NCBI GenBank assembly: GCA_963785725.1
Contig: CAWAWS010000029.1
Span: forward strand, 1 to 64,000
Origin: an uncultured delta proteobacterium
GTDB taxonomy: Bacteria; Myxococcota_A; Polyangia; Palsa-1104
DNA length: 64,000 nucleotides
Direction of reading: 5' to 3'
Shown here: in pieces, positions 1 to 64,000 of the stretch
Layout: every line of letters begins with the position of its first letter
How positions within the stretch are numbered: the first letter of the stretch is position 1
Position numbers and translations under genes: made by a program
The notes under the pieces: model-generated
Told to the model about the DNA's origin: nothing
Database searches by the model: none
The model's input: only the letters and a program-made list of their open reading frames with translations

Positions 1-177
1 ACAGGAGCTCCGGCGCCTGCGGGCACAGCCCGCCCAGGCGCCGGCGCCGCAAGCGTGCCGCCACAGCCGCGCAAGCGGACCCCCCGCGCCCCAAGCCGAC
101 GACCGCCTCGCAAGTCGACCACCGGCGTCGCAAGCGTCGACCGGCGCGCCTTCATTATCGTCGATCGCGCGCACTCG

Positions 178-333
178 CGCCGTCAGTCAGCCTCGCACAC
201 TCGCGCCGTCAGTCAGCCTCGCGCGCTCACGCCGTCAGTCAGCCTCGCGCGCTCACGCCGTCAGTCAGCTTCGCGCACCCACGCCGTCAGTCAGCCTCGC
301 GCACCCACGCCGTCAGTCAGCCTCGCGCGCTCA
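178..333. repeat. Tandem repeat, 6 x 26 bp (CGCCGTCAGTCAGCCTCGCGCGCTCA consensus)
   Basis: Units start at 178, 204, 230, 256, 282 and 308, head to tail with no spacers; variation is mostly in the last 10 bp of each unit. Confidence 0.95.
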
Positions 334-384
334 CGCCGCCCGTCGGCCCCGCGCGACTGCGACCGCTAGCACCGCGCCACCCGG

Positions 385-1475
385 CTACAGCGCTTCACAC
401 GTCGGCACCGGCGCGTACCCCGGCCACGCTGTCGCGCACGCCAACGCTCGCACGCGAATGAACCCGGCCGCGCCGCCGCCGCCGCCATCGATCGTCCCCG
501 ATCCGCCGGTATAGAACGAGCCCGACATCGTCGCGCCATCGCCGGGCGGATTCACACCGCCGCCCGCGCCGCCGGGAACCTTGAGACGGAACGGATCCCC
601 CGTCCCGCCTTGGCCGCCCGACGCCGTCACGAATCCACCCGCGGCAACGTCGACCTGGCTGGCTTCGAGCAACAACGTTCCACCCGATCCGCCGCCGCTG
701 GCCGAATTCGCGTTGGGCGAGAAGCCAGGGAAGCCCGCCGTCGACACGATGCCCGACGCACCGATCGAAATCTCAGTCGCGCCCAACAACAGCGCGCCTC
801 CCGCGACACCACCGATGGCCGCCGACGATATTCCGGGCGGGAGAATAAACGGTTCCGCCCGGGCTGCCGAAGCACATCGGGTCGAGCTGCGGCGCCACGG
901 CCGCGCCGCCGTTGCCCGCGCCGCTCGCGCCGCCGCCGCCCATCGTCGCGCCGCCGGCGCCGCCGGCGCCGATTGCGCCGACCATCGAGTCCGTTCCCGG
1001 CGACAGCGTGTTCGTCGGAACCGGCGGCTCATCCGGATCAGCGGCGATCGTCTGGCTGGCGATGATCTCGCCTTGCACATCGATCCTGATCGGCGGCCAC
1101 GAGCGCGATCGCGTTCGGCCCTTGCAGCTTCACGACCGCTTGCGGCGCCACCTCCAAGTTGCCGAACGAGAACACCGCCACCGACGGCGCCGTCACCGTC
1201 GAGCCGGTGCAGGTCGCGGCCGTCGGCGCGCTCACGACGTAGCCGATGTTGTCGAAGACGACGGGCGTCGCCACGCGAATGACGAGCCCATCGCATTCGA
1301 TGTGTCCCGTGTCGCCGGCGATGGTGCACTTGCCGGCGAGCGTCGTCGTCCTCGTGCGATCGACGCCTTCCATGAGGTTGATGCCGTTCGACAACGAGAA
1401 GCCGGCCTCGACCGTGTTGTTCCCGGCGCACGACGACGCCAGTACGAGGAATCCACCGAAAAACGCGCTCTTCAT
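385..1475 (-). CDS. Secreted/lipoprotein Gly-rich hypothetical protein, split by two +1 frameshifts (~1085, ~818)
   Basis: ATG at 1475 with GGAGG upstream and signal-like MKSAFFGGFLVLASSC. The reading continues across three ORFs (1038..1724, 773..1078, 385..1431) into GGGSGGTLLLEA...GGGGGAAGFIRV. Removing 2 nt gives 363 codons. Confidence 0.7.
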
Positions 1476-1492
1476 CCGCGACCTCCAGCTTC

Positions 1493-1522
1493 TTGGTGTC
1501 GCGCTGTCGAAAGTCCTGACAG
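1493..1522 (-). promoter_or_regulatory. Putative ECF-sigma promoter CTGTCAGGA-N12-CGACAC-N-AA
   Basis: The same motif with identical spacing occurs at 3366..3395, upstream of the ECF sigma gene. Confidence 0.65.
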
Positions 1523-2794
1523 CTATTCGCCGAGCGCGCGTCGCGCGACGTCGGCGCCGGCGCCTTGTGGACGCAGGCGCAAATAGTGCTCGAGGTCGGC
1601 GCGCGCGCCGGCGCGATCGCCGACCCGCGCCGCGCAGCCGCCGCGACCGAGCAGCGCGCGCGCTTGCGTGTCGCCGTCGCTGCTGCGCGCCGCCGTCGTG
1701 AACGCGGTCAGCGCCTCGGGGCAACGGCCGGCGGCGGCGCTGATCTCGCCTTGCAAGAGCGCGACGCGATCGGCGGGCCCGGCGCCGTGCGCGACGGCGA
1801 TGGCGAGCGTCGCCAACGCCTCGTCGCTGCGATGCAGCTGCGCCAGCGCCTCGGCGCGAACGAGCGCCACCTCGCTCGCCAGCGCGCCCGACGGAAAGCG
1901 CAGCGCGTGGGCATCGGTCAGCGTCAACACGGCCGCGGCATCGTGACGGCGCAAGCGATCGAGCGCCAACGTCAACAGCGCGGTCTCGATGCCCAGCGTC
2001 GGCGCCGCGACCACGGTCGTGGCCGGCGCCGGCGAGCCCTTCGCGACCGGCGCTGCTTCCGGCGCAGGCGTCGTGTCTTCGCGCTCGTGTTCATTGCCGT
2101 TTTCCGCCGTCGGCTGCGCGCGCGCGGCCGTGTGCTCGGCCGGCGGCGTCGCGTCTCCATCGAGCGCCGCGTCGAGCGCGTGTGCGCGCGCCGGCGACGC
2201 CGCGACCACGCCGTGCGCGCCGCCTTCGTGTCCGGCGTCGACGCTCAGGCTGAACCCGGCCGTCCGCAGCGTCGCCTGTCCGCGATAGACGGCGACGCGC
2301 GTGTGATAACGGTGCACGCGAACCTCCACCAGCGAGCCCGCGGCGACGACGACTCGCCCATCGGGAACCTCGAGCTCCACCGAAGTCGCCGTCGTTCGCA
2401 GCGCGACGTCGCCCGCGGACACGACGCTGCGACCGCCCGCGATCGGCAGCGACACGCCGCTGCCGACGAGCGCCATGCGCGCCGGCGCCGGCACGCTCGC
2501 CACAGGCGGCTGCGCTGGCGACGGCTGCGCTGGCGACGGCTGCGGCACGCTCGCGACGACGATCGGCCGCCGTGCATGCGGCACGCGCAGCCGCCACGAG
2601 GTCGCCGCGAACGCGAGCAGCAGCGTGACCGCGAGCGGCACGAGCCAGCGCCGCCGCGTCCTCGGCGTCGCCGCGAACACGCGCCGCGCGATGCGCGCCA
2701 GCTGCAGCTCCGACAACGGCCCGGGCGCGTCGATTCGCCCAAGGCGCGCCGCGACGTCGGCCCACGACGCGTCACGTTGCTCGCGCGCGCTCAT
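1523..2794 (-). CDS. Putative anti-sigma factor (TM helix, FecR-like region, C-terminal TPR-like domain)
   Basis: ATGA overlap with the sigma gene stop; TM WLVPLAVTLLLAFAA; beta-rich VAVYRGQATL segment; C-terminal HALRFPSGALASEV...YLRLRPQG helical repeats typical of myxobacterial ECF partners. Confidence 0.65.
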   Translation of the reverse strand: MSAREQRDASWADVAARLGRIDAPGPLSELQLARIARRVFAATPRTRRRWLVPLAVTLLLAFAATSWRLRVPHARRPIVVASVPQPSPAQPSPAQPPVASVPAPARMALVGSGVSLPIAGGRSVVSAGDVALRTTATSVELEVPDGRVVVAAGSLVEVRVHRYHTRVAVYRGQATLRTAGFSLSVDAGHEGGAHGVVAASPARAHALDAALDGDATPPAEHTAARAQPTAENGNEHEREDTTPAPEAAPVAKGSPAPATTVVAAPTLGIETALLTLALDRLRRHDAAAVLTLTDAHALRFPSGALASEVALVRAEALAQLHRSDEALATLAIAVAHGAGPADRVALLQGEISAAAGRCPEALTAFTTAARSSDGDTQARALLGRGGCAARVGDRAGARADLEHYLRLRPQGAGADVARRALGE

Positions 2795-3354
2795 CGCTCA
2801 CCTCGCGTGCGACGCTCTTGCCGCTCGACTTCACGCGCGAGCTGCAGGCGACCGCGGCTCAACGTCGTCCACACCGTCGTCAACGTCAGCCCCTTTAGGT
2901 CGGCGATGTCTTCGCACGACAGCCCTTCGAGCTCGAACAGGATGAGCACGCTACGATAACGTTCGCGCAGACGATCGAGTGCGCGATAGAGCAGATCGCG
3001 CGACTGTCGCTGCTCCAGCGCCTCGAGCGGCGTCGGCTCGTTCGTCTCCACTTCGAGCGGCGCCGGCGACGTCCAGCGCAAGAGCCGCAAGATGCGCTCC
3101 TTGCGCCGGCGCGCGTAGACGACGTGCTCGGTGATGCCGTAGAGCCACGTCGTCAGCTTGCAGTCGCCGCGAAACGACGCGCGCCCGCGATGGACCTGCA
3201 AGAACACCTCTTGCGTCAGATCTTCGATGTCGACGCCGGGACCGCCGAGCCGCCCGATCCAACGGGCGACGCGCTGCGCGTGACGGCGATAGATCTCCTC
3301 GCTCGACAAGCCACGCTCGTCTGCGGTCGACTCCAGCACGAAGGGCGCACGCAT
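2791..3354 (-). CDS. ECF-type RNA polymerase sigma-70 factor
   Basis: Region 2 DIEDLTQEVFLQV...FRGDCKLTTWLYGI; region 4 LILFELEGLSCEDIA...TLSRGRLQL. An alternative start lies at 3399 (ATGA overlap with the upstream gene). Confidence 0.9.
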   Translation of the reverse strand: MRAPFVLESTADERGLSSEEIYRRHAQRVARWIGRLGGPGVDIEDLTQEVFLQVHRGRASFRGDCKLTTWLYGITEHVVYARRRKERILRLLRWTSPAPLEVETNEPTPLEALEQRQSRDLLYRALDRLRERYRSVLILFELEGLSCEDIADLKGLTLTTVWTTLSRGRLQLAREVERQERRTRGER

Positions 3355-3365
3355 CTCCTGTTGTG

Positions 3366-3395
3366 TTCGTGTCGGCCGGCGAAAAATCCTGACAG
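3366..3395 (-). promoter_or_regulatory. Putative autoregulatory ECF promoter CTGTCAGGA-N12-CGACAC-N-AA
   Basis: Twin of the motif at 1493..1522, directly upstream of the sigma gene. Confidence 0.65.
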
Positions 3396-4259
3396 TCATT
3401 TTGCGAAGTCCGCGCCCGCGGCCAGGAGCACCTCGAAATGCGGAAGCACGACGCGACCTTCCGCCGCCGCCGTTTGGACGGTCTCGACGCGCAGCCAGCC
3501 GAGCGCGCTGGCGTTCACGAAGGGCGCGAAGGCACCCCAAGCCCGCGAAAGTCGTACGCCTCCGCGTAATCCCGGATCGGCGTTGAAGGCGGTCGCGCCC
3601 GACGCGCGATCGCCGCGCAGGACGAGCAGCGCCAGGACGGCGTCGGCCTGTAGGTCGATGCGCCACACGCTGCCGAAACGCAAAGTCGGGCCGAGCGCGA
3701 GGGCGGCGCGGGTCCAGCTGGCGCGGCCGAAGCCGAGCGCGACCGAGCGGAAGTCGTCGCCGATGAGCGACAGTCGTCCCGCCCAACGTGAACGCGCCGG
3801 GCCGATCGCCAGCGACGCTTCAGCGCCGGCCGCGAGCGCGCCGTCATTGGCGACCGAGAGCAGCGCGGCGGCTGCGACCTCGTAACGCAAGCGCGTTCGT
3901 GGCGCGCGCTCTCGCTGCAAGGTGCCGAGCGGCGTCGGCGTGGTCAGCCGCGGGATCTCCGGCAGCCATTCGTCCGCCGGCCGCTGCCAAGTGGCAATGA
4001 CGACCGCCGCCGCGTCGGTCAGCTCGGCGCACGACGCGCCCGCGCGCGGCAGCTCCTTGCGCGCGACGAGCGCGCCGACGCCATCGCGCAGCGTGAGCAC
4101 GAGCGTCGCGTCGTCGCCGCCGACATGCACGACGCGCTCGGCCGGCGACGCGGCGGCGGGCGCGAGACGCGCGACGGCCGCCTGCAAATCGTCGACGCGC
4201 GGACAGGTGACGCCGGGATCGATCGCGAGCGAGGTGATGAGCGCGAGAGCGATCCACAT
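3396..4259 (-). CDS. Exported hypothetical protein with a beta-barrel-like C-terminal half
   Basis: Signal-like N-terminus, CP...C-containing N-domain, amphipathic beta-strands ending LAAGADFAK; first gene of the ECF unit. Confidence 0.65.
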   Translation of the reverse strand: MWIALALITSLAIDPGVTCPRVDDLQAAVARLAPAAASPAERVVHVGGDDATLVLTLRDGVGALVARKELPRAGASCAELTDAAAVVIATWQRPADEWLPEIPRLTTPTPLGTLQRERAPRTRLRYEVAAAALLSVANDGALAAGAEASLAIGPARSRWAGRLSLIGDDFRSVALGFGRASWTRAALALGPTLRFGSVWRIDLQADAVLALLVLRGDRASGATAFNADPGLRGGVRLSRAWGAFAPFVNASALGWLRVETVQTAAAEGRVVLPHFEVLLAAGADFAK

Positions 4260-4312
4260 GATGCCGGCCGCTCATTATACGCGCGATCGCCAGCCGACGC
4301 TTTAGTCGCCGC

Positions 4313-4681
4313 TCAGCTGCCGGTCGCGATCCAGCCGGTCCACGTGTCGGCGGCGAAGCCGACGGTCGCCTCTTTGCCCCAGCGCACGATCGGCGTCTTC
4401 AAGAGCAGCGGATCCTCGAGCAGCGCCTTCTCCAAGAGCGGACCCGAGAACGAGGCCACGCGCAGCCCTTTGTCGCGAAAGCGCTGCCCTTCGCGATCGA
4501 CCAGGTTGGTCACGCCGCCGACGCGCGCCGCCGCCGACTTGAGCTCGCCCGGCGACATCCCTTTTTCCTTTAGATCGATGAACTGGACCTTGATCGAACG
4601 CTCTTTGAACCAGCGCTCGGCCTTGCGCGATTCGGCGCATTTCTTGGTCCCGAAGATCTGCACGACACCGGTGATGGCCAC
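4313..4681 (-). CDS. ArsC/Spx/MgsR family protein
   Basis: QIFGTKKCAESRKAERWFKER, GMSPGEL, PLLLKTPIVR...ATVG. Confidence 0.9.
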   Translation of the reverse strand: MAITGVVQIFGTKKCAESRKAERWFKERSIKVQFIDLKEKGMSPGELKSAAARVGGVTNLVDREGQRFRDKGLRVASFSGPLLEKALLEDPLLLKTPIVRWGKEATVGFAADTWTGWIATGS

Positions 4682-4736
4682 GGCGCGAGTCTAAATCAGC
4701 GCGCGGCCACGTGCACGGCAGCGGCGCCCGTCGCGC

Positions 4737-4773
4737 AAAAAAAAGCGGCCCGCGAATCGCTCCGCGGGCCGCT
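4737..4773 (-). terminator. Rho-independent terminator of fusA
   Basis: Inverted repeat AGCGGCCCGCG/CGCGGGCCGCT with an 8-nt loop, followed by T8 on the minus strand. Confidence 0.85.
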
Positions 4774-4797
4774 GGCAAAACGCTAGTGCGACTACGA

Positions 4798-6929
4798 CTA
4801 ACGGCGCTCGGCCGCCTGCTTCTCGCGGTATTCCTTCATCAGCACTTCCTGCTCCGTCTTCGGAACCGGCGCGTACTTCAGGAACTCCATCGTGAACTCG
4901 CCCTTGCCCTGCGTCGCCGAGCGAAGGTCCGTCGAGTAGCCGAACATTTCGTTCAGCGGCACTTCGGCGGTGGCGATGACGTAGCCTTCGGCGTTCTCCG
5001 CTGCTGATGATCATGCCGCGGCGCTGGTTGATCTGACCCATGACGGCGCCCTGGAACTCTTCGGGCGCCTGGACTTCGAGCTTCATGATCGGCTCGAGGA
5101 CCATCGGCTTCGGCTTCGGCGTAAGCTTCGCGGAAGCGCCATGATCGCGGCCGTCTTGAACGCCTGCTCGGACGAGTCGACGTCGTGGAACTGCGCCGTC
5201 GTTGATGACGACGCGGACGCCGACGATCGGGAAGCCGATGAGCGAGCCCTTGCTTGACCGCTTCCTTGAAGCCCTTGTCGCACGCCGGGAATGAACTCGC
5301 GCGGAATCGATGCCGCCGGTGATGTCGTCGACGAACTCGTACGTGCTCGACGGCGTCGGCCGGAAGCGGCTCGATGTAGCCGACGACCTTGCGCGAACTG
5401 ACCCGAGCCACCGGTCTGCTTCTTGTGCGTGTAGTTGAACTCGGCCTTGCTTGCGTGATCGTCTCGCGGAACGCGACCTGCGGCTTACCGACGATGACTT
5501 CGCAGTTGTACTCGCGCTTCATGCGCTCGAGTAGATCTCGAGGTGAAGCTCGCCCATGCCCGAGATGATGGTCTGCGCCGACTCTTCGTCGCGATGCACG
5601 CGGAAGGTCGGGTCTTCCTTCGTGAAGCGGTTGAGCGCCTTCGAGAAGTTGACCTGCGCCGTCCTTGTCCTTCGGCGCGATCGCCAGCGAGATCACGGCG
5701 TCCGGGACGAGCATCGACGTCATCGTGTACGTTGACGTTGCCGTCGGTGAACGTGTCGCCCGACGCGCAGTCGACGCCGAAGAGCGCGACGATGTCGCCC
5801 GCCTGCGCCTCGTCGATGTCGTTCATCTCGTCGGAGTGCATGCGCACGAGGCGCGGGACTTTGACCTTCTTGCTCGTTCGACGGCAGTTGACGATGAAGT
5901 CGCCCTTCTTGACCGTGCCCTGGTAGATGCGCATGTAGGTCAGCTGACCGTAGCGACCGTCTTCGAGCTTGAACGCGAGGCCGACGAACGGCTTGTTCGG
6001 ATCGGATCTCGAGCACGACCTTCGCTTCGTTGTTGTCCTGGTCGAGCGCCATCGTTCGTCGACTTCGCGTCGGGTTCGGCAGGTAGTCGGCGACGCCGTC
6101 GAGCAGCAGCTGCACGCCCTTGTTCTTGTAGCGCCGAGCCGCATGAACACCGGCGTGAACTTGAGCGTCGATGCGTCGCCTTGCGGATGACCGGCTTCGG
6201 AGCTCGTCGGCCGTGACTTCCTGGCCGTCGAGGAACTTCTCGGCGACGGTGTCGTCGAAGTCGCCGACGGCTGCCGACGAGCTCGTCGCGATGCTTCTTG
6301 GCCTCGTCGAGGATGTCGGCCGGGATCTCTTCTTCGCGGATGTTCTCGCCGTTGTCGCCGTCGAAGTAGAAGGCCTGCATCGTTGACGAGATCGACGATG
6401 CCTTCGAACTTGTCTTCGGCGCCGATCGGCATCTGCATGATGAGCGGCGTTGTGCGCGAGCTTTTCCGCAGCATCTGCGACGACGCGGAACGGGTTGCGC
6501 GCCGGCGCGGTCCATCTTGTTGATGAAGCAGATGCGCGGAACTTTGTAGCGCTTCATCTGGCGGTCGACGGTGATCGACTGCGACTGCACGCCGGCGACC
6601 GAGCAGAGAACGAGGATGGCGCCGTCGAGAACGCGCAGCGAGCGCTCGACTTCGATCGTGAAGTCGACGTGTCCGGGAGTGTCGATGATGTTGATGTTGT
6701 TGTCGTCCCACTCGCAGTAGGTCGCGGCGGACTGGATCGTGATGCCCTTCTCGCGCTCGAGATCCATCGAGTCCATCGTGGCGCCGACGCCGTCCTTGCC
6801 CTTCACCTCGTGGATCGCGTGGATGCGGCCGGTGTAGAACAGAATGCGCTCGGTGAGCGTCGTCTTGCCGGAGTCGATGTGCGCCGAGATGCCGATGTTC
6901 CGAACCAGATCGATCTTCGTGTCCGCCAT
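4798..6929 (-). CDS. fusA: Elongation factor G (spd/mitochondrial EF-G1-like), many frameshifts in this sequence
   Basis: [77 protein letters not shown]. The protein is spread over many frames and there are no rpsL/rpsG/tuf neighbours. Confidence 0.93.
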
Positions 6930-6957
6930 TGCGATTCCTCTTGCTTTTGGAGCGCGG

Positions 6958-6986
6958 AATATACCCATTTTCGTCAGGAATGCCAG
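6958..6986 (-). promoter_or_regulatory. Putative sigma70 promoter of fusA (CTGGCA-N17-TATATT)
   Basis: Near-consensus -35/-10 with a 17-nt spacer, about 30 nt upstream of the ATG. Confidence 0.5.
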
Positions 6987-7420
6987 CCTTTTGCGCCTGA
7001 AAACGGCGGCCGCGACGCTGGCAATGATTACCCGTAGTTGAAATCGCGTAAGCGCCGACACCATCGGCGGCGCGACTCGGCTAGCGCAAGCAAGCCAGCC
7101 TCGATGTAGGCGCGCACCGCTGCGCGCGCACTCGGCCGCTACCGTGCGCCGCTGACAGTGCGCCATATGCGCGCCGTCGTCGGCCGCAGACCTTCATTCT
7201 CCAAATCAGCGAAACCGCGACGTTCGAATAAGGAAACTCGGTTCAATCGACATTTGCGGCTAATGCCAAAACTTGTCTCTCCGATATTCATTTTGGGTCC
7301 GATACCAGTGGAAGTGAAAGCAAATATCTCCGCCTCACCGACGGTGGACGTCGATGTGGTAGCGCGTTTGCTTTATTTATTTTTTGGTATTGCCCGTGAT
7401 ATTGTCGAGAGGCCGTGACC

Positions 7421-8128
7421 ATGACCAAACGCCATATTCACCTCTCTGCTACCGTCTGCTTCTTCATGCTCGGCTGCATCGGCGCGGAGGGCGCGGATGG
7501 GCGCTCGGGCGCGCTGGCCACGAGCGCCGCGTCCGACCCGGCGGCCGCGCCGACGCTGGTGCCGCCGGCCGCGCCCGACGCCTATCGGCTGCCCTGGGAA
7601 TGCGGCGTTTCCTATGTAGTTACACAGGGTAACAACGGCGACGAATGCGGCACGCTGGGCAATCACCAGGGCATCGAGCAGTACGCCTGGGACTTCGGGT
7701 TGCCGCTGCATACGCGCGTGTTGGCGTCGCGCGCCGGCACCGTGACGCTGGCCGCGACCTATTCGCCGCCCGGCAGCGGCTGTTTCGACGGCTGCCCCAA
7801 CGACAAAGGCGGCAGCGACCTGGAGCAGGAAGCCTGCTGCACCGTCTGCCTCTACGTCGCCAATCGCATCAACATCGCGCATACCGGCGGCGATATCTCG
7901 TCGTATTCGCACCTGTCGGAGGTGCTCGTCGAGGAGGGGCAGCACGTCGAGGCGGGCGACCTCATCGGCTACTCGGGCACGAGCGGCTGCTCGACCGGGC
8001 CGCACTTGCACTTCCAGATCATGCGCGGCTGCGACGACGGCTACTGCCAGTCGGTGCCGCTCAAGTTCGACGACGCCGCCGTCCCGGCCTGCGGCGACCA
8101 TCCGCTGTCGCAGAACGCCTGCAAGTAA
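7421..8128 (+). CDS. Cys-rich M23 family metallopeptidase, probable lipoprotein
   Basis: H..D motif NHQGIEQYAWDF, YSHL, GYSGTSGCSTGPHLHF; lipobox-like MLGC. Confidence 0.88.
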   Translation: MTKRHIHLSATVCFFMLGCIGAEGADGRSGALATSAASDPAAAPTLVPPAAPDAYRLPWECGVSYVVTQGNNGDECGTLGNHQGIEQYAWDFGLPLHTRVLASRAGTVTLAATYSPPGSGCFDGCPNDKGGSDLEQEACCTVCLYVANRINIAHTGGDISSYSHLSEVLVEEGQHVEAGDLIGYSGTSGCSTGPHLHFQIMRGCDDGYCQSVPLKFDDAAVPACGDHPLSQNACK

Positions 8129-8309
8129 CTTCCGCGCGACGCCGACGCTGTGCTCGCCGCTTCCGCTGTCGTTGCGGGCGAACGTCGGCGCTGCGAGATC
8201 TAGCCCGCGATAAACATTTAATACTGTTTTACGATCCGCCGATGGCCGGCCCGTCTGGGCGCCAGCGCGCGCCGATTCTTTGCTGGATCGCGACAGCCGC
8301 CGCCGCGCG

Positions 8310-8945
8310 CTACCGCGCCGCGTGCGGCTTCGGCGGCGACAGATCGATCACCTCCCGCGCCGGCTCCAGCAGCGACTCCTCGCGCCGGCAGCTCCACGGC
8401 TCACCCTCCGGCGCGTCGATCGTATCCCCATCGCTGACGACATCGCCCTCGTCGAACAGATAGCGCGCCGCCGTCGCCACGACCGTGCCCGCCAGCTGCG
8501 GATCCAAGCCGACGAAGTGACACTGCACGTCCGGCAGCCCCAGCGCATCCAGCCCCACCGTATCCACGACGTGCTCGTCTTCGACGCCGGTCTCGACGTG
8601 AAACAGCCGCACCTGCAGCGCGACGCGCAGCGGATCCGCCTCTTTCGCCGCCGCCGCCAGCACCTCCGGCGACACCAGGCGCGCCGCGGGCTTCCACCAG
8701 ATCGCGACACATTTCCGCTTCTTCGCCGCCGCCGCCACGTTGGCCACGAACGGCGCCAGCCGCTCCGGCGACGGCAGCTCGTCGACGATCGTCCAGGCCG
8801 CCTTCGCCGCCTTCACCGCTTTGGCGGCGTCGGGCCAGTCGCGCGCGTGCTCGATCGCCTCGGCCAGCGCCGTGCGCGGCGGCGCCGGCTTCACGCCTTC
8901 GTCGTCGCTCGCCTCGGCCAACAGCAGCACCACGTCGTAGCTCAT
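8310..8945 (-). CDS. DUF4261-like protein
   Basis: DTVGLDALGLPDVQCHF...ARYLFDEGDVVSDGDTI...EESLLEPAREVIDL. Confidence 0.7.
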   Translation of the reverse strand: MSYDVVLLLAEASDDEGVKPAPPRTALAEAIEHARDWPDAAKAVKAAKAAWTIVDELPSPERLAPFVANVAAAAKKRKCVAIWWKPAARLVSPEVLAAAAKEADPLRVALQVRLFHVETGVEDEHVVDTVGLDALGLPDVQCHFVGLDPQLAGTVVATAARYLFDEGDVVSDGDTIDAPEGEPWSCRREESLLEPAREVIDLSPPKPHAAR

Positions 8946-9029
8946 GCGCGGCACCTTAAAGGATTTCGGGAATGAATTCAGCGGCAAGTGAAAGCAGTTT
9001 CGCGCGCGCGTCGATGCTAAGCTCGCCGC

Positions 9030-10880
9030 ATGGCCACTGTCGCTTCAACGATCGTCGCTGCGGATGCGGCGCTGCCCGCGTGGGCCGACGAGCTGCGGCA
9101 CCGTTATCTGCGCGGCGAATCATCGCAGTTCGTCCTGCACGGCAATGTTCACGACCTGTTTTTACATGCGGGAAAGCTCTACACCTTGTCGGAGTTTCTC
9201 GCGCAGGTCCTGCTCGATAAGAATAAAGACACCATCGCGCTCTATAACGTTTCGACGGGCGTTCGCTTCGTCAAACGCAAGCTGAAGCTCGACGGAATGG
9301 AAGATCTGCTGCTGCAAAAGGAGCCGGCCAAAGTGTTGCCGCTCCTCGAGCGCGCGTTGACGACCGAAGATCGCCTGGCCGTCATTCTCGAGTATGCCGA
9401 TACCATCGCGCCCGCCGGCGATACCGCGTTCTCGACGACCGATGATCGCGCCGCCGGCGTCACCTTGCATCGTTGGTCGCTCTTGCGCGCGCTCGAGCAT
9501 GCGGACTCCGTCGTCTTATTGACGCTGGAGAATCTGTCGGAGCTGCATCCGAAGATCGTCTCCAATCCGCGCGTGGCGACGGTGCGCGTGCCGATGCCGT
9601 CGAAAGCCGAGCGCGCCGCGCTCTTGCGCTTCTTGGATTCGTCGTTGGCCGATGAAGACATCGAGCGCTTGTCGGAGGTGACGGCGGGCCTGAAATCGAT
9701 ACAGATTAAAGCGATATTGGCGCCGCCCGATAACGGGGCCGATGATATCGACGAGCGTAAACGTTATTTGATCGAGCTGTTATCGGGCGGAAAAGAAGCG
9801 ACGAAAGAAGTGAACGATCGCGCCGACAAGCTGGCGCAGATGACGCAAGGCATGACGCGCGAGGCGATCCGCAAGCTCATCGCGCCCGACGGCAAAGCGC
9901 CGCCCCCGTCGGCCGACGCGCGCGCCGAAATCGACAAGCTGGTGGCGGCGCGCAAACGCGAGATCATCGAGCGCGAATGTTTCGGCCTCATCGAATTCGT
10001 ACAGCCGCAACATGGATTCGATGTCGTCGGCGGAATGGAAGAGGTCAAAAAGGACTTATTGATCGTCGCCAAGAATATCCGCGAAGGAAAGCGTAATCGC
10101 GTTCCAATGGGCATCCTCTTTACCGGCCCGATGGGAACGGGAAAGACCTTCGTCGCCGAGGCGTTCGCGCGCGAATGCGGATTGACGACCATCAAGCTCA
10201 AGAACTTTCGCAGCAAGTGGGTCGGCGCCACCGAAGGCAACCTCGAGCGCATCTTGTCGGTGATTCAAGCCATCGGCCAGATCATCGTCATCATCGACGA
10301 GGGCGATCGCGCGTTCGGCGGCGGCGACGGCGATGGCGACGGCGGCACCAGCTCGCGCGTCATCGGCCGTATCAAAGAGTTCATGAGCGACACCGAGAAT
10401 CGCGGCCGCGTCTTGTTCCTATTGATGACGAATCGACCGGATAAGCTCGATATCGATATCAAACGCGCGGGTCGCCTCGATCGTAAAATCCCATTCTTGT
10501 ATCCGCAAACGGCCGAAGAAGTGGTCGGTATTCTGAACGCGCAGTTCAAGAAGAACAAAGTGAAGGCCGAGCTCGAGCCGACGGTTTCGTTATCGTTGGC
10601 GCAGAATATCGTCGGTTATTCCAACGCCGATATCGAGGCCATCGTCATGCTGGCCAATGACTATTCCGGCGACAATCCCGTGCGCGAAGATGATTTGGCA
10701 CGCGCCGTTAAGGATTATTTGCCGTCGCGCGATCTGCAGATGTTGGAATATATGGAATTGCTCGCCGTGTTCGAAGCTTCGAACCGGCGCATGCTGCCCA
10801 AGAAGTACGCCGATGTGCCGGTCGAGGAGCTGCAGCAGCGTCTACAAGCGCTCAAGCTGCAGGTCGGCTCGCGCCGTTAA
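9030..10880 (+). CDS. AAA+ ATPase (SpoVK/Ycf46/Vps4-like), with a degenerate N-terminal AAA-like module
   Basis: Walker A GPMGTGKT, pore loop KWVG, Walker [29 protein letters not shown]-terminal FVLHGNVHD. Confidence 0.9.
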
Positions 10881-10897
10881 CAGGAAAAGGAGACGAT

Positions 10898-11347
10898 ATG
10901 GCCGACTTTTTTCCCGAGATGCACTTGGAGCGCGGCGCGGCCGAAGCGATCGCGCGCGGCTTGTATGCGATCGCGCGCGTCGACGGTCTGCACGATCGCG
11001 AAGCGGGTTTGATCGCGTCGTTCTGGATCGAGGCCGGCGGCGGCGCGGGCGCGCTGTCGGATTTGGAGCGCGGAGCCGCCATCGAGCCGGCCGAGCTGGC
11101 GACGGCGCTGCATTCGGCCGAAGAGCGCAGGCTGTTCGTGAAGACGGCGATCTTGTTGACCTGGGCCGACGGCGAAGTGTCGGACGCCGAGCGCAAGTCG
11201 CTGCGCGCGTTCGCGGGCGCGCTGGGCGTCGATGACGCGGCGCTGGAGCAGCTGGACGCGTCGGTGAAGGACTTCCTCTTGGGCCACTTGGTTCATCTGC
11301 AGAACACCGACGCCACGCGCGCGGTCGCCAAGAAGCTCGGCAACTAA
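10898..11347 (+). CDS. TerB-like protein
   Basis: IARVDGLHDRE and WADGEVSDAER metal-binding-type motifs; AGGAG RBS; follows the ATPase in the same operon. Confidence 0.75.
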   Translation: MADFFPEMHLERGAAEAIARGLYAIARVDGLHDREAGLIASFWIEAGGGAGALSDLERGAAIEPAELATALHSAEERRLFVKTAILLTWADGEVSDAERKSLRAFAGALGVDDAALEQLDASVKDFLLGHLVHLQNTDATRAVAKKLGN

Positions 11348-11493
11348 TCAGCCAAGCTGATTTAGTATCGATCAAGTGCAAGCACCGCTCGTCGAGCACC
11401 GCTCGCCGAGCCTTCCCACGGCCGACGCGCGCTTTGCGCGCTCGAGTCGGATCGCGGTCAGGGAACCCTCAGCGCGACTGGGTGTTCGCGCGG

Positions 11494-12558
11494 CTACGAG
11501 TCAATCGGCTGCAGATTCGCTTCGCGCGCCAACGTCGCCACGAGCTCGGCGGCGGGCAGGTTGCGCATGAGCGGCGCCGCTTGTCCCGACCACAGCTGCA
11601 TGAGATCGACGCGGCCTTGCTTGGCCGCGGCCGCGCGCAGCTCGCGCGTCAGCTGCTGCTGCTGCGGAAACGGCGCCGGCGGCAGCGTCGCGAAGGCGTC
11701 GGTCATGCGGTTGGCGATGGCGCGCGCCGGCCGCCCGCTGAACGCCGTGGTGACGACGGTGCGCAGGCTCGCCGGCGAACGCAGCGCCTGCCGATGCGCC
11801 GCGGGCGTGCCGGCTTCCGGGCAGTCGAGGAACGCCGTGCCCAGCTGCACGCCGGCGGCGCCGAGCGCGAGCGCCGCGCGGATGCCGGCGCCGTCCATGA
11901 TGCCGCCCGCCGCCAACACCGGCGCGCGCACGCGGCGGACAAGCTGCGGCACGAGCGCCATCGTGCCCACGAGCGCGTCGGCGAACGCGCCCAAGAAGGT
12001 GCCGCGATGGCCGCCCGCCTCGGCGCCTTGCGCGCAGATGACGTCGACGCCGAGCGCGTCGAGCGCGTCCGCTTCGGCGACGGTCGTCGCGGTGCCGACG
12101 GTGACGATGCCGCGCTCGCGAAACGCCGCCAGCTGCGCCGCCGTCGGCACGCCGAACGTGAAGCTGAACGCGCGCGGCCGCACGCGCAAGACCGCCGCCA
12201 GCTGCGCGTCGACCGAGTCGCTCGCCGGTGCCGGCGCCAGCGTCTCGGGCAGGCCGAGCTCGCGGCGAAAGGGCTGCAGCACCGGCAGCACGCGCGCCTC
12301 GGCCGTCGCGTCGTCGCGCGCCTCGTCGCGAATGAACAGGTTGAGCGCGAACGGCCCGCTCGTCCGTTCGCGCGTCGCCGCCGCCAGCGCTTCGATCTGC
12401 GCGGCCGTCAGATAGGCGCAGCCGAGCGAGCCCACGCCGCCGGCGTTCGTGACCGCCGCTGCCAACGCCGGCGTATCAGGGCCGCCGGCCATCGGCGCTT
12501 GCACGATCGGCAGCCGAGCGCCCAAGAGCGTCATCAACCGCGTCTGCGCGTCGCTCAT
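11494..12558 (-). CDS. Nitronate monooxygenase family flavoprotein
   Basis: PIVQAPMAGG, QGAEAGGHRGTF, AAGGIMDG, VQLGTAFL, FSGRPAR, LWSGQ. Confidence 0.93.
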   Translation of the reverse strand: MSDAQTRLMTLLGARLPIVQAPMAGGPDTPALAAAVTNAGGVGSLGCAYLTAAQIEALAAATRERTSGPFALNLFIRDEARDDATAEARVLPVLQPFRRELGLPETLAPAPASDSVDAQLAAVLRVRPRAFSFTFGVPTAAQLAAFRERGIVTVGTATTVAEADALDALGVDVICAQGAEAGGHRGTFLGAFADALVGTMALVPQLVRRVRAPVLAAGGIMDGAGIRAALALGAAGVQLGTAFLDCPEAGTPAAHRQALRSPASLRTVVTTAFSGRPARAIANRMTDAFATLPPAPFPQQQQLTRELRAAAAKQGRVDLMQLWSGQAAPLMRNLPAAELVATLAREANLQPIDS

Positions 12559-12603
12559 GTCTCGCAATATAAGCCGGCGATCGAGTTGGCGTACAATCGA
12601 CGG

Positions 12604-13101
12604 ATGGCAGCCACGCTTCGCTACGCGGACGAGACGCTGCGAGTGGTGACCGATCGCCGGCTGTGCGTCATTCGCTGGCTCGATTCGCCCGAGGCGCGCC
12701 ACTTCGCCGAGGTCACGCGCGCGTTCGCCTACGCCGTCGACAAGAGCGGCAAAGGCGGCGTCGGCCTCTTCAACGTCGTCGACGCGCGCGGGAAATTGCC
12801 GCGCTTCAACGACGAGATCCGCCGCGCCGCCGGCGACATGACCCGCGCCGTCACGCCCGACAGCGCCGGCGCCGCGCACGTCATCCTCGTCGACGGCTTG
12901 GCGGGCGTGGCCGTGCGCATGTTCTTGTCGACGCTGACCTTGTTGTCGCGCGCCGCCACGCCGACGACGATTCACTCGTCCTTGGCCGAAGGCGCGGCCT
13001 GGCTCGGGCACGTGCTCGCGGCCAGTCCGTCGGCGGCGCAGATCGAGGCGGCCTACGCGCTGACGCTGCAGGTCGAGCGCCGCGCGCCGACGCCGCCCTA
13101 A
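12604..13101 (+). CDS. Myxobacterial STAS/SEC14-like hypothetical protein
   Basis: AAHVILVDGLAGVAVRMFLSTL...HSSLAEGAAWL pattern. Confidence 0.6.
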   Translation: MAATLRYADETLRVVTDRRLCVIRWLDSPEARHFAEVTRAFAYAVDKSGKGGVGLFNVVDARGKLPRFNDEIRRAAGDMTRAVTPDSAGAAHVILVDGLAGVAVRMFLSTLTLLSRAATPTTIHSSLAEGAAWLGHVLAASPSAAQIEAAYALTLQVERRAPTPP

Positions 13102-13122
13102 TCCCAGCCGCTTGGCTGGACG

Positions 13123-14703
<1,581 letters not shown>

Positions 14704-14821
14704 GGGCCAGAGGCGAGTTTTCTACGTCCTCGGTTATGTGTCAAGGCATACACTTGACTCGTTTCGCTCGGCGGTGCAAAGATTCGCAAACTCCCGTGAA
14801 TAAACTGCAATGTGGCCTAGC

Positions 14822-15436
14822 ATGATGACGCGTAGAGTGATTGCGATCGTCTGTGCGATCGGGCTCTTGGCGGTGGCGGCGCCGGCGCGCGCGCAGACGG
14901 CGAGCGAGACCAAGGCGCACGACGCCTTCGTGCTCGGCCAGGCGGCGTTCAACGAGGCTCGCTACGACGACGCGCTGACGCAGTTTCAGGCGGCGTACGA
15001 CCTGTCGAAGCGGCCGGAGCTCTTGCTGACGCTGGCCAAGACCTATCGCAAGCTCGGGCGCTACGACGACGCGCTGGCCGCCTGCGATCGCTATTTGACG
15101 ACCAATCCGGCGCAGCCGCAGCAGCGTTCGACCTACGAGTTCATGGGTCAGCTGCACGCCGAGAAGACGCGCGTGGAGAGCGTCGTGAACGCCGCGGCGA
15201 CCGCGCCAGCGACGGCGGCGGCAGCTCCAGCGGCGCCGGCGACGAACCCGCTCGTGAGCGCGCCGCCGCCGAGCGCGGCCGACGCCGCCCGCCATCGCCA
15301 GCGCGTCGTCATCATCGCCGTGGCCGCCGGCGTCGTCGTGCTCGCGGTCGGGTTGGGCGTCGGCCTCGGCGTCGGCCTGAGCCACTCCGACCACTTCCCG
15401 TCGTCGGGCCTGGGCACCGTCCGGTTCGGCCACTGA
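14822..15436 (+). CDS. Exported TPR protein with a C-terminal membrane anchor
   Basis: Signal peptide APARAQ; TPR-like GQAAFNEARYDDALTQFQAAY...; hydrophobic C-terminal segment. Confidence 0.8.
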   Translation: MMTRRVIAIVCAIGLLAVAAPARAQTASETKAHDAFVLGQAAFNEARYDDALTQFQAAYDLSKRPELLLTLAKTYRKLGRYDDALAACDRYLTTNPAQPQQRSTYEFMGQLHAEKTRVESVVNAAATAPATAAAAPAAPATNPLVSAPPPSAADAARHRQRVVIIAVAAGVVVLAVGLGVGLGVGLSHSDHFPSSGLGTVRFGH

Positions 15437-17001
15437 TGCGCAACCGATTCACAGCCCGCTTCGCCATCGGCCTCGCGTTCGCGTGCGTCTTCGGGCTTGG
15501 GCTCGGTGGCTGCTCGAGCAACGGCACCGGCGTGCTCTTGACCGTCAGCGGCAGCGGTATCACCGCCGATCAGTTAATGATTACCGCGCATTATGACGGC
15601 AACAACATCACGCATGCGGTGCCGGGGACGGCGCGCGCGCTGACGTTTCCGACGACCGTCGTGCTGGCGCTGCCCGATCAGTCGACGAGTGTGACCATCA
15701 CCGTGACCGCGATGTCGGGCGGCGCGGCGGTCGCCGGCGGCGTCACGCCGGCCATCGACGTGAGCGCGCACAAAATCGCGAGCGCGGCGATCGATCTCAA
15801 CCCGAGCACGATTCCGAGCGACGGCGGCCTCTCGTGCGGCAAAGTCGGCGCCTTCGTCGATCCGTTCACGACGGCCACGGACGATCCGCTGCTCCAGCCT
15901 TACGCCACCGGCGGCGAGACGGGCAGCGAAGGCGGCGGCATCTTGACCGTCACGATGCCGGCCACCGCGCAGAACGCGAGCGAAGCCGGCTTCCCGTCGC
16001 AGGCGTTCTACGACATCACCGACTCCAGCCTCAGCATCGAGCTGTCGCAGATGGTCGACACGTCGACGACCGCGTACGCCGGCTTCAGCGTCAACCGCGA
16101 CGACAACAACTTCCTCGAGCTGTCGCAGGAGTCGGGCTCGCTCAACGCCGACAACGTCGAGAACAAGACGCGCTCGCGGCTGGCGTCGGTGCCTTACGAT
16201 CCGGTCCAGCATCGCTGGCTGCGCATTCGTGAGAGCGGCGGCACGGTCTACCTCGAGACCGCGCCCGACGGAACGGCGTGGACGGCGCAAGCCATGGTCG
16301 GGACGCCACATTGGGCCGATTACGCCAGCGTCAACATCTTCGCCGGCGCCGACGGCACGGTCATGAACGGCGGCACGGCGCAGTGGCAGAAGCTCAACAA
16401 CGGCGTCGCCTCGAGCGTGCGCTGCCCGGCCAGCTCGCTCACCGACGACTTCACCGACGGCTCGCGCAGCGATGCCTGGCTGCCGTCGCAGTCGAGCCAC
16501 TGCACGATGGCCGAGATCGCCACCGGGCTCGACTTCGCGCTGCAGCCGTCGCCGTCGCAGTGCGAGTACATCTCGTCCTACGGCTACGACTTGACCGGCA
16601 GCTCCGTCGCCGTGCAGGTGGTGCGCGCGCCGACGAAGGCCGACGGCGCCGTCAGCTGGCTGCGCCTCGTCGCCAACGAGCTCGACAGCAGCGGCTACGA
16701 GATCAGCGTCGACGAGGGCACGCTGCAGTTCCTGCGCAAGAACGCCGACGGCAGCTCCAACACCGGCGCGACGATGCCCTTCGATCCGCAGATGCACGCC
16801 TGGTGGCGCCTGCGCGAGCAGGGCGGCATGATGTACGGCGAGACGTCGCCCGATGGCAAGACGTGGACGACGCAGGTGAGCGAGGTGCCGGCGTTTGCGG
16901 TGACGGCGGTGCGCACGCACCTCGGCGTCAGCGTCTACGACCAGGCGGCGACGGCGCCGGGCCACGTCGGCTTCACGAACCTGAACCTCCTGCCGCAGTA
17001 G
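15436..17001 (+). CDS. Lipoprotein with two tandem beta-sandwich (ConA/LamG-like) repeats
   Basis: Lipobox LGGC; internal repeats YDITDSS...PYDPVQHRWLRIRESGGTVYLETAPDGTAWT and YDLTGSS...PFDPQMHAWWRLREQGGMMYGETSPDGKTWT. Confidence 0.75.
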   Translation: MRNRFTARFAIGLAFACVFGLGLGGCSSNGTGVLLTVSGSGITADQLMITAHYDGNNITHAVPGTARALTFPTTVVLALPDQSTSVTITVTAMSGGAAVAGGVTPAIDVSAHKIASAAIDLNPSTIPSDGGLSCGKVGAFVDPFTTATDDPLLQPYATGGETGSEGGGILTVTMPATAQNASEAGFPSQAFYDITDSSLSIELSQMVDTSTTAYAGFSVNRDDNNFLELSQESGSLNADNVENKTRSRLASVPYDPVQHRWLRIRESGGTVYLETAPDGTAWTAQAMVGTPHWADYASVNIFAGADGTVMNGGTAQWQKLNNGVASSVRCPASSLTDDFTDGSRSDAWLPSQSSHCTMAEIATGLDFALQPSPSQCEYISSYGYDLTGSSVAVQVVRAPTKADGAVSWLRLVANELDSSGYEISVDEGTLQFLRKNADGSSNTGATMPFDPQMHAWWRLREQGGMMYGETSPDGKTWTTQVSEVPAFAVTAVRTHLGVSVYDQAATAPGHVGFTNLNLLPQ

Positions 17002-17004
17002 CCG

Positions 17005-17553
17005 TTACTTCTTCTTCGGCGGCTTGGCCTTCGGCTTGTCCCTCGTTGGATCGGACATCCCGATCAATCCCATGGCGATGTCATCGCCGTCGACCTGCGG
17101 ATCCTTCGCGACGGGCGGCGTCTTGACGACCACCAGGCGGCCTTTCGGCATCGGCTTCGTCGCCGCGGTCGCCTTGCCGTCACCGACGGCCAAGTCGGCG
17201 CGCGCGCGGCCCGACCACAGCCCGACGAGCAGCGCCGCCGATGTCGCCGCGCCGGCGATGCGATTCCAGATGCGCCGGCGTAGACGCTCGCGGCGCACGC
17301 CGACGGAGCAGTCGTTCGTCAGCACGGTGCCGTCGGCGCGCTGATAGAAGCGGGCGCACATCTGGCCCTCTTTGTCGGCGACGAGCCGCTCGGCCGCGAC
17401 GCGCGACAGCGCCGACAGGTCGTAGACGTTCTGCTCGCAGCGGCCGCAAAAGCGGACGAAGTCGTCGCCCTTCATGTCGTCCCAATCGGCGGCGCAGGGC
17501 GCGGCGATGCGCAGGCTCTCGAGACGAATGGGAAGGCGAGTCGTCGCGGTCAT
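17005..17553 (-). CDS. Cys-rich N-terminal domain membrane protein (copy 1)
   Basis: IAAPCAADWDDMKGDDFVRFCGRCEQNVYDLS...CARFYQRADGTVLTNDC, then a hydrophobic segment and a Pro/Lys tail. Confidence 0.8.
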   Translation of the reverse strand: MTATTRLPIRLESLRIAAPCAADWDDMKGDDFVRFCGRCEQNVYDLSALSRVAAERLVADKEGQMCARFYQRADGTVLTNDCSVGVRRERLRRRIWNRIAGAATSAALLVGLWSGRARADLAVGDGKATAATKPMPKGRLVVVKTPPVAKDPQVDGDDIAMGLIGMSDPTRDKPKAKPPKKK

Positions 17554-17644
17554 GACCGGTCATACGCGCCGGCGGGGCAAACGATCTGCGGAAGATGCGA
17601 TGAAGCGGCAAGGCCGTGCACACGGCACGGCGCGCGCCGGACGC

Positions 17645-18322
17645 TTACTTCTTCGTCGTCGGCGTCGCCGGCTTGGCGGGCGCGGGCGAGATGTCGCCTT
17701 GCACCATCGACGGCTCGCCCATGACCGGCGGCTTCACCTCCGCCGGCACCGGCACCAACACGCCGGCGGTCGGCGGCGTCGCCGGCTTGTCTTTGGGCTG
17801 CGCCACCGGCGCGCCCATGAGCGGCCGCGGCGGCTCCGGCGTCTTCGGCGCCGCGATCTTGCCCATGAGGTGCGGCTCCTCGGTCGGCGGCGCCAGACCG
17901 CCCGCCACCGGCACGCGCGGCTTGGCCTTCGTCGCCGTGGTCGTCTTGCCGTCACCGACGGCCAAGTCGGCGCGCGCGCGGCCCGACCACAGCCCGACGA
18001 GCAGCGTCGCCGACGTCGCCGCGCCGGCGATGCGATTCCAGATGCGCTGGCGCAGACGCTCGCGGCGCACGCCCACCGGACAGTCGTTCGTCAGGACCGT
18101 GCCGTCGGCGCGCTGGTAGAAGCGCACGCACATCCGCCCCTCTTTTTCGGCGACGAGCTGCTCGGCCTCGAGGCGCGACAAGGCCGACAAGTCGTAGACG
18201 TTCTTCTCGCAGCGGCCGCAAAAGCGGACGAACTCGTCGCCCTTCATGTCGTTCCAATCGGCCGCGCAGGGCGTGGCGATGCGGAGGCTTTCGAGGCGAA
18301 CCGGAAGGCGCGTCGTGGTCAT
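17645..18322 (-). CDS. Cys-rich N-terminal domain membrane protein (copy 2, tandem paralog)
   Basis: Nearly identical N-terminal ~125 aa to copy 1; different, longer Pro-rich tail with repeated MG motifs. Confidence 0.8.
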   Translation of the reverse strand: MTTTRLPVRLESLRIATPCAADWNDMKGDEFVRFCGRCEKNVYDLSALSRLEAEQLVAEKEGRMCVRFYQRADGTVLTNDCPVGVRRERLRQRIWNRIAGAATSATLLVGLWSGRARADLAVGDGKTTTATKAKPRVPVAGGLAPPTEEPHLMGKIAAPKTPEPPRPLMGAPVAQPKDKPATPPTAGVLVPVPAEVKPPVMGEPSMVQGDISPAPAKPATPTTKK

Positions 18323-18405
18323 GCCGGTCATACGCGCCGGCGCGACAAACGATCTGGAAAAATGTGAGGAAAATAACGCGGAAGGATGGCGCGAACGCTG
18401 CGTAG

Positions 18406-18945
18406 CTACTTGTTGGCCTGCAGGGTCGTCAATTCGGCGAGGACCTCGTCGCTGTGCTTGGCCGGGCTGACGTCGTTGTAGATCTTGCGCAGGACGCCGT
18501 TGGGATCGATGAGGAACGTGTGGCGCTTCGAGATCTTGGCGACCACGACGTTCATGACCGAGTCGTACTTCTCCGAGACTTCGTGCTTCGTGTCGGCGAG
18601 CAGCTTGAAGTGCAGGCCCTCTTTGACGCAGAACTCCTGGTGCGACTTCTCGTCCTGCACGCTGACGCCGAGGATGACCGCGTTGTGCTTGTCGTACTGC
18701 TCCTGATCGCGCTGGAAGTTGTGCGCCTCGAGCGAGCAGCCGCTGGTGAAGTCCTTCGGGTAGAAGTAGAGGACGACCCACTTGCCCTTGTAGTCGTGCA
18801 GGTTGACGGGCTTGCCGTCTTGCGCGCTGAGCGTGAAGTCGGGCGCGGGCGAGCCGACGGCGAGCGGCGCTTTGTCGGCGGCATTCGCCGTGGCGCAAAC
18901 GGAGAGCAGCGCGAACGCCGCAAGAATGGACTGCATAGGCTTCAT
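18406..18945 (-). CDS. bcp: Peroxiredoxin, BCP/PrxQ family, with signal peptide
   Basis: APDFTL, LYFYPKDFTSGCSLEA, RHTFLIDP. Confidence 0.9.
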   Translation of the reverse strand: MKPMQSILAAFALLSVCATANAADKAPLAVGSPAPDFTLSAQDGKPVNLHDYKGKWVVLYFYPKDFTSGCSLEAHNFQRDQEQYDKHNAVILGVSVQDEKSHQEFCVKEGLHFKLLADTKHEVSEKYDSVMNVVVAKISKRHTFLIDPNGVLRKIYNDVSPAKHSDEVLAELTTLQANK

Positions 18946-19045
18946 GAGTGGACCTCCGGGCGCGAGCATAGTGGGAGATGACGTAATCGGAAAGGCGCCG
19001 CCGAGGTAGGATGCGAGTAGACGTGGCGTCGTTACTGCGCGTGAT

Positions 19046-19594
19046 TCAGCGGCGTTCGCCCTTCCTTGCGCCGACAAGCGACGGTCGGGACGACTCGCGC
19101 TGCCACTGCACCGCCGTCGCGGCCAAGATGCCGGTGCGCAGCTCGATCACGCGGCGCAAGACGGCCAGGTCGCGCGCCGAGTCGAGCTGCCGCGCGGCCT
19201 CGAACAGCGGCACGAAGCTCACCTGCTTGGTCTCGTCGTCGTGCTTGCCGTCGTCGCGCTCGAGCGCCATCTCGAAGTAGTGCGTGTAATGGCGCGGCCC
19301 TTCGTGCGTCAACAGCGGACGCAGGAGGCGCGCGCGCAGGCCCGTCTCTTCGTAGACCTCGCGCAGCGCCGCGTCGGCGGCGTTCTCGCCGCGATCGATG
19401 CGCCCCTTCGGCAGCGTCCAGTGCAGCCGATTCTTGCGGTCGCGCTGCAGCACGATGGCCACTTCGCCGCGCAAGTTGATGACGACGCCGCCGGCCGAGC
19501 TCCACTTCTTCGGCAGACGCTCGAGCGCGCCCAAGCAGTAACGAGCGGTGGCACCGACCACGACGATTCCGAAAGCTGCGCCGATCTCCAACAT
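19046..19594 (-). CDS. Nudix hydrolase
   Basis: Nudix box PKGRIDRGENAADAALREVYEETGL. Confidence 0.88.
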   Translation of the reverse strand: MLEIGAAFGIVVVGATARYCLGALERLPKKWSSAGGVVINLRGEVAIVLQRDRKNRLHWTLPKGRIDRGENAADAALREVYEETGLRARLLRPLLTHEGPRHYTHYFEMALERDDGKHDDETKQVSFVPLFEAARQLDSARDLAVLRRVIELRTGILAATAVQWQRESSRPSLVGARKGERR

Positions 19595-19781
19595 TGTAGG
19601 TGGGTAGAGCAAGTGACGCGCCAAGCGTTCACTCGCGCGATCCGCTGAGATCCGACGGACACAGTCTCCGATTCCCGGAGGTTTGCTGGGGTCTGGATTC
19701 GAAAGCCGGCGAACAATTAGCGGGATGGAGCGCGACGCAGCGAAGGCGCCGGCGTTGCCGGCTCTGACGAACGCGCGCGAG

Positions 19782-21074
19782 CTACTTCCGCTGCTCCATC
19801 GGCACGTAATGATTGACGGTCGGGCCGGTGTAGATCTGACGCGGGCGGCCGATCTTGGTGGCCGGCGACTCGATCATCTCCTTCCAATGGGCGATCCAGC
19901 CGGGCAGGCGACCGAGCGCGAACAGCACGGTGAACATGTTCGTCGGGAAGCCCATGGCGCGGTAGATGAGGCCCGAATAGAAGTCGACGTTCGGGTAGAG
20001 CTTGCGTTCGATGAAGTAGGAATCGGCCAGCGCGACCTCTTCCAGCCGCTTGGCGATGTCGAGCAGCGGATCGTGAATGCCGAGCTTGTTGAGGACCCGA
20101 TCGGCGGCCTTCTTGATGATCTTGGCGCGCGGATCGAAGTTCTTGTAGACGCGGTGGCCGAAGCCCATGAGCTTGAAGCCCGACTTCTTGTCCTTGGCCA
20201 TCGCGATGTACTTGTCGACACCGCCGCCGTCCTTGTGGATCTGCTCGAGCATCTCGACGACTTCTTGGTTGGCGCCGCCGTGCAGCGGACCCCACAAGGC
20301 GCAGATGCCGGCCGAGATCGACGCGAACAGGTTGGTCTGCGCGCTGCCGACGAGCCGCACCGTCGACGTCGAACAGTTCTGCTCGTGATCGGCGTGCAGG
20401 ATCAGCAAGAGGTTCATGACTTTGACGAGCTCTTCGTCGACGGGATAGGGCTCCGCCGGCACCGAGAACATCATGTTGAGCAAGTTCGCGCAGTAGGACA
20501 GATGGTTCTGCGGGTAGACCATCGGCTGGCCGTGCGCTTTTTTGTGCGCGAAGGCGGCGATCGTCCGCACTTTGGCGAGCAGGCGCGCGATCGTGATCTC
20601 GCGCTCGCCGACGTTCATGGCGTCGATGGCTTCGGGATAGAAGCTCGACAGCGAGCAGACCATCGCCGACAAGATCGCCATCGGGTGCGCCGTGCCCGGG
20701 TAGCCGTCGAAGAAGCGGCGCATGTCTTCGTGCAGCATCGAGTGGCGCGTCAACAGCGTCGAGAAGCGCGTCAGCTCCGCCTGCTGCGGCAAGTGGCCGT
20801 AGATCAGCAGGTACGAAGTCTCGACGAACGTCGACTGCTCCGCGAGCTCCTCGATGGGGATGCCGCGATAGCGCAGGATTCCCTGCTCGCCGTCGAGATA
20901 GGTGATGGCGCTCGTGGTCGACGCGGTGTTGACGAACGCCGGGTCGAGGGTCACGTAGCCGGTTTGAGCACGCAGCGCGTTGATGTCGATGCCGTGCTCG
21001 TTTTCACTGCCGGTGATGATGGGCAGCGAGATCGCTTCCTTGCCGTCGAGGACTAGCTTGGCGTCGTTGGACAT
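19782..21074 (-). CDS. gltA: Citrate synthase
   Basis: GILRYRG, HADHEQNCST, GPLHGGAN, LMGFGHRVYKNFDPR, YPNVDFYSG. Confidence 0.97.
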   Translation of the reverse strand: MSNDAKLVLDGKEAISLPIITGSENEHGIDINALRAQTGYVTLDPAFVNTASTTSAITYLDGEQGILRYRGIPIEELAEQSTFVETSYLLIYGHLPQQAELTRFSTLLTRHSMLHEDMRRFFDGYPGTAHPMAILSAMVCSLSSFYPEAIDAMNVGEREITIARLLAKVRTIAAFAHKKAHGQPMVYPQNHLSYCANLLNMMFSVPAEPYPVDEELVKVMNLLLILHADHEQNCSTSTVRLVGSAQTNLFASISAGICALWGPLHGGANQEVVEMLEQIHKDGGGVDKYIAMAKDKKSGFKLMGFGHRVYKNFDPRAKIIKKAADRVLNKLGIHDPLLDIAKRLEEVALADSYFIERKLYPNVDFYSGLIYRAMGFPTNMFTVLFALGRLPGWIAHWKEMIESPATKIGRPRQIYTGPTVNHYVPMEQRK

Positions 21075-21197
21075 GGCAGCGAAAACGATGCCTGGTTAGC
21101 GCTCGTCAGGCAAGTACCGGATGGCTGGTTGCGGCAGAACTTTACAAATTGGCGGAAATTTTTACGGTCGCGGCCCGCCCGGCCGGCGGAGGTGCGC

Positions 21198-21293
21198 CTA
21201 GCTGAGGTGCAAGAGGTAGAGCTTGTAGGCCACGCCGACGACCGCCACGCCGAGTACGTAGACGCCCGCCAGGACCAGCTCGTTCTTGGACAT
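21198..21293 (-). CDS. Small 31-aa single-TM protein
   Basis: GGAGG 6-7 nt before the ATG; MSKNELVLAGVYVLGVAVVGVAYKLYLLHLS; GC3-rich codons. Confidence 0.6.
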   Translation of the reverse strand: MSKNELVLAGVYVLGVAVVGVAYKLYLLHLS

Positions 21294-21512
21294 CGGACAC
21301 CTCCAACTGCGATTTTCGCAGCGTTCTCGACGGGAAACAAGCTGCGGGAATGCTCGGTGCGACGATCGGCGGCCGAGTGACGGCGGGACGCACATCGCCG
21401 CGCGTGTCAGCCGTTACCGTCGCGGCGGCGAGCGCGATTGACGGCGAGGCGGCGGCTGCGCATGCTGCCGGCCATGCGTGAGCCTCCTCGGCCGTCAGCG
21501 CTCGGCGGCGCC

Positions 21513-21911
21513 ATGAAGCGCGAGCCGGCGGTCAAGATGGCCGCCCGACTGCTGCTGGCCATCGCGATGACGCTCGCCGGCGTCGGTCACTTCCTCGACA
21601 CGGAGGCGTTCGCGATGATGGTGCCGGCGTGGCTGCCGGCGCCGTACGCGCTCGTTTACATCAGCGGCCTGGCCGAGGTCGCGGGCGGCGTGGGGCTCTT
21701 GCTGCCACCGGTGCAGCGGGCGGCGGCGCTCGGGCTCATCGTGCTCTACATCGCGGTGTTCCCGGCGAACCTCAACATGGCGGTGCACCACATTTCGCCG
21801 CGCGGCATGCACGTGTCGAGCGCGTTTTTGTGGGGACGGCTGCCGTTTCAGCTGCTGTTCATCGCCTGGGCGTGGTGGCTGTCGAAGCCGTCCAAAACGC
21901 CGGCGCCGTAG
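21513..21911 (+). CDS. DoxX-like membrane protein
   Basis: GVGHF...MVPAWLP...YISGLAEVAGG...AVFPANLNMA...RLPFQ. Confidence 0.8.
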   Translation: MKREPAVKMAARLLLAIAMTLAGVGHFLDTEAFAMMVPAWLPAPYALVYISGLAEVAGGVGLLLPPVQRAAALGLIVLYIAVFPANLNMAVHHISPRGMHVSSAFLWGRLPFQLLFIAWAWWLSKPSKTPAP

Positions 21912-21914
21912 CGC

Positions 21915-23255
21915 TTACGTCAGCGGCGCGCCCGGCGGCGGGCAGGACACGCAGAGATCGATCTCGACGGCGAGGCCGCCGCTCGCGCGATTGCGCAGCG
22001 CGATGTGTCCCGCGTGCTGCTCGACGAGCGCGCGCACGATCGTGAGCCCGAGGCCCGAGCCTTTGGCCTTCGTCGTGACGCCGGGCTCGAACAGCTGCTG
22101 CAGCTGCGCTTCGGGCACGCCCGGTCCGCGATCGAGCACGCTCAGCCGCACCCGATCGCCGACCGGGACCAGGCGCAGCTCGATCGTTCCGCCGACGGAG
22201 CTGGCGTCGATCGCGTTCTGAATGAGGTTCATCAAGATCTGGTGCAGCTTGCGTGGATCGCCGCGCAGCTCGACCGACCGCAGATTGCGCGTGTCGAAGC
22301 TGATGCGTTTGTCGTTCGCCAGCCCCGCGTGCAGATCGACGACGTCGAGGATGACGGTGCGCAGATCGATCTCGGCCAGCGACAACGGCGTCAGCGGGCG
22401 CGAGAAGTTCAAGAACGCTTCCAGCTTGCCTTGCATGCGATCGACTTCGGTCGACAGCACCTCGAGCCGCTCGGGCGCGCGCGCGGGATCGAGCTTCATC
22501 AGCGCCGCCAAGCCCTTGATGCTCGCCAGCGGGTTCTTCAGCTCGTGCGCGATCTCGGCCGAGAAGATGGTCAGCTCGCGCAGCCGCTCGTCGTGCGTGC
22601 GCAGCGTCTCGTCGCGCGCGGCCAACGAGCGGCGCAGCATTTCGTCGCTGGCGGCGCGCAGCGCGCGGCCGATCGTGTAGGCGGCGACGATGAGTGACGT
22701 CATGATCGCGGCGTAGACGAGCGCGTGGCGCGCGCCGTGCGCGACACCGTCGAGCGCGCTGGGCGCGTGCGCGCTGGCGGTCACTTCGAGCAGCGTCAGG
22801 AGCCAGGTGTAGCCGATGAACGCGGCCGTCGTGCACAGCGCGATGGGCCGCTCGAACCACAGCGGCGCCGACACGACCACGACGAGCACGAACGGAAACA
22901 GCGGGCTCTCGAGGCCGCCCGACAGCGCGACCAGGTGGGCGCCGACGAGCCAGCGCGCGCAGGTCGCGATGCTCGGCCGCAAGATCGGGCGCGCCAAGTG
23001 AATGAGCAGCAGCATCGTCAGATCGATGGCCGCGCACATCCGACGCATCGGATCGTTGGCCGTGAGCGCGACGTAGGCCGCGACCCCGACGAACGCCGGC
23101 TCGAGCAGCAGCAGCTTGGCCCAGCGCGCGGTGGCGTAGCTGACGCGCAGCGCGTCGCCGCGGATCTGCTCGAAGTCTTCCGGCGGCGCGCCACGAACCG
23201 CGCGCAGCGGCGGCACCGGCAGGCTCGGCTGCGGAACCACGAGCGCAGTCTTCAT
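21915..23255 (-). CDS. Membrane sensor histidine kinase
   Basis: Multiple TMs; H-box EIAHELKNPLASI; N-box NLIQNAIDA; DRGPG; GSGLGL. Confidence 0.93.
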   Translation of the reverse strand: MKTALVVPQPSLPVPPLRAVRGAPPEDFEQIRGDALRVSYATARWAKLLLLEPAFVGVAAYVALTANDPMRRMCAAIDLTMLLLIHLARPILRPSIATCARWLVGAHLVALSGGLESPLFPFVLVVVVSAPLWFERPIALCTTAAFIGYTWLLTLLEVTASAHAPSALDGVAHGARHALVYAAIMTSLIVAAYTIGRALRAASDEMLRRSLAARDETLRTHDERLRELTIFSAEIAHELKNPLASIKGLAALMKLDPARAPERLEVLSTEVDRMQGKLEAFLNFSRPLTPLSLAEIDLRTVILDVVDLHAGLANDKRISFDTRNLRSVELRGDPRKLHQILMNLIQNAIDASSVGGTIELRLVPVGDRVRLSVLDRGPGVPEAQLQQLFEPGVTTKAKGSGLGLTIVRALVEQHAGHIALRNRASGGLAVEIDLCVSCPPPGAPLT

Positions 23256-23697
23256 GTGCGACACACGTTGCTCGCGTGGCCGAGAGTGGCGCGATCGATC
23301 CAGCGCACGCGCTGCGAATCTCCTGCGTGGTGGCCCGAACGAAGGTCGGAGTGGCTTGCGTCGAGCGGGCGGGTGCGCATGAAACCGCGGGCAATGTGAG
23401 GCCGGAGCGGACGCGCCGCAATGATTAATTCGTGCCGTGCGACACTCGGCGCAATCGAGCCGCGATTACGGTCGCGATAACGCGTACGAATCGCGCGCGT
23501 AGGGCCTGCGTTCCTCATTATTCGAATATCCGTGGGCGTCGAGGAAACGGCGCTGCGAATGGTGATTCGATGCACGCGAATTCGAATTGGTTTCGCCGTC
23601 GCGGTTTTGAACGACCTGTCGAAGTTTTCACCAGCCACTGACACGACACCGACCTATCGACACGCCTGAATGCCGCATTTCACGCGGGTTTCACGCA

Positions 23698-23714
23698 TGG
23701 GCACGACGCTTGCG
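23698..23714 (+). promoter_or_regulatory. Sigma54 promoter (GGCACG-N4-TTGC)
   Basis: GG at 23700-01, N10, GC at 23712-13 (TGGGCACGACGCTTGCG), about 90 nt before the glycosyltransferase start. Confidence 0.75.
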
Positions 23715-23801
23715 AAGGGGCGAGCGAGGAAGCGATGCGCTGCCGAACAGGCGCGCACAGCGTGCGGCAAATCGCGCGCGAGGTTTTCGAGGAGGTTCGT
23801 G

Positions 23802-25160
23802 ATGCGCAAGGTTTTTGGAATCACCGCTGCCGTCGCCGTGTTGGCGCTCGGTTACGCCTATTTCGTCGATCCGCGGTTCATCTGGCTGGGCTCGACGGCG
23901 ACCGACCTGGCGATTCTCGGCGGGCTGGCGAAGCTGACGGCGCTGCCGGGCTTGCTGGCGCTCGCGGGCATCGCGGTGCTGATGGCGAGCTGGCGTTGGC
24001 ATCAGCAGCTGGCGTTGGCGGTGGCGCCGCTCGATCATGACGACGCCGTGCATTTGGTTCGTTATCCATCGGTGACGATCGTTCGTCCGGTGCGCGGTCG
24101 CGATGTCGGCGCGGAAGACAATTTTCGCGCGGCGCTCGACACCGGTTATCCCGGCGACGTCGAGACGCTGTTCGTGTTCGACGACCATAACGACCCGGGA
24201 TTGCCGGTCGCGCGCGCGGTCGTGGCCGAGCATCGCGCGGCACGCCGTCCCGGGCGCGCCGAGGTCGTCGTCGCCGGCGCGCCGCCGCCGGGGCGGACGG
24301 GCAAGTTGAACGCGATGATCGTCGGCGCCGAGCGCGCCACCGGCTCGCTCATCGGATTCGGGGACTCCGACACGCGGCCGGATCACGATGTGTTGCGCGG
24401 CGTGGTCGAGGCGCTGAAGACGACGCCGGGCGCGGGCGCGGCCTTCGCGCCGGTACTGGTGAATCAGGCGCCGACGGCGGCGGGCGACGCGCTGTACGCG
24501 ATCATGCAGAATGCGATGTATTCGCCGTTGGCGGCGCAGGCGGCGGGACCGAAGCGGACGCTGCCGTTCATCATGGGGCAGCTCATGGTGTTCGAGCGCT
24601 CGGCGCTGGACGCGATCGGCGGCGTGCGCGCGGCGCAAGGGCAGCTGGTCGACGACATGGCGATCGGGCGCGCGCTGCACGAGGCGGGCTATTTGAATGT
24701 CATGAGCCGCGCGCCGCTGCACATCGCGACGGGTGGCATGTCGTTGGCCGAGTTCATCCCGGTTTATCGTCGCTGGATGCTGTTCTCGAAGAATGGGCTG
24801 CCGCTGTCGTTCACGTGGCGGCAGTGGATGACGGGCGTGGCGTTTTACGGCGCGCTCGTGATGGCGATGGCGGCGTTCGCGACCGGCGGCTGGGCGGCGG
24901 CGCTGCCGGCGCTGGCGGCGGTCGGGTTCGTCGGCGCGAGCCAGCTCGTGTTGCAGCGGCGCTACGGTGGCGCGGCGATCCCGTGGCGGATGGCGTGGAC
25001 GGCGTGGGGCGTGTTCCTGCTGGCGCCGGCGATCATGGTGTCGACGTGGATTCGGCGCGACGTGGCTTGGCGCGGCCGGGTGTACACGGTCGACACGAAG
25101 GCGGCGCTGGCGACGGCGGGCGGCCACGAGCCGCTCGCGGCCGGACGCCGCGTGGCGTAG
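23802..25160 (+). CDS. GT2/GT21 glycosyltransferase (ceramide glucosyltransferase/HpnI-like)
   Basis: RPVRG, FDDHNDPG, GKLNAM, DSD, DDMAIG, RRW motifs; TMs at both ends; GAGGAGG RBS. Confidence 0.85.
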   Translation: MRKVFGITAAVAVLALGYAYFVDPRFIWLGSTATDLAILGGLAKLTALPGLLALAGIAVLMASWRWHQQLALAVAPLDHDDAVHLVRYPSVTIVRPVRGRDVGAEDNFRAALDTGYPGDVETLFVFDDHNDPGLPVARAVVAEHRAARRPGRAEVVVAGAPPPGRTGKLNAMIVGAERATGSLIGFGDSDTRPDHDVLRGVVEALKTTPGAGAAFAPVLVNQAPTAAGDALYAIMQNAMYSPLAAQAAGPKRTLPFIMGQLMVFERSALDAIGGVRAAQGQLVDDMAIGRALHEAGYLNVMSRAPLHIATGGMSLAEFIPVYRRWMLFSKNGLPLSFTWRQWMTGVAFYGALVMAMAAFATGGWAAALPALAAVGFVGASQLVLQRRYGGAAIPWRMAWTAWGVFLLAPAIMVSTWIRRDVAWRGRVYTVDTKAALATAGGHEPLAAGRRVA

Positions 25161-25577
25161 GTCGCGACGGCGGTCCGCGTCGGCGGCTCGTTCGACTCCT
25201 CCGCTCGTGTCCTGCGCACATGATTCGCGTTCGTCTCAATCTGCGCGCGCTCGCCGGCAGCCACCGCGCGGTCGCTATCGGGCAGTCGACCGCGACCGCG
25301 CGTTCGCCGTCAGCCATCGCGCGTTTGCTGTCAGGCAATCGACCGCGCGTTCGCCTCACGCGCGTCACCGATCATGGTCTGACGAACGCGTTCGGATTTT
25401 CGGCGGTCGAGACGGACGCGCGGTCGCTCAGGCCGTGGTTACGCTTCCCGGCGCACGCCTTCAGGCGCGCCGGGTGACCACAGTCGCGCAGGTGCGGCAT
25501 TGCGTCGCAGTGATCTCGTGGTCCGAACGTGTCAGGATAAAGGCGATGTCTCAGGCTCACTCTTTCGCTGGACGGCC

Positions 25578-25844
25578 ATGACCCGCTGCCCTCGCTGCGG
25601 TGGCGCGCTCGCCGACAAGGCCACGAGCTGCGTCGATTGCGCTCGACCCGTGACGCTCGACATGACGGCGCGCGTGCCCAAGAAGCTGCCGCGTCGCGAC
25701 CGTCGCCCGCTCATCCGCGACGCCATCCTGCTCGTCGGCGGCGTCGGCGGAATCGTCGCCGCCGGAACCGCCGAGAACTGGCTCATCGCCGCCAGCATCG
25801 TCCTCGCCGCGCTGCTCGCCGCGCTCATCATCCAATACGCCTGA
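25578..25844 (+). CDS. Small zinc-ribbon membrane protein
   Basis: CPRCG...CVDC followed by two hydrophobic segments. Confidence 0.65.
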   Translation: MTRCPRCGGALADKATSCVDCARPVTLDMTARVPKKLPRRDRRPLIRDAILLVGGVGGIVAAGTAENWLIAASIVLAALLAALIIQYA

Positions 25845-25859
25845 CCATCGGAACGCGAT

Positions 25860-26060
25860 TGGTCAACCAGCTTGATCATTCGGTCAACCCAGTTGACCAT
25901 TTAGTCAAGACGGTTGACGATCCGTTCGGGCGTCGCGCCGTTCGTCCTGGAGTAGTCAGGTCGCTTGACGAAGTGGTCAATCGACTTGACGAAGTAGTCA
26001 GGTCGCTTGACGAAGTGGTCAATCGACTTGACGAAGTGGTCAGGTGGCTTGACGAAGTGG
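25860..26060. repeat. 21-bp periodic array of GTCA(A/G)-N5-TTGAC palindromes (3 + 5 units)
   Basis: Cores at 25862, 25883, 25904 and at 25955, 25976, 25997, 26018, 26039; the second block alternates two unit types. Confidence 0.9.
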
Positions 26061-26067
26061 GTGACGG

Positions 26068-26688
26068 TCAGCAGTGGCCGCCGCATTCGGGGACGCTGGC
26101 GACGTTCGTCTGCTGACGGACCTGTTTGCGGACGCCCTCGAACAGCTTGGGCAGATCCTTGGCGGCGCCGCCCGAGACCATCCATTGCGGGATCGAGCCG
26201 GCCATGTCGATGCGTACGCGATAGACCGCGTGCGTGGCCTGGCCGTCGCGAATGGGCGTCAATTCCCAGCCGCCCGTCAGCGTCGAGACGCGGACGGCGC
26301 CGGGACGCGGGCCGGGGCCGCGCGAGTTGTCGACGACGAAGTGGGTCCAGAGCGTGCCGCCGTGCTGGCCCCAGTCGGCGCGCATGGTGTAGTCGCGGTC
26401 GGAGACGATCGGCAGCTTGAGCCGCTGATAGACGACGAGCTCGCGCGGCTTCGTCTGCAGGACCTTGCTCTCGGCCAGGTGGTCGGTGAGCGCTTGGGCG
26501 TGGGCATAGTCGAGCAGCACCGAGCGAACCCGCGCCGGCGGCGCCTCGATGTCGCCTTCGGCCAGCAGGTCGATCGTCGGCGACTTCTCCTGGCGGAAGA
26601 CCTCGACGCCATGCTTGCCGCCGACGTGCTTGTAGCCCGGTGTGCCGCTAGCCACGAGCAGTGGCACGAGGACAAGCCATTGCAGCAT
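26068..26688 (-). CDS. Exported START/SRPBCC-domain lipid-binding protein
   Basis: YQRLKLPIVSDRDY, GGWELTP, DMAGSIPQWMV; GGAGG RBS; signal-like N-terminus. Confidence 0.8.
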   Translation of the reverse strand: MLQWLVLVPLLVASGTPGYKHVGGKHGVEVFRQEKSPTIDLLAEGDIEAPPARVRSVLLDYAHAQALTDHLAESKVLQTKPRELVVYQRLKLPIVSDRDYTMRADWGQHGGTLWTHFVVDNSRGPGPRPGAVRVSTLTGGWELTPIRDGQATHAVYRVRIDMAGSIPQWMVSGGAAKDLPKLFEGVRKQVRQQTNVASVPECGGHC

Positions 26689-27042
26689 CGAGCACCTCCG
26701 ATCGATGTAGCTGCATGTCGGGTGCCGCAATGAGCAGTCGCGCTGCATCCGAGCGCTGCCAAGGTGCGGAAAAGAGGTTCGCCATCGACGGAATCCGGTC
26801 GCGTTCGCTGGTCGCTCGCGCTTCTCGACATCGGTTGGCCACCTCACGCCGCCGGTCGCGTTCGCGCGTCGCCTGCAGCGCCCGACATGGCCGCCGGTCG
26901 GTCACATCGCGCGGCTCGCCGGCGGCCGCCGCCAGCTCGGCACGCCACGTTCGCGCGTCGCCGGTCGTCGCGAAATCGGCCGCAGTTCCGCGCCGTCGCG
27001 CCCACATCGTGCGCGCGTCGAACCAAAAGTCGCCGCCGGCGC

Positions 27043-27069
27043 TCAACTTCACGGGCATCGGGCCGATGC
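27043..27069 (+). promoter_or_regulatory. Sigma28 (FliA) promoter of motAB-1
   Basis: TCAA-N15-GCCGATGC, ending 9 nt before the ATG. Confidence 0.7.
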
Positions 27070-27078
27070 ATTGTTGGC

Positions 27079-27936
27079 ATGTTCTCCGTCATCGGAATCG
27101 TCGTCGTTTTCGGCGCAGTCATCGGCGGCTTCATGCTGTCCGGCGGCCCGCTGCCCGTTCTCATTCAACCGAACGAGCTCATCGTCATCGGCGGCGCCGC
27201 GCTCGGCACGCTGATCATCGGCGCGCCTGGAAAGATGCGCAGCCGGCTGCTCGTCGCGCTCAAGAAGTCGTTCTCGGGCTCGCTGCCGACGAAAGCCGAT
27301 TACCTCGAGCTCTTGAAGATGCAGTTCGAGGTCATGGCCTTCATTCGTAAGAACGGCGCCATCGCGCTCGAGAGTCACTTGGCCGAGATCGAGAAGAGCG
27401 ACATCTTCAAGAAGTATCCGACGTTCCTCAAGAACCATCACGCGCTCGATTTCTATCGCGATGCGCTGCGCCAAGTCGTCAACGGCGTGTCGGTCGACGA
27501 TCTCTCGCAGCTGCTCGACGCGGAAATGGACGTGCACCACGAAGAAGCGCACTTGCCGATCGGCCTCATCAAGACGACGGGCGACGCGCTGCCGGGCCTC
27601 GGCATCGTCGCGGCCGTGCTCGGCATCGTCATCACGATGGGTCACCTCGACGGCGGCGCCGAGGAGATCGGTCACCACGTGGCGGCGGCGCTCGTCGGCA
27701 CGTTCCTCGGCATCCTCATGTGCTACGGGCTCTTGCAGCCGCTGGCGACCAACTTGGAAATGCAGGGCACGGGCGAGACGAAGTATCTCGTGTGCTTGAA
27801 AGAGGGCTTGCTCGCGTCGATGCGCGGCTCGTCGCCGATGTTCGCCGTCGAGTTCGCGCGCAAAGCGCTCTTCTCGGATGAGCGGCCGACTTCGGACGAG
27901 ACCGAAGCGGCGTGCAAGTCACTCAAGGGTGGCTAA
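27079..27936 (+). CDS. motA: Flagellar stator protein MotA (enteric-type)
   Basis: QPNELIVIGGAALG, IRKNGAIALE (R90/E98 equivalents), DALPGLGIVAAVLG, AAALVGTFLGI. Confidence 0.95.
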   Translation: MFSVIGIVVVFGAVIGGFMLSGGPLPVLIQPNELIVIGGAALGTLIIGAPGKMRSRLLVALKKSFSGSLPTKADYLELLKMQFEVMAFIRKNGAIALESHLAEIEKSDIFKKYPTFLKNHHALDFYRDALRQVVNGVSVDDLSQLLDAEMDVHHEEAHLPIGLIKTTGDALPGLGIVAAVLGIVITMGHLDGGAEEIGHHVAAALVGTFLGILMCYGLLQPLATNLEMQGTGETKYLVCLKEGLLASMRGSSPMFAVEFARKALFSDERPTSDETEAACKSLKGG

Positions 27937-29387
27937 TGGCCGCGGCCGAGGAAAAGCCGAAGCTCCGCATCATCGTCAAGAAGAAGGGTGGTCACGGCCA
28001 TCACGGCGGCGCGTGGAAGGTCGCGTACGCTGACTTCGTCACGGCGATGATGGCGCTGTTCATGGTGCTTTGGCTGCTCTCGGTCGCCGATCCCAAGACC
28101 AAGAAAGACATCGCGCGCTATTTCCGCGATCCCGGCTTCTTGCAGGGCGGCTCGGCCATGATCGTGCCCGGCGACGACGGCGGGCAGAGCGGCAAGCCCG
28201 CGGTCATGCAGTCGGCGCCGTCGCCGGAAGCGCAGGCCAAGCGGGCGGCGGAAGCGGAAGAGGCGACGCTGCAAAAAGAGGCGAAGGCGCTCAAGGCGGA
28301 GCTCGATCGCGCGGCGTCGGAGTCGACGGAGATGGCCGACTTGCGCAAGCAGGTCATCGTGACGGTGGCGCCCGAAGGGTTGCAGATTCAGCTGGTCGAT
28401 AAAGACGGCGATCACGATTTGCTGTTCAATTTGGCGTCGGCGGAGCTGAAGCCGGCGTTGGTGGCGCTGCTCAAGCACATCGCGGGGACGCTGGCGAAGA
28501 TCGATAATCCGCTGGTCATCGGCGGGCATACGGATGCGCGGGCGTTCGTGCATGGCGCGGGCAAGACGAACTGGGATCTGTCGTACGAGCGGGCGAGCGC
28601 GGCGCGGAAGATCCTCGAGGTCGGGCCGCTCGTGGGGCGCGTGCATCGGGTGACGGCGTATGGCAGCTCCGAGCCGTTCAATATGGAGAATCCGAACGCG
28701 GCGGAGAATCGGCGGTTGACGCTGGTGGCGCTGCGGAAGTTCAAGGTCGTGGCGCCGTCGGAGCAGGCGACGGCGGACAAGGCGAGCGCCGACGACCGGC
28801 TGGGGGCGGCGGGCAAGGTGGGGATGGCAGCGACGGCAGCGCCGGCAGTGCCTGAGAAGGCGCAGGGCGAGAAGGGCGCGGCTGACAAAGGCGCGGCCGA
28901 CAAAGGCGCGAACGACAAGGGCGCGAACGACAAGGGCGCGGCCGACAAAGGCGCGGCCGACAAAGGTGCGATCGAGAAAGGCGCGGCCGACAAAGGCGCG
29001 GTCGACAAAGGCGCGGCCGACAAAGGCGCGATCGAGAAAGGCGCGGCCGACAAAGGCGCGGTCGACAAAGCTGCGGTCGACAAAGGTGCGGCTGAGAAGG
29101 GCGCGGCCGACAAAGGCGCGGTCGACAAAGGCGCGGTCGACAAAGGCGCGGCCGACAAAGGCGCGATCGAGAAAGGCGCGGCCGACAAAGGCGCGGTCGA
29201 CAAAGCTGCGGTCGACAAAGGCGCGGCTGAGAAGGGCGCGGCTGACAAAGGCGCGAAGGCGACGGCGGAGAAGCCGCCGCTGCAGATTACGGCCGAGAAA
29301 GTCGCGGCGGCGCGGGCGGCTGCCGATAAAGTCGTGACCGCCAGGGCTGCCGATAAAGTCGTGACCGCCAAGACTGCCGAGAGATAG
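27936..29387 (+). CDS. motB: Flagellar stator protein MotB with a long C-terminal repeat tail
   Basis: GGAWKVAYADFVTAMMALF; OmpA-like GHTD...NWDLSYERA...NRR. Confidence 0.93.
   Translation: MAAAEEKPKLRIIVKKKGGHGHHGGAWKVAYADFVTAMMALFMVLWLLSVADPKTKKDIARYFRDPGFLQGGSAMIVPGDDGGQSGKPAVMQSAPSPEAQAKRAAEAEEATLQKEAKALKAELDRAASESTEMADLRKQVIVTVAPEGLQIQLVDKDGDHDLLFNLASAELKPALVALLKHIAGTLAKIDNPLVIGGHTDARAFVHGAGKTNWDLSYERASAARKILEVGPLVGRVHRVTAYGSSEPFNMENPNAAENRRLTLVALRKFKVVAPSEQATADKASADDRLGAAGKVGMAATAAPAVPEKAQGEKGAADKGAADKGANDKGANDKGAADKGAADKGAIEKGAADKGAVDKGAADKGAIEKGAADKGAVDKAAVDKGAAEKGAADKGAVDKGAVDKGAADKGAIEKGAADKGAVDKAAVDKGAAEKGAADKGAKATAEKPPLQITAEKVAAARAAADKVVTARAADKVVTAKTAER
28866..29255 (+). repeat. 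26 x 15-bp coding repeat (xDKGA/xEKGA) in motB
   Basis: GCCGACAAAGGCGCG-type units, in frame, with higher-order blocks. Confidence 0.95.
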
Positions 29388-29849
29388 GCGAGGCTTAGCT
29401 GTTGGCGGCTGCGACTTAGCGGTTGCCTGCATGGCGAGGCGGCACGGGCGCCCGGTGGGCGCGTGCCGGCTCGCTCCGTCGGAGTCGGCCATCGTGGAGT
29501 CGGGCAGGCCGATTCGCGGTTTATCGCGGGCGCATGCGCTCGGCACCCACGCGCGCCGCCAAGAGCACGCAAAAGCAACTCCGCGCGATCAAGCACGCTC
29601 GGTGTTCCAACATCGAGCCTGGTGTGCGTGTTCGGCGCAGCAGTGCGCGCCAAGCCGAGCCTTCGGCGCGCGTGGCCTACGCCTTTCGTGCACGGCGATC
29701 GGCGCGCGTAACATCGCGGGCGGCGTGACGTATTCGGCGGACGCGGCCTTCCGTCGCCGGGCGCCGCCGGGTTTGTCGGCGCGCGTCATCGCGGTCGGCG
29801 GCTGACCTCGCCGCGCCCGCGATTCCCCAGCAAACGCGGCGGAATGCCC

Positions 29850-29876
29850 TCAAGTTCGGTGGAACGCCGTCGATAC
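29850..29876 (+). promoter_or_regulatory. Sigma28 (FliA) promoter of motAB-2/fliL
   Basis: TCAA-N15-GTCGATAC, ending 8 nt before the GTG start. Confidence 0.7.
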
Positions 29877-29884
29877 AACTTACG

Positions 29885-30694
29885 GTGCGCTTCGATCTTT
29901 CATCGCTGATTGGGCTGCTGGTTGCCGGCTGCGCCATCGTGCTCGGGCTGAAGCTCGAGGGCGGGCACCTGTCGTCGATCGCGCAGCCGACAGCGGCGCT
30001 CGTCGTGCTCGGCGGGACGCTCGGCGCCATCGTCACGCAGTTTCCGGTGATGCAGCTGCAGCGGCTGCTCGTCGACCTGCGCCGCATCTTTCGGCCGGCG
30101 CCGTCGAACGAGACGCTGCTCGGCATCATGATGAAGCTCGCCAACAAGGCGCGCCGCGACAGCATCATCGCGCTCGACCGCGATCTGCAGCTGCTCGACG
30201 ACGCTTTTCTGCGCCGCGGGCTCGAGCTGGCCGTCGACGGCGTCGATATTCGCGTCATTCGCGAGACGCTGGAGCGCGAGCTCGATCGCGTCGACGAGCT
30301 CAACGAGCAGTCGGCCAAGGTGCTGGAGTCGGCGGGCGGTTATGCGCCGACGGTCGGCATTCTCGGCGCCGTGCTCGGCCTCATTCACGTCATGGAGCGG
30401 CTGTCCGAGCCGTCGCACCTCGGCGCCGGCATCGCCGTCGCGTTCGTCTCGACCGTGTACGGCGTCGGCTTCGCCAACCTCGTGCTCTTACCGCTCGCCG
30501 GTCGTTTGAAGGCGCGCGCGCGCCAAGAGTCGCTGCGGCTCGAATTGGCGCTCGAAGGCGTCATCGCCATCGCCGAAAAAGAGAGCCCGCGCGCGCTCGA
30601 GCGCCGCCTCGCCGTTTACGTCGACGAACGCCGCAACGGCGCCGATCGCGCGCACGCCAAACAGGCCGTCGAGCGACTGCGGAGCGCGGCGTGA
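29885..30694 (+). CDS. motA: Second stator A subunit (MotC/PomA-like)
   Basis: QPTAALVVLGGTLGA, ESAGGYAPTVGILGAVLGLIHVM, GIAVAFVSTVYGVGFAN. Confidence 0.92.
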   Translation: MRFDLSSLIGLLVAGCAIVLGLKLEGGHLSSIAQPTAALVVLGGTLGAIVTQFPVMQLQRLLVDLRRIFRPAPSNETLLGIMMKLANKARRDSIIALDRDLQLLDDAFLRRGLELAVDGVDIRVIRETLERELDRVDELNEQSAKVLESAGGYAPTVGILGAVLGLIHVMERLSEPSHLGAGIAVAFVSTVYGVGFANLVLLPLAGRLKARARQESLRLELALEGVIAIAEKESPRALERRLAVYVDERRNGADRAHAKQAVERLRSAA

Positions 30695-31425
30695 GCCGGC
30701 GGCGTCGCGAGCCGGAGCCGGCCCATCATGACCGCTGGCTCGTCTCTTACGCCGATCTGATTACGCTGCTCTTCGCCTTCTTTACGGTGCTGTACGCGAT
30801 CTCGACCGTCGATAAGACGAAGGCGCAGCATGCGGCCGAGTCGATGGCTGCCGCCTTGCGCACGGCGCCGACGCCGTCGCCGCCGCAAGCGCCGATCGTC
30901 GCGCCGCCGGCGGTGCTCGCGGCCGAGGCGCCGCCGCCGGTCGCCGTCGTCAATCCGCTGATTCCGCTCGCCAACGAGCTCGCCGAGCTGGCGAAGTCGC
31001 CGGCGCTCAACGGTCGCGTGCAGGTCTCGCTCACGCGGCGCGGCGTCGTCGTCAGCTTGGCCGAGGCCGGCTTCTTCGAGGTCGGCCGCGCCGAGGTGCG
31101 CACCGACGCGCTGCCGGCGCTCGACGAGCTGGCCGGCTCGTTGCGGCATCACGATGACGCTCAGAATCTGCAGCTGACGGTCGAAGGCCATACTGACGAT
31201 CGGCCGATCCATGGTCGTTATCGTTCGAACTGGGAGCTGTCGACGGCGCGGGCGACGGCGGTCGTGGCGCGGCTCGTCGAGCGTCATCACTACGCGCCCG
31301 ATCGTTTGGCAGCGTCGGGTTATGGCGAGTGGCGACCGATGGCACCCAACGACACCGTCGAGGGACGGGCGAAAAATCGACGCGTAGACGTGCTCGTGCG
31401 GCTCGCGGATGGAAGCGAGCCATGA
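30691..31425 (+). CDS. motB: Second stator B subunit (MotD/PomB-like)
   Basis: HDRWLVSYADLITLLFAFF; EGHTDDRP...SNWELSTARA...KNRRVD. Confidence 0.92.
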   Translation: MSRRRREPEPAHHDRWLVSYADLITLLFAFFTVLYAISTVDKTKAQHAAESMAAALRTAPTPSPPQAPIVAPPAVLAAEAPPPVAVVNPLIPLANELAELAKSPALNGRVQVSLTRRGVVVSLAEAGFFEVGRAEVRTDALPALDELAGSLRHHDDAQNLQLTVEGHTDDRPIHGRYRSNWELSTARATAVVARLVERHHYAPDRLAASGYGEWRPMAPNDTVEGRAKNRRVDVLVRLADGSEP

Positions 31426-31444
31426 AAGAAAAAGGGGATTGGCG

Positions 31445-31975
31445 ATGAGTAGCGCTCCGAAAGAAGAAGCGGCGGAGAAGCCGGCCGGCGGCGGCGGTGG
31501 TCCGTTGCCGTTGGTGGCGGTGGTGTTGGGCCTGTTGAACCTGGGTGGCCTCGGCTTCGTGGCCATGACGACGATGAAAGTGGCCAAGCAGGCGGCGGCG
31601 CTGGCCGAAGGCGTCGACAAGAAAGACGGCGGCAAAGACGAAAAGAAGGAAGCGGCGGTCGAGTTGCCGTCGGTGGCGTTCGATCCGTTCGTCGTCAACT
31701 TGAACGAGCCGGGCTCGAATCGTTATTTGAAGGCGAGCTTGGAAGTGGAAGTCGCCGACGTGGCCGCGGCCGAGGATCTGAAGCGCTGCAAGCGCGCCGT
31801 GCGCGACGATCTGTTGCGCTATCTGTCGAGCCTCGCCGTCGCCGACACGCAAGGCGAGGACGCGAAGACGAAGATGGAGACGGCGATGATGGCGCGCATC
31901 GACAAGCAGCTCGGCGGCAAAGAGGGCGAAAAGAAAGTGCACCGCCTGTTCTTCAACGACTTCATGGTTCAGTAG
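31445..31975 (+). CDS. fliL: Flagellar basal body-associated protein FliL
   Basis: N-terminal TM; FDPFVVNL...RYLK, VRD, LFFNDFMVQ. Confidence 0.9.
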   Translation: MSSAPKEEAAEKPAGGGGGPLPLVAVVLGLLNLGGLGFVAMTTMKVAKQAAALAEGVDKKDGGKDEKKEAAVELPSVAFDPFVVNLNEPGSNRYLKASLEVEVADVAAAEDLKRCKRAVRDDLLRYLSSLAVADTQGEDAKTKMETAMMARIDKQLGGKEGEKKVHRLFFNDFMVQ

Positions 31976-31984
31976 CGTACGATT

Positions 31985-32023
31985 CGGCGGCGAATGGTCA
32001 ACTTGGTTGACGATTCGCCGCCG
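31985..32023. terminator. Long GC hairpin after fliL (possible terminator, no U-tract)
   Basis: CGGCGGCGAAT...ATTCGCCGCCG enclosing GGTCAAC-TTG-GTTGACG. Confidence 0.5.
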
Positions 32024-32331
32024 TCGAGCGTGACGCTCCGGCCAGATGCTCCGCTCGGACTGCGCATGGCGCGTCGAATTCAGCCAGGTCGCGCTCCTCG
32101 CGGCCGGTGATTGATCATAAATCGTCAGTGTCGTTGCGAGTGCTCGAAATACCTACGTATCTCGTCGCGCCCTGATCGCTTTACGCGGGCTTAACAATCG
32201 TCCGCGAGCGGTGTCTGAGTATGCATGCGACAAGTGTTGCGCGTACCGCGCCTCGTCGACGAACGCGGGCGGAACTCGGTTGACGCTCGCCTCGTCTCGC
32301 TAGTGCACAGGCACGGGCGCGGGGGATTTTG

Positions 32332-34377
32332 ATGCAGCGAATCGCTCTTTCATTATCAATCGGTATCTTCATGTGCAGTGCAATCACCGGCTGTACGAGT
32401 AAAAACAAGTCGGCGATTGTGGCGGTCGACGGCGGCGCGCCCGACTCGGGGATTCCGCCATTTCAGATCGATGCGCCCGCCGTTTACGTCGCCAAAGTAA
32501 AAAACATATTGGTCGGATTGCCGCCGACGGATGACGAAATCAAGCAGGTGACGGCCGACCCCGCGGCGCTCGGCGGGCTCGTCGATCAATGGATGACGCT
32601 GCCGCAATATCAGCAAAAGATGCTGGTGTTCTTCCAGCTCGCGTTTCAACAGACGCAAATTACGACGGCCGATTTCACCGATATGATTCCGCCGCTCGGG
32701 CTCGGCGTCGGTCCGCAGATTCCGTTGTTGCTGCAGAACCTGCGCGAAAGCTTTGCGCGTACGGTGTTGGCGTTCGTCGCCGATGGTCGTCCGATCACCG
32801 ACGCCTTCTCGACGCGGCAGTTGATGATGACGCCGGCGTTGATGGAGCTCTATGCGTTCCTCGATACGCGTCATGTCGACGACAACGCTGTCGTCACCGA
32901 TGATTTCGTGACGGCGAATCCAACGCTGAATATCACGCTCGAAGCGTCGGCTGGGCCGATCGCGATGGCCGATTCGGTCAATCCGCAGAGCCCCAATTAT
33001 ATGCATTGGTATAATCCCGCCGTCGGTACGTTGACGGGATATGCCGATCAAACCTGCAACGTCGATCCGATCGTCGCCAAAGTAGACTCGTATTTCGTGC
33101 ATAACCTGCTTTATGGCGGGGTGTTCACGCATAAAGGGCCGGCCAAGACGTCGTGTCCGACGCAATACACGGCCAATGGGCAGTTGGCGGCGAGCGACTT
33201 TACGACGTGGACGATGGTGACGATGCGGGCGCCGAGCGCGGGCGAGGCGACGACCGTATTCTACGATATGCCGGCGCTGCGCGCGGCGACCGAGCTCGTG
33301 CTGAAGACGCCGCGGCTCGGCTTCTTCGCGACGCCGGCGTTCGCCGCCAATTGGCCGACGAACACCAGCAATCAAATGCGCGTCACGTTGAATCAGACGC
33401 TCATCGTCAGCACGGGCGCAGCCATCGATGGCACCGATCCGACGAGCCCGGCGACGACGCCGGGCTTGGACGCGGCGCACGCGGCGCCGGGAACGGCCTG
33501 TTTCGGCTGCCATCAGCTGCTCGATCCGACGCGCTCGATCCTGGCGAGCACCTGGTCTTGGTATTATTATCCGCAAACCGAGACGTCTTATATTCAACAG
33601 CCGGGGCTATTCGCGTTTCAAGGCGTCATTCAGCCGGTCACGACGATCGATGACTTCGCCAATATCCTCGTCATGCACCCGCTCGTTCCCGCGGCGTGGG
33701 CGCAGAAGCTTTGTTATTGGGTGAACTCGGCGCCGTGCGCCGTCGACGACCCGGAGTTCTTGCGCATCGTCACGGCGTTTCAGCAGTCGAATCTGTCGTG
33801 GAACGTGCTCGTGCATCAATTGCTGTCGTCGCCGATTACGACGAATACCGCGCAAACGAAGACGACGGCGACGAATGGCGAAATAATCGCGGTTTCGCGG
33901 CGCGATCATTTGTGCGCGGCGCTCAATAATCGTTTGGGATTGGTCGACGTGTGCGGCCTCGACGCGGTCAGCGGCAAAGGCACGAAGACGACGGTCGTCT
34001 CGCAGATCGTCAGTGGTTTGCCGTCGGATGGATATGGTCGCGGCTCGCCGATTCCGGTATTGCCCAATCAGCCGACGCTGTTTTATCGCGCGGGACTGGA
34101 GAATATCTGCGAGGCGGTGGCGGCGATGGTCATCGACGCGCCGGCGAGCGGCGCCGGCAAACAATATTCGAGCGCGCAGCCCGACGCCGCCATCGCCGAC
34201 TTCGTGGCGACCGTGATGGCGCTCGAGCCGTCGGACGCGCGCTCGGCCGGCGCGACCTCGCTCTTGCAGGCGCATTATGCGGCCGCATTGAAGACCGGCG
34301 TCTCGGCCACGAGCGCGCTCGAGTCGACGTTCGTGACGGCGTGCTTGGCGCCGACGTCGATCGGGATTGGAATGTGA
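32332..34377 (+). CDS. Large lipoprotein with one c-type heme motif (DUF1588/DUF1585-like family by context)
   Basis: Lipobox ITGC; CFGCHQLLDP; WAQKLCYW; immediately followed by a Tat protein. Confidence 0.7.
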   Translation: MQRIALSLSIGIFMCSAITGCTSKNKSAIVAVDGGAPDSGIPPFQIDAPAVYVAKVKNILVGLPPTDDEIKQVTADPAALGGLVDQWMTLPQYQQKMLVFFQLAFQQTQITTADFTDMIPPLGLGVGPQIPLLLQNLRESFARTVLAFVADGRPITDAFSTRQLMMTPALMELYAFLDTRHVDDNAVVTDDFVTANPTLNITLEASAGPIAMADSVNPQSPNYMHWYNPAVGTLTGYADQTCNVDPIVAKVDSYFVHNLLYGGVFTHKGPAKTSCPTQYTANGQLAASDFTTWTMVTMRAPSAGEATTVFYDMPALRAATELVLKTPRLGFFATPAFAANWPTNTSNQMRVTLNQTLIVSTGAAIDGTDPTSPATTPGLDAAHAAPGTACFGCHQLLDPTRSILASTWSWYYYPQTETSYIQQPGLFAFQGVIQPVTTIDDFANILVMHPLVPAAWAQKLCYWVNSAPCAVDDPEFLRIVTAFQQSNLSWNVLVHQLLSSPITTNTAQTKTTATNGEIIAVSRRDHLCAALNNRLGLVDVCGLDAVSGKGTKTTVVSQIVSGLPSDGYGRGSPIPVLPNQPTLFYRAGLENICEAVAAMVIDAPASGAGKQYSSAQPDAAIADFVATVMALEPSDARSAGATSLLQAHYAAALKTGVSATSALESTFVTACLAPTSIGIGM

Positions 34378-34382
34378 GGAGA

Positions 34383-35705
34383 ATGCCGATGAACATGACT
34401 CGCCGGCAGGCGCTGATGTCTGCGTTGTTTGGCGGCGGATACCTCGGTCTACGCGCGCTGGCGACCGGTCTGCCCATTTCGTTTCTGATGAATCCGCGCC
34501 GCGCATTGGCCGCCATGCCGGCGCCGCTGTGTGCCGATAAGACCAAGGCGCAGTACATCATCATGGCGACTTCGGGACAGGGCGATCCCATCAACGCCAA
34601 TGTGCCCGGCTGCTATCTCGATCCGATGATTACCCACAGCGCGGATCCGGCGATGGCGGCGACGCCGCTGTCGCTCAGTGGTCAGTCGTATACGGCGGCG
34701 CAGCCGTGGTCGATGTTGCCGCAGACCGTGCTCGATCGAACGACGTTCTTTCATTTGATGACCGATACGCCGGTGCATCCGAAAGAGCCCGACGTATTGA
34801 AGCTCATGGGGACGATTAGTAATTCGGAGATGCTGCCGTCGGCGCTGGCGAAGCAGCTCGCGCCCTGCTTCTCGACGGTGCAATCGCAGCCCATCACCGT
34901 CGGCGCGACGACGCCGAGCGAAGGCTTGGTTTACGACGGGCAAGCGCTGCCGATCATTCCGCCGCTGTCGTTGAAGGCGACGCTGACGAATCCGACCGGG
35001 CCATTGACGCAGTTGCAGCCCTTACGCGATCAAACGCTCAGTCAATTGAGCGATCTATATAAGAATGGCGCCAGCGCGGCGCAAAAGGCCTATCTCGATG
35101 CGCTGATCACGTCGCAGACGCAAGTGCGAAACATTCGTCAGGATCTGTTGAGCGCGTTGTCCTCGATCAAGGACAATAGCGTCACGTCGCAGATTACCGC
35201 GGCGGTGACGCTGATTCAAATGAACGTGACGCCGGTCGTCGCCATTCATATTCCGTTCGGCGGCGATAATCATCACGACACGGCGCTGCAGACGGAAGCG
35301 ACGCAAACGGTGAGCGGCGTCGGCTATATTGGCGCGCTGATGACGGCGTTGGCGAGCGCGGGACTGCAGGATCAAGTGACGTTCGTGTCGCTCAACGTGT
35401 TCGGTCGCACGCTCGGGCCGGCGAATACGGATGGACGGCAGCATAATCCGAATCATCAGGTCTCGATCGCGATTGGTAAGCCGTTTCGTGGCGGTGTCAT
35501 CGGCGGGTTGGCGCCGCTCGCCGGCGACTACGGCGCGTTGCCGATCGATTCGAAGAGCGGTTTGGGTAGCGCCAGCGGCGATATTCAGGCCGTCGATAGC
35601 TTGGCGTCGTTCGGTAAGACGGTCATGGCGGCCGTCGGCGTAGACGCCGCGACGATTGGGTCGACGATTACGTCGGGTCAAGTCATCAATCCGGCGCTCG
35701 CTTAA
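34383..35705 (+). CDS. Tat-exported DUF1501/DUF1552-like protein
   Basis: TRRQAL twin-arginine signal; GGDNH; NVFGRT...DGRQH...FRGGVIGG. Confidence 0.7.
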   Translation: MPMNMTRRQALMSALFGGGYLGLRALATGLPISFLMNPRRALAAMPAPLCADKTKAQYIIMATSGQGDPINANVPGCYLDPMITHSADPAMAATPLSLSGQSYTAAQPWSMLPQTVLDRTTFFHLMTDTPVHPKEPDVLKLMGTISNSEMLPSALAKQLAPCFSTVQSQPITVGATTPSEGLVYDGQALPIIPPLSLKATLTNPTGPLTQLQPLRDQTLSQLSDLYKNGASAAQKAYLDALITSQTQVRNIRQDLLSALSSIKDNSVTSQITAAVTLIQMNVTPVVAIHIPFGGDNHHDTALQTEATQTVSGVGYIGALMTALASAGLQDQVTFVSLNVFGRTLGPANTDGRQHNPNHQVSIAIGKPFRGGVIGGLAPLAGDYGALPIDSKSGLGSASGDIQAVDSLASFGKTVMAAVGVDAATIGSTITSGQVINPALA

Positions 35706-35726
35706 TTGGAGATGGTCAACTAACCA

Positions 35727-36257
35727 ATGAACAATCGTCTGTGTGTCTCCCTGTGTTTGGTCGGCTTGATGGGTTGCGGCGGCGGTGGCGGATCATCGAT
35801 GACGAATGACGATGGCGGGGCGAATGGTAACTGCGCGCCGTATGTCGTGCCGGCGGGGACCGATCTGACGACGCCGACGATCTCGTTCTCCAATGACATC
35901 ATGAAGCTGTTCAATGACAGCTGCGATTTGTCGTCATGTCACGGCAAGACGACGAACCCGCAAGGCGGGCTGTTTCTCGGGCTCGAGAGCGCCATGCGGG
36001 GCGATGCGGCGCAGGTCTACGCGGGGATTGTTGGGCACAACTCGATGGAGCTGACGTCGATGCCGTTCATTACGGCGTCGGATCCGAGCATGAGCTTCTT
36101 GATGCATAAGCTCGATGGCGATCAGTGTCAGTTCAATAGTAAATGCGTCGGCGGAAGCTGCGGCGATTTGATGCCGTCGGGCGATGACATGCCGCTGCCG
36201 GTGGCGACGCGGGATACGCTGCGGCGGTGGATTGCGCAGGGCGCGATCGATAATTGA
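35727..36257 (+). CDS. Lipoprotein with cytochrome c-like CX4CH motif
   Basis: Lipobox LMGC; CDLSSCH; SFLMHKLDG...MP...RRWIAQGA. Confidence 0.7.
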   Translation: MNNRLCVSLCLVGLMGCGGGGGSSMTNDDGGANGNCAPYVVPAGTDLTTPTISFSNDIMKLFNDSCDLSSCHGKTTNPQGGLFLGLESAMRGDAAQVYAGIVGHNSMELTSMPFITASDPSMSFLMHKLDGDQCQFNSKCVGGSCGDLMPSGDDMPLPVATRDTLRRWIAQGAIDN

Positions 36258-36281
36258 TCGATAACTGACCGATAACTGATT
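36249..36281. repeat. 3 x 11-bp repeat GATAA(T/C)TGA..
   Basis: GATAATTGATC GATAACTGACC GATAACTGATT, spanning the stop codon of the cytochrome-like gene. Confidence 0.6.
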
Positions 36282-36292
36282 GTCCGGAAATG

Positions 36293-36323
36293 AAAAAGGC
36301 GCGCCGCATTCGCAGACGCGCCT
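36293..36323 (-). terminator. Possible terminator at the end of the flagellar minus-strand block
   Basis: AGGCGCG...CGCGCCT stem with a T-run on the minus strand. Confidence 0.45.
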
Positions 36324-36346
36324 CGTATCCCTAGTCTCGCCTACAC

Positions 36347-36634
36347 TTACCGCCGATACCGCCGCATCGCCGTCATCCGCTGCGTCATCTCCCGCCGCGC
36401 CACCGTCAACGCCGCCTGCCAGCGCGCGTCCCGATCATCCAGCGTCGCCCGCAGCGCCAGCGCCTCGTCGCCCACGCCTTCGATGGCCAGCGCCCCCGCC
36501 AGCTGCTGCAGCAGCGACACCCGGCCGCGCGTGATCGACTCCGCCTCGGTGACCACTTCCGACGGATCGCGCCCGCTCGTCGGCGGCGGCGTCGCGCTCA
36601 CGATCTCGCGCAGCAGCTCGACGACCGTGCTCAA
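36347..36634 (-). CDS. FliT-like small helical protein
   Basis: 95 aa, helical, last gene after fliD-fliS; positional call. Confidence 0.45.
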   Translation of the reverse strand: MSTVVELLREIVSATPPPTSGRDPSEVVTEAESITRGRVSLLQQLAGALAIEGVGDEALALRATLDDRDARWQAALTVARREMTQRMTAMRRYRR

Positions 36635-36909
36635 AACGCACCCTGATAGGCCGCGGCCAAGGAATCGACGATGACGCGCGCCTCTTGCAGCTTCGCGTGC
36701 GAGCGTCCGACCGCCGCCTGCTGCAGCCGCGTCGACGCCAGCGCCATCAAGTCGCGCAGCGACGCGCAGCTCTGTGGCGACGCCACCAGCGCCAACATCG
36801 CCGCGCGCGCGTCGAGCAGCCGGCGAGCGCGATCGATGCCGGCCTCGGCACCATCGCCTTCCGCCAGGCGCCGCTGCGCCCGATCGATCCAGGTCAGAAT
36901 CTCGGTCAT
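36631..36909 (-). CDS. Degenerate FliS-like protein
   Basis: SLRDLMALASTRLQQA...KLQEARVIVDSLAAAY parallels the C-terminal helices of the adjacent FliS. Confidence 0.5.
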   Translation of the reverse strand: MTEILTWIDRAQRRLAEGDGAEAGIDRARRLLDARAAMLALVASPQSCASLRDLMALASTRLQQAAVGRSHAKLQEARVIVDSLAAAYQGAF

Positions 36910-36917
36910 GATGCTTC

Positions 36918-37292
36918 TTATTCGGCCTTCAACGCTGCTTCTTGAAAGCTATCGCGCAATTTCACGATAATTTTCACGGCCTCGTCCAACCCTTTGGCGT
37001 TGTTGTAAATGTTGGCGTGCGAGAGCCGCTTGTTGATGAAGATGTAGAGCGACCCGAGCTCGGCGCACAGCTTGGGCGCCAGCTTGCGGTCGAGCGCCAG
37101 ATGCATGGCGCCCACGATCTCCATCCCGTGGCTGATGGCCTCGCCGCGCTTGCGCGCGTCCTTCTCGGCGATGCCTTCGCGCGCCGTCTCGATGTCGAGC
37201 AGGAGCCGGCGATACATCTCGTCGATCAACCGCGCCGGCGACGCCGACTGGAGGTACGTCTTCTGATAAGAGCGAGCGGCCCTGGCGTACAT
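36918..37292 (-). CDS. fliS: Flagellin chaperone FliS
   Basis: SASPARLIDEMY, ELGSLYIFINKRLSHAN, LRDSFQEA. Confidence 0.9.
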   Translation of the reverse strand: MYARAARSYQKTYLQSASPARLIDEMYRRLLLDIETAREGIAEKDARKRGEAISHGMEIVGAMHLALDRKLAPKLCAELGSLYIFINKRLSHANIYNNAKGLDEAVKIIVKLRDSFQEAALKAE

Positions 37293-37309
37293 GGTTTCCT
37301 CTTAGCCTC

Positions 37310-38698
37310 TTAGCTGGAGCTTGAGCTACTCGAGCTGCTGGAGGAGCTCGAGCTGGCCGTGTTGAACATCATGTTGAGATACTGCTGCTGCGACGTGAGC
37401 TCGCTCATCACCTGGTCGAGCTGCGTAAACTCCGCGCGCAGCTGCGTCTCGACGGTGTCGGCTTTGGCGTCGACCGCCGCGATCTGCGTCGTGTAGCTGT
37501 CGTATTGCGACTGCTTCGACGCCTGCTCGGTGATGAGCGCGCCCGTGCCGTACTGCGTGTACTGCGAGACCATCGAGTTGATCTGGCTGGCCAACCCGTT
37601 GTTGTTGGTGCCGACGAGCAGCTGCTGCGCCGCCGCCGGATTGCTGGTCAGCGTCTGCGACAGCTTGGTCGTATCGAGCGTGATCGTGCCGTCGGTGTTG
37701 AGCGACAAGCCGAGGTCGCCGGCCGAGAGGCTGCCGCCCGTCGCCGTCGTGATCGAGGTCGAGAACAGCCCGCCCATCTGCTGCTCGAGCCCTTGAATCG
37801 TCGAGTCGCCGAAGAGCGTATCCTCGCCCATCGTCGTGCCGTTGTAGCTGAGCTGGCTCGTGACCTGGCTGGCCACCGAGTTGTAGGCGCTCACCAGCGC
37901 TTGCAGCTTGCTCGTCAGCGCCGTCGAGTCGGTGCCGACGCTGAGGCTGGTCGCCGCGCCGCCGGTCGGCGTCGTCGCTTGCAAGTTGAAGGTGACGCCG
38001 GGAATGGCGTCGCTGATCGTGTTGCTCGAGCGCGTCATGGTGACGCCGTTGACGGTGAAGCTGGCGTCGGTGGCCGGCTGCGGCGTCGTCATGCCGAACG
38101 TGTTGCTGGAGTCGCCGAACGTGATGGCGTTGGCGGTGCCGCTGGCGGCGCCGGTGACGAGCAGGCGATAGCTCGACCCGTCGTAGATGACCGACGCGTT
38201 GATCTCGCCGTTGGCCTGCTGATTGATCGACGCCGCGATGCTCGCCAACGTGTCGTTCGTGCCGTAATCGACGCTGTAAGGCGGCGTCTTGCCGCCCACC
38301 GACAGCGTCAGCGTGCCCGAGCCGGCGACGCCGGGATTGTCGTTGGCGAAGCCGGTCGACACGCTGTTCTGCACCGACGCCAGCGAGTTGACGCTGATGT
38401 TGTAGCTGCCCGCCGTCGCCGTCGCCGCCGCGCTGGCCGTGAAGATCGCGTTGTTGCCGCTCGTGGCCGAGATCGACTGCACGTCATCGGTGGTCGAGAG
38501 CGCCGTCGCCGCCGTGCCCAGCGACTGCAACCCGGACGCGATCGAGGCCAGCGTCGAAATCTGGCTCTTCAGATCGGTCTGGTGCGTCTGCATCGCCGCT
38601 TCCGGCGCCTTCTCGGCGGTGACCATGTTCGTGATCAACGTCTCGGCGTCGAAGTTCGCGCCGATACCGGCGAAGGTGGCGATGGGAGTCGTGCTCAC
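37310..38698 (-). CDS. fliD: Flagellar cap protein FliD
   Basis: GSYNISVNSLA, SSNTISDAIPGVTFNL, LVSAYN, LRAEFTQLDQVMSEL; GTG start. Confidence 0.93.
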   Translation of the reverse strand: MSTTPIATFAGIGANFDAETLITNMVTAEKAPEAAMQTHQTDLKSQISTLASIASGLQSLGTAATALSTTDDVQSISATSGNNAIFTASAAATATAGSYNISVNSLASVQNSVSTGFANDNPGVAGSGTLTLSVGGKTPPYSVDYGTNDTLASIAASINQQANGEINASVIYDGSSYRLLVTGAASGTANAITFGDSSNTFGMTTPQPATDASFTVNGVTMTRSSNTISDAIPGVTFNLQATTPTGGAATSLSVGTDSTALTSKLQALVSAYNSVASQVTSQLSYNGTTMGEDTLFGDSTIQGLEQQMGGLFSTSITTATGGSLSAGDLGLSLNTDGTITLDTTKLSQTLTSNPAAAQQLLVGTNNNGLASQINSMVSQYTQYGTGALITEQASKQSQYDSYTTQIAAVDAKADTVETQLRAEFTQLDQVMSELTSQQQYLNMMFNTASSSSSSSSSSSSSS

Positions 38699-38792
38699 GG
38701 CGCGTCTTCTTTCGTCTCCGATTTCGCTTCCGGTCTCGCGTCCAAGCCCGGCTCGCTACTTTCGATTGGTGTCCCGAAACCCGTAACCTCAC

Positions 38793-38835
38793 GACAAAAC
38801 CGACGGCGCCGAGTGACAGCGCCGTCGGTTTTGTC
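38793..38835. terminator. Terminator hairpin after fliC
   Basis: Perfect 17-bp inverted repeat GACAAAACCGACGGCGC/GCGCCGTCGGTTTTGTC. Confidence 0.8.
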
Positions 38836-38845
38836 AGGCTATCGA

Positions 38846-39670
38846 TTAGCCCTGGAGAAGCTTGAGCGCGGCCGAGGGCAGCTGGTTCGCTTGCGCGAGC
38901 ACGGCCGTACCGGCCTGCACCAGGATGCTGTTACGCGACATGTCGGCCGACTCCGACGCGACGTCGACGTCCTTGATGTTCGACTCGGCGGACTGCAGGT
39001 TCTCCGCGAAGTCCGACGCGTTGTCCGCGGCAGCCGTCAAGCGGTTCTGGCCGGCGCCGACCGTCGCCTGCGCGGTCGAGAGCGTCTGAATCGCCGTGTC
39101 GATCGCGGTCAAGGCCGACTGCGCGCCCGACTGCGTGGTCAGGCTCAGCGACGCGACGCCCAAGGTCGTCGTGTCCGTCGCCGCGATGGTGGTCGAGATC
39201 TGGTCGGTCGTCGCCGCCGTCGTGCCGACCTGGAAGGTCACCGAGCTCGCCGCCGACAGCATCGAGATGCCGTTGTAGCTCGTCGACGACGCGATACGCT
39301 GGATTTCCGAGATGTCCTGCTGGAACTCCGTGTCCGTGTCCGAGAGCTGCGCGGTGCCCAAGGTACCGTTCGAGGCTTCCGTCGCCAGCTCCTTCATACG
39401 CGTCAGGAGCTGCGCCTGCTGGTTCATCGCGCCCGAGGCGACCTGCATCATCGAGACGCCGTCCGTCGCGTTGCGGTTCGCCTGGTTGTACGAGGCGATG
39501 TTCGACTCCATCTGCTCCGAGATGGCTTCGCCGGCGGCGTCGTCGGCGGCGCTGTTGATGCGCATACCGGACGAGAGGTGCGACATGTTGTCGGCCAACG
39601 AACGCTGGTTGATACCGAGGCTGCGCTGCGCATCGAGAGACGAGATGTTGTTAGAGATGTCGATAGACAT
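38846..39670 (-). CDS. fliC: Flagellin (274 aa, essentially D0-D1 only)
   Basis: LSSGMRINSAADDAAG, FQVG, GAGQNRL, SNIKDVDVASE, QAGTAVLAQANQ; AGGAG RBS. Confidence 0.97.
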   Translation of the reverse strand: MSIDISNNISSLDAQRSLGINQRSLADNMSHLSSGMRINSAADDAAGEAISEQMESNIASYNQANRNATDGVSMMQVASGAMNQQAQLLTRMKELATEASNGTLGTAQLSDTDTEFQQDISEIQRIASSTSYNGISMLSAASSVTFQVGTTAATTDQISTTIAATDTTTLGVASLSLTTQSGAQSALTAIDTAIQTLSTAQATVGAGQNRLTAAADNASDFAENLQSAESNIKDVDVASESADMSRNSILVQAGTAVLAQANQLPSAALKLLQG

Positions 39671-39734
39671 TGTGATGTTCTCCTGTTGCTTTGGTCTTGT
39701 TTGTTTTTGGCTTCGTCGCCGTCTTCAATGATTT

Positions 39735-39761
39735 GGTTCGACCGTCTTAAAAATTACTGAA
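39735..39761 (-). promoter_or_regulatory. Sigma28 promoter of fliC
   Basis: GCCCC-TTCA-N15-GTCGAACC. Confidence 0.7.
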
Positions 39762-39767
39762 GGGGCA

Positions 39768-40643
39768 TTACGAAATATTTTTGTCGGCCATCTGCGAGAT
39801 CAGCTGCGCCACGTCGGTGGCCGCGGTGTAACCGGTCTGCGCCTGCGCCAACGCCGAGGCCGCGGTCACGGTGTCGGCGCCGACGGCGTTGGTCTGCATC
39901 GTCGTCAGCTGCGTCTCGAAGGCGGAGCGCGCGTCGTTGGCCGCGTTCAGCGCCGACTCCTGCGCGCCGACATCCGACTGCGCCGACGACACTTGCTGCT
40001 GCGCCGTCGTCAAATCGGTGATCGACTGGCTGATGCCGGCCAAGTTGTTGCTCGCCAGCGCCGCCGACAGGCTCGTCAACGTCCCGAGCACGTTGACGCC
40101 GTTCGACGCCGTCAACACCGCGCCCGAGACGCCGATCGCCTGCGAATGGCCTTCGGAGACCTCGATCGTCTGCTGCACGCTGTCGCCCGAGTAGACGTCG
40201 CTCGACGAGAACGGCGTCCCCGTCTGGCTGCCGCCGAAGATCGGTTTGCCGTCGGAGCCGAGCGTGTTCGCCGACGCCAACACCGCGTCGTGCAGCGTCT
40301 GCACCTGCTGCGCCGCGGCCGCGCGCTGCGTGGCGTTGAGCGTGCCGTTGGCCATCTGGTTCGCCAGCGACAGCGCCGTCGTCAGCGTCGTGTTGATGTC
40401 GTTGAGCGCCGAGTCGGCCGTTTGCAGCTTGTCGAGCCCGAGCGTGATCGCCGTGCCGCGCTGCGTGCTCTCTTCTTGGCGAATGCCGGCGCGCTGCGCC
40501 TCTTCCCAGGCGACGAGATCGTCCGACGGCTGCGTCACGCGCAGGCCGCTCGTCACTTCGGCGGACGCGGTCGCGACCTTCGACTGCGCATTGCTCGTCG
40601 CGGTCTCGGCCTGCTGCATCATATAGGTCTGCGTGACGCGCAT
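39768..40643 (-). CDS. flgL: Hook-filament junction protein FlgL
   Basis: SGLRVTQPSDD, PIFGGSQT..PF...YSGD, SDVGA. Confidence 0.9.
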   Translation of the reverse strand: MRVTQTYMMQQAETATSNAQSKVATASAEVTSGLRVTQPSDDLVAWEEAQRAGIRQEESTQRGTAITLGLDKLQTADSALNDINTTLTTALSLANQMANGTLNATQRAAAAQQVQTLHDAVLASANTLGSDGKPIFGGSQTGTPFSSSDVYSGDSVQQTIEVSEGHSQAIGVSGAVLTASNGVNVLGTLTSLSAALASNNLAGISQSITDLTTAQQQVSSAQSDVGAQESALNAANDARSAFETQLTTMQTNAVGADTVTAASALAQAQTGYTAATDVAQLISQMADKNIS

Positions 40644-40650
40644 CAGAGCC

Positions 40651-42015
40651 TCACAAGTTGGTCATCAGCGTCTCGAGCAGGTCATTGACCGTCGAGACGT
40701 ATTGGCTGGCGGCTTCGGCGGCGTGCTGAAATTGCGCCAAGGTCGCCGTCTCTTCGTTGATGTCGACGCCCGACTCGGAGTCGCGCGCCGAGGCCAACAC
40801 CTGCGTACGCGTCGACTCCAGCGTCACGTCGTTGGACGCGCTCGCCGCCGCCGCGCCGACGGTGGCCGTGACGTTGAGCGCCTGGTCGGTGAACGTCGCC
40901 GTGCCGCCGTTGGCGAGCGGCTGATCGCGCAAGGCCAAGAGCGCGCTGGCGCCGCCCGAGTCATTGGCGCCGGCGCCGACCGTGCGCGTCGCCAGCTTGT
41001 CGGGATTGGCGACGATGGTCGGGTTGACCGTGATCGCGGCCGCGCTGCCGGCGACCGTCGTCGGAATGTTGAACAGGTTGTTGCCCGTCGAGCCGTCGAG
41101 GCCGACATTGGCCGAGTGCACGGCGTTGAGCTGCGTCGCGAAGTCGTTGGCCAGCTGATCGAGCTGCGTCGCCGCCGTCGCCGCCGTGCCGTCGCGAAAC
41201 TGCACGAGGCCGGCGATCGAGCCGCCGTCCAAGCTGTTGGTGACGTCGGCTTTGTGCGGCCCGTCGACGATCTGCACGGCCACGTGGTTGCCGTTCGTCG
41301 GATCGGGCACCGCCTGCACCGACGAGGCGTGGGTGCCGTCGACGACGACGGTGCCGTTGCCGAGCACGAAGTTCATCTGCCCGTTGGTGCCGATGATGCC
41401 CTGACCGCCGATGATGCCGGCCAGCTGCTTCGCGGCCAGATCGCGCTGATCGGCGAGCGTCGGATCATTACTGGTGGCGATCGACTGATTGAGCGACGCG
41501 ATCTGCGCCGCCAGCTGCGTCGCCTGCGTCGACATCGTGCCAATCTGCGTGTCGGCGTCGGTCTGCGACTGCGAGATCGCCGTCGCCGCCGAGTTGAACT
41601 GCGTCGCCACCGACTGCGCGTCGCTGATGACCTGCGCGCGCATGGCCGTATCGCCCGGCGCCGCCTGCAGCGCGTTGACGTCGCCGAAGAACGTGCCCAT
41701 CGAGCCGGCCACGTCGTCGTTGGTGAGGCTGGTCTGCAAGCTGTCGAGCGACGCCGACAGCGACGAGGCCTGCCCGCTCGCGCCCGACTGCGCGCGCTCG
41801 CGCGTCGACAAGAGGTCGTCGGACGCGCGCGTGGCCGCGCCGGCGATGACGCCGCCGACCAGCGGCGCCGCCGGCTCCGACGAGAGCAGCACGCTCTCCT
41901 TCTGATAGCCGACGGTGTTGACGTTGGCCGTGTTGTTGCCGCTGACCGCGACACCGGCCTGCTGCGCCAAGAGCGCCGACGCGCCGAGGTTCAGGCTCGA
42001 GAGCAGACCGCCCAT
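40651..42015 (-). CDS. flgK: Hook-associated protein FlgK
   Basis: VSGNNTANVNTVGY, LADQRD, GGSIAGL, SGVDINEE. Confidence 0.93.
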   Translation of the reverse strand: MGGLLSSLNLGASALLAQQAGVAVSGNNTANVNTVGYQKESVLLSSEPAAPLVGGVIAGAATRASDDLLSTRERAQSGASGQASSLSASLDSLQTSLTNDDVAGSMGTFFGDVNALQAAPGDTAMRAQVISDAQSVATQFNSAATAISQSQTDADTQIGTMSTQATQLAAQIASLNQSIATSNDPTLADQRDLAAKQLAGIIGGQGIIGTNGQMNFVLGNGTVVVDGTHASSVQAVPDPTNGNHVAVQIVDGPHKADVTNSLDGGSIAGLVQFRDGTAATAATQLDQLANDFATQLNAVHSANVGLDGSTGNNLFNIPTTVAGSAAAITVNPTIVANPDKLATRTVGAGANDSGGASALLALRDQPLANGGTATFTDQALNVTATVGAAAASASNDVTLESTRTQVLASARDSESGVDINEETATLAQFQHAAEAASQYVSTVNDLLETLMTNL

Positions 42016-42018
42016 CGT

Positions 42019-42387
42019 TTACAGCCTCCCGCCCATGAGCGACGACTGCGGCGAATACATGCGCGCGCGCCGATCGTAGGTGCCCGGGCTCGGGCGCTGA
42101 TAACCGAGGCGCGCCGACAAGATCCGCGTCGCATCCGCCAAGAGCGCCGCGTTGGCGCGCGACTGATGCAGCACCTTCGTCATGAGCGCCTTCACCGTCG
42201 CCGCCCGCTTCTTGTCGCCGCCCGAGTCGAGCTGACCCAATTGCGCCAGCTCGCTCGCGTATCTTTCCTTATCGACGCGCGCCTGACCCATCGCCACCGA
42301 ATCGAGCTTGGCGACCGCTTGCCGTTCGGCGTCGAGCGCCGCCAGCATCGCGTTCAAGATGTTTTCAGCGCGCGTCAGCTGATTCAC
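42019..42387 (-). CDS. flgN: Export chaperone FlgN
   Basis: LDAERQAVAKLD...K, NAALL, GTYD; between flgM and flgK. Confidence 0.75.
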   Translation of the reverse strand: MNQLTRAENILNAMLAALDAERQAVAKLDSVAMGQARVDKERYASELAQLGQLDSGGDKKRAATVKALMTKVLHQSRANAALLADATRILSARLGYQRPSPGTYDRRARMYSPQSSLMGGRL

Positions 42388-42656
42388 GACATACCCGCGC
42401 GATCGAGCTCTTCGTCAGCCATGCGACTGGAGAGCTGCTTGGTGTCGACTTTGTAGCTGCCGTTGCCGACCGACTGCTTCAGCGACGCGAGCTTGGCCGC
42501 GCGCGCCGTCTGGCTCGACGCCTGCGTGCTCGAGAGCTGCTGCGCGCGCAATGACACGCTGACCGTCTCGGCGTTGCTGCTGTCGACCGCCGCTGCGCGT
42601 GTCGTCGGCACCGTGGATTCGACCGCGGTGACCGCGCTCGGTCCTTGAATGCGCAT
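42384..42656 (-). CDS. flgM: Anti-sigma28 factor FlgM
   Basis: ETVSVS, RAAKLASLKQSVGNGSYKVD. Confidence 0.9.
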   Translation of the reverse strand: MRIQGPSAVTAVESTVPTTRAAAVDSSNAETVSVSLRAQQLSSTQASSQTARAAKLASLKQSVGNGSYKVDTKQLSSRMADEELDRAGMS

Positions 42657-42678
42657 GATTCTGACCCTCCGTAGGGTT

Positions 42679-42705
42679 AGTTCGACCGGGTTTTATGAAT
42701 CTTGA
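42679..42705 (-). promoter_or_regulatory. Sigma28 promoter of flgM
   Basis: GCCCC-TCAA-N15-GTCGAACT. Confidence 0.72.
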
Positions 42706-42718
42706 GGGGCAGCTGAAT

Positions 42719-43522
42719 CTATTTCTCGAGAATGGAGGCGGGATCGATGGCGTGTCCGTCTTGGCGCACTTCGAAGTGCAAGTGCGGTCCTGTCGTACGA
42801 CCGGTGGCGCCGACCTCGCCGACCTCTTGGCCGGCGTCGACTTTGTCGCCCGGCTTGACGTCGATGCGCGACAAGTGGCCATAGCGCGTCTGCAAGCCGT
42901 TGCCGTGGTCGACGACGACGAGGTTGCCGTAATTTCCGGCCGTGCCGGCGCGCGTCACGACGCCGCCTTTGGCCGCCAGCGCCGGCGTGCCGGTGGCGGC
43001 GCGCAAGTCGACACCGGCGTGGACGCGCTTGTCGCCCTCGAGCGGATCGACGCGCCCGCCGAACTTCGACGTCACGACCGTGGCCTGGCTCAGCGGTGAC
43101 GCGAGCGTCGGCGCCGACGTCGGCGAAGCCGCCACGTCAGCACCATCTATGGAAGTGGAAGCTTGCGCGCCCGGCCACGCGCGCAGCTGCTGGATCGCGT
43201 GCGCCGCGTCGGTCGTCGTCGCGCTCGCCGTCGGCGCCGAAGACTTACTGTCACTGCGATTGGCGCGCGCCATCTCTTTGGTCAGCATCGCCGTCAAGCC
43301 GATGCCGCCGGCTTTGGCCATGTTGTCGGCGAGCGCGCCGTTGAGCATTTCGTGAAAGGTGGAGCCGGCGAAGCCGCCGTCGAGCATGCCGCCGTCCGTC
43401 GAATTCTGGACCTCGGACATGAGCTGCTTCAAAAAGTGCGACTCCAGGCCACGCGCCGCCGTCGTCGTCTCGTCATCATCGGGACGGGCGTACGGCGTCG
43501 TATGGGAAGGCACTTTCGTCAT
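42719..43522 (-). CDS. flgJ: FlgJ rod-binding domain fused to an M23 peptidase
   Basis: AARGLESHFLKQLM...GGIGLTAML at the N-terminus; HAGVDL, YGHL, TTGPHLHFEV at the C-terminus; follows flgI. Confidence 0.85.
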   Translation of the reverse strand: MTKVPSHTTPYARPDDDETTTAARGLESHFLKQLMSEVQNSTDGGMLDGGFAGSTFHEMLNGALADNMAKAGGIGLTAMLTKEMARANRSDSKSSAPTASATTTDAAHAIQQLRAWPGAQASTSIDGADVAASPTSAPTLASPLSQATVVTSKFGGRVDPLEGDKRVHAGVDLRAATGTPALAAKGGVVTRAGTAGNYGNLVVVDHGNGLQTRYGHLSRIDVKPGDKVDAGQEVGEVGATGRTTGPHLHFEVRQDGHAIDPASILEK

Positions 43523-43525
43523 ATT

Positions 43526-44644
43526 TTACAGAACCTGAATCTCCGCCCGCAGTGCACCCGCGGCCTTCAATGCTTGGAATATCGACACCAAGTCGCGCGG
43601 CTTTACCCCCAAAGAGTTCAAAGCGGCGGCAACATCACCGACGGTCGTGGCCGCTCGCAGCGGCGCCAAGCGACCTTCGCCTTCATCGACCTTCACGTCC
43701 GACTGCGCCACGACCTCGGTCTTGCCACCCTTCGAGAACGCGCCCGGCTGCGATACCACGGGCTGCTCCTCGATCTTGACGGTGATGCCGCCGCAGGCGA
43801 CGGCCGACGCCGAGAGCGTGACGTTGGCGCCGACCGCGATGGTGCCGGTGCGCTCGTCGATGATGACGCGGCCGGGCGAATCCGGCGTCGCTTCGATCGA
43901 TTCCAAGAGCGCGATGAGCTCGACGGCGCGGCCTTTCCAGCGCGGCCCGCCGGTGACGATGACGGCGCCCGGGTCGCGCACGCGCGCCAAAGGCTCGCCG
44001 AGCGTGCCGTTGATGGCGCTGGCGATGCGCCACGCCGTCGTAAAGTCGGGCTCGCGCAAGAGCAGCGCGATCTGCCCGTCGGGCAAGCCGTTGGGCGCGT
44101 CGTGCTCGAGCGTGGCGCCGTTGGGGACGTGGCCGGCGGTGACGTGATTCTTGCGCGTCGACGAGCCGGACGCGCCGCCCGCCGACCAAGCGCCGAGCGT
44201 CAACGAGCCTTGCGCCAGCGCCCACACGTTGTTGTCGGGTCCTTTGAGCGGCGTGACGATGAGCGTGCCGCCGACGAGGCTCTTGGCGTTGCCCATCGAC
44301 GAGACGGTGACGTCGAGCGTCGTGCCGGCGCGCGCAAACGGCGGCAGCTCGGCCGTGACCATCACCATCGCCACGTTCTTCTGCATGAGGTCGGTCAAGT
44401 CGACGGTCGTGCCCAAGTGGCGCATGAGCGACTGCAAGGGATGCTTGGTCGCCGTCATGCTGGTGTCGTCGCCGGTGCCGGCCAAGCCGACCACGAGGCC
44501 GAGCCCGACCAGGTGATTGCCGCGAAACCCGTCGACCTCGACGAGCTCCTTCAAGCGCGCCGCGTTCGCCGGCGACGACGACGCCAAGAGCGACACGAGA
44601 ATCGACAGCAGCGAAGCGATAGCTCGAGAGCGACGCATATTCAT
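43526..44644 (-). CDS. flgI: P-ring protein FlgI
   Basis: GLGLVVGLAGTGD, AELPPFAR, SLVGGTL, IDERTGTI, LKAAGALRAEI. Confidence 0.96.
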   Translation of the reverse strand: MNMRRSRAIASLLSILVSLLASSSPANAARLKELVEVDGFRGNHLVGLGLVVGLAGTGDDTSMTATKHPLQSLMRHLGTTVDLTDLMQKNVAMVMVTAELPPFARAGTTLDVTVSSMGNAKSLVGGTLIVTPLKGPDNNVWALAQGSLTLGAWSAGGASGSSTRKNHVTAGHVPNGATLEHDAPNGLPDGQIALLLREPDFTTAWRIASAINGTLGEPLARVRDPGAVIVTGGPRWKGRAVELIALLESIEATPDSPGRVIIDERTGTIAVGANVTLSASAVACGGITVKIEEQPVVSQPGAFSKGGKTEVVAQSDVKVDEGEGRLAPLRAATTVGDVAAALNSLGVKPRDLVSIFQALKAAGALRAEIQVL

Positions 44645-44647
44645 CCT

Positions 44648-45334
44648 TTAGAGCGGATTCACTTTGTTGATGATGCGATGCAGCCAGCCCGGCGACGTGT
44701 GGTCCGTAATGTCACCGCGGCCCGTGTACTCGATCTCGGCATCGGCGACGCGCGACGAGCTGATGGTGCCGTCGTTGTGAATGTCGATCATGCGCAAGAT
44801 GCCGCTGATGTAGAGGTGATGCTCCTCGGCGCCGACCATGACGACCTTGGTGCCTTCGACGTAGAGATCGGTGTTGGGCAGCACTTTGCGCACGCGCACC
44901 GGCAACATGCCGCTCAACGTGCCCTTCTTTTGAATCGTGCCCGAGCCGTCGAGGGCCGAGGCGCTCGACGTGCCGAGCAGCTGCGCCAGCTGCACCGCCG
45001 GGATCGCCTTCTGCAGCGCCGTGATGAGGCCGCCGGTCAAGCCGAGGCTCATCGAGCCCGCTTTGCTCAGCTTCGACGAGCCGTCTTGCTCGGCCGAGCT
45101 GTTCTCGTCGAGCTGAATGAACACGACGTCGCCGACGGCGCGGGCGCGATCGTCTTCGTACAGGCCGCGCGCGCCTTGCGCGTACAAGCTGTTGGCCCCT
45201 TGCGGCGCCGAGTTGGCGTAATCCCCGCGATCGAACTCGCGCTTCTTGCTCTCGTACGGCGCGATATGGGAGACGCAGCCGCCCGTGAACGCCAGCATGC
45301 CGAACATCAAGAAGTCGCGTGGCTTCATCATCAT
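44648..45334 (-). CDS. flgH: L-ring lipoprotein FlgH
   Basis: Lipobox TGGC, DDRARAVGD, VLPN.DLYVEG, SSRVADAEIEYTG, PGWL. Confidence 0.93.
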   Translation of the reverse strand: MMMKPRDFLMFGMLAFTGGCVSHIAPYESKKREFDRGDYANSAPQGANSLYAQGARGLYEDDRARAVGDVVFIQLDENSSAEQDGSSKLSKAGSMSLGLTGGLITALQKAIPAVQLAQLLGTSSASALDGSGTIQKKGTLSGMLPVRVRKVLPNTDLYVEGTKVVMVGAEEHHLYISGILRMIDIHNDGTISSSRVADAEIEYTGRGDITDHTSPGWLHRIINKVNPL

Positions 45335-46056
45335 TTGTCTTCCACCAAGAGCGTGTCGGCGTCGAGCAAGCGGCCGTAGACGATGCGATGGCCGTCGTCG
45401 ACGCGCGCCGCCGACTTCTCGCCCGGCCGCGCCGAGCGCTCGACGGTGCCGCGCGTCGAAATCGTGAGCGGGCCGTGTTTGACGAGCACCGTGAGCTCGG
45501 CGCCGCGCGCCACCGGTGCCGGCATGACGATGTCGGCCGAGCCGATGACGGCGCCCGCCGGCACGTCGCGCAGAAGCGGCGCGCCCGCCAACACCGTCGG
45601 CTCGACGGCCACGCCTTCGCCGTCGGCGACGGGACGCGGCTCGAGGCCCAAGTCTTCGGCTTGCAGCGACTCGCCCTTCGTGAGCGGCCGCTTGGTCACC
45701 AGCACCGCGCGCAAGCCGCGCAATTGCACGGTCGCCCAGCCGATGCGATGGCTGCCGTCGGCGCTGTCGAGCTTGAGCTGCACCGTCAAGCTGCCGGGAT
45801 GCGGCGGCGTACGCCAATCGACGGCCAGCGCGTCGCTGTCGGAGAATTTCCAGCTCATCGGCGCATGCAGCGCCACCAGCACCAGCTCGGCCGGCAAGGC
45901 GCCGCGCACGCGGGTCGCCACGGCCGCATCGAGCGGCGTCGCGGCCGTCGGGTCGACGACGGCCGGCGCCGGTCCGAACGGCGTCGTGCTCGGCGTCGAC
46001 TGCGCTTGCGCGCCGGCCGCGACGAACAAGACGAGCATGGCGACGACCGTTTTCAT
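45331..46056 (-). CDS. flgA: P-ring assembly chaperone FlgA
   Basis: Signal peptide; SAF-like VLVTKRPLTKGE; VARGAELTV; between flgG and flgH. Confidence 0.85.
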   Translation of the reverse strand: MKTVVAMLVLFVAAGAQAQSTPSTTPFGPAPAVVDPTAATPLDAAVATRVRGALPAELVLVALHAPMSWKFSDSDALAVDWRTPPHPGSLTVQLKLDSADGSHRIGWATVQLRGLRAVLVTKRPLTKGESLQAEDLGLEPRPVADGEGVAVEPTVLAGAPLLRDVPAGAVIGSADIVMPAPVARGAELTVLVKHGPLTISTRGTVERSARPGEKSAARVDDGHRIVYGRLLDADTLLVEDK

Positions 46057-46838
46057 CGCAGCTGCGCCGTTTCCTGCATCATTTCGTCGGCCGCCTTGAT
46101 GACGCGCGAGTTGACGTCGTAGGCGCGCTGGCCGGCGATGAGATCGACCATCTCGGTCACGACCGAGACGTTCGAGCCTTCGAGCGAGCCCTGCTGCAAG
46201 GTGCCGATGCCGTTCTGACCCGGCGTTCCCGTCGTCGCCGTGCCCGACGAGCCGGTCTCGGAGTACATGTTGGCGCCGAGCGACGCCAAGCCCGACGGGT
46301 TCGGGAAGTTGACGAGCTGCAGCTGCCCGACCTGCACCGGCTGCGCCGAGGTCGCCACCGCCGCCGTCACGGTGCCGTCGACGCCGATGGTGACGCTGGT
46401 GGCATCGGGCGGAATCGTGATCGAGCTCGCCAGCGCGTAGCCGTCGGAGGTCACCAGCTTGCCCGTCTGATCCATCTTGAGCGAGCCGTTGCGCGTGTAG
46501 GCCAGCTGTCCCGACGGCAAGGTCACGCCGAAGAAGCCGTTGCCCTGAATGGCGACGTCGAGCTGATTGCCCGTCTGCTGCAAGTCGCCTTCGGAGTGCT
46601 CGCGCTGCGTATCGACGACGCGCACACCCATGCCGATCTGCAAGCCGGTCGGCGTCTGCGTGTTCGCGCCCGTCGACGTGCCCGGCTGCATGACCGTCTG
46701 GTACATCAAGTCTTCGAACTCGGCGCGCGACTTCTTGAAGCCCGGCGTCGAGACGTTGGCGATGTTGTTGGCGGTGACGTCGAGCTTGGTCTGCTGCGCG
46801 TCCATGCCCGTAGCCGCGGTCGAGAGTGATCTAAGCAT
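46053..46838 (-). CDS. flgG: Distal rod protein FlgG
   Basis: ANNIANVSTPGFKKSRAEFEDLMYQ, YTRNG, LEGSNVSVVTEMV. Confidence 0.96.
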   Translation of the reverse strand: MLRSLSTAATGMDAQQTKLDVTANNIANVSTPGFKKSRAEFEDLMYQTVMQPGTSTGANTQTPTGLQIGMGVRVVDTQREHSEGDLQQTGNQLDVAIQGNGFFGVTLPSGQLAYTRNGSLKMDQTGKLVTSDGYALASSITIPPDATSVTIGVDGTVTAAVATSAQPVQVGQLQLVNFPNPSGLASLGANMYSETGSSGTATTGTPGQNGIGTLQQGSLEGSNVSVVTEMVDLIAGQRAYDVNSRVIKAADEMMQETAQLR

Positions 46839-46847
46839 GTTGTCCCC

Positions 46848-47558
46848 TTAGCCTTCGCTCGAGATTTTGGCGGCGGCGCTGTCCATGTCCTTGTAGCTCT
46901 CGATCATCTTGTGCAGCGCCTCGTAGTTGCGCGAGATGCGCACCAAGTCGACGACGCCGTGGACGACGTTGAAGTTCGCGCTCTCGACGGCGCCGGGCGC
47001 GATGGTCGGCGCCTCGCCCGTCGTCACCGGCTTGCCGGTGGCCGCGAACAGCGACGCGCCCTGTCGCGTCATGTTCTTGGGATCGAATTTGACCATGGCG
47101 ATCTTGCCGATCGTCTGATCGCCGGCCGAGACCGTGCCGTCGGGCGCGAGCGCGACGTTGGCCGAGTCGGGCGGCACGACCAGCGGCTTGCCGTTCGTGC
47201 CGAGCACGACGTGGCCGTCGCTCGTCGCCAGCTGCCCTTTGCCGTCGAGGCGAAAGGAGCCGTCACGCGTGTAGCGCTGCTGCCCGCCGGGGCCGGCGAC
47301 GGTGAAGTAGCCGTCGCCCTGAATCGCCGCGTCGAGCGGATTGCCGGTCGGCGTCGACGTGCCCGGCGTGTTGTCGGTGATGCCCGAAGAGGCCGTGACG
47401 AACTTCGAATCTTTCGCTTGGGCGAGCGCCTGCGTAAAGCGCATGCGCTCGGCGTGATAGCCGGTGGTGTTGGCGTTGGCGATGTTGTTGGCGGCGACGT
47501 CGAGCGCGGTCGATTGGGCCACCGCTCCCGACAAAGCCACGTAGATGCCGTTACTCAT
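46848..47558 (-). CDS. flgF: Proximal rod protein FlgF
   Basis: ANNIANANTTGY, TGNPLD, YTRDGSF; upstream of flgG. Confidence 0.9.
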   Translation of the reverse strand: MSNGIYVALSGAVAQSTALDVAANNIANANTTGYHAERMRFTQALAQAKDSKFVTASSGITDNTPGTSTPTGNPLDAAIQGDGYFTVAGPGGQQRYTRDGSFRLDGKGQLATSDGHVVLGTNGKPLVVPPDSANVALAPDGTVSAGDQTIGKIAMVKFDPKNMTRQGASLFAATGKPVTTGEAPTIAPGAVESANFNVVHGVVDLVRISRNYEALHKMIESYKDMDSAAAKISSEG

Positions 47559-48270
47559 CGTCCTTCTCCTCGAGCTCCACCTTGAGTCGCGCCAGCGCAC
47601 GTGCGTGCAGCTGACACACCCGCGACTCCGACACCGAGAGCACCTCGGCGATTTCGAGGTAGCTCAGCTCCTCGACGTAGTAGAGCGAGAGCACCAGCGC
47701 GTCTCGTTCCGGCAGAGTCTCCATCGCACTCTGCAGGCGCTGGGCCAGCTGCTTCTTCTCGGTCGCAGCCGAGGGCCAGGCGTTGTCGTTGGCGGGCTCG
47801 AGCTTGCCGTCGCCGAGCTGATCGAAGTCGACGAAGCTGACCTGCGTAAGTCCTTCGAGCTCCTCGCGATATTGCTCGACGCCGACACCCATCGCGTCGG
47901 CGATCTCGGCGTCTTCCGGCGGACGACCGAGCTTCTGCTCCAATTGCGCAATGGTTTTGCCGAGCTTGCGGGCGTCGGCGCGCTTGCGGCGCGGCATCGG
48001 ATCGCCGCGGCGCAACTCGTCGAGCACGGCGCCGCGGATGCGCCGTTCGGCGAACGCGACGAACGGCAAGCCCTGGGAAGCGTCAAATCTGTCGGCGGCC
48101 TCCGTCAATCCAATCATCGCCGCGCCAACGAGGTCGTCTTCACGAATCCAGTCGGGCACACGTCGACCGACACGACCGGCGATACGGCGCGCCATGTCGA
48201 TGTGGTCGGCGATGAGCTGATCCCGCTCGGGATTGCGCAGCGCGACGTTCGCGTTGGCGTAGCCCTTCAT
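47551..48270 (-). CDS. fliA: Flagellar sigma factor FliA (sigma28)
   Basis: DDLVGAAMIGL, RIRGAVLDELR, YYVEELSYLEIAEVLSVSESRVCQLH. Confidence 0.95.
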   Translation of the reverse strand: MKGYANANVALRNPERDQLIADHIDMARRIAGRVGRRVPDWIREDDLVGAAMIGLTEAADRFDASQGLPFVAFAERRIRGAVLDELRRGDPMPRRKRADARKLGKTIAQLEQKLGRPPEDAEIADAMGVGVEQYREELEGLTQVSFVDFDQLGDGKLEPANDNAWPSAATEKKQLAQRLQSAMETLPERDALVLSLYYVEELSYLEIAEVLSVSESRVCQLHARALARLKVELEEKDDE

Positions 48271-49139
48271 CACTTGGCGACTCCGACTTGACGCAGCTGC
48301 AGCGTGTTCGTCATCGCCGGCATGTTCCCGGCGAGCGCGTCGAGCTGGCGCGCGGCGCGACGAATGGCGCGGCTCGCCGGCGACTCGGGCGCGTGCAAGA
48401 CGAGCGGCACGCCGGCGGCGGCGGCTTGCGCGATGTTCGCGTCCCACGGCACCGCCGCCAAGGCCACGATCTCGATGCCCAAGAAGCGGTCGACGAGCGC
48501 GCGCAGCCGCGACACGACCTCCTCCGCCTGCGATGGCGAGCGCACCGAGTTGGGCAGGATGAAGGCGCGCTGCAGGTTGTGCCGCGTCGCCAGGATCTTC
48601 ATACAGGCGTAAGCGTCGGCGAGCGACAGCGGCTCGGGCGTGGTCACGACGACGACGTCGACGGCGGCGCCGGCCAGCGCCATGGCCGTCTCGCCGATAC
48701 CCGCCGGGGTATCGATGACGAGCGTGTCGTAGCTCGGCAAAAGGCCGCCGATGGCGTCGAACAGCTTGGCGCGATCGTTGGCGTCGAGGTTGGCCAGGCG
48801 ATGGCTGCCGTTGAGCGCGGGCAAGAGATCGAGGCCGTGCGCCGAAATCACCGACTCGGCGACGGGCGAGCCGTTGAGCACGTCGAGCAGGCTCTTCTCG
48901 GGCGCGAGGCCGAGCAGCAGGTTGAGGTCGGCCATGCCCAAGTCGCCGTCGACGGCCAGCGTCTTGGCGCCGCGGCGCGCGTAGCTGACGGCGAGGTTGA
49001 GCGCGATCGTGCTCTTGCCGACGCCGCCTTTGCCGCCGGTGACGGCGAGGGCGCGCGCGCGCGGCTTGTCGAGCGCGATGATGCCGTCCTTATCGGACAG
49101 CTGACGCAGCGTGCGCGCCTGGTCGATGGGCGTAGTCAC
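48270..49139 (-). CDS. flhG: MinD-like ATPase FlhG/FleN
   Basis: DQARTLR, GGKGGVGKS, DGDLGMAD, TPEPLSLADAY; GTG start. Confidence 0.93.
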   Translation of the reverse strand: MTTPIDQARTLRQLSDKDGIIALDKPRARALAVTGGKGGVGKSTIALNLAVSYARRGAKTLAVDGDLGMADLNLLLGLAPEKSLLDVLNGSPVAESVISAHGLDLLPALNGSHRLANLDANDRAKLFDAIGGLLPSYDTLVIDTPAGIGETAMALAGAAVDVVVVTTPEPLSLADAYACMKILATRHNLQRAFILPNSVRSPSQAEEVVSRLRALVDRFLGIEIVALAAVPWDANIAQAAAAGVPLVLHAPESPASRAIRRAARQLDALAGNMPAMTNTLQLRQVGVAK

Positions 49140-50284
49140 TAGGCGGCCTCCGCATTGATGATCAGACCGTGGGTGGCGAGCTCGAGCAGGCGCAGCGGCG
49201 TGGCGTCTTCCAAGTCTTCGGGCACGCGCTGGCCGGTGGTCACGAACGACAGCGGCAAGCCGAGCCGCGCCGGCGCGCGCACCAGCTCTTCGAGCTGCTC
49301 CGCTTCGTCGACCTTGGTGAACAGCACGCGCTTGACGCCCAAGCCGGCCAGCCGCGTGGCCGCGCCGTCGATGGCCGCGCGCGACGAGCCCGCCGGCAAG
49401 GTCAGGTGGATCTCGATGTCGAGGCCGGCGAAGGCGTGCGTCAAGGCGGCGATGGCGTCGGTGTCGCGCGGGCTGCGGCCGGCCGTGTCGATGAAGATCT
49501 TGTCGTAGGCGCCGTTCATTTGCGCCAGCGTCTGGCCGAGGCGCTCGACCGCGCACACCGTCAACGGCACGCCGATCAAGTCGGCGAAGGCGCGCATCTG
49601 GTCTTCGCCGCCGATGCGGTAGTCGTCGAGCGTGATGATGGCGACCGAGCGCTTCTCGACGAGCGCGGCGCGCGCCGCCAGCTTGGCGATGGTCGTCGTC
49701 TTGCCGACGCCCGTCGGACCGACGAGCGCGATGACGCGCGCGTTCGACGGCGCCGTGATCTTGTGGTTGTGCACGATCGACTCGAGCGACTCTTCGTGCG
49801 CCACGTGGTCGTTGGCCGCGTGCGGCGCCGAGCGCAACAGCGCCAGGCCGTTGCGCAGCTCGCGCAGCTGCTGCTTGATCTCGTCGTTGTCGTTGCGCGG
49901 CTCGATGGCGCGCAGCTGGCTGCGCAGGCTGCGCAGCTCGGAGCGCAAGGGCGCCATGATGCGCTCGAGGTCGCTGTCCGTCAGCGAGCGCGACGGCGCC
50001 GGATGATGCGGATGCGCGGGCAGCTCGCGCGTCGCCTGCGACGTGTTCGTGCCCATCGCCGCCGCGAACGCCGACATCGCCGCCGAGTGGCTCACGAGCG
50101 GCGGCGTCGCCGCGGTTGGCGCGCCATCGTCAATATCGACGGCGGCAGTCACCTCGACGCCGTTGCCCACGAGGCCGCGCTTGATGGGCCGAGCGGCCAC
50201 GATCAGCGCGTCGGCGCCGAGATCACGCTTGATCTGGGCGAGGGCGTCCTTCATATCGGCGGCGACGAACTTACGAATGCGCAT
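49139..50284 (-). CDS. flhF: SRP-family GTPase FlhF
   Basis: GPTGVGKTTTIAKLAA, DTAGRS, TKVDE, GQRVPEDL. Confidence 0.95.
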   Translation of the reverse strand: MRIRKFVAADMKDALAQIKRDLGADALIVAARPIKRGLVGNGVEVTAAVDIDDGAPTAATPPLVSHSAAMSAFAAAMGTNTSQATRELPAHPHHPAPSRSLTDSDLERIMAPLRSELRSLRSQLRAIEPRNDNDEIKQQLRELRNGLALLRSAPHAANDHVAHEESLESIVHNHKITAPSNARVIALVGPTGVGKTTTIAKLAARAALVEKRSVAIITLDDYRIGGEDQMRAFADLIGVPLTVCAVERLGQTLAQMNGAYDKIFIDTAGRSPRDTDAIAALTHAFAGLDIEIHLTLPAGSSRAAIDGAATRLAGLGVKRVLFTKVDEAEQLEELVRAPARLGLPLSFVTTGQRVPEDLEDATPLRLLELATHGLIINAEAA

Positions 50285-50294
50285 CCGGGTCTCC

Positions 50295-52406
50295 TTAGCG
50301 TGGCGCGGCTAACAATCCGTCGCCTAGCTTTGCAACCGGCTTGCCAGCATCACCGGCGCCGACCACACCGCGCGTCACGAAGGGAACCGAAGGATCGAGC
50401 TCGCGGTAGGACATGACCGACATGCCCGGCGCGTAGCGCTGAACGACCGCGGAGACCTGACGGCGAACATCGGGGGCCACGACCAACAGGGGCGGCTCGT
50501 CGCGCTCGCTCGACTGGCGCGCCGCCGTCTCGATGGCGGTGGCGAGGCGCGACAGCGCGTTGGCGTCGGCGCCGCGACCGCCGCGGAAGAGCTCCTCGGC
50601 GCGCGGGTCGAGCACGAGCGCGCGCAGCTCGCCGGCCGCGGTCAACTGCGCGCCAGTAATTTGACGCGCCAGCCGCTGGCGCACGAGCTCCACCAGCTGT
50701 TCCGGCTCTTTGACCTTGGCCGCGTGATCCGCCAGCGTCTCCAAGATCGAGCGCAGATCGCGGATCGAAATGCCCTCTTGCAGGAGCAGCTTCAAGACTT
50801 TGATGACTTCGCCGAGCGGCAACAGGTGCGGCACCAGCTCTTCGACGACCTTGCCGTTCGTCTTGCCGGCGAGCTCGAGCAGCTCCTGCGCCTCTTTGCG
50901 GCCCATCAGCTCATGCGCGTGGCGGCGCACGACCTCGGTCAAATGCGTCGCGATGACCGCGCTCGGATCGACGACCGTGCAGCCGACCGCTTCCGCTTTG
51001 TTGCGATCGGTCGACGCGATCCAGCGCGCCGGCAGGCCGAATGTAGGCTCACGGACCTGCTCGCCCTGCAGTCCGTTGAGCGCGTTGCCGCCGGGCGAGA
51101 TCGCCAAAAGTCGCGACGCGCGCACTTCGCCTTCGCCAACTTTGACGCCGCTGATGAGCAGGCGATAGCCGCCCGGCTTCAGCCGTAAATCGTCTTTGAC
51201 GTGGACGAGCGGCACCATCAGGCCCAATTCCACGGCCATCTGCTTGCGCAGGCCGGCGATGCGGCCGAGCAGCTCACCCGAGCGCGCCGCGTCGACGAGC
51301 GGCAAGAGGTCCAAGCCGACTTCGAGCGAGAGCAGCTCGAGCGGCAGGATGGTCTCGATCTCGTGCTTCTGCGCCGCCGGATCGTTCGCCTTCGGCGCCG
51401 CCGTGCCGCCCGCTTTGACCGGCTTCAGCGCCGCTTTCTGGTCGTCCGAGGTCTTCTTCGCGAGCCAAAACGCGCCGCCGGCCAGCGCCAAGAACGAGAT
51501 GTGCGGCATGCCGGGAACGAGGCCGAGCGCGCCCAAGATCGCGCCCGCCGCCTGCGTCGCCTGCGAGCGCGAGAACAGCTGGGCGCCCGCCGACACGCCC
51601 GTCGCCGCGCCGCGCGTCGTCAACAAGGCCGCGCCCGTCGAGATGAGCAGCGCCGGCAACTGCGAGACGAGACCGTCGCCGATCGAGAGCGTCGTGAACG
51701 TCTTGGCCGCGTCGCCGAAGGACATGCCTTGCTGCGCGACGCCGATGATCATGCCGCCGAGAATGTTGATGCCGACGATGAGGAGGCCGGCGACGGCGTC
51801 GCCGCGCACGAACTTCGACGCGCCGTCCATGGCGCCGTGAAAGTCGGCTTCGTGCTCGATGTTGGCGCGACGCGCGCGCGCCTCTTTGTCGTTGATGAGG
51901 CCGGCGCCCAAGTCGGCGTCGATGGCCATCTGCTTGCCGGGCATCGAGTCGAGCGTGAAGCGGGCGGCGACTTCGCTGATGCGCTCGGCGCCTTTGGTGA
52001 TGACGATGAAGTTGATGATGACGAGGATCAAGAAGACGACGGCACCGACGACGAAGTTGCCGCCGACGGCGAACTCGCCGAACGCGTGAATGACGCCGCC
52101 GGCGGCGTCGAGGCCTTCGCCGCCATGCAACAAGATGCGGCGCGTGGACGCGATGTTCAGCGCCAAGCGGAGCAGCGTCACCATCAGCAGCGTCGACGGG
52201 AACGACGAGAAATCGAGCGGCTTCTCGACGTGCAAGGCGACGAGGAAGATGAGCAGCGACAAGCACAAGCTCGCGCCGAGCAGCAAATCGAGCACGAACG
52301 CCGGCAGCGGCACGACCGCCAAGCCGAGCACGCCGATCATCGCGAAGACGGTGGCGACGCTGCGCCAAGCAGCCGGCGGCGTCGACGGAGCGGAAGGCGT
52401 GCTCAC
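50295..52406 (-). CDS. flhA: Export gate protein FlhA
   Basis: RISEVAARFTLDSMPGKQMAIDADL, GAMDGASKFVRGDA. Confidence 0.97.
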   Translation of the reverse strand: MSTPSAPSTPPAAWRSVATVFAMIGVLGLAVVPLPAFVLDLLLGASLCLSLLIFLVALHVEKPLDFSSFPSTLLMVTLLRLALNIASTRRILLHGGEGLDAAGGVIHAFGEFAVGGNFVVGAVVFLILVIINFIVITKGAERISEVAARFTLDSMPGKQMAIDADLGAGLINDKEARARRANIEHEADFHGAMDGASKFVRGDAVAGLLIVGINILGGMIIGVAQQGMSFGDAAKTFTTLSIGDGLVSQLPALLISTGAALLTTRGAATGVSAGAQLFSRSQATQAAGAILGALGLVPGMPHISFLALAGGAFWLAKKTSDDQKAALKPVKAGGTAAPKANDPAAQKHEIETILPLELLSLEVGLDLLPLVDAARSGELLGRIAGLRKQMAVELGLMVPLVHVKDDLRLKPGGYRLLISGVKVGEGEVRASRLLAISPGGNALNGLQGEQVREPTFGLPARWIASTDRNKAEAVGCTVVDPSAVIATHLTEVVRRHAHELMGRKEAQELLELAGKTNGKVVEELVPHLLPLGEVIKVLKLLLQEGISIRDLRSILETLADHAAKVKEPEQLVELVRQRLARQITGAQLTAAGELRALVLDPRAEELFRGGRGADANALSRLATAIETAARQSSERDEPPLLVVAPDVRRQVSAVVQRYAPGMSVMSYRELDPSVPFVTRGVVGAGDAGKPVAKLGDGLLAAPR

Positions 52407-52434
52407 TGGGGCACCTTCTCGGTGCCCCGTGAGC
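52401..52434 (-). promoter_or_regulatory. Hairpin occluding the predicted flhA RBS/GTG start
   Basis: mRNA GCUCAC-GGGGCACC-GAGAA-GGUGCCCC-A-GUGAGC. Confidence 0.5.
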
Positions 52435-52494
52435 AGGCCGATCGATCCGCTGGCCCTGCGTGCCGGACGCTCACATTCGCTCGCTGACGCTCAC

Positions 52495-53553
52495 TCATGA
52501 GTTTCTCCCGCGCAGGCGATAGACGTACGCCAACACTTCAGCGACGGCCTGGAAGAGCTGCCCGGGGATCTCTTTGCCCTCGGGGACCAGCTTGTGAATG
52601 AGTCGCGTCAACGGCGGCTCGGCGATGATGGGGATGCCCGCTTTGCGCGCGATCTCGCGGATGCGCTCGGCCACCGCGCCGCGGCCTTTGGCCACCACGC
52701 GCGGCGCGCGATCCTCGGTCGAGTCGTAGCGAATCGCGACGGCGTATTCGGTCGGGTTGACGAGCACGACGTCTGCAGTAGGCACGGCCTGTGCCAGTCG
52801 CCGACGCGCCAATTCACGCATGCGCCGGCGCCGTTTGCCTTTGATCTGTGGGTCGCCCTCCGACTCCCGGTGCTCGCGCTTCATCTCCTCGCGCGTCATG
52901 CGCATGCGCGACATGAGGTCGCGTTTTTGCTGGATGAAATCGACCGCCGACAGCAGCAACAGGGCCGAGCCCGCCGTCAACATGAGCGCGCGGCACAGGC
53001 TCGCCAACAGATGCCCGAGCTCCGACGACGACGGCGGCGCACCATGTGCGACGCGCTGCCAGCCGCCGGCCAGCGCCAAACTTGCCGCGGCGCCGACGAA
53101 CAAGAGCTTCGCCAGCGACTTCAAGGTGCGTCCGATGCCGGCTTTGGGCGAGAGCAGCCCACCCAATCCGCCGAGCTTGAAGGGCTTGGTGAAATCGGGC
53201 GTCGGCGCGCGCAGCGCCGGCGGCCAGCCGAGCTGAAGGCCGATGGCGATGATCGCCGCCAAGCAGGCGCAGATCATCACCGGCGACACGAGCCCGAAGA
53301 ACAGCGACAGCGCGTCCTTGGTCACCAGCATCGGCGACGCCGTGTCGAGCTGCTCGAGCGGCCGCTGCATGATGCGCACGAGCTTGTCGGCGGCGCCGCC
53401 CGCGCTCACGAGCAGACCGATGACGGCGCCGATGAACGTCGTGGCCGAGACCAGATCGCGCGACAGGGCGACTTCGCCGCGCTTGCGGAACTCGTTGATC
53501 CGCTTCTGTGTCGGTGCGTGTGTCCGGCTGTCTTTGTCCTCGGGAGCGGCCAT
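52495..53553 (-). CDS. flhB: Export switch protein FlhB
   Basis: RESEGDPQIK, VVLVNPTEYAVAIRY, APRVVAKG, AVAEVLAYVY. Confidence 0.95.
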   Translation of the reverse strand: MAAPEDKDSRTHAPTQKRINEFRKRGEVALSRDLVSATTFIGAVIGLLVSAGGAADKLVRIMQRPLEQLDTASPMLVTKDALSLFFGLVSPVMICACLAAIIAIGLQLGWPPALRAPTPDFTKPFKLGGLGGLLSPKAGIGRTLKSLAKLLFVGAAASLALAGGWQRVAHGAPPSSSELGHLLASLCRALMLTAGSALLLLSAVDFIQQKRDLMSRMRMTREEMKREHRESEGDPQIKGKRRRRMRELARRRLAQAVPTADVVLVNPTEYAVAIRYDSTEDRAPRVVAKGRGAVAERIREIARKAGIPIIAEPPLTRLIHKLVPEGKEIPGQLFQAVAEVLAYVYRLRGRNS

Positions 53554-54273
53554 TTAGCGTCCGAGGACCTGCGCCGGCGCTTCCGCCGCCATGCGCGCGT
53601 CGCCGCTGAATTCACGAATGAGCGACGGCGCCGACGCCGTCATGACCAGCGCGCCGACGACGAGGATGGCCGACAGCATGACGGCGAAGATGTTCATCTG
53701 CGGTGCCGCGCGCGACGCCAACGCCACGCCCAAGTTGGCGACCAGCGCCGCCACCAACATCGGCGCCGCGCCGCGCAGGCCGAGCACGAGCACTTGGCCG
53801 GTGCGGTCGACGATGGCCGGCAGCGACTGCGTCGCGTCGGTCGACACCGCCAGGGCGCGAATCGACAGCTCCAAGCCGCCCGTCGCCAGAAACGCCAAGC
53901 AGGCCAACACGTAGGCGATGCGCCGCGTCGGCAGCTCCTGCTCGTGCGTGCTCGGGTCGAGCGTGTTGGCGAAGTTCAGGTCGAGGTGAATGCCGATGAG
54001 CTGGCCGGCCGTCTCCGCGCCGTAAATGCACAGGCGCGACGTGAAGCCGGCGACGAGCCCGAGCAGCAGCTCTTGCGGCAACACGTCGAAGAGCGCGCCC
54101 AAGTCACGCAGCGGATGCAGCGGCGCGATGACGATGGCGACGAGCGCGGCGACGGCGACGCGGACGCGACGGTTGAGCGCGGTGTCGCTGACGAGCGGGG
54201 CGGTCTGCAGCCAGGCGGCGACGCGAGCGAAGGCCGCCACGTACGCCGCCAGCTCGGCCTGGCCGAAGTGCAT
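53554..54273 (-). CDS. fliR: Export protein FliR
   Basis: Multi-TM; AETAGQLIG, SRAAPQMNIF. Confidence 0.9.
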   Translation of the reverse strand: MHFGQAELAAYVAAFARVAAWLQTAPLVSDTALNRRVRVAVAALVAIVIAPLHPLRDLGALFDVLPQELLLGLVAGFTSRLCIYGAETAGQLIGIHLDLNFANTLDPSTHEQELPTRRIAYVLACLAFLATGGLELSIRALAVSTDATQSLPAIVDRTGQVLVLGLRGAAPMLVAALVANLGVALASRAAPQMNIFAVMLSAILVVGALVMTASAPSLIREFSGDARMAAEAPAQVLGR

Positions 54274-54551
54274 CAGGGCTGCTCGGCACCCACGTGCGCG
54301 ATGGCCTCGGCCGTGCGCTCGGTGTAGCGCGTCAGCTGCGCCAGCGCCCACGGGCCGGCCAGCGTCAACACCAGCGCCAGCGCCGCCAGCTTGGGCACGA
54401 ACGTCAGCACGTTCTCCTGCAGCTGCGTCGCCGCTTGCACGACCGCCATCACCAGGCCGACGCAGAGCGCCAGCACGATGAACGGCGCCGCGACCATGAT
54501 CGTCGTCACCAGCGCGTTACGCCAAAGGTCATAGATTACCTGTTCGCTCAC
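54273..54551 (-). CDS. fliQ: Export protein FliQ
   Basis: QAATQLQENVLTFVPKL. Confidence 0.93.
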   Translation of the reverse strand: MSEQVIYDLWRNALVTTIMVAAPFIVLALCVGLVMAVVQAATQLQENVLTFVPKLAALALVLTLAGPWALAQLTRYTERTAEAIAHVGAEQP

Positions 54552-55207
54552 GACATCATCCCGCGCAAAAGAGAACGAACGATGAGGTGCCAGCCGTCGG
54601 CAGCGACGAAGACGAGCAGCTTGATCGGCATGGAGATGACGGCGGGCGGCATCATCATGAGGCCCATCGCCGACAAGATCGTCGCCACCACCAAGTCGAT
54701 GACGAGGAAGGGCAACAGCACCATCAGCCCCATCTGGAACGCCGTGCGCAGCTCCGACAGCGCGAACGCCGGCACGCAGATGCGCAGCGGCACGTCGGCG
54801 GCGTTGCGCGGCCGCGGCAGCTTGGAGACCTCGTAAAACAGGCCGAGATCCTGCTGCCGCGTGTGGCGCAGGAGGAACGTGCGCACCGGCGGCGTGGCCG
54901 CGTCGAGCGCCTGCTCTTCGTCGAGCTTGCCGGCCAAGTAGGGCTGCAGGCCGTCCGCGTAGACCTTGCTGGCGACGGGCGCCATGACGAACGCCGTCAT
55001 GAACAGCGCCAGCCCGACGAGCACTTGGCTCGGCGGCGCGCCCTGCGTGCCGAGGCCGGTCTTGAGCATCGAGAAGACGATGATGAAGCGCGCGAAGCAG
55101 GTGCAGGTCAGGACGATGCCGGGCAGCATCGTCACCAGCGACAGGACGATCGCCATCTGCACGCCGCTCGTCGGCGTCAGCGCGGCATGTGCAGCAGCCG
55201 TGTTCAC
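54548..55207 (-). CDS. fliP: Export protein FliP
   Basis: LGTQGAPPSQVLVGLALF, PAFALSELRTAFQMG, PFLVIDLVVA, MMMPP; GTGA overlap with fliO. Confidence 0.95.
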   Translation of the reverse strand: MNTAAAHAALTPTSGVQMAIVLSLVTMLPGIVLTCTCFARFIIVFSMLKTGLGTQGAPPSQVLVGLALFMTAFVMAPVASKVYADGLQPYLAGKLDEEQALDAATPPVRTFLLRHTRQQDLGLFYEVSKLPRPRNAADVPLRICVPAFALSELRTAFQMGLMVLLPFLVIDLVVATILSAMGLMMMPPAVISMPIKLLVFVAADGWHLIVRSLLRGMMS

Positions 55208-56454
55208 GACTTCACGCGCCCCACGGCGCGGCGCAGCGCATCGCCCCATTCGGTCGGGCCGTTGCTGCCGTCGTTGTTGGCGTGGCTGGCGTTGGCATCG
55301 GCGCGCAGCTTCAAGAGGCCCGCGATCGCCGAGTTCGACGACGTCGAGACCGTCGACACCGTCGGAATCGAGGTCGCCGTCGACGTCAAATGCACGACGG
55401 CCGAGTCGCTACGCGACGTCTCCACATGGTGTATCGGGTGCTGCGAGGTCGGCTCGCGGAACGACGCTTCGGCCCGCGCCGGCGCTTCGTCGATGGGGAA
55501 ATCGAGGTCTTCGTCGTTGCCGTCGGCTTCGTGGTCGCGGCCGTTGTCGGCGCCGACCGCGGCCACGGCCGCTTCCAAGTTGGCGACGACGCGCGTCGTC
55601 TGGTCGTTCACCGCGAGCAAGATGCGCTTGCCGTCGGCCTCGACGATCATGAGCTTGGCCTTGCCGCCCAGCGACTGCGACGCCAGCACCTTCAACAGCG
55701 GCTCCTGAACCTTGCCGCCGCCGCGACGCTTCTGCGCGAACAGGAGCGCCGGCACGCCGATGATCAGCGTCAATAGCACCCACCACGCCGTACGCGGGTT
55801 GGCCTTGTGGTCGTCGAGCAGCGAATCGGTCGACACCTGCTCCTTGGCGACGGGAATGCCCAGCTGCTCGGCCGGCACGATCGCGATCGCCGGCGTCTTG
55901 GCTTCGCTCTTCGCGTCGATCTTCGCGTCCGGCTTGGCTTCGAGCTTCGCTTCCGGTTTGGCTTCGCTCTTCGCGCTCGGCGTCTTGGCGACGGGCGCGG
56001 CAATCGCCGCCGCCTCCGCCGCCGGCGCGACCGGCGTCGTCGCGACCGGCGCCGCAGCGACGGCAGCCGCGGTCGCGACCGGCGCCGAGCCGCTCGGCTG
56101 GCGCGGAATGATCAGCTTCAAGCTGCCGTTGGCATCCTGCGCGATGGTCGCCGCCGCGATGCGCTCGGTCGTGTGCTTCGAGTGATGCAGCCGGACGATC
56201 AACCGCGCGTGGGCGCCGCCGATGAGGTCGATGTGCTTGACCGTGGCGTCGTCGGCGTCGACGTGCGCGCTCGCGTCCGTCGCCGCCAGCGGAATCTCCA
56301 GCATGTCGCCGTGCGCGACGACGGCGCCGGCGGCCTTGACGCCCGCGGCGCTGATGACGACGCGGTGGTCGCCCGAGCCGTCGAAGTCGACCGGCGCCGA
56401 CAGCGCGACCGTCGCCGTCAACAGCACCGTCGCGACCAAGAACGCGCGAATCAC
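55204..56454 (-). CDS. fliO: FliO/FliZ-like protein with an extended periplasmic N-terminal domain
   Basis: Signal peptide, beta-domain, Ala/Pro linker, TM, then LKVLASQSLGGKAKLMIVEADGKRILLAV; between fliN and fliP. Confidence 0.8.
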   Translation of the reverse strand: MIRAFLVATVLLTATVALSAPVDFDGSGDHRVVISAAGVKAAGAVVAHGDMLEIPLAATDASAHVDADDATVKHIDLIGGAHARLIVRLHHSKHTTERIAAATIAQDANGSLKLIIPRQPSGSAPVATAAAVAAAPVATTPVAPAAEAAAIAAPVAKTPSAKSEAKPEAKLEAKPDAKIDAKSEAKTPAIAIVPAEQLGIPVAKEQVSTDSLLDDHKANPRTAWWVLLTLIIGVPALLFAQKRRGGGKVQEPLLKVLASQSLGGKAKLMIVEADGKRILLAVNDQTTRVVANLEAAVAAVGADNGRDHEADGNDEDLDFPIDEAPARAEASFREPTSQHPIHHVETSRSDSAVVHLTSTATSIPTVSTVSTSSNSAIAGLLKLRADANASHANNDGSNGPTEWGDALRRAVGRVKS

Positions 56455-56738
56455 GAGTTGCGCCCCGACGGCTCGACGATCTCGACGATGCGGACGCCGT
56501 AACGATCGCCGACGGCCACCGCTTCACCGCGCGCCACCAGCCGATCGTTGATGCGCACGTCCAGCTTGTCGCCGGTGAGCGTCGTCAGCGGAATGATCGA
56601 GCCCGGCCCGAGCCGTCCCGCGATCTCGCGCAGCGTCAGCATGACGCGACCGAGCTCGACGGAGAGCTCGAGCGGCACGTCACCGAGCATGGCTTCGAAC
56701 GACGGATCGGCAGCGGCCTTGTTCACCGGGTCACTCAT
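56451..56738 (-). CDS. fliN: C-ring protein FliN
   Basis: DVPLELSVELGR, RGEAVAVGDRYGVRIVEI. Confidence 0.92.
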   Translation of the reverse strand: MSDPVNKAAADPSFEAMLGDVPLELSVELGRVMLTLREIAGRLGPGSIIPLTTLTGDKLDVRINDRLVARGEAVAVGDRYGVRIVEIVEPSGRNS

Positions 56739-57665
56739 TTACTCGTCCTCCACATCGACAATTTTCACGGCCAAGACGCCGCGGCTCACGATCACGGTGG
56801 CGTGACCGACCAGGCGTCCGGCGACATAAATCGGGAGCGGCTCGTCGACGGCGCGATCGAGCATCACCAGCGCGCCCGGCTGCAGCGACGCCACCTCCGA
56901 CATCGACAGCGTCGCCGAGCCGAGGTCGGCGCGCAGCTCGATCGGCACTTCGCCGAGCACGGCGCGGATGGTCGCCGGGCTCGCCGGCACGACCTTGAGC
57001 GCCGGCGGCGGCATGACCAGCGTCTCCGGCCGCGCCCACAAGCGCACGCGGCCCGTCGTCCAGCCGGAGATGTCGAGCGTCAGCTCGACGATGGAATCGG
57101 TCTCGCCGAGCGCGCGGCGCCAGGCCTCGCCGTCGGCGGAGACGGTGCGCACGTCGCAGGCCTGCTCGTCGCGCCACGCCTCGGTCAGCGCCAGCAAGAT
57201 CGACTCACCGACGGGCGCGAAGATGCGCAAGGAGGCCTTGGACGGCGCGCGATCGGTGCCCGGATCGTTCGAGCCCAACATCTTGGCGCCCAAGCCTTCG
57301 ACCATCGCGCCCGACACCGACACCAGCGCTTGGCCGGCGCGGCCGCCGATCTCGATGGCGTTGGCCCAGGCGATGGCGAGCTGCTCTTTGAACAGCGACG
57401 AATCGGCCAAGTCGGCCGCCTTGGCTTCGATCTCGAGCTTGACGTTGCACTTGCGGCCGAGGCGCGTCTTCATGAGCTGCGCCCAGCGCTGCCCGAGCTT
57501 CAGCGCGTCGGGGCGCGCGCGGTCGGCCGAGCGATCGTCGGCGATGAGCGCGATCGGCGTCGCTTCGCCGGGCGGGCCCGACGTCTGCGCGCTGCCGGCT
57601 TTGTCGCCGCCAATCGCGCTGCGAATCGCTGCCACTTCTGCCGGGTCGAGAACTGCGAGATCCAT
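56739..57665 (-). CDS. fliM: Divergent C-ring protein FliM
   Basis: C-terminal SpoA domain VPIELRADLGSATLSMSEVASLQPG; directly upstream of fliN. Confidence 0.8.
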   Translation of the reverse strand: MDLAVLDPAEVAAIRSAIGGDKAGSAQTSGPPGEATPIALIADDRSADRARPDALKLGQRWAQLMKTRLGRKCNVKLEIEAKAADLADSSLFKEQLAIAWANAIEIGGRAGQALVSVSGAMVEGLGAKMLGSNDPGTDRAPSKASLRIFAPVGESILLALTEAWRDEQACDVRTVSADGEAWRRALGETDSIVELTLDISGWTTGRVRLWARPETLVMPPPALKVVPASPATIRAVLGEVPIELRADLGSATLSMSEVASLQPGALVMLDRAVDEPLPIYVAGRLVGHATVIVSRGVLAVKIVDVEDE

Positions 57666-57683
57666 GACGGTGCCGGACGCTTG

Positions 57684-57700
57684 TGCAAAGCCGAGGCCGA
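57684..57700 (-). promoter_or_regulatory. Putative sigma54 promoter of the fliM operon
   Basis: TCGGCCTCGGCTTTGCA (GG-N10-GC with TTTGCA). Confidence 0.5.
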
Positions 57701-57849
57701 CGTCACAGCCGCGAATTCAGCGGAGTTGGCAGCGCCCGTGAAATTGGCGACCGTCAAAATCGCCGACGGGGGAAAGGTGAGACGAGGTGGTGGCGTTCGC
57801 GCAGCGAGGCGCGTGCGAGGAGCTACGAAATCAGCGAAGGCGAGGCGGG

Positions 57850-59137
57850 CTACGTCTGCTTCAGGTTGTCCACTTCCTGCAGCATCTGATCGGCCGTCTG
57901 CACCGTCTTCGAGTTGGCCGAGAAGGCGCGCTGATACGCGATCAAGGTCACCAGCTCCGACGAGAGATCGACGTTCGACTGCTCGAGCGCGCCCGACGTC
58001 GTCGAGCCGCGGCCACCGACACCGGCGGCGTCGACGAGCGCCTGTCCCGACGTCTGCGACTGCGAGAACAGCTGGTCGCCTTGGCGCTGTAAGTTGTCCT
58101 GCGACGCGAAGGTCGCCAAGGCCAAGCGCGCGATCGAGCGCGACTCGCCGTTGGAGAACGTGCCGGTGACCGTGCCGTCGCTGCCGATGGTCACGTTGGA
58201 CAAGCTGCCGGCGGAGTAGCCGTCTTGGTTGACGGCGTTGACGGTCGAGGCGCTGGCGTACTGCGTCGTGCCCGCCAAGCCCGTGCCGCCGGCGGCGATC
58301 GGATCACCCATGTTGAACGTAATCGCTTGGTTGGGCGTCGCGTTCAAAAAATTGGCGCTCGACGTCAATGCATTGACGCTCTGTAACGAGCCGTCGGTAT
58401 TGAACGTCATGTTGCCGGACGCGATCTGCGTCGGCGTTCCCGGCGTGCCGCCGGTCAAGTCGCCGCCGTCGACGAGCGCGTGGTAATCCCACTGCCCGTT
58501 GCCGTTGTCGACGTAGTAGACGTCGACGCGGTGCGCGTCGCCGAGCGAGTCGTAGACCTCGGTCGAGGTCGAGTAGTTCGACGTCGCCGCGGGGTTCAGC
58601 GGATCGAACGGCGCCGTCGGCGTCGTCGAGGTCGAGTCGAGGTTGACGCCCATCGTCACTTCGGTCGTGGCGTTGGGCGGGCTGGCGCCGCCGATCGTCG
58701 AGATCGCCCGGCGTCGTCGACATCTTGCCGGTCGGGTCGATCGTGTAGCCCTGAACGTTCATGCCCTCTTCGTTGACGAGCGTGCCGGCGTCGTTGAGCG
58801 AGAACTGGCCGTCGCGCGTGTAGTAGCTGCCCTGTTGGCCGTCGTAGCTGCCGTTGACGACGAAGAAGCCGTTGCCGCTGATGGCGACGTCGAGGTTACG
58901 ACCGGTCGTCTCGAGCGAGCCCTGGCCGAACTGCGTCTGCGTGCCCGACATGCGCACGCCGTCGCCGACGTTCTGGCCGGCGAGCGTGGCGCCGCCGATG
59001 ACGTTGGAGAACTGTGCCTCCTCGTCTTTGTAGCCGACGGTGGACGCGTTGGAGATGTCATCGCCGACGACGCTGATGGCGTCACCGTGTGCTTCGAGGC
59101 CGCTGGCGCCGGTGTAGAGCGAAGTGAAGATCGACAT
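57850..59137 (-). CDS. flgE: Hook protein FlgE, one +1 frameshift at ~58700
   Basis: N-half ISNASTVGYK, YTRDGQF; C-half VYDSLG, LEQSNVDLSSELV, QRAFSAN. The span is 1288 nt = 429 codons + 1. Confidence 0.93.
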
Positions 59138-59150
59138 GGTCGTTTCCTTT

Positions 59151-59840
59151 CTAGTTTCCGATGGACAAGATGTCGGCCGGCGACACGCTCGACCCACCGA
59201 CGTTGAAGCTGGCATTGCCCGCGTTGAAGGTCAGCGAGCTGATGACGCCCTTGATTTCGGGCGTGGCATTGATGGTGCTCGAACCTTGGCTGGCCGTGAC
59301 TTGGACGGTGTAGCTGCCGGCCGGCAAGTTGCCGCCGCCCGCTGCCACCCAGTTGACGGCGTTGTCACCCGCGGCCATCGGTCCGACTTGCAGCGTCTTG
59401 ACCTTGTTGCCCGACGAATCGAGCACGTCGACCTCGACCTTGCTGGCCGCGCCGGAGAGGTTCAGCTGCAGCGACGGCGCCGTGATGCCGTCGCTGGTCA
59501 GCGTCGTCGCCTTGGCCGTGACCGTCTTGCCGACCAGCGAGGCCATGCTGGCGTTGGTGCTCGCCGACTGCGCCGCCGTCAAGCTGGTGAGCTCGGTGTT
59601 CGTCGTCGTGGCCGCTTGCAGCTGCGAGATCTGCGCGAGCTGCGTCACGAACTGCGTCGAATCGGTGGGCGCCGACGGATCTTGGTTCTTCAGCTGCGCC
59701 ACGAGGAGCTGCATGAACTCCGACTGCAGATCCGACGCCGACGGCGCACCCGACGACGAGCTCGACGACGATGTGCTCGTCGACGGCGTGCCGTTGATGC
59801 TGGCGAGCGTGCTCGATGAAATGGTTGAAGTCGTGCTCAT
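59151..59840 (-). CDS. flgD: Hook cap protein FlgD
   Basis: FMQLLVAQLKNQDPSAP...FVTQLAQ, LVGKTV. Confidence 0.94.
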   Translation of the reverse strand: MSTTSTISSSTLASINGTPSTSTSSSSSSSGAPSASDLQSEFMQLLVAQLKNQDPSAPTDSTQFVTQLAQISQLQAATTTNTELTSLTAAQSASTNASMASLVGKTVTAKATTLTSDGITAPSLQLNLSGAASKVEVDVLDSSGNKVKTLQVGPMAAGDNAVNWVAAGGGNLPAGSYTVQVTASQGSSTINATPEIKGVISSLTFNAGNASFNVGGSSVSPADILSIGN

Positions 59841-59850
59841 GGTCTCCTCG

Positions 59851-61359
59851 TTACGCCATGACTCGCCGCGCGGTGGGCGCGGTCGTCGTCGTCGTCGTTG
59901 CGGATTCGGCGTCGCTGCTGTCGCGTCGCGTCGTCGTCGCCTGATCGTTCGGCAGCGGGGTCGGCTGCTCGCGCGCGGCGGAATCGCCGGACGAGCCCGT
60001 GTTCAGCTCGGCCAACGTCAAGCCGTGACCGGCGAGCGCGTCGCGCAAGCTGCCGGCGTTGTCGGCGAGTGACGTCGCCATCGCATCGGACGCCGCCGCC
60101 GCTTGCACGCGGACGTGGTGCGCGCTGGCGGCGATGGTGAGCGCGATGCGATCGGCGCCTTCACCGACGGTAATGGACGCGCGCGCGCTGGTCGACTGCG
60201 GCAACACGGGCGGCTCGACCGGCGCGGCGGCGCGCACCGAATCGGCTTTCGTCGTCGCGAAAGGACGCGCGTAGGTCGGCGCGCCGGTAAAGGTCGCGAA
60301 GTTTTCGCTCGCCGTCGTTTTGCCGGCGGATTCGCCCGCTTTCGGCTCGCTCGCGACCCGCGCCGTTTCGCGCGCGGCCGTGCTGGCGACGGCCGCCGAC
60401 GTCGCCGTCGTCGTCGTCGCCGCGACCGCGCGCGGATCGGCGCTCGCCGCCGGCGCCGGCGCGTTCGCCGGCAAGGCGGCCGCTGCAGTCGTCGTCACCG
60501 TGGCGTTGGCGTCGGCCGCCGTCGTCGCGACGTTGGCCGGCGGCGCTTGACGCTCACCGCTCGTCGCCGACTCGGCGTCGCCGTCGTCTTTCGCGCTCGC
60601 GTCGTCGATCTGGGTAGCCGCGGCGTGCGTGTGGGTCGCATGCGCGGCTTTGCCACTCGTCGCCGTCGCGTTCACGCTCGGCTTGCTGGCCGTCGCGCTC
60701 GGTTTGCTGGCCGTCGCGACCGGTTTGCCGGCGACGCGCGCGACGCCGATGGCCGTCGTGCTCTCGGCGGTCAGCGCGCTCGCGGCCGCGGCCGTGGTCG
60801 CGCTCGTCGTCACGCTCGCCGCCACATTCAATAGGGCCGTGGTGGCGCCTGTCGTCGTCGTGGTTGCGTTCGTGGCAGCCGCGTTCGCCGTCGGCGTGCC
60901 AGTCGCCGTAGCGTTGGCAGCGAGCGCGCTCGTGGCTGCGGTCGTCGTCGTCGCGGTCGTCGTCGTCGCGGTCGTCGTCGAGGGCGTGTTCGTCAGGCCG
61001 AGCGTCGCCGCGTCGTCCGCCGCCGGCGCAGCTTGAGCGCCGTCAGCCGTCGCCGGCGCGCCAGCTCCGTCGGCGGTCGCCGTGCCGTCAACATCGACGC
61101 CCGCGTCAACCACCCCATGATCGCCGCCGCCATCGGCAGCACGAAGCGCCTGCGCCGCCCGTGTGGCCGCGATGTCGTCAACTTTGTCATCCTCTCCGCC
61201 CACCTTGGAATCGGTCGCGGCGGCCGGCTGCGGCGGCGGCGCCGGCTGCGTCCGCAGCGCGCTCAATGCCGCCGCGAACTGGCCGCTCTCGAGCGGCGTC
61301 TGCGTCGTCTCGCGCTCGGCGCGCGCATGCGTCGTATTATTGAATCGACCGATCTTCAT
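59851..61359 (-). CDS. fliK: Hook-length control protein FliK (502 aa)
   Basis: Between fliJ and flgD; long Ala/Thr low-complexity region; C-domain ending SLRDALAGHGL. Confidence 0.75.
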   Translation of the reverse strand: MKIGRFNNTTHARAERETTQTPLESGQFAAALSALRTQPAPPPQPAAATDSKVGGEDDKVDDIAATRAAQALRAADGGGDHGVVDAGVDVDGTATADGAGAPATADGAQAAPAADDAATLGLTNTPSTTTATTTTATTTTAATSALAANATATGTPTANAAATNATTTTTGATTALLNVAASVTTSATTAAAASALTAESTTAIGVARVAGKPVATASKPSATASKPSVNATATSGKAAHATHTHAAATQIDDASAKDDGDAESATSGERQAPPANVATTAADANATVTTTAAAALPANAPAPAASADPRAVAATTTTATSAAVASTAARETARVASEPKAGESAGKTTASENFATFTGAPTYARPFATTKADSVRAAAPVEPPVLPQSTSARASITVGEGADRIALTIAASAHHVRVQAAAASDAMATSLADNAGSLRDALAGHGLTLAELNTGSSGDSAAREQPTPLPNDQATTTRRDSSDAESATTTTTTAPTARRVMA

Positions 61360-61778
61360 CGCGACCTCGTCGACGAAAGATCGTCCGCCAGCGACTGCTC
61401 GGCCGCGTGCCGCTTGGCGGCGATCTCGGCGCGCGTCTGATCGATCTGCTCGTCGCAGCTGCGCACGGCGCGTTCGCGCTCCTGCAGCACCTTCTGCGCT
61501 TTGCGCGTGCGATCTTGTGCGGCCGCTTGCATCTTGATGGCGTCTAACTGCAGAACCCGTGCCCGCTCGATCTCCTCGACAAACCCCAGCCAATCCGCGG
61601 CGCGCTTCGCCTGAATGGGCGGATGGTCGAGCCGAGCGTCAATTTCGCGGACGATCTGCTGCGTCTTCTGCTGCGCGTCGTGCAGCGCGCGGCCGGCTTC
61701 ACCCGCTTGCGCGGCGGCCACATCGCGAATACGCGTGCGCGCCGCCTTCAGCCGCTTCAACGTCTGCAGCTTACTCAC
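61356..61778 (-). CDS. fliJ: Export protein FliJ
   Basis: 140-aa coiled coil after fliI, ending EQSLADDL. Confidence 0.75.
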   Translation of the reverse strand: MSKLQTLKRLKAARTRIRDVAAAQAGEAGRALHDAQQKTQQIVREIDARLDHPPIQAKRAADWLGFVEEIERARVLQLDAIKMQAAAQDRTRKAQKVLQERERAVRSCDEQIDQTRAEIAAKRHAAEQSLADDLSSTRSR

Positions 61779-63082
61779 GCGGCATTTCCGATGGCCTTGC
61801 CGAGCGCCTGCATCGTCGAGCTGTAGTCGCTGCGTTCGTGGCTGGGTTGGCGCGCCCAGCCGTCAAATCTGTCACCGAACGCCAACGCCTCGTCGTAGGG
61901 CGCGTGCGTGCCCGGCGTGTAGGCGCCGAGGCTGCGCAGCTCCTCCACTTCCCGACGCGTGGCGATCAACCGCCGCGCTTTGCCGATGACCTGCTGCGCA
62001 TCGGGCGTCGTCACCTTCTGCAGCACGCGCGACGTCGACGACAAGAGATCGACCGCCGGAAAGTGCCCGCGCTCGGCCAGCGAACGCGAGAGCACGATGT
62101 GGCCGTCGAGCAGCGAGCGCGCCGAGTCGGCGACCGGATCGGACAGCTCGTCACCTTCGACGAGCACGGTGTAGATGCCGGTGATCGAGCCGCCGCCGTT
62201 GAGCGGCGCCACGCGCTCGAGCAGCTTGGGCATGATCGCGAACACGCTCGGCGGATAGCCCTTCGTCGCCGGCAGCTCGCCCGCGGCCAGGCCGATCTCA
62301 CGCAGCGCCATGCAGTAACGCGTCAGCGAGTCGATCACCAACAGCACGTGCTTGCCGCGGTCGCGAAAGTATTCGGCGATGGCGGTGGCGACTTGGGCGC
62401 CGCGCGCGCGCTCGAGCGGCGAGCGATCCGACGTCGCCGCGACGACGATGCTCTTCGACATGCCGTTCGAGACCAAGAGGTCGTGGACTTCGCAGCCGCG
62501 CTCGCCGATCAAGCCGACCACGGTGATGTCGGCGTTCGACTGATCCAAGATCTGCCGCATGAGCACGGTCTTGCCGACGCCGGCGCCGGCGAAGATGCCG
62601 ACGCGCTGGCCGCGACCGAGCGTCAACAGGGCGTCGATGGCGCGCACGCCCGTGTCCAGGCGCTGGTCGACGCTGCGGCGCGCGCCCAGCGGCGGGCCTT
62701 CGGCGTCGACGGGCACGCGATCTTTGACGTTCGGCGCCGGCTTGCCGTCGAGCGGCCGGCCGAAGGGATCGATGATGCGGCCGAGCAGCGCCTCGCCGGC
62801 GACCGTCTCGGCCAGCGTGCCTTTGCGGCGCACGCGCGCGCCCACTTCCAAGCCGCGCAAGTCGGAGAACGGCTGCACCAGCGCGCGATCGCCGCGAAAG
62901 CCGGTGACGGCGCCCGCGACTTTGCTGCGGTTGCAGTTGATCTCGACGAGATCGCCGACGCGCGCGCCGTCGAGAAAGGCTTCGATCTGCGTGGCCGAGG
63001 CTTCGGCGATGCGTCCGTAGGCGACCGGCTTGACGGCGTCGCGCAACAGCGGCGTGAGCACGCGCGAGTCGGCGTCGTTCAT
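61775..63082 (-). CDS. fliI: Export ATPase FliI
   Basis: GQRVGIFAGAGVGKT, GERGCEV, DSLTRY, GYPPSVF, LDGHIVLSR. Confidence 0.96.
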   Translation of the reverse strand: MNDADSRVLTPLLRDAVKPVAYGRIAEASATQIEAFLDGARVGDLVEINCNRSKVAGAVTGFRGDRALVQPFSDLRGLEVGARVRRKGTLAETVAGEALLGRIIDPFGRPLDGKPAPNVKDRVPVDAEGPPLGARRSVDQRLDTGVRAIDALLTLGRGQRVGIFAGAGVGKTVLMRQILDQSNADITVVGLIGERGCEVHDLLVSNGMSKSIVVAATSDRSPLERARGAQVATAIAEYFRDRGKHVLLVIDSLTRYCMALREIGLAAGELPATKGYPPSVFAIMPKLLERVAPLNGGGSITGIYTVLVEGDELSDPVADSARSLLDGHIVLSRSLAERGHFPAVDLLSSTSRVLQKVTTPDAQQVIGKARRLIATRREVEELRSLGAYTPGTHAPYDEALAFGDRFDGWARQPSHERSDYSSTMQALGKAIGNAA

Positions 63083-63768
63083 GCGACCTTCCGCTGACCG
63101 GCGCCGGCGCCCGACGTGCCGAGCGCGTCGGCGAGCGCGCCGCGCACCGCCTCCAGCCGCTCGTCGAGCGAGCTGTCGACGACGCGGCGCGAATTCTCGA
63201 CGACGCAGCCGGCCGGGCCGACCGACTCGTCGGGCACGAAGCGCACGGCGTCGGCCAATTCCGGCTTGAGCTCGACGACGACGTCAATCTCGGCCGCCGT
63301 CATGCGCACTTGCGGCAGCTCTTCGCCACCGAGCGCCGCGATGCCGGCTTCCACATGCTCCAAAATCAGCGACGGATCGGTCTGCGCTTCACGGCCGATC
63401 ACCTCGCGCGCGATCAACAGCACCAAGTCGAGCACGCGCTCGGGCGACGCCGGCCGCGCCACCGACTGCGCCGCCAGCTTGGCGATGCCCTCGGCGTACC
63501 GCGTCTGCATCGACTTGAGCTTCGCGGCCTCCGCTTCCAGCTGCCGCATCATGGCGTCGTGCTGCGCCTGCGGATCGATCTGCTGCTGCTGCGCGTTGTC
63601 GTTGGCCGCGTGGCCATGCGGCATGTGCGTGGGCGCGAACGGGTCGCGCACGGCCGGTGTCGCGCTCGCTTCCAGCCACGCCGGCGCCTGCGCGCGTTCG
63701 GCTACAGCCAAGCGCGGAATCAGCGCGGTCGCCTGACGATCGGTGACGATGCGGCCTTTGCGGATCAT
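63079..63768 (-). CDS. fliH: Export protein FliH
   Basis: IAREVIGRE, PDESVGPAGCVVEN...VDSSLDERL; between fliG and fliI. Confidence 0.85.
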   Translation of the reverse strand: MIRKGRIVTDRQATALIPRLAVAERAQAPAWLEASATPAVRDPFAPTHMPHGHAANDNAQQQQIDPQAQHDAMMRQLEAEAAKLKSMQTRYAEGIAKLAAQSVARPASPERVLDLVLLIAREVIGREAQTDPSLILEHVEAGIAALGGEELPQVRMTAAEIDVVVELKPELADAVRFVPDESVGPAGCVVENSRRVVDSSLDERLEAVRGALADALGTSGAGAGQRKVA

Positions 63769-64000
63769 TTAGACCAACTTCTCCCCGCCGCCCGACGACG
63801 GCAGCGCGAGCTTGCCCTGCTGCGACATCTTCATCGCCGTATCGACCACGTCGCGCTGCGCCTTCTCGACGTCCGAGAGCTTGGTCGGCGGCATCATCGA
63901 CAGGTCCTCGCGCATCGACTCGGCCGCGCGCGCCGACACCGCCGAGAGGAACTTGTTGCGCAGCTCCTCCGACGCCGTCTTGAGCGCGAGCAGCATCGTC
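63769..64000 (-). CDS. fliG: Rotor protein FliG, C-terminal part (continues beyond the window)
   Basis: LALKTAS, SARAAESMREDL, KLSDVEKAQ. Confidence 0.92.
   Translation of the reverse strand, partial: TMLLALKTASEELRNKFLSAVSARAAESMREDLSMMPPTKLSDVEKAQRDVVDTAMKMSQQGKLALPSSGGGEKLV

Follow-up and report, generated by a model that had tools for sequence, protein, structure and literature searches.

The gene content of the 64,000-nucleotide stretch analysed here (the window; positions 1 to 64,000 of contig CAWAWS010000029.1, called C29, with the same numbering) and of the contig beyond it indicates that an uncultured soil member of the class Polyangia (Myxococcota), a myxobacterium, has a native and complete set of flagellar genes, which very probably gives a working flagellum, steered by chemotaxis and expressed conditionally beside predicted gliding and type IV pili. 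Swimming of this host is predicted from its genes. A flagellum in myxobacteria has published precedent and the machine itself is conventional; the wider pattern across the Polyangia outweighs the single genome in importance.

The flagellar gene cluster

NCBIfam and Pfam scans identified 38 flagellar ORFs from 27079 to the window edge, two of them putative chaperones only, in agreement with the about 37 genes claimed in an earlier note on this DNA. They were motAB, motCD, fliL, two FliS/FliT-like ORFs, fliS, fliD, fliC, flgL, flgK, flgN-like, flgM, flgJ, flgI, flgH, flgA, flgG, flgF, fliA, flhG, flhF, flhA, flhB, fliR, fliQ, fliP, fliO, fliN, fliM, flgE (split), flgD, fliK, fliJ-like, fliI, fliH and the 3'-end of fliG; fliJ and the ORF at 36347 had no family match and were named by position only. 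The earlier note had guessed that fliF, fliE, flgB and flgC lay past the right edge, and they were found there in a stretch with a sigma54 activator (C29:64779-69256). As the cluster runs past the window edge (fliG, fliF, fliE, flgC, flgB and the activator), the predicted set is complete, with every part of a diderm flagellum encoded. The features were as follows:

27042..27067, + strand: sigma28-type promoter of motAB
27079..27936, + strand: motA, TIGR03818 type, over cut-off
27936..29387, + strand: motB, with a long Lys/Ala-rich C-terminal tail
29849..29874, + strand: sigma28-type promoter of motCD-fliL
29885..31425, + strand: second stator, motC (PRK09109 over cut-off) and motD
31409..31975, + strand: fliL
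32329..36257, + strand: non-flagellar three-gene insert, weak DUF1549/DUF1501 matches, GC3 0.77 vs 0.88-0.91 elsewhere
36347..37292, - strand: fliS, a FliS-like ORF (36631-36909) and a FliT-position ORF (36347-36634)
36921-36946, - strand: sigma28-type site in the fliS region
37310..38698, - strand: fliD, filament cap
38846..39670, - strand: fliC, 274-aa flagellin
39736..39762, - strand: fliC promoter, variant -35 box, -10 box the same as that of flgM
39768..42656, - strand: flgM, flgN-like, flgK, flgL
42681..42706, - strand: sigma28-type promoter of flgM
42719..47558, - strand: flgF, flgG, flgA, flgH, flgI, flgJ (rod-binding and M23 peptidase)
47551..50284, - strand: flhF, flhG, fliA (sigma28)
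50295..56454, - strand: export gate, fliO (long N-terminal extension), fliP, fliQ, fliR, flhB, flhA
56451..57665, - strand: fliM (divergent sequence, FliM fold) and fliN
57684..57699, - strand: sigma54-type -24/-12 site before fliM
57850..59137, - strand: flgE, hook, extra base at 58699; 428 aa once removed
59151..63768, - strand: fliH, fliI, fliJ-like, fliK, flgD
63769..64000, - strand: fliG 3'-end, the remainder reaching 64782 on C29
64779-66344, beyond the window on C29: fliF
66360-66680, beyond the window on C29: fliE
66683-67120, beyond the window on C29: flgC
67132-67515, beyond the window on C29: flgB
67539-67554, beyond the window on C29: sigma54-type site
67805-69256, beyond the window on C29: sigma54 activator, with its own sigma54-type site at 69271-69286
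70387, beyond the window on C29: sigma28-type site before a PAS kinase
140942-147780, beyond the window on C29: sigma28-led operon cheA(2xCheW)-W-mcp-Y-B-R

The MS ring, C ring, rod, hook and L/P rings were all encoded (FliM by its fold, flgE whole after removal of one base), as were the filament, cap and junction proteins (FliC, FliD, FlgK, FlgL, FliS) and a flagellar-type export gate with the ATPase FliHIJ (fliJ by position only). Catalytic motifs were intact in the flagellar proteins, and fliC was the sole flagellin copy found in the host genome. FlhA scored 801 bits, over the flagellar cut-off of 772 and under the SctV cut-off, and the FlhA tree set the host protein apart from SctV; FliP was over its flagellar cut-off as well. 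The Pfam FliM model did not recognise the divergent FliM, but its absence or truncation was ruled out by its fold, a match to FliM structures of the flagellar C ring (best E 1.6e-14). The FliT-position ORF had 34-40% identity to its counterparts in the compared genomes G008 and G019. Both MotB-type subunits of the two stator pairs had the conserved Asp together with a Val that marks proton stators.

The cluster has export-gate, ATPase and C-ring homologs in common with the Myxo non-flagellar T3SS, in which FliO is also reported to occur (PMC12248157). Such systems are described as lacking FlgBCDEK, FliEG, FlgH and MotAB (Abby and Rocha 2012, PMC3459982), and by that description the host cluster, where all of these are present, was rejected as one of them. 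Scattered SctV/N/L/R-like genes were located elsewhere in the host genome, separate from the flagellar cluster.

Three further observations concern the left part of the cluster. A borrowed stator was considered, the sole organism-named homolog among at least 120 MotA homologs listed being from Binatia (65%); the same MotA type was found in 42/301 Polyangia genomes, 41 of those 42 being flagellated. A 4-kb compositionally foreign insert (32329-36257), on which the earlier note was silent, lies within the flagellar range. The 124-aa ORF at 29431 is probably not a gene, having neither family or atlas support nor a match in the compared loci.

All flagellar genes had been described as intact except for one flgE indel, and the only frameshift found was indeed the extra base at 58699 of flgE, without which the gene encodes 428 aa with no stops. 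Only one contig, an independent one from soil, did not have this base (run X1, depth 9.66 of 24.3); for the other three runs the change was not listed. Because that contig lacks the extra base and the host rpoB (2 internal stops) and EF-G (repeated frame shifts) are frameshifted too, the break almost certainly reflects a sequencing error. A silent or decaying relic, heading for the loss seen in congeners, would agree with the split flgE of the assembly, with the foreign insert inside the cluster, with the finding of FlgI in 0/4 congeners (53-99% complete) and of flagellin in none of the 3 congeners searched, and with the rare swimming of Anaeromyxobacter dehalogenans strain 2CP-C despite its flagellar cluster (PMC2330069). 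We consider this unlikely, since the independent contig is free of the extra base, essential genes show the same indel problem, promoters and catalytic motifs are intact, and the 37 coding differences scored comprised 27 synonymous and 10 non-synonymous, mostly conservative, changes. Metatranscriptome run X20 was discarded as expression evidence; its cluster-like short contigs were matched at 88% likeness, were strandless and were possibly DNA.

Promoters, chemotaxis and predicted regulation

The consistent sigma28 motif reported in the earlier note proved to be real. With a pattern fitted to sites from the host genome, which the fliC promoter and its variant -35 box escape, the window had 4 matches vs 0.57 expected (0/100 shuffles reached 4), and the strict form had 13 matches genome-wide at the canonical spacing vs 0-5 at six other spacings, 9 of the 13 lying on other contigs. 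The same variant -35 box was present in the fliC promoter of G008. A loose form of the pattern was abandoned, as its 156 genome matches were mostly noise. The sigma54 motif was modestly enriched (4 vs 1.24; 7/200 shuffles reached 4).

A search for che genes elsewhere, as the earlier note had advised, located the sigma28-led operon cheA(2xCheW)-W-mcp-Y-B-R at C29:140942-147780, about 75 kb from the flagellar cluster. FlgI or flagellin was present in 35 of the 37 genomes with the host's CheA type, vs 121/301 overall; a sigma28 site at exact spacing ahead of this type of cheA was seen in only 5/20 relatives. The whole genome yielded only 6 chemoreceptor domains. The advised search for gliding genes gave GltG-, GltE- and GltC-like matches in the host, all below curated cut-offs; a GltG-like match was found in 300/301 Polyangia genomes. 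Three PilT were over cut-off in the host genome.

We propose that the sigma54 activator heading the cluster would turn on the flgB and fliM operons, which would supply the basal body, export gate, FlhF/FlhG, FliA and rings. Once the hook was completed, FlgM would be exported and FliA freed, and free FliA would transcribe fliC, flgM, both stator operons, the neighbouring PAS kinase and also the distant cheA-W-mcp-Y-B-R operon. The target of CheY-P would then be the N-terminal helix of FliM, conserved in an otherwise divergent protein. Hierarchies of this type are known in detail for Pseudomonas, Vibrio and Campylobacter. Polar flagellates are described as having a sigma54/sigma28 hierarchy (PMC7064773), and in Geobacter fliC and one of the che clusters are reported to be preceded by sigma28 sites (PMC2577667); the host resembles them in its sigma54 activator, FlhF/FlhG, FliA/FlgM, two stator sets and sigma28 sites before fliC and che. 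In contrast to polar flagellates, it has a single REC-bearing activator at the cluster head with no adjacent co-transcribed kinase, a FliM beyond the Pfam FliM model and a single minimal flagellin.

The host encodes FlhF and FlhG, whose NTPase motifs are intact, and has sigma54-type sites before early genes, a combination necessary and not sufficient for a polar system. The earlier note took FlhF/FlhG as marks of polar flagella; polarity is not established by them, because the pair also patterns peritrichous flagella in B. subtilis (PMC12327844). From the genes present, placement of the flagellum at the cell pole is fairly probable.

A flagellum built mainly for surface sensing, attachment or wet-surface swarming, and not for free swimming, could account for the two stators with FliL, the sigma28 site before the PAS kinase/HD-domain locus, the probable retention of gliding and pili, and the few receptors. 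The full switch encoded, the dedicated sigma28-linked Che operon, tracking flagella across the class, and the swimming observed in Anaeromyxobacter (PMC2330069) make such a use quite unlikely.

Host and history of the cluster

The myxobacterial host suggested by the earlier note was borne out by RpoB trees and by a FliM homolog at 94% identity that bears the name 'Polyangia bacterium'. The host RpoB had 96% identity to that of a congener. In the RpoB trees (single gene, columns 1-940, the garbled C-terminal third excluded and one long-branch row left out), the same-class genome G057 grouped with a named Polyangiaceae member (support 100, clade of three rows) and the Myxococcota clade had support of 98-99; these and the FlgI and FlhA values below come from single-gene 'quick' trees without bootstrap. 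The left-half genes (PEGA kinase, TPR, ECF sigma with TPR, citrate synthase and EF-G, the latter with multiple frameshifts) were all confirmed. So was the codon style like that of the flanks (distance 0.38-0.45 from cluster to flanks vs 0.51 between the two flanks), and the GC of the cluster was that of the flanks.

Because the host's FlhA and FlgI fall with those of its family, the codon usage is that of the flanks and the sigma28 motif recurs before the chemotaxis operon and on other contigs, the sequence indicates that the cluster is native to the host and not chimeric. A contig of chimeric origin, an error of binning or a recent acquisition from outside the phylum would be in line with the absence of the cluster from congeners and of any syntenic empty site: a right-flank query matched 0/5 relatives, and in congener G003 glycosyltransferase and START-domain genes were adjacent and then followed by unrelated genes, with no clean deletion or insertion junction established. 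However, the FlgI and FlhA trees, a genome contamination of 1.5%, the GC and codon use like the flanks, and sigma28 sites on five other contigs make this extremely improbable.

FlgI and flagellin were both present in 112/301 sampled Polyangia genomes, and FlgI in 120/301 genomes sampled from the phylum. The swimming myxobacterial lineage proposed earlier holds as to the myxobacterial host and native cluster, but not as one special lineage, because flagellar genes occur in about 37-40% of the sampled Polyangia and Myxococcota genomes. In the FlgI tree the host grouped with relatives from its family and order (support 99); in the FlhA tree it fell in a clade of 27 rows, all of them Polyangia (support 100). 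An ancestral system, also proposed, is supported in that the flagellum is old in the class and its gene order is conserved across families, but the FlhA data are incompatible with strictly vertical inheritance inside the host's order (monophyly rejected, p-AU 4e-7). Most likely the flagellum would have been present in the Polyangia ancestor, with many losses since and an occasional exchange among lineages of Myxococcota.

It is possible, though doubtful, that the family's cluster replaced an earlier one and came laterally from a different lineage of Polyangia (f10/f17/f18 type), an origin compatible with function. FlhA of families f1/f2 joins f10, f17, f18 and f31 at 100 whereas that of sister family f3 does not, which leaves either f1/f2 or f3 as the recipient; the AU test points the same way, and the same-family genomes G009 and G005 carry another type, grouping with f12 and Archangium. 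On the other hand, the nearest sequences come from within the host's family and from its sister family f2, and the codon usage has been ameliorated, so that any transfer would be old.

Flagella in other myxobacteria and significance

Anaeromyxobacter belongs to the Myxococcia and the host to the Polyangia, a different class. The statement in the earlier note that cultured myxobacteria are non-flagellated, like that of a 2018 review that myxobacteria have no flagella (PMC6164225), is at odds with the cultured A. dehalogenans, which has a 55.7-kb flagellar cluster of Desulfuromonas-like order, and in which swimming of strain K was observed and an ancestral origin proposed (Thomas et al. 2008, PMC2330069). 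Compared by published description with strain 2CP-C, the host, known from genes, likewise has a single large cluster of >30 flagellar genes in a myxobacterium with surface motility (predicted for the host), and the deltaproteobacterial gene order recognised in the earlier note; the system is held to go back to an ancestor and to have disappeared from most myxobacteria (PMC2330069). It differs in having flgA, flgJ, fliK and flgN/fliJ-like ORFs, reported missing in Anaeromyxobacter, and in its che genes, which lie under a sigma28 site outside the cluster and are not embedded in it (PMC2330069).

Murphy et al. (2021, 10.1101/2021.07.06.451402) mentioned flagellar assembly genes in MAGs of uncultured Myxococcota, and a seamount study reported high expression of flagellins for MAGs of Bdellovibrionota and Myxococcota taken together, the phylum of the flagellins being unstated (PMC11937823; 'flagell' is absent from 2 of its supplement files). 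Both are passing mentions, with no anatomy, regulon, prevalence or phylogeny given in the passages concerned. Myxococcota are listed among motile phyla with no numbers (10.64898/2026.06.16.732483), are unmentioned in the main text of a flagellar-loss survey (10.1101/2024.12.05.626484), and the available text of PMC11821767, PMC10576062 and PMC12288465 contained nothing on flagellated Polyangia. No published figure for the prevalence of flagella in Polyangia was found in a literature in which subscription journals and survey supplements were poorly covered.

With the host genome and the 112/301 Polyangia genomes, the hypothesis put forward for Anaeromyxobacter in 2008, that myxobacteria had an ancestor with flagella, now takes in the other major class as well, and genomes with flagellar genes are seen to keep their gliding markers. 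We give about equal weight to belief and doubt that roughly a third of Polyangia species have three motility systems and an undescribed swimming dispersal stage under a sigma54-to-FliA cascade with dual-CheW chemotaxis, in which case 'non-flagellated' would be a cultivation bias and the clusters would have been lost within genera and swapped while gliding was kept. Two questions become testable: how a single cell alternates among swimming, gliding and twitching, and whether the use of solid baits for isolation puts swimmers at a disadvantage.

Flagellar gene set of the host genome

The host assembly (8.89 Mb in 47 contigs, completeness 88%, contamination 1.5%) includes the window as the initial 64 kb of its contig C29. 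In RpoB trees (asterisked supports are from quick single-gene trees without bootstrap) the host stood beside a congener (96% identity), followed by its family and order; a same-class genome and named Polyangiaceae formed a clade at 100*, Archangium also fell inside the 98-99* clade, and Desulfobacterota and Bdellovibrionota stood apart. Together with a FliM 94% identical to the host's and deposited as 'Polyangia bacterium', these trees supported the earlier note's assignment to Myxococcota.

Family scans gave 38 flagellar ORFs between motA (27079) and the window edge, two of them merely putative chaperones. Past the edge (C29:63769-69256), where the earlier note had presumed fliF, fliE and flgBC, the remainder of fliG was indeed followed by fliF, fliE, flgC, flgB and the gene of a sigma54 enhancer-binding response regulator. 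Flagellin, FliA and flagellar FlhA each had one copy genome-wide, and FlhA scored above the flagellar and below the SctV cut-off. The Pfam FliM model did not match the host FliM; with a model drawn from an alignment of 37 sequences, matches were to the C-ring FliM of flagella (best E 1.6e-14) and to FliM middle domains from other species. The FliM N-terminal helix, the place where CheY-P binds, was conserved (consensus LDPAELEAIQxAI). In MotB (window 27936-29387) the OmpA domain was followed by a C-terminal stretch of repeats rich in Lys and Ala, about 200 residues long. FliO (window 55204-56454) had a long N-terminal extension without a match in a family search; for FliO proteins from Myxococcota, AMIN domains have been reported in the corresponding position (PMC12248157).

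The single indel noted earlier in flgE is present in the assembly, but in run X1, an independent soil metagenome, one contig lacked the base at 58699 (depth 9.66 of 24.3), and once this base was taken out FlgE was a stop-free protein of 428 aa. Indel errors are general in this assembly, since rpoB (C6:185747-188653) was broken by several frameshifts with two stops, and EF-G (window 4691-7166), also with several frameshifts, changed frame repeatedly; caution is therefore needed with other broken genes of the genome. Contigs of three soil studies partly covered the cluster at about 92-99% identity, and among 38 scored differences, a sample taken from those 40 rows, out of 1771, that had the best support, 37 lay in genes, 27 being synonymous and 10 mostly conservative.

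A Myxo non-flagellar type III secretion system was ruled out, because such systems are without rod, hook, L ring and stators, whereas the host cluster has all of them. Scattered genes of non-flagellar T3SS type (SctV, SctN with SctL, a second FliO with SctR, and a SctQ-like gene) were observed on two other contigs (L205-L208; C7:204932-206707, C7:479779-481827, C6:212885-213852 and C6:326450-326698), in contrast to the clustered Myxo loci of Cystobacterineae; the second FliO and SctR directly followed an apparent rpoA-rplQ region.

The flagellar system of this Polyangia genome is real, complete and probably functional. FlhF/FlhG had been taken as markers of polar flagella; a polar flagellum is plausible, but this placement is unproven because FlhF/FlhG are described as placing peritrichous flagella too. 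The host also had GltG-, GltE- and GltC-like genes, all below curated cut-offs, three PilT above cut-off, TolQ homologs that were AglR-like by eye, and about seven chemosensory loci.

Origin and distribution of the cluster

In the FlgI tree (117 rows) the host joined two genomes of its family and one of its order (99*), and in the FlhA tree (66 rows) its clade, supported at 100*, held 27 rows and consisted of Polyangia alone (the host, 25 same-class genomes and a named Polyangiaceae). Codon use of the flagellar genes was as near to the flanks as flank to flank, as the earlier note had proposed, the only foreign part being a 4-kb insert (32329-36257). The cluster order, activator-flgBC-fliEFGHIJK-flgDE-fliMNOPQR-flhBAFG-fliA-flgFGAHIJMNKL-fliCDS, was seen again in the compared families, either entire or as large blocks. 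The trees, codon use and shared order make a chimeric contig very unlikely. The insert, between fliL and the filament chaperones, held three genes (682, about 440 and 176 aa) with weak DUF1549 and DUF1501 matches, GC3 of 0.77 and codon use unlike the host's, and was probably acquired laterally. The order was permuted in G008, a member of the host's family (C332, L230-L232), with the fliM-to-fliS block ahead of the flgB-to-flgE block and fliL between motD and fliM.

FlgI was found in 9 of the 41 nearest genomes, host included, and in none of four congeners. In evenly drawn samples of species representatives, often incomplete and no census, it occurred in 115/301 class genomes (88/219 of the high-quality ones) and 120/301 phylum genomes; flagellin occurred in 118/301 class genomes, 112 having both. 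A GltG-like gene was present in 300/301 class genomes, above cut-off in none, and flagella therefore occur alongside gliding markers, not instead of them.

Many family-level FlhA clades agreed with the RpoB tree, but monophyly of the host's order was rejected for FlhA (p-AU 4.3e-7). Another family (f12), the relative G009 and Archangium shared a separate FlhA type; G009 and G005 (L003, L004, L315), both of the host's family, carried a different flagellar type that grouped with f12 and Archangium. These results are best read as an ancestral system, as suggested earlier, that was often lost and was now and then exchanged inside the phylum.

Cultured myxobacteria had been described as non-flagellated, and a 2018 review still calls myxobacteria flagella-free; this does not hold, as Thomas et al. 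(2008) report for Anaeromyxobacter dehalogenans 2CP-C a 55.7 kb flagellar cluster of Desulfuromonas-like order and ancestral origin, and swimming of strain K. For uncultured Myxococcota, flagellar assembly is mentioned by Murphy et al. (2021). Our literature search found no paper on prevalence or anatomy for Polyangia; such data may be contained in subscription papers or in the supplements to broad surveys.

Promoter motifs and the chemotaxis operon

The consistent sigma28 motif claimed earlier was corroborated, four sites being observed in the window against 0.57 expected.

Sigma28-type motif sites in the window
before motA
before motC
before flgM
before the FliS/FliT-like ORFs

Upstream of fliC the -10 box was as at these sites and the -35 box was a variant, which recurred in G008. 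Genome-wide, the strict motif matched 13 times when spaced canonically, and six other spacings gave 0-5 matches, a partly circular comparison as the pattern was fitted on such sites. Nine matches were spread over five contigs other than C29; others preceded a PAS kinase adjoining the cluster and cheA of the operon cheA(2xCheW)-W-mcp-Y-B-R (C29:141-148 kb). Strict sites at C3:95127, C3:238282, C3:497863, C4:28936, C16:437747 and C17:119467 preceded candidate members of a FliA regulon, namely genes for a methyltransferase and a REC-histidine kinase and several genes for small proteins of unknown kind. On C10 (L380:519-2999) a sigma28-type site stood before a small ORF that on visual inspection resembled CheX, together with genes for a response regulator and an HDOD-like protein.

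Sigma54-type sites were located upstream of flgB, fliM and the activator gene, that of flgB being kept in three of five relatives with a flgB match. From these motifs and known systems we infer a cascade in which the sigma54 activator would drive the early operons, and these FliA/FlgM and then the late genes.

The cheA(2xCheW)-type CheA was found in 37/301 class genomes, 35 of which had FlgI or flagellin (background 121/301), with eight candidates scored per genome and kin not independent. Among 20 relatives, five had the sigma28 site before cheA with its spacing exactly kept, against two and three matches at the two neighbouring spacings. This genome by itself is unremarkable; the FliA-linked chemotaxis operon and the class-wide pattern are the parts worth following.
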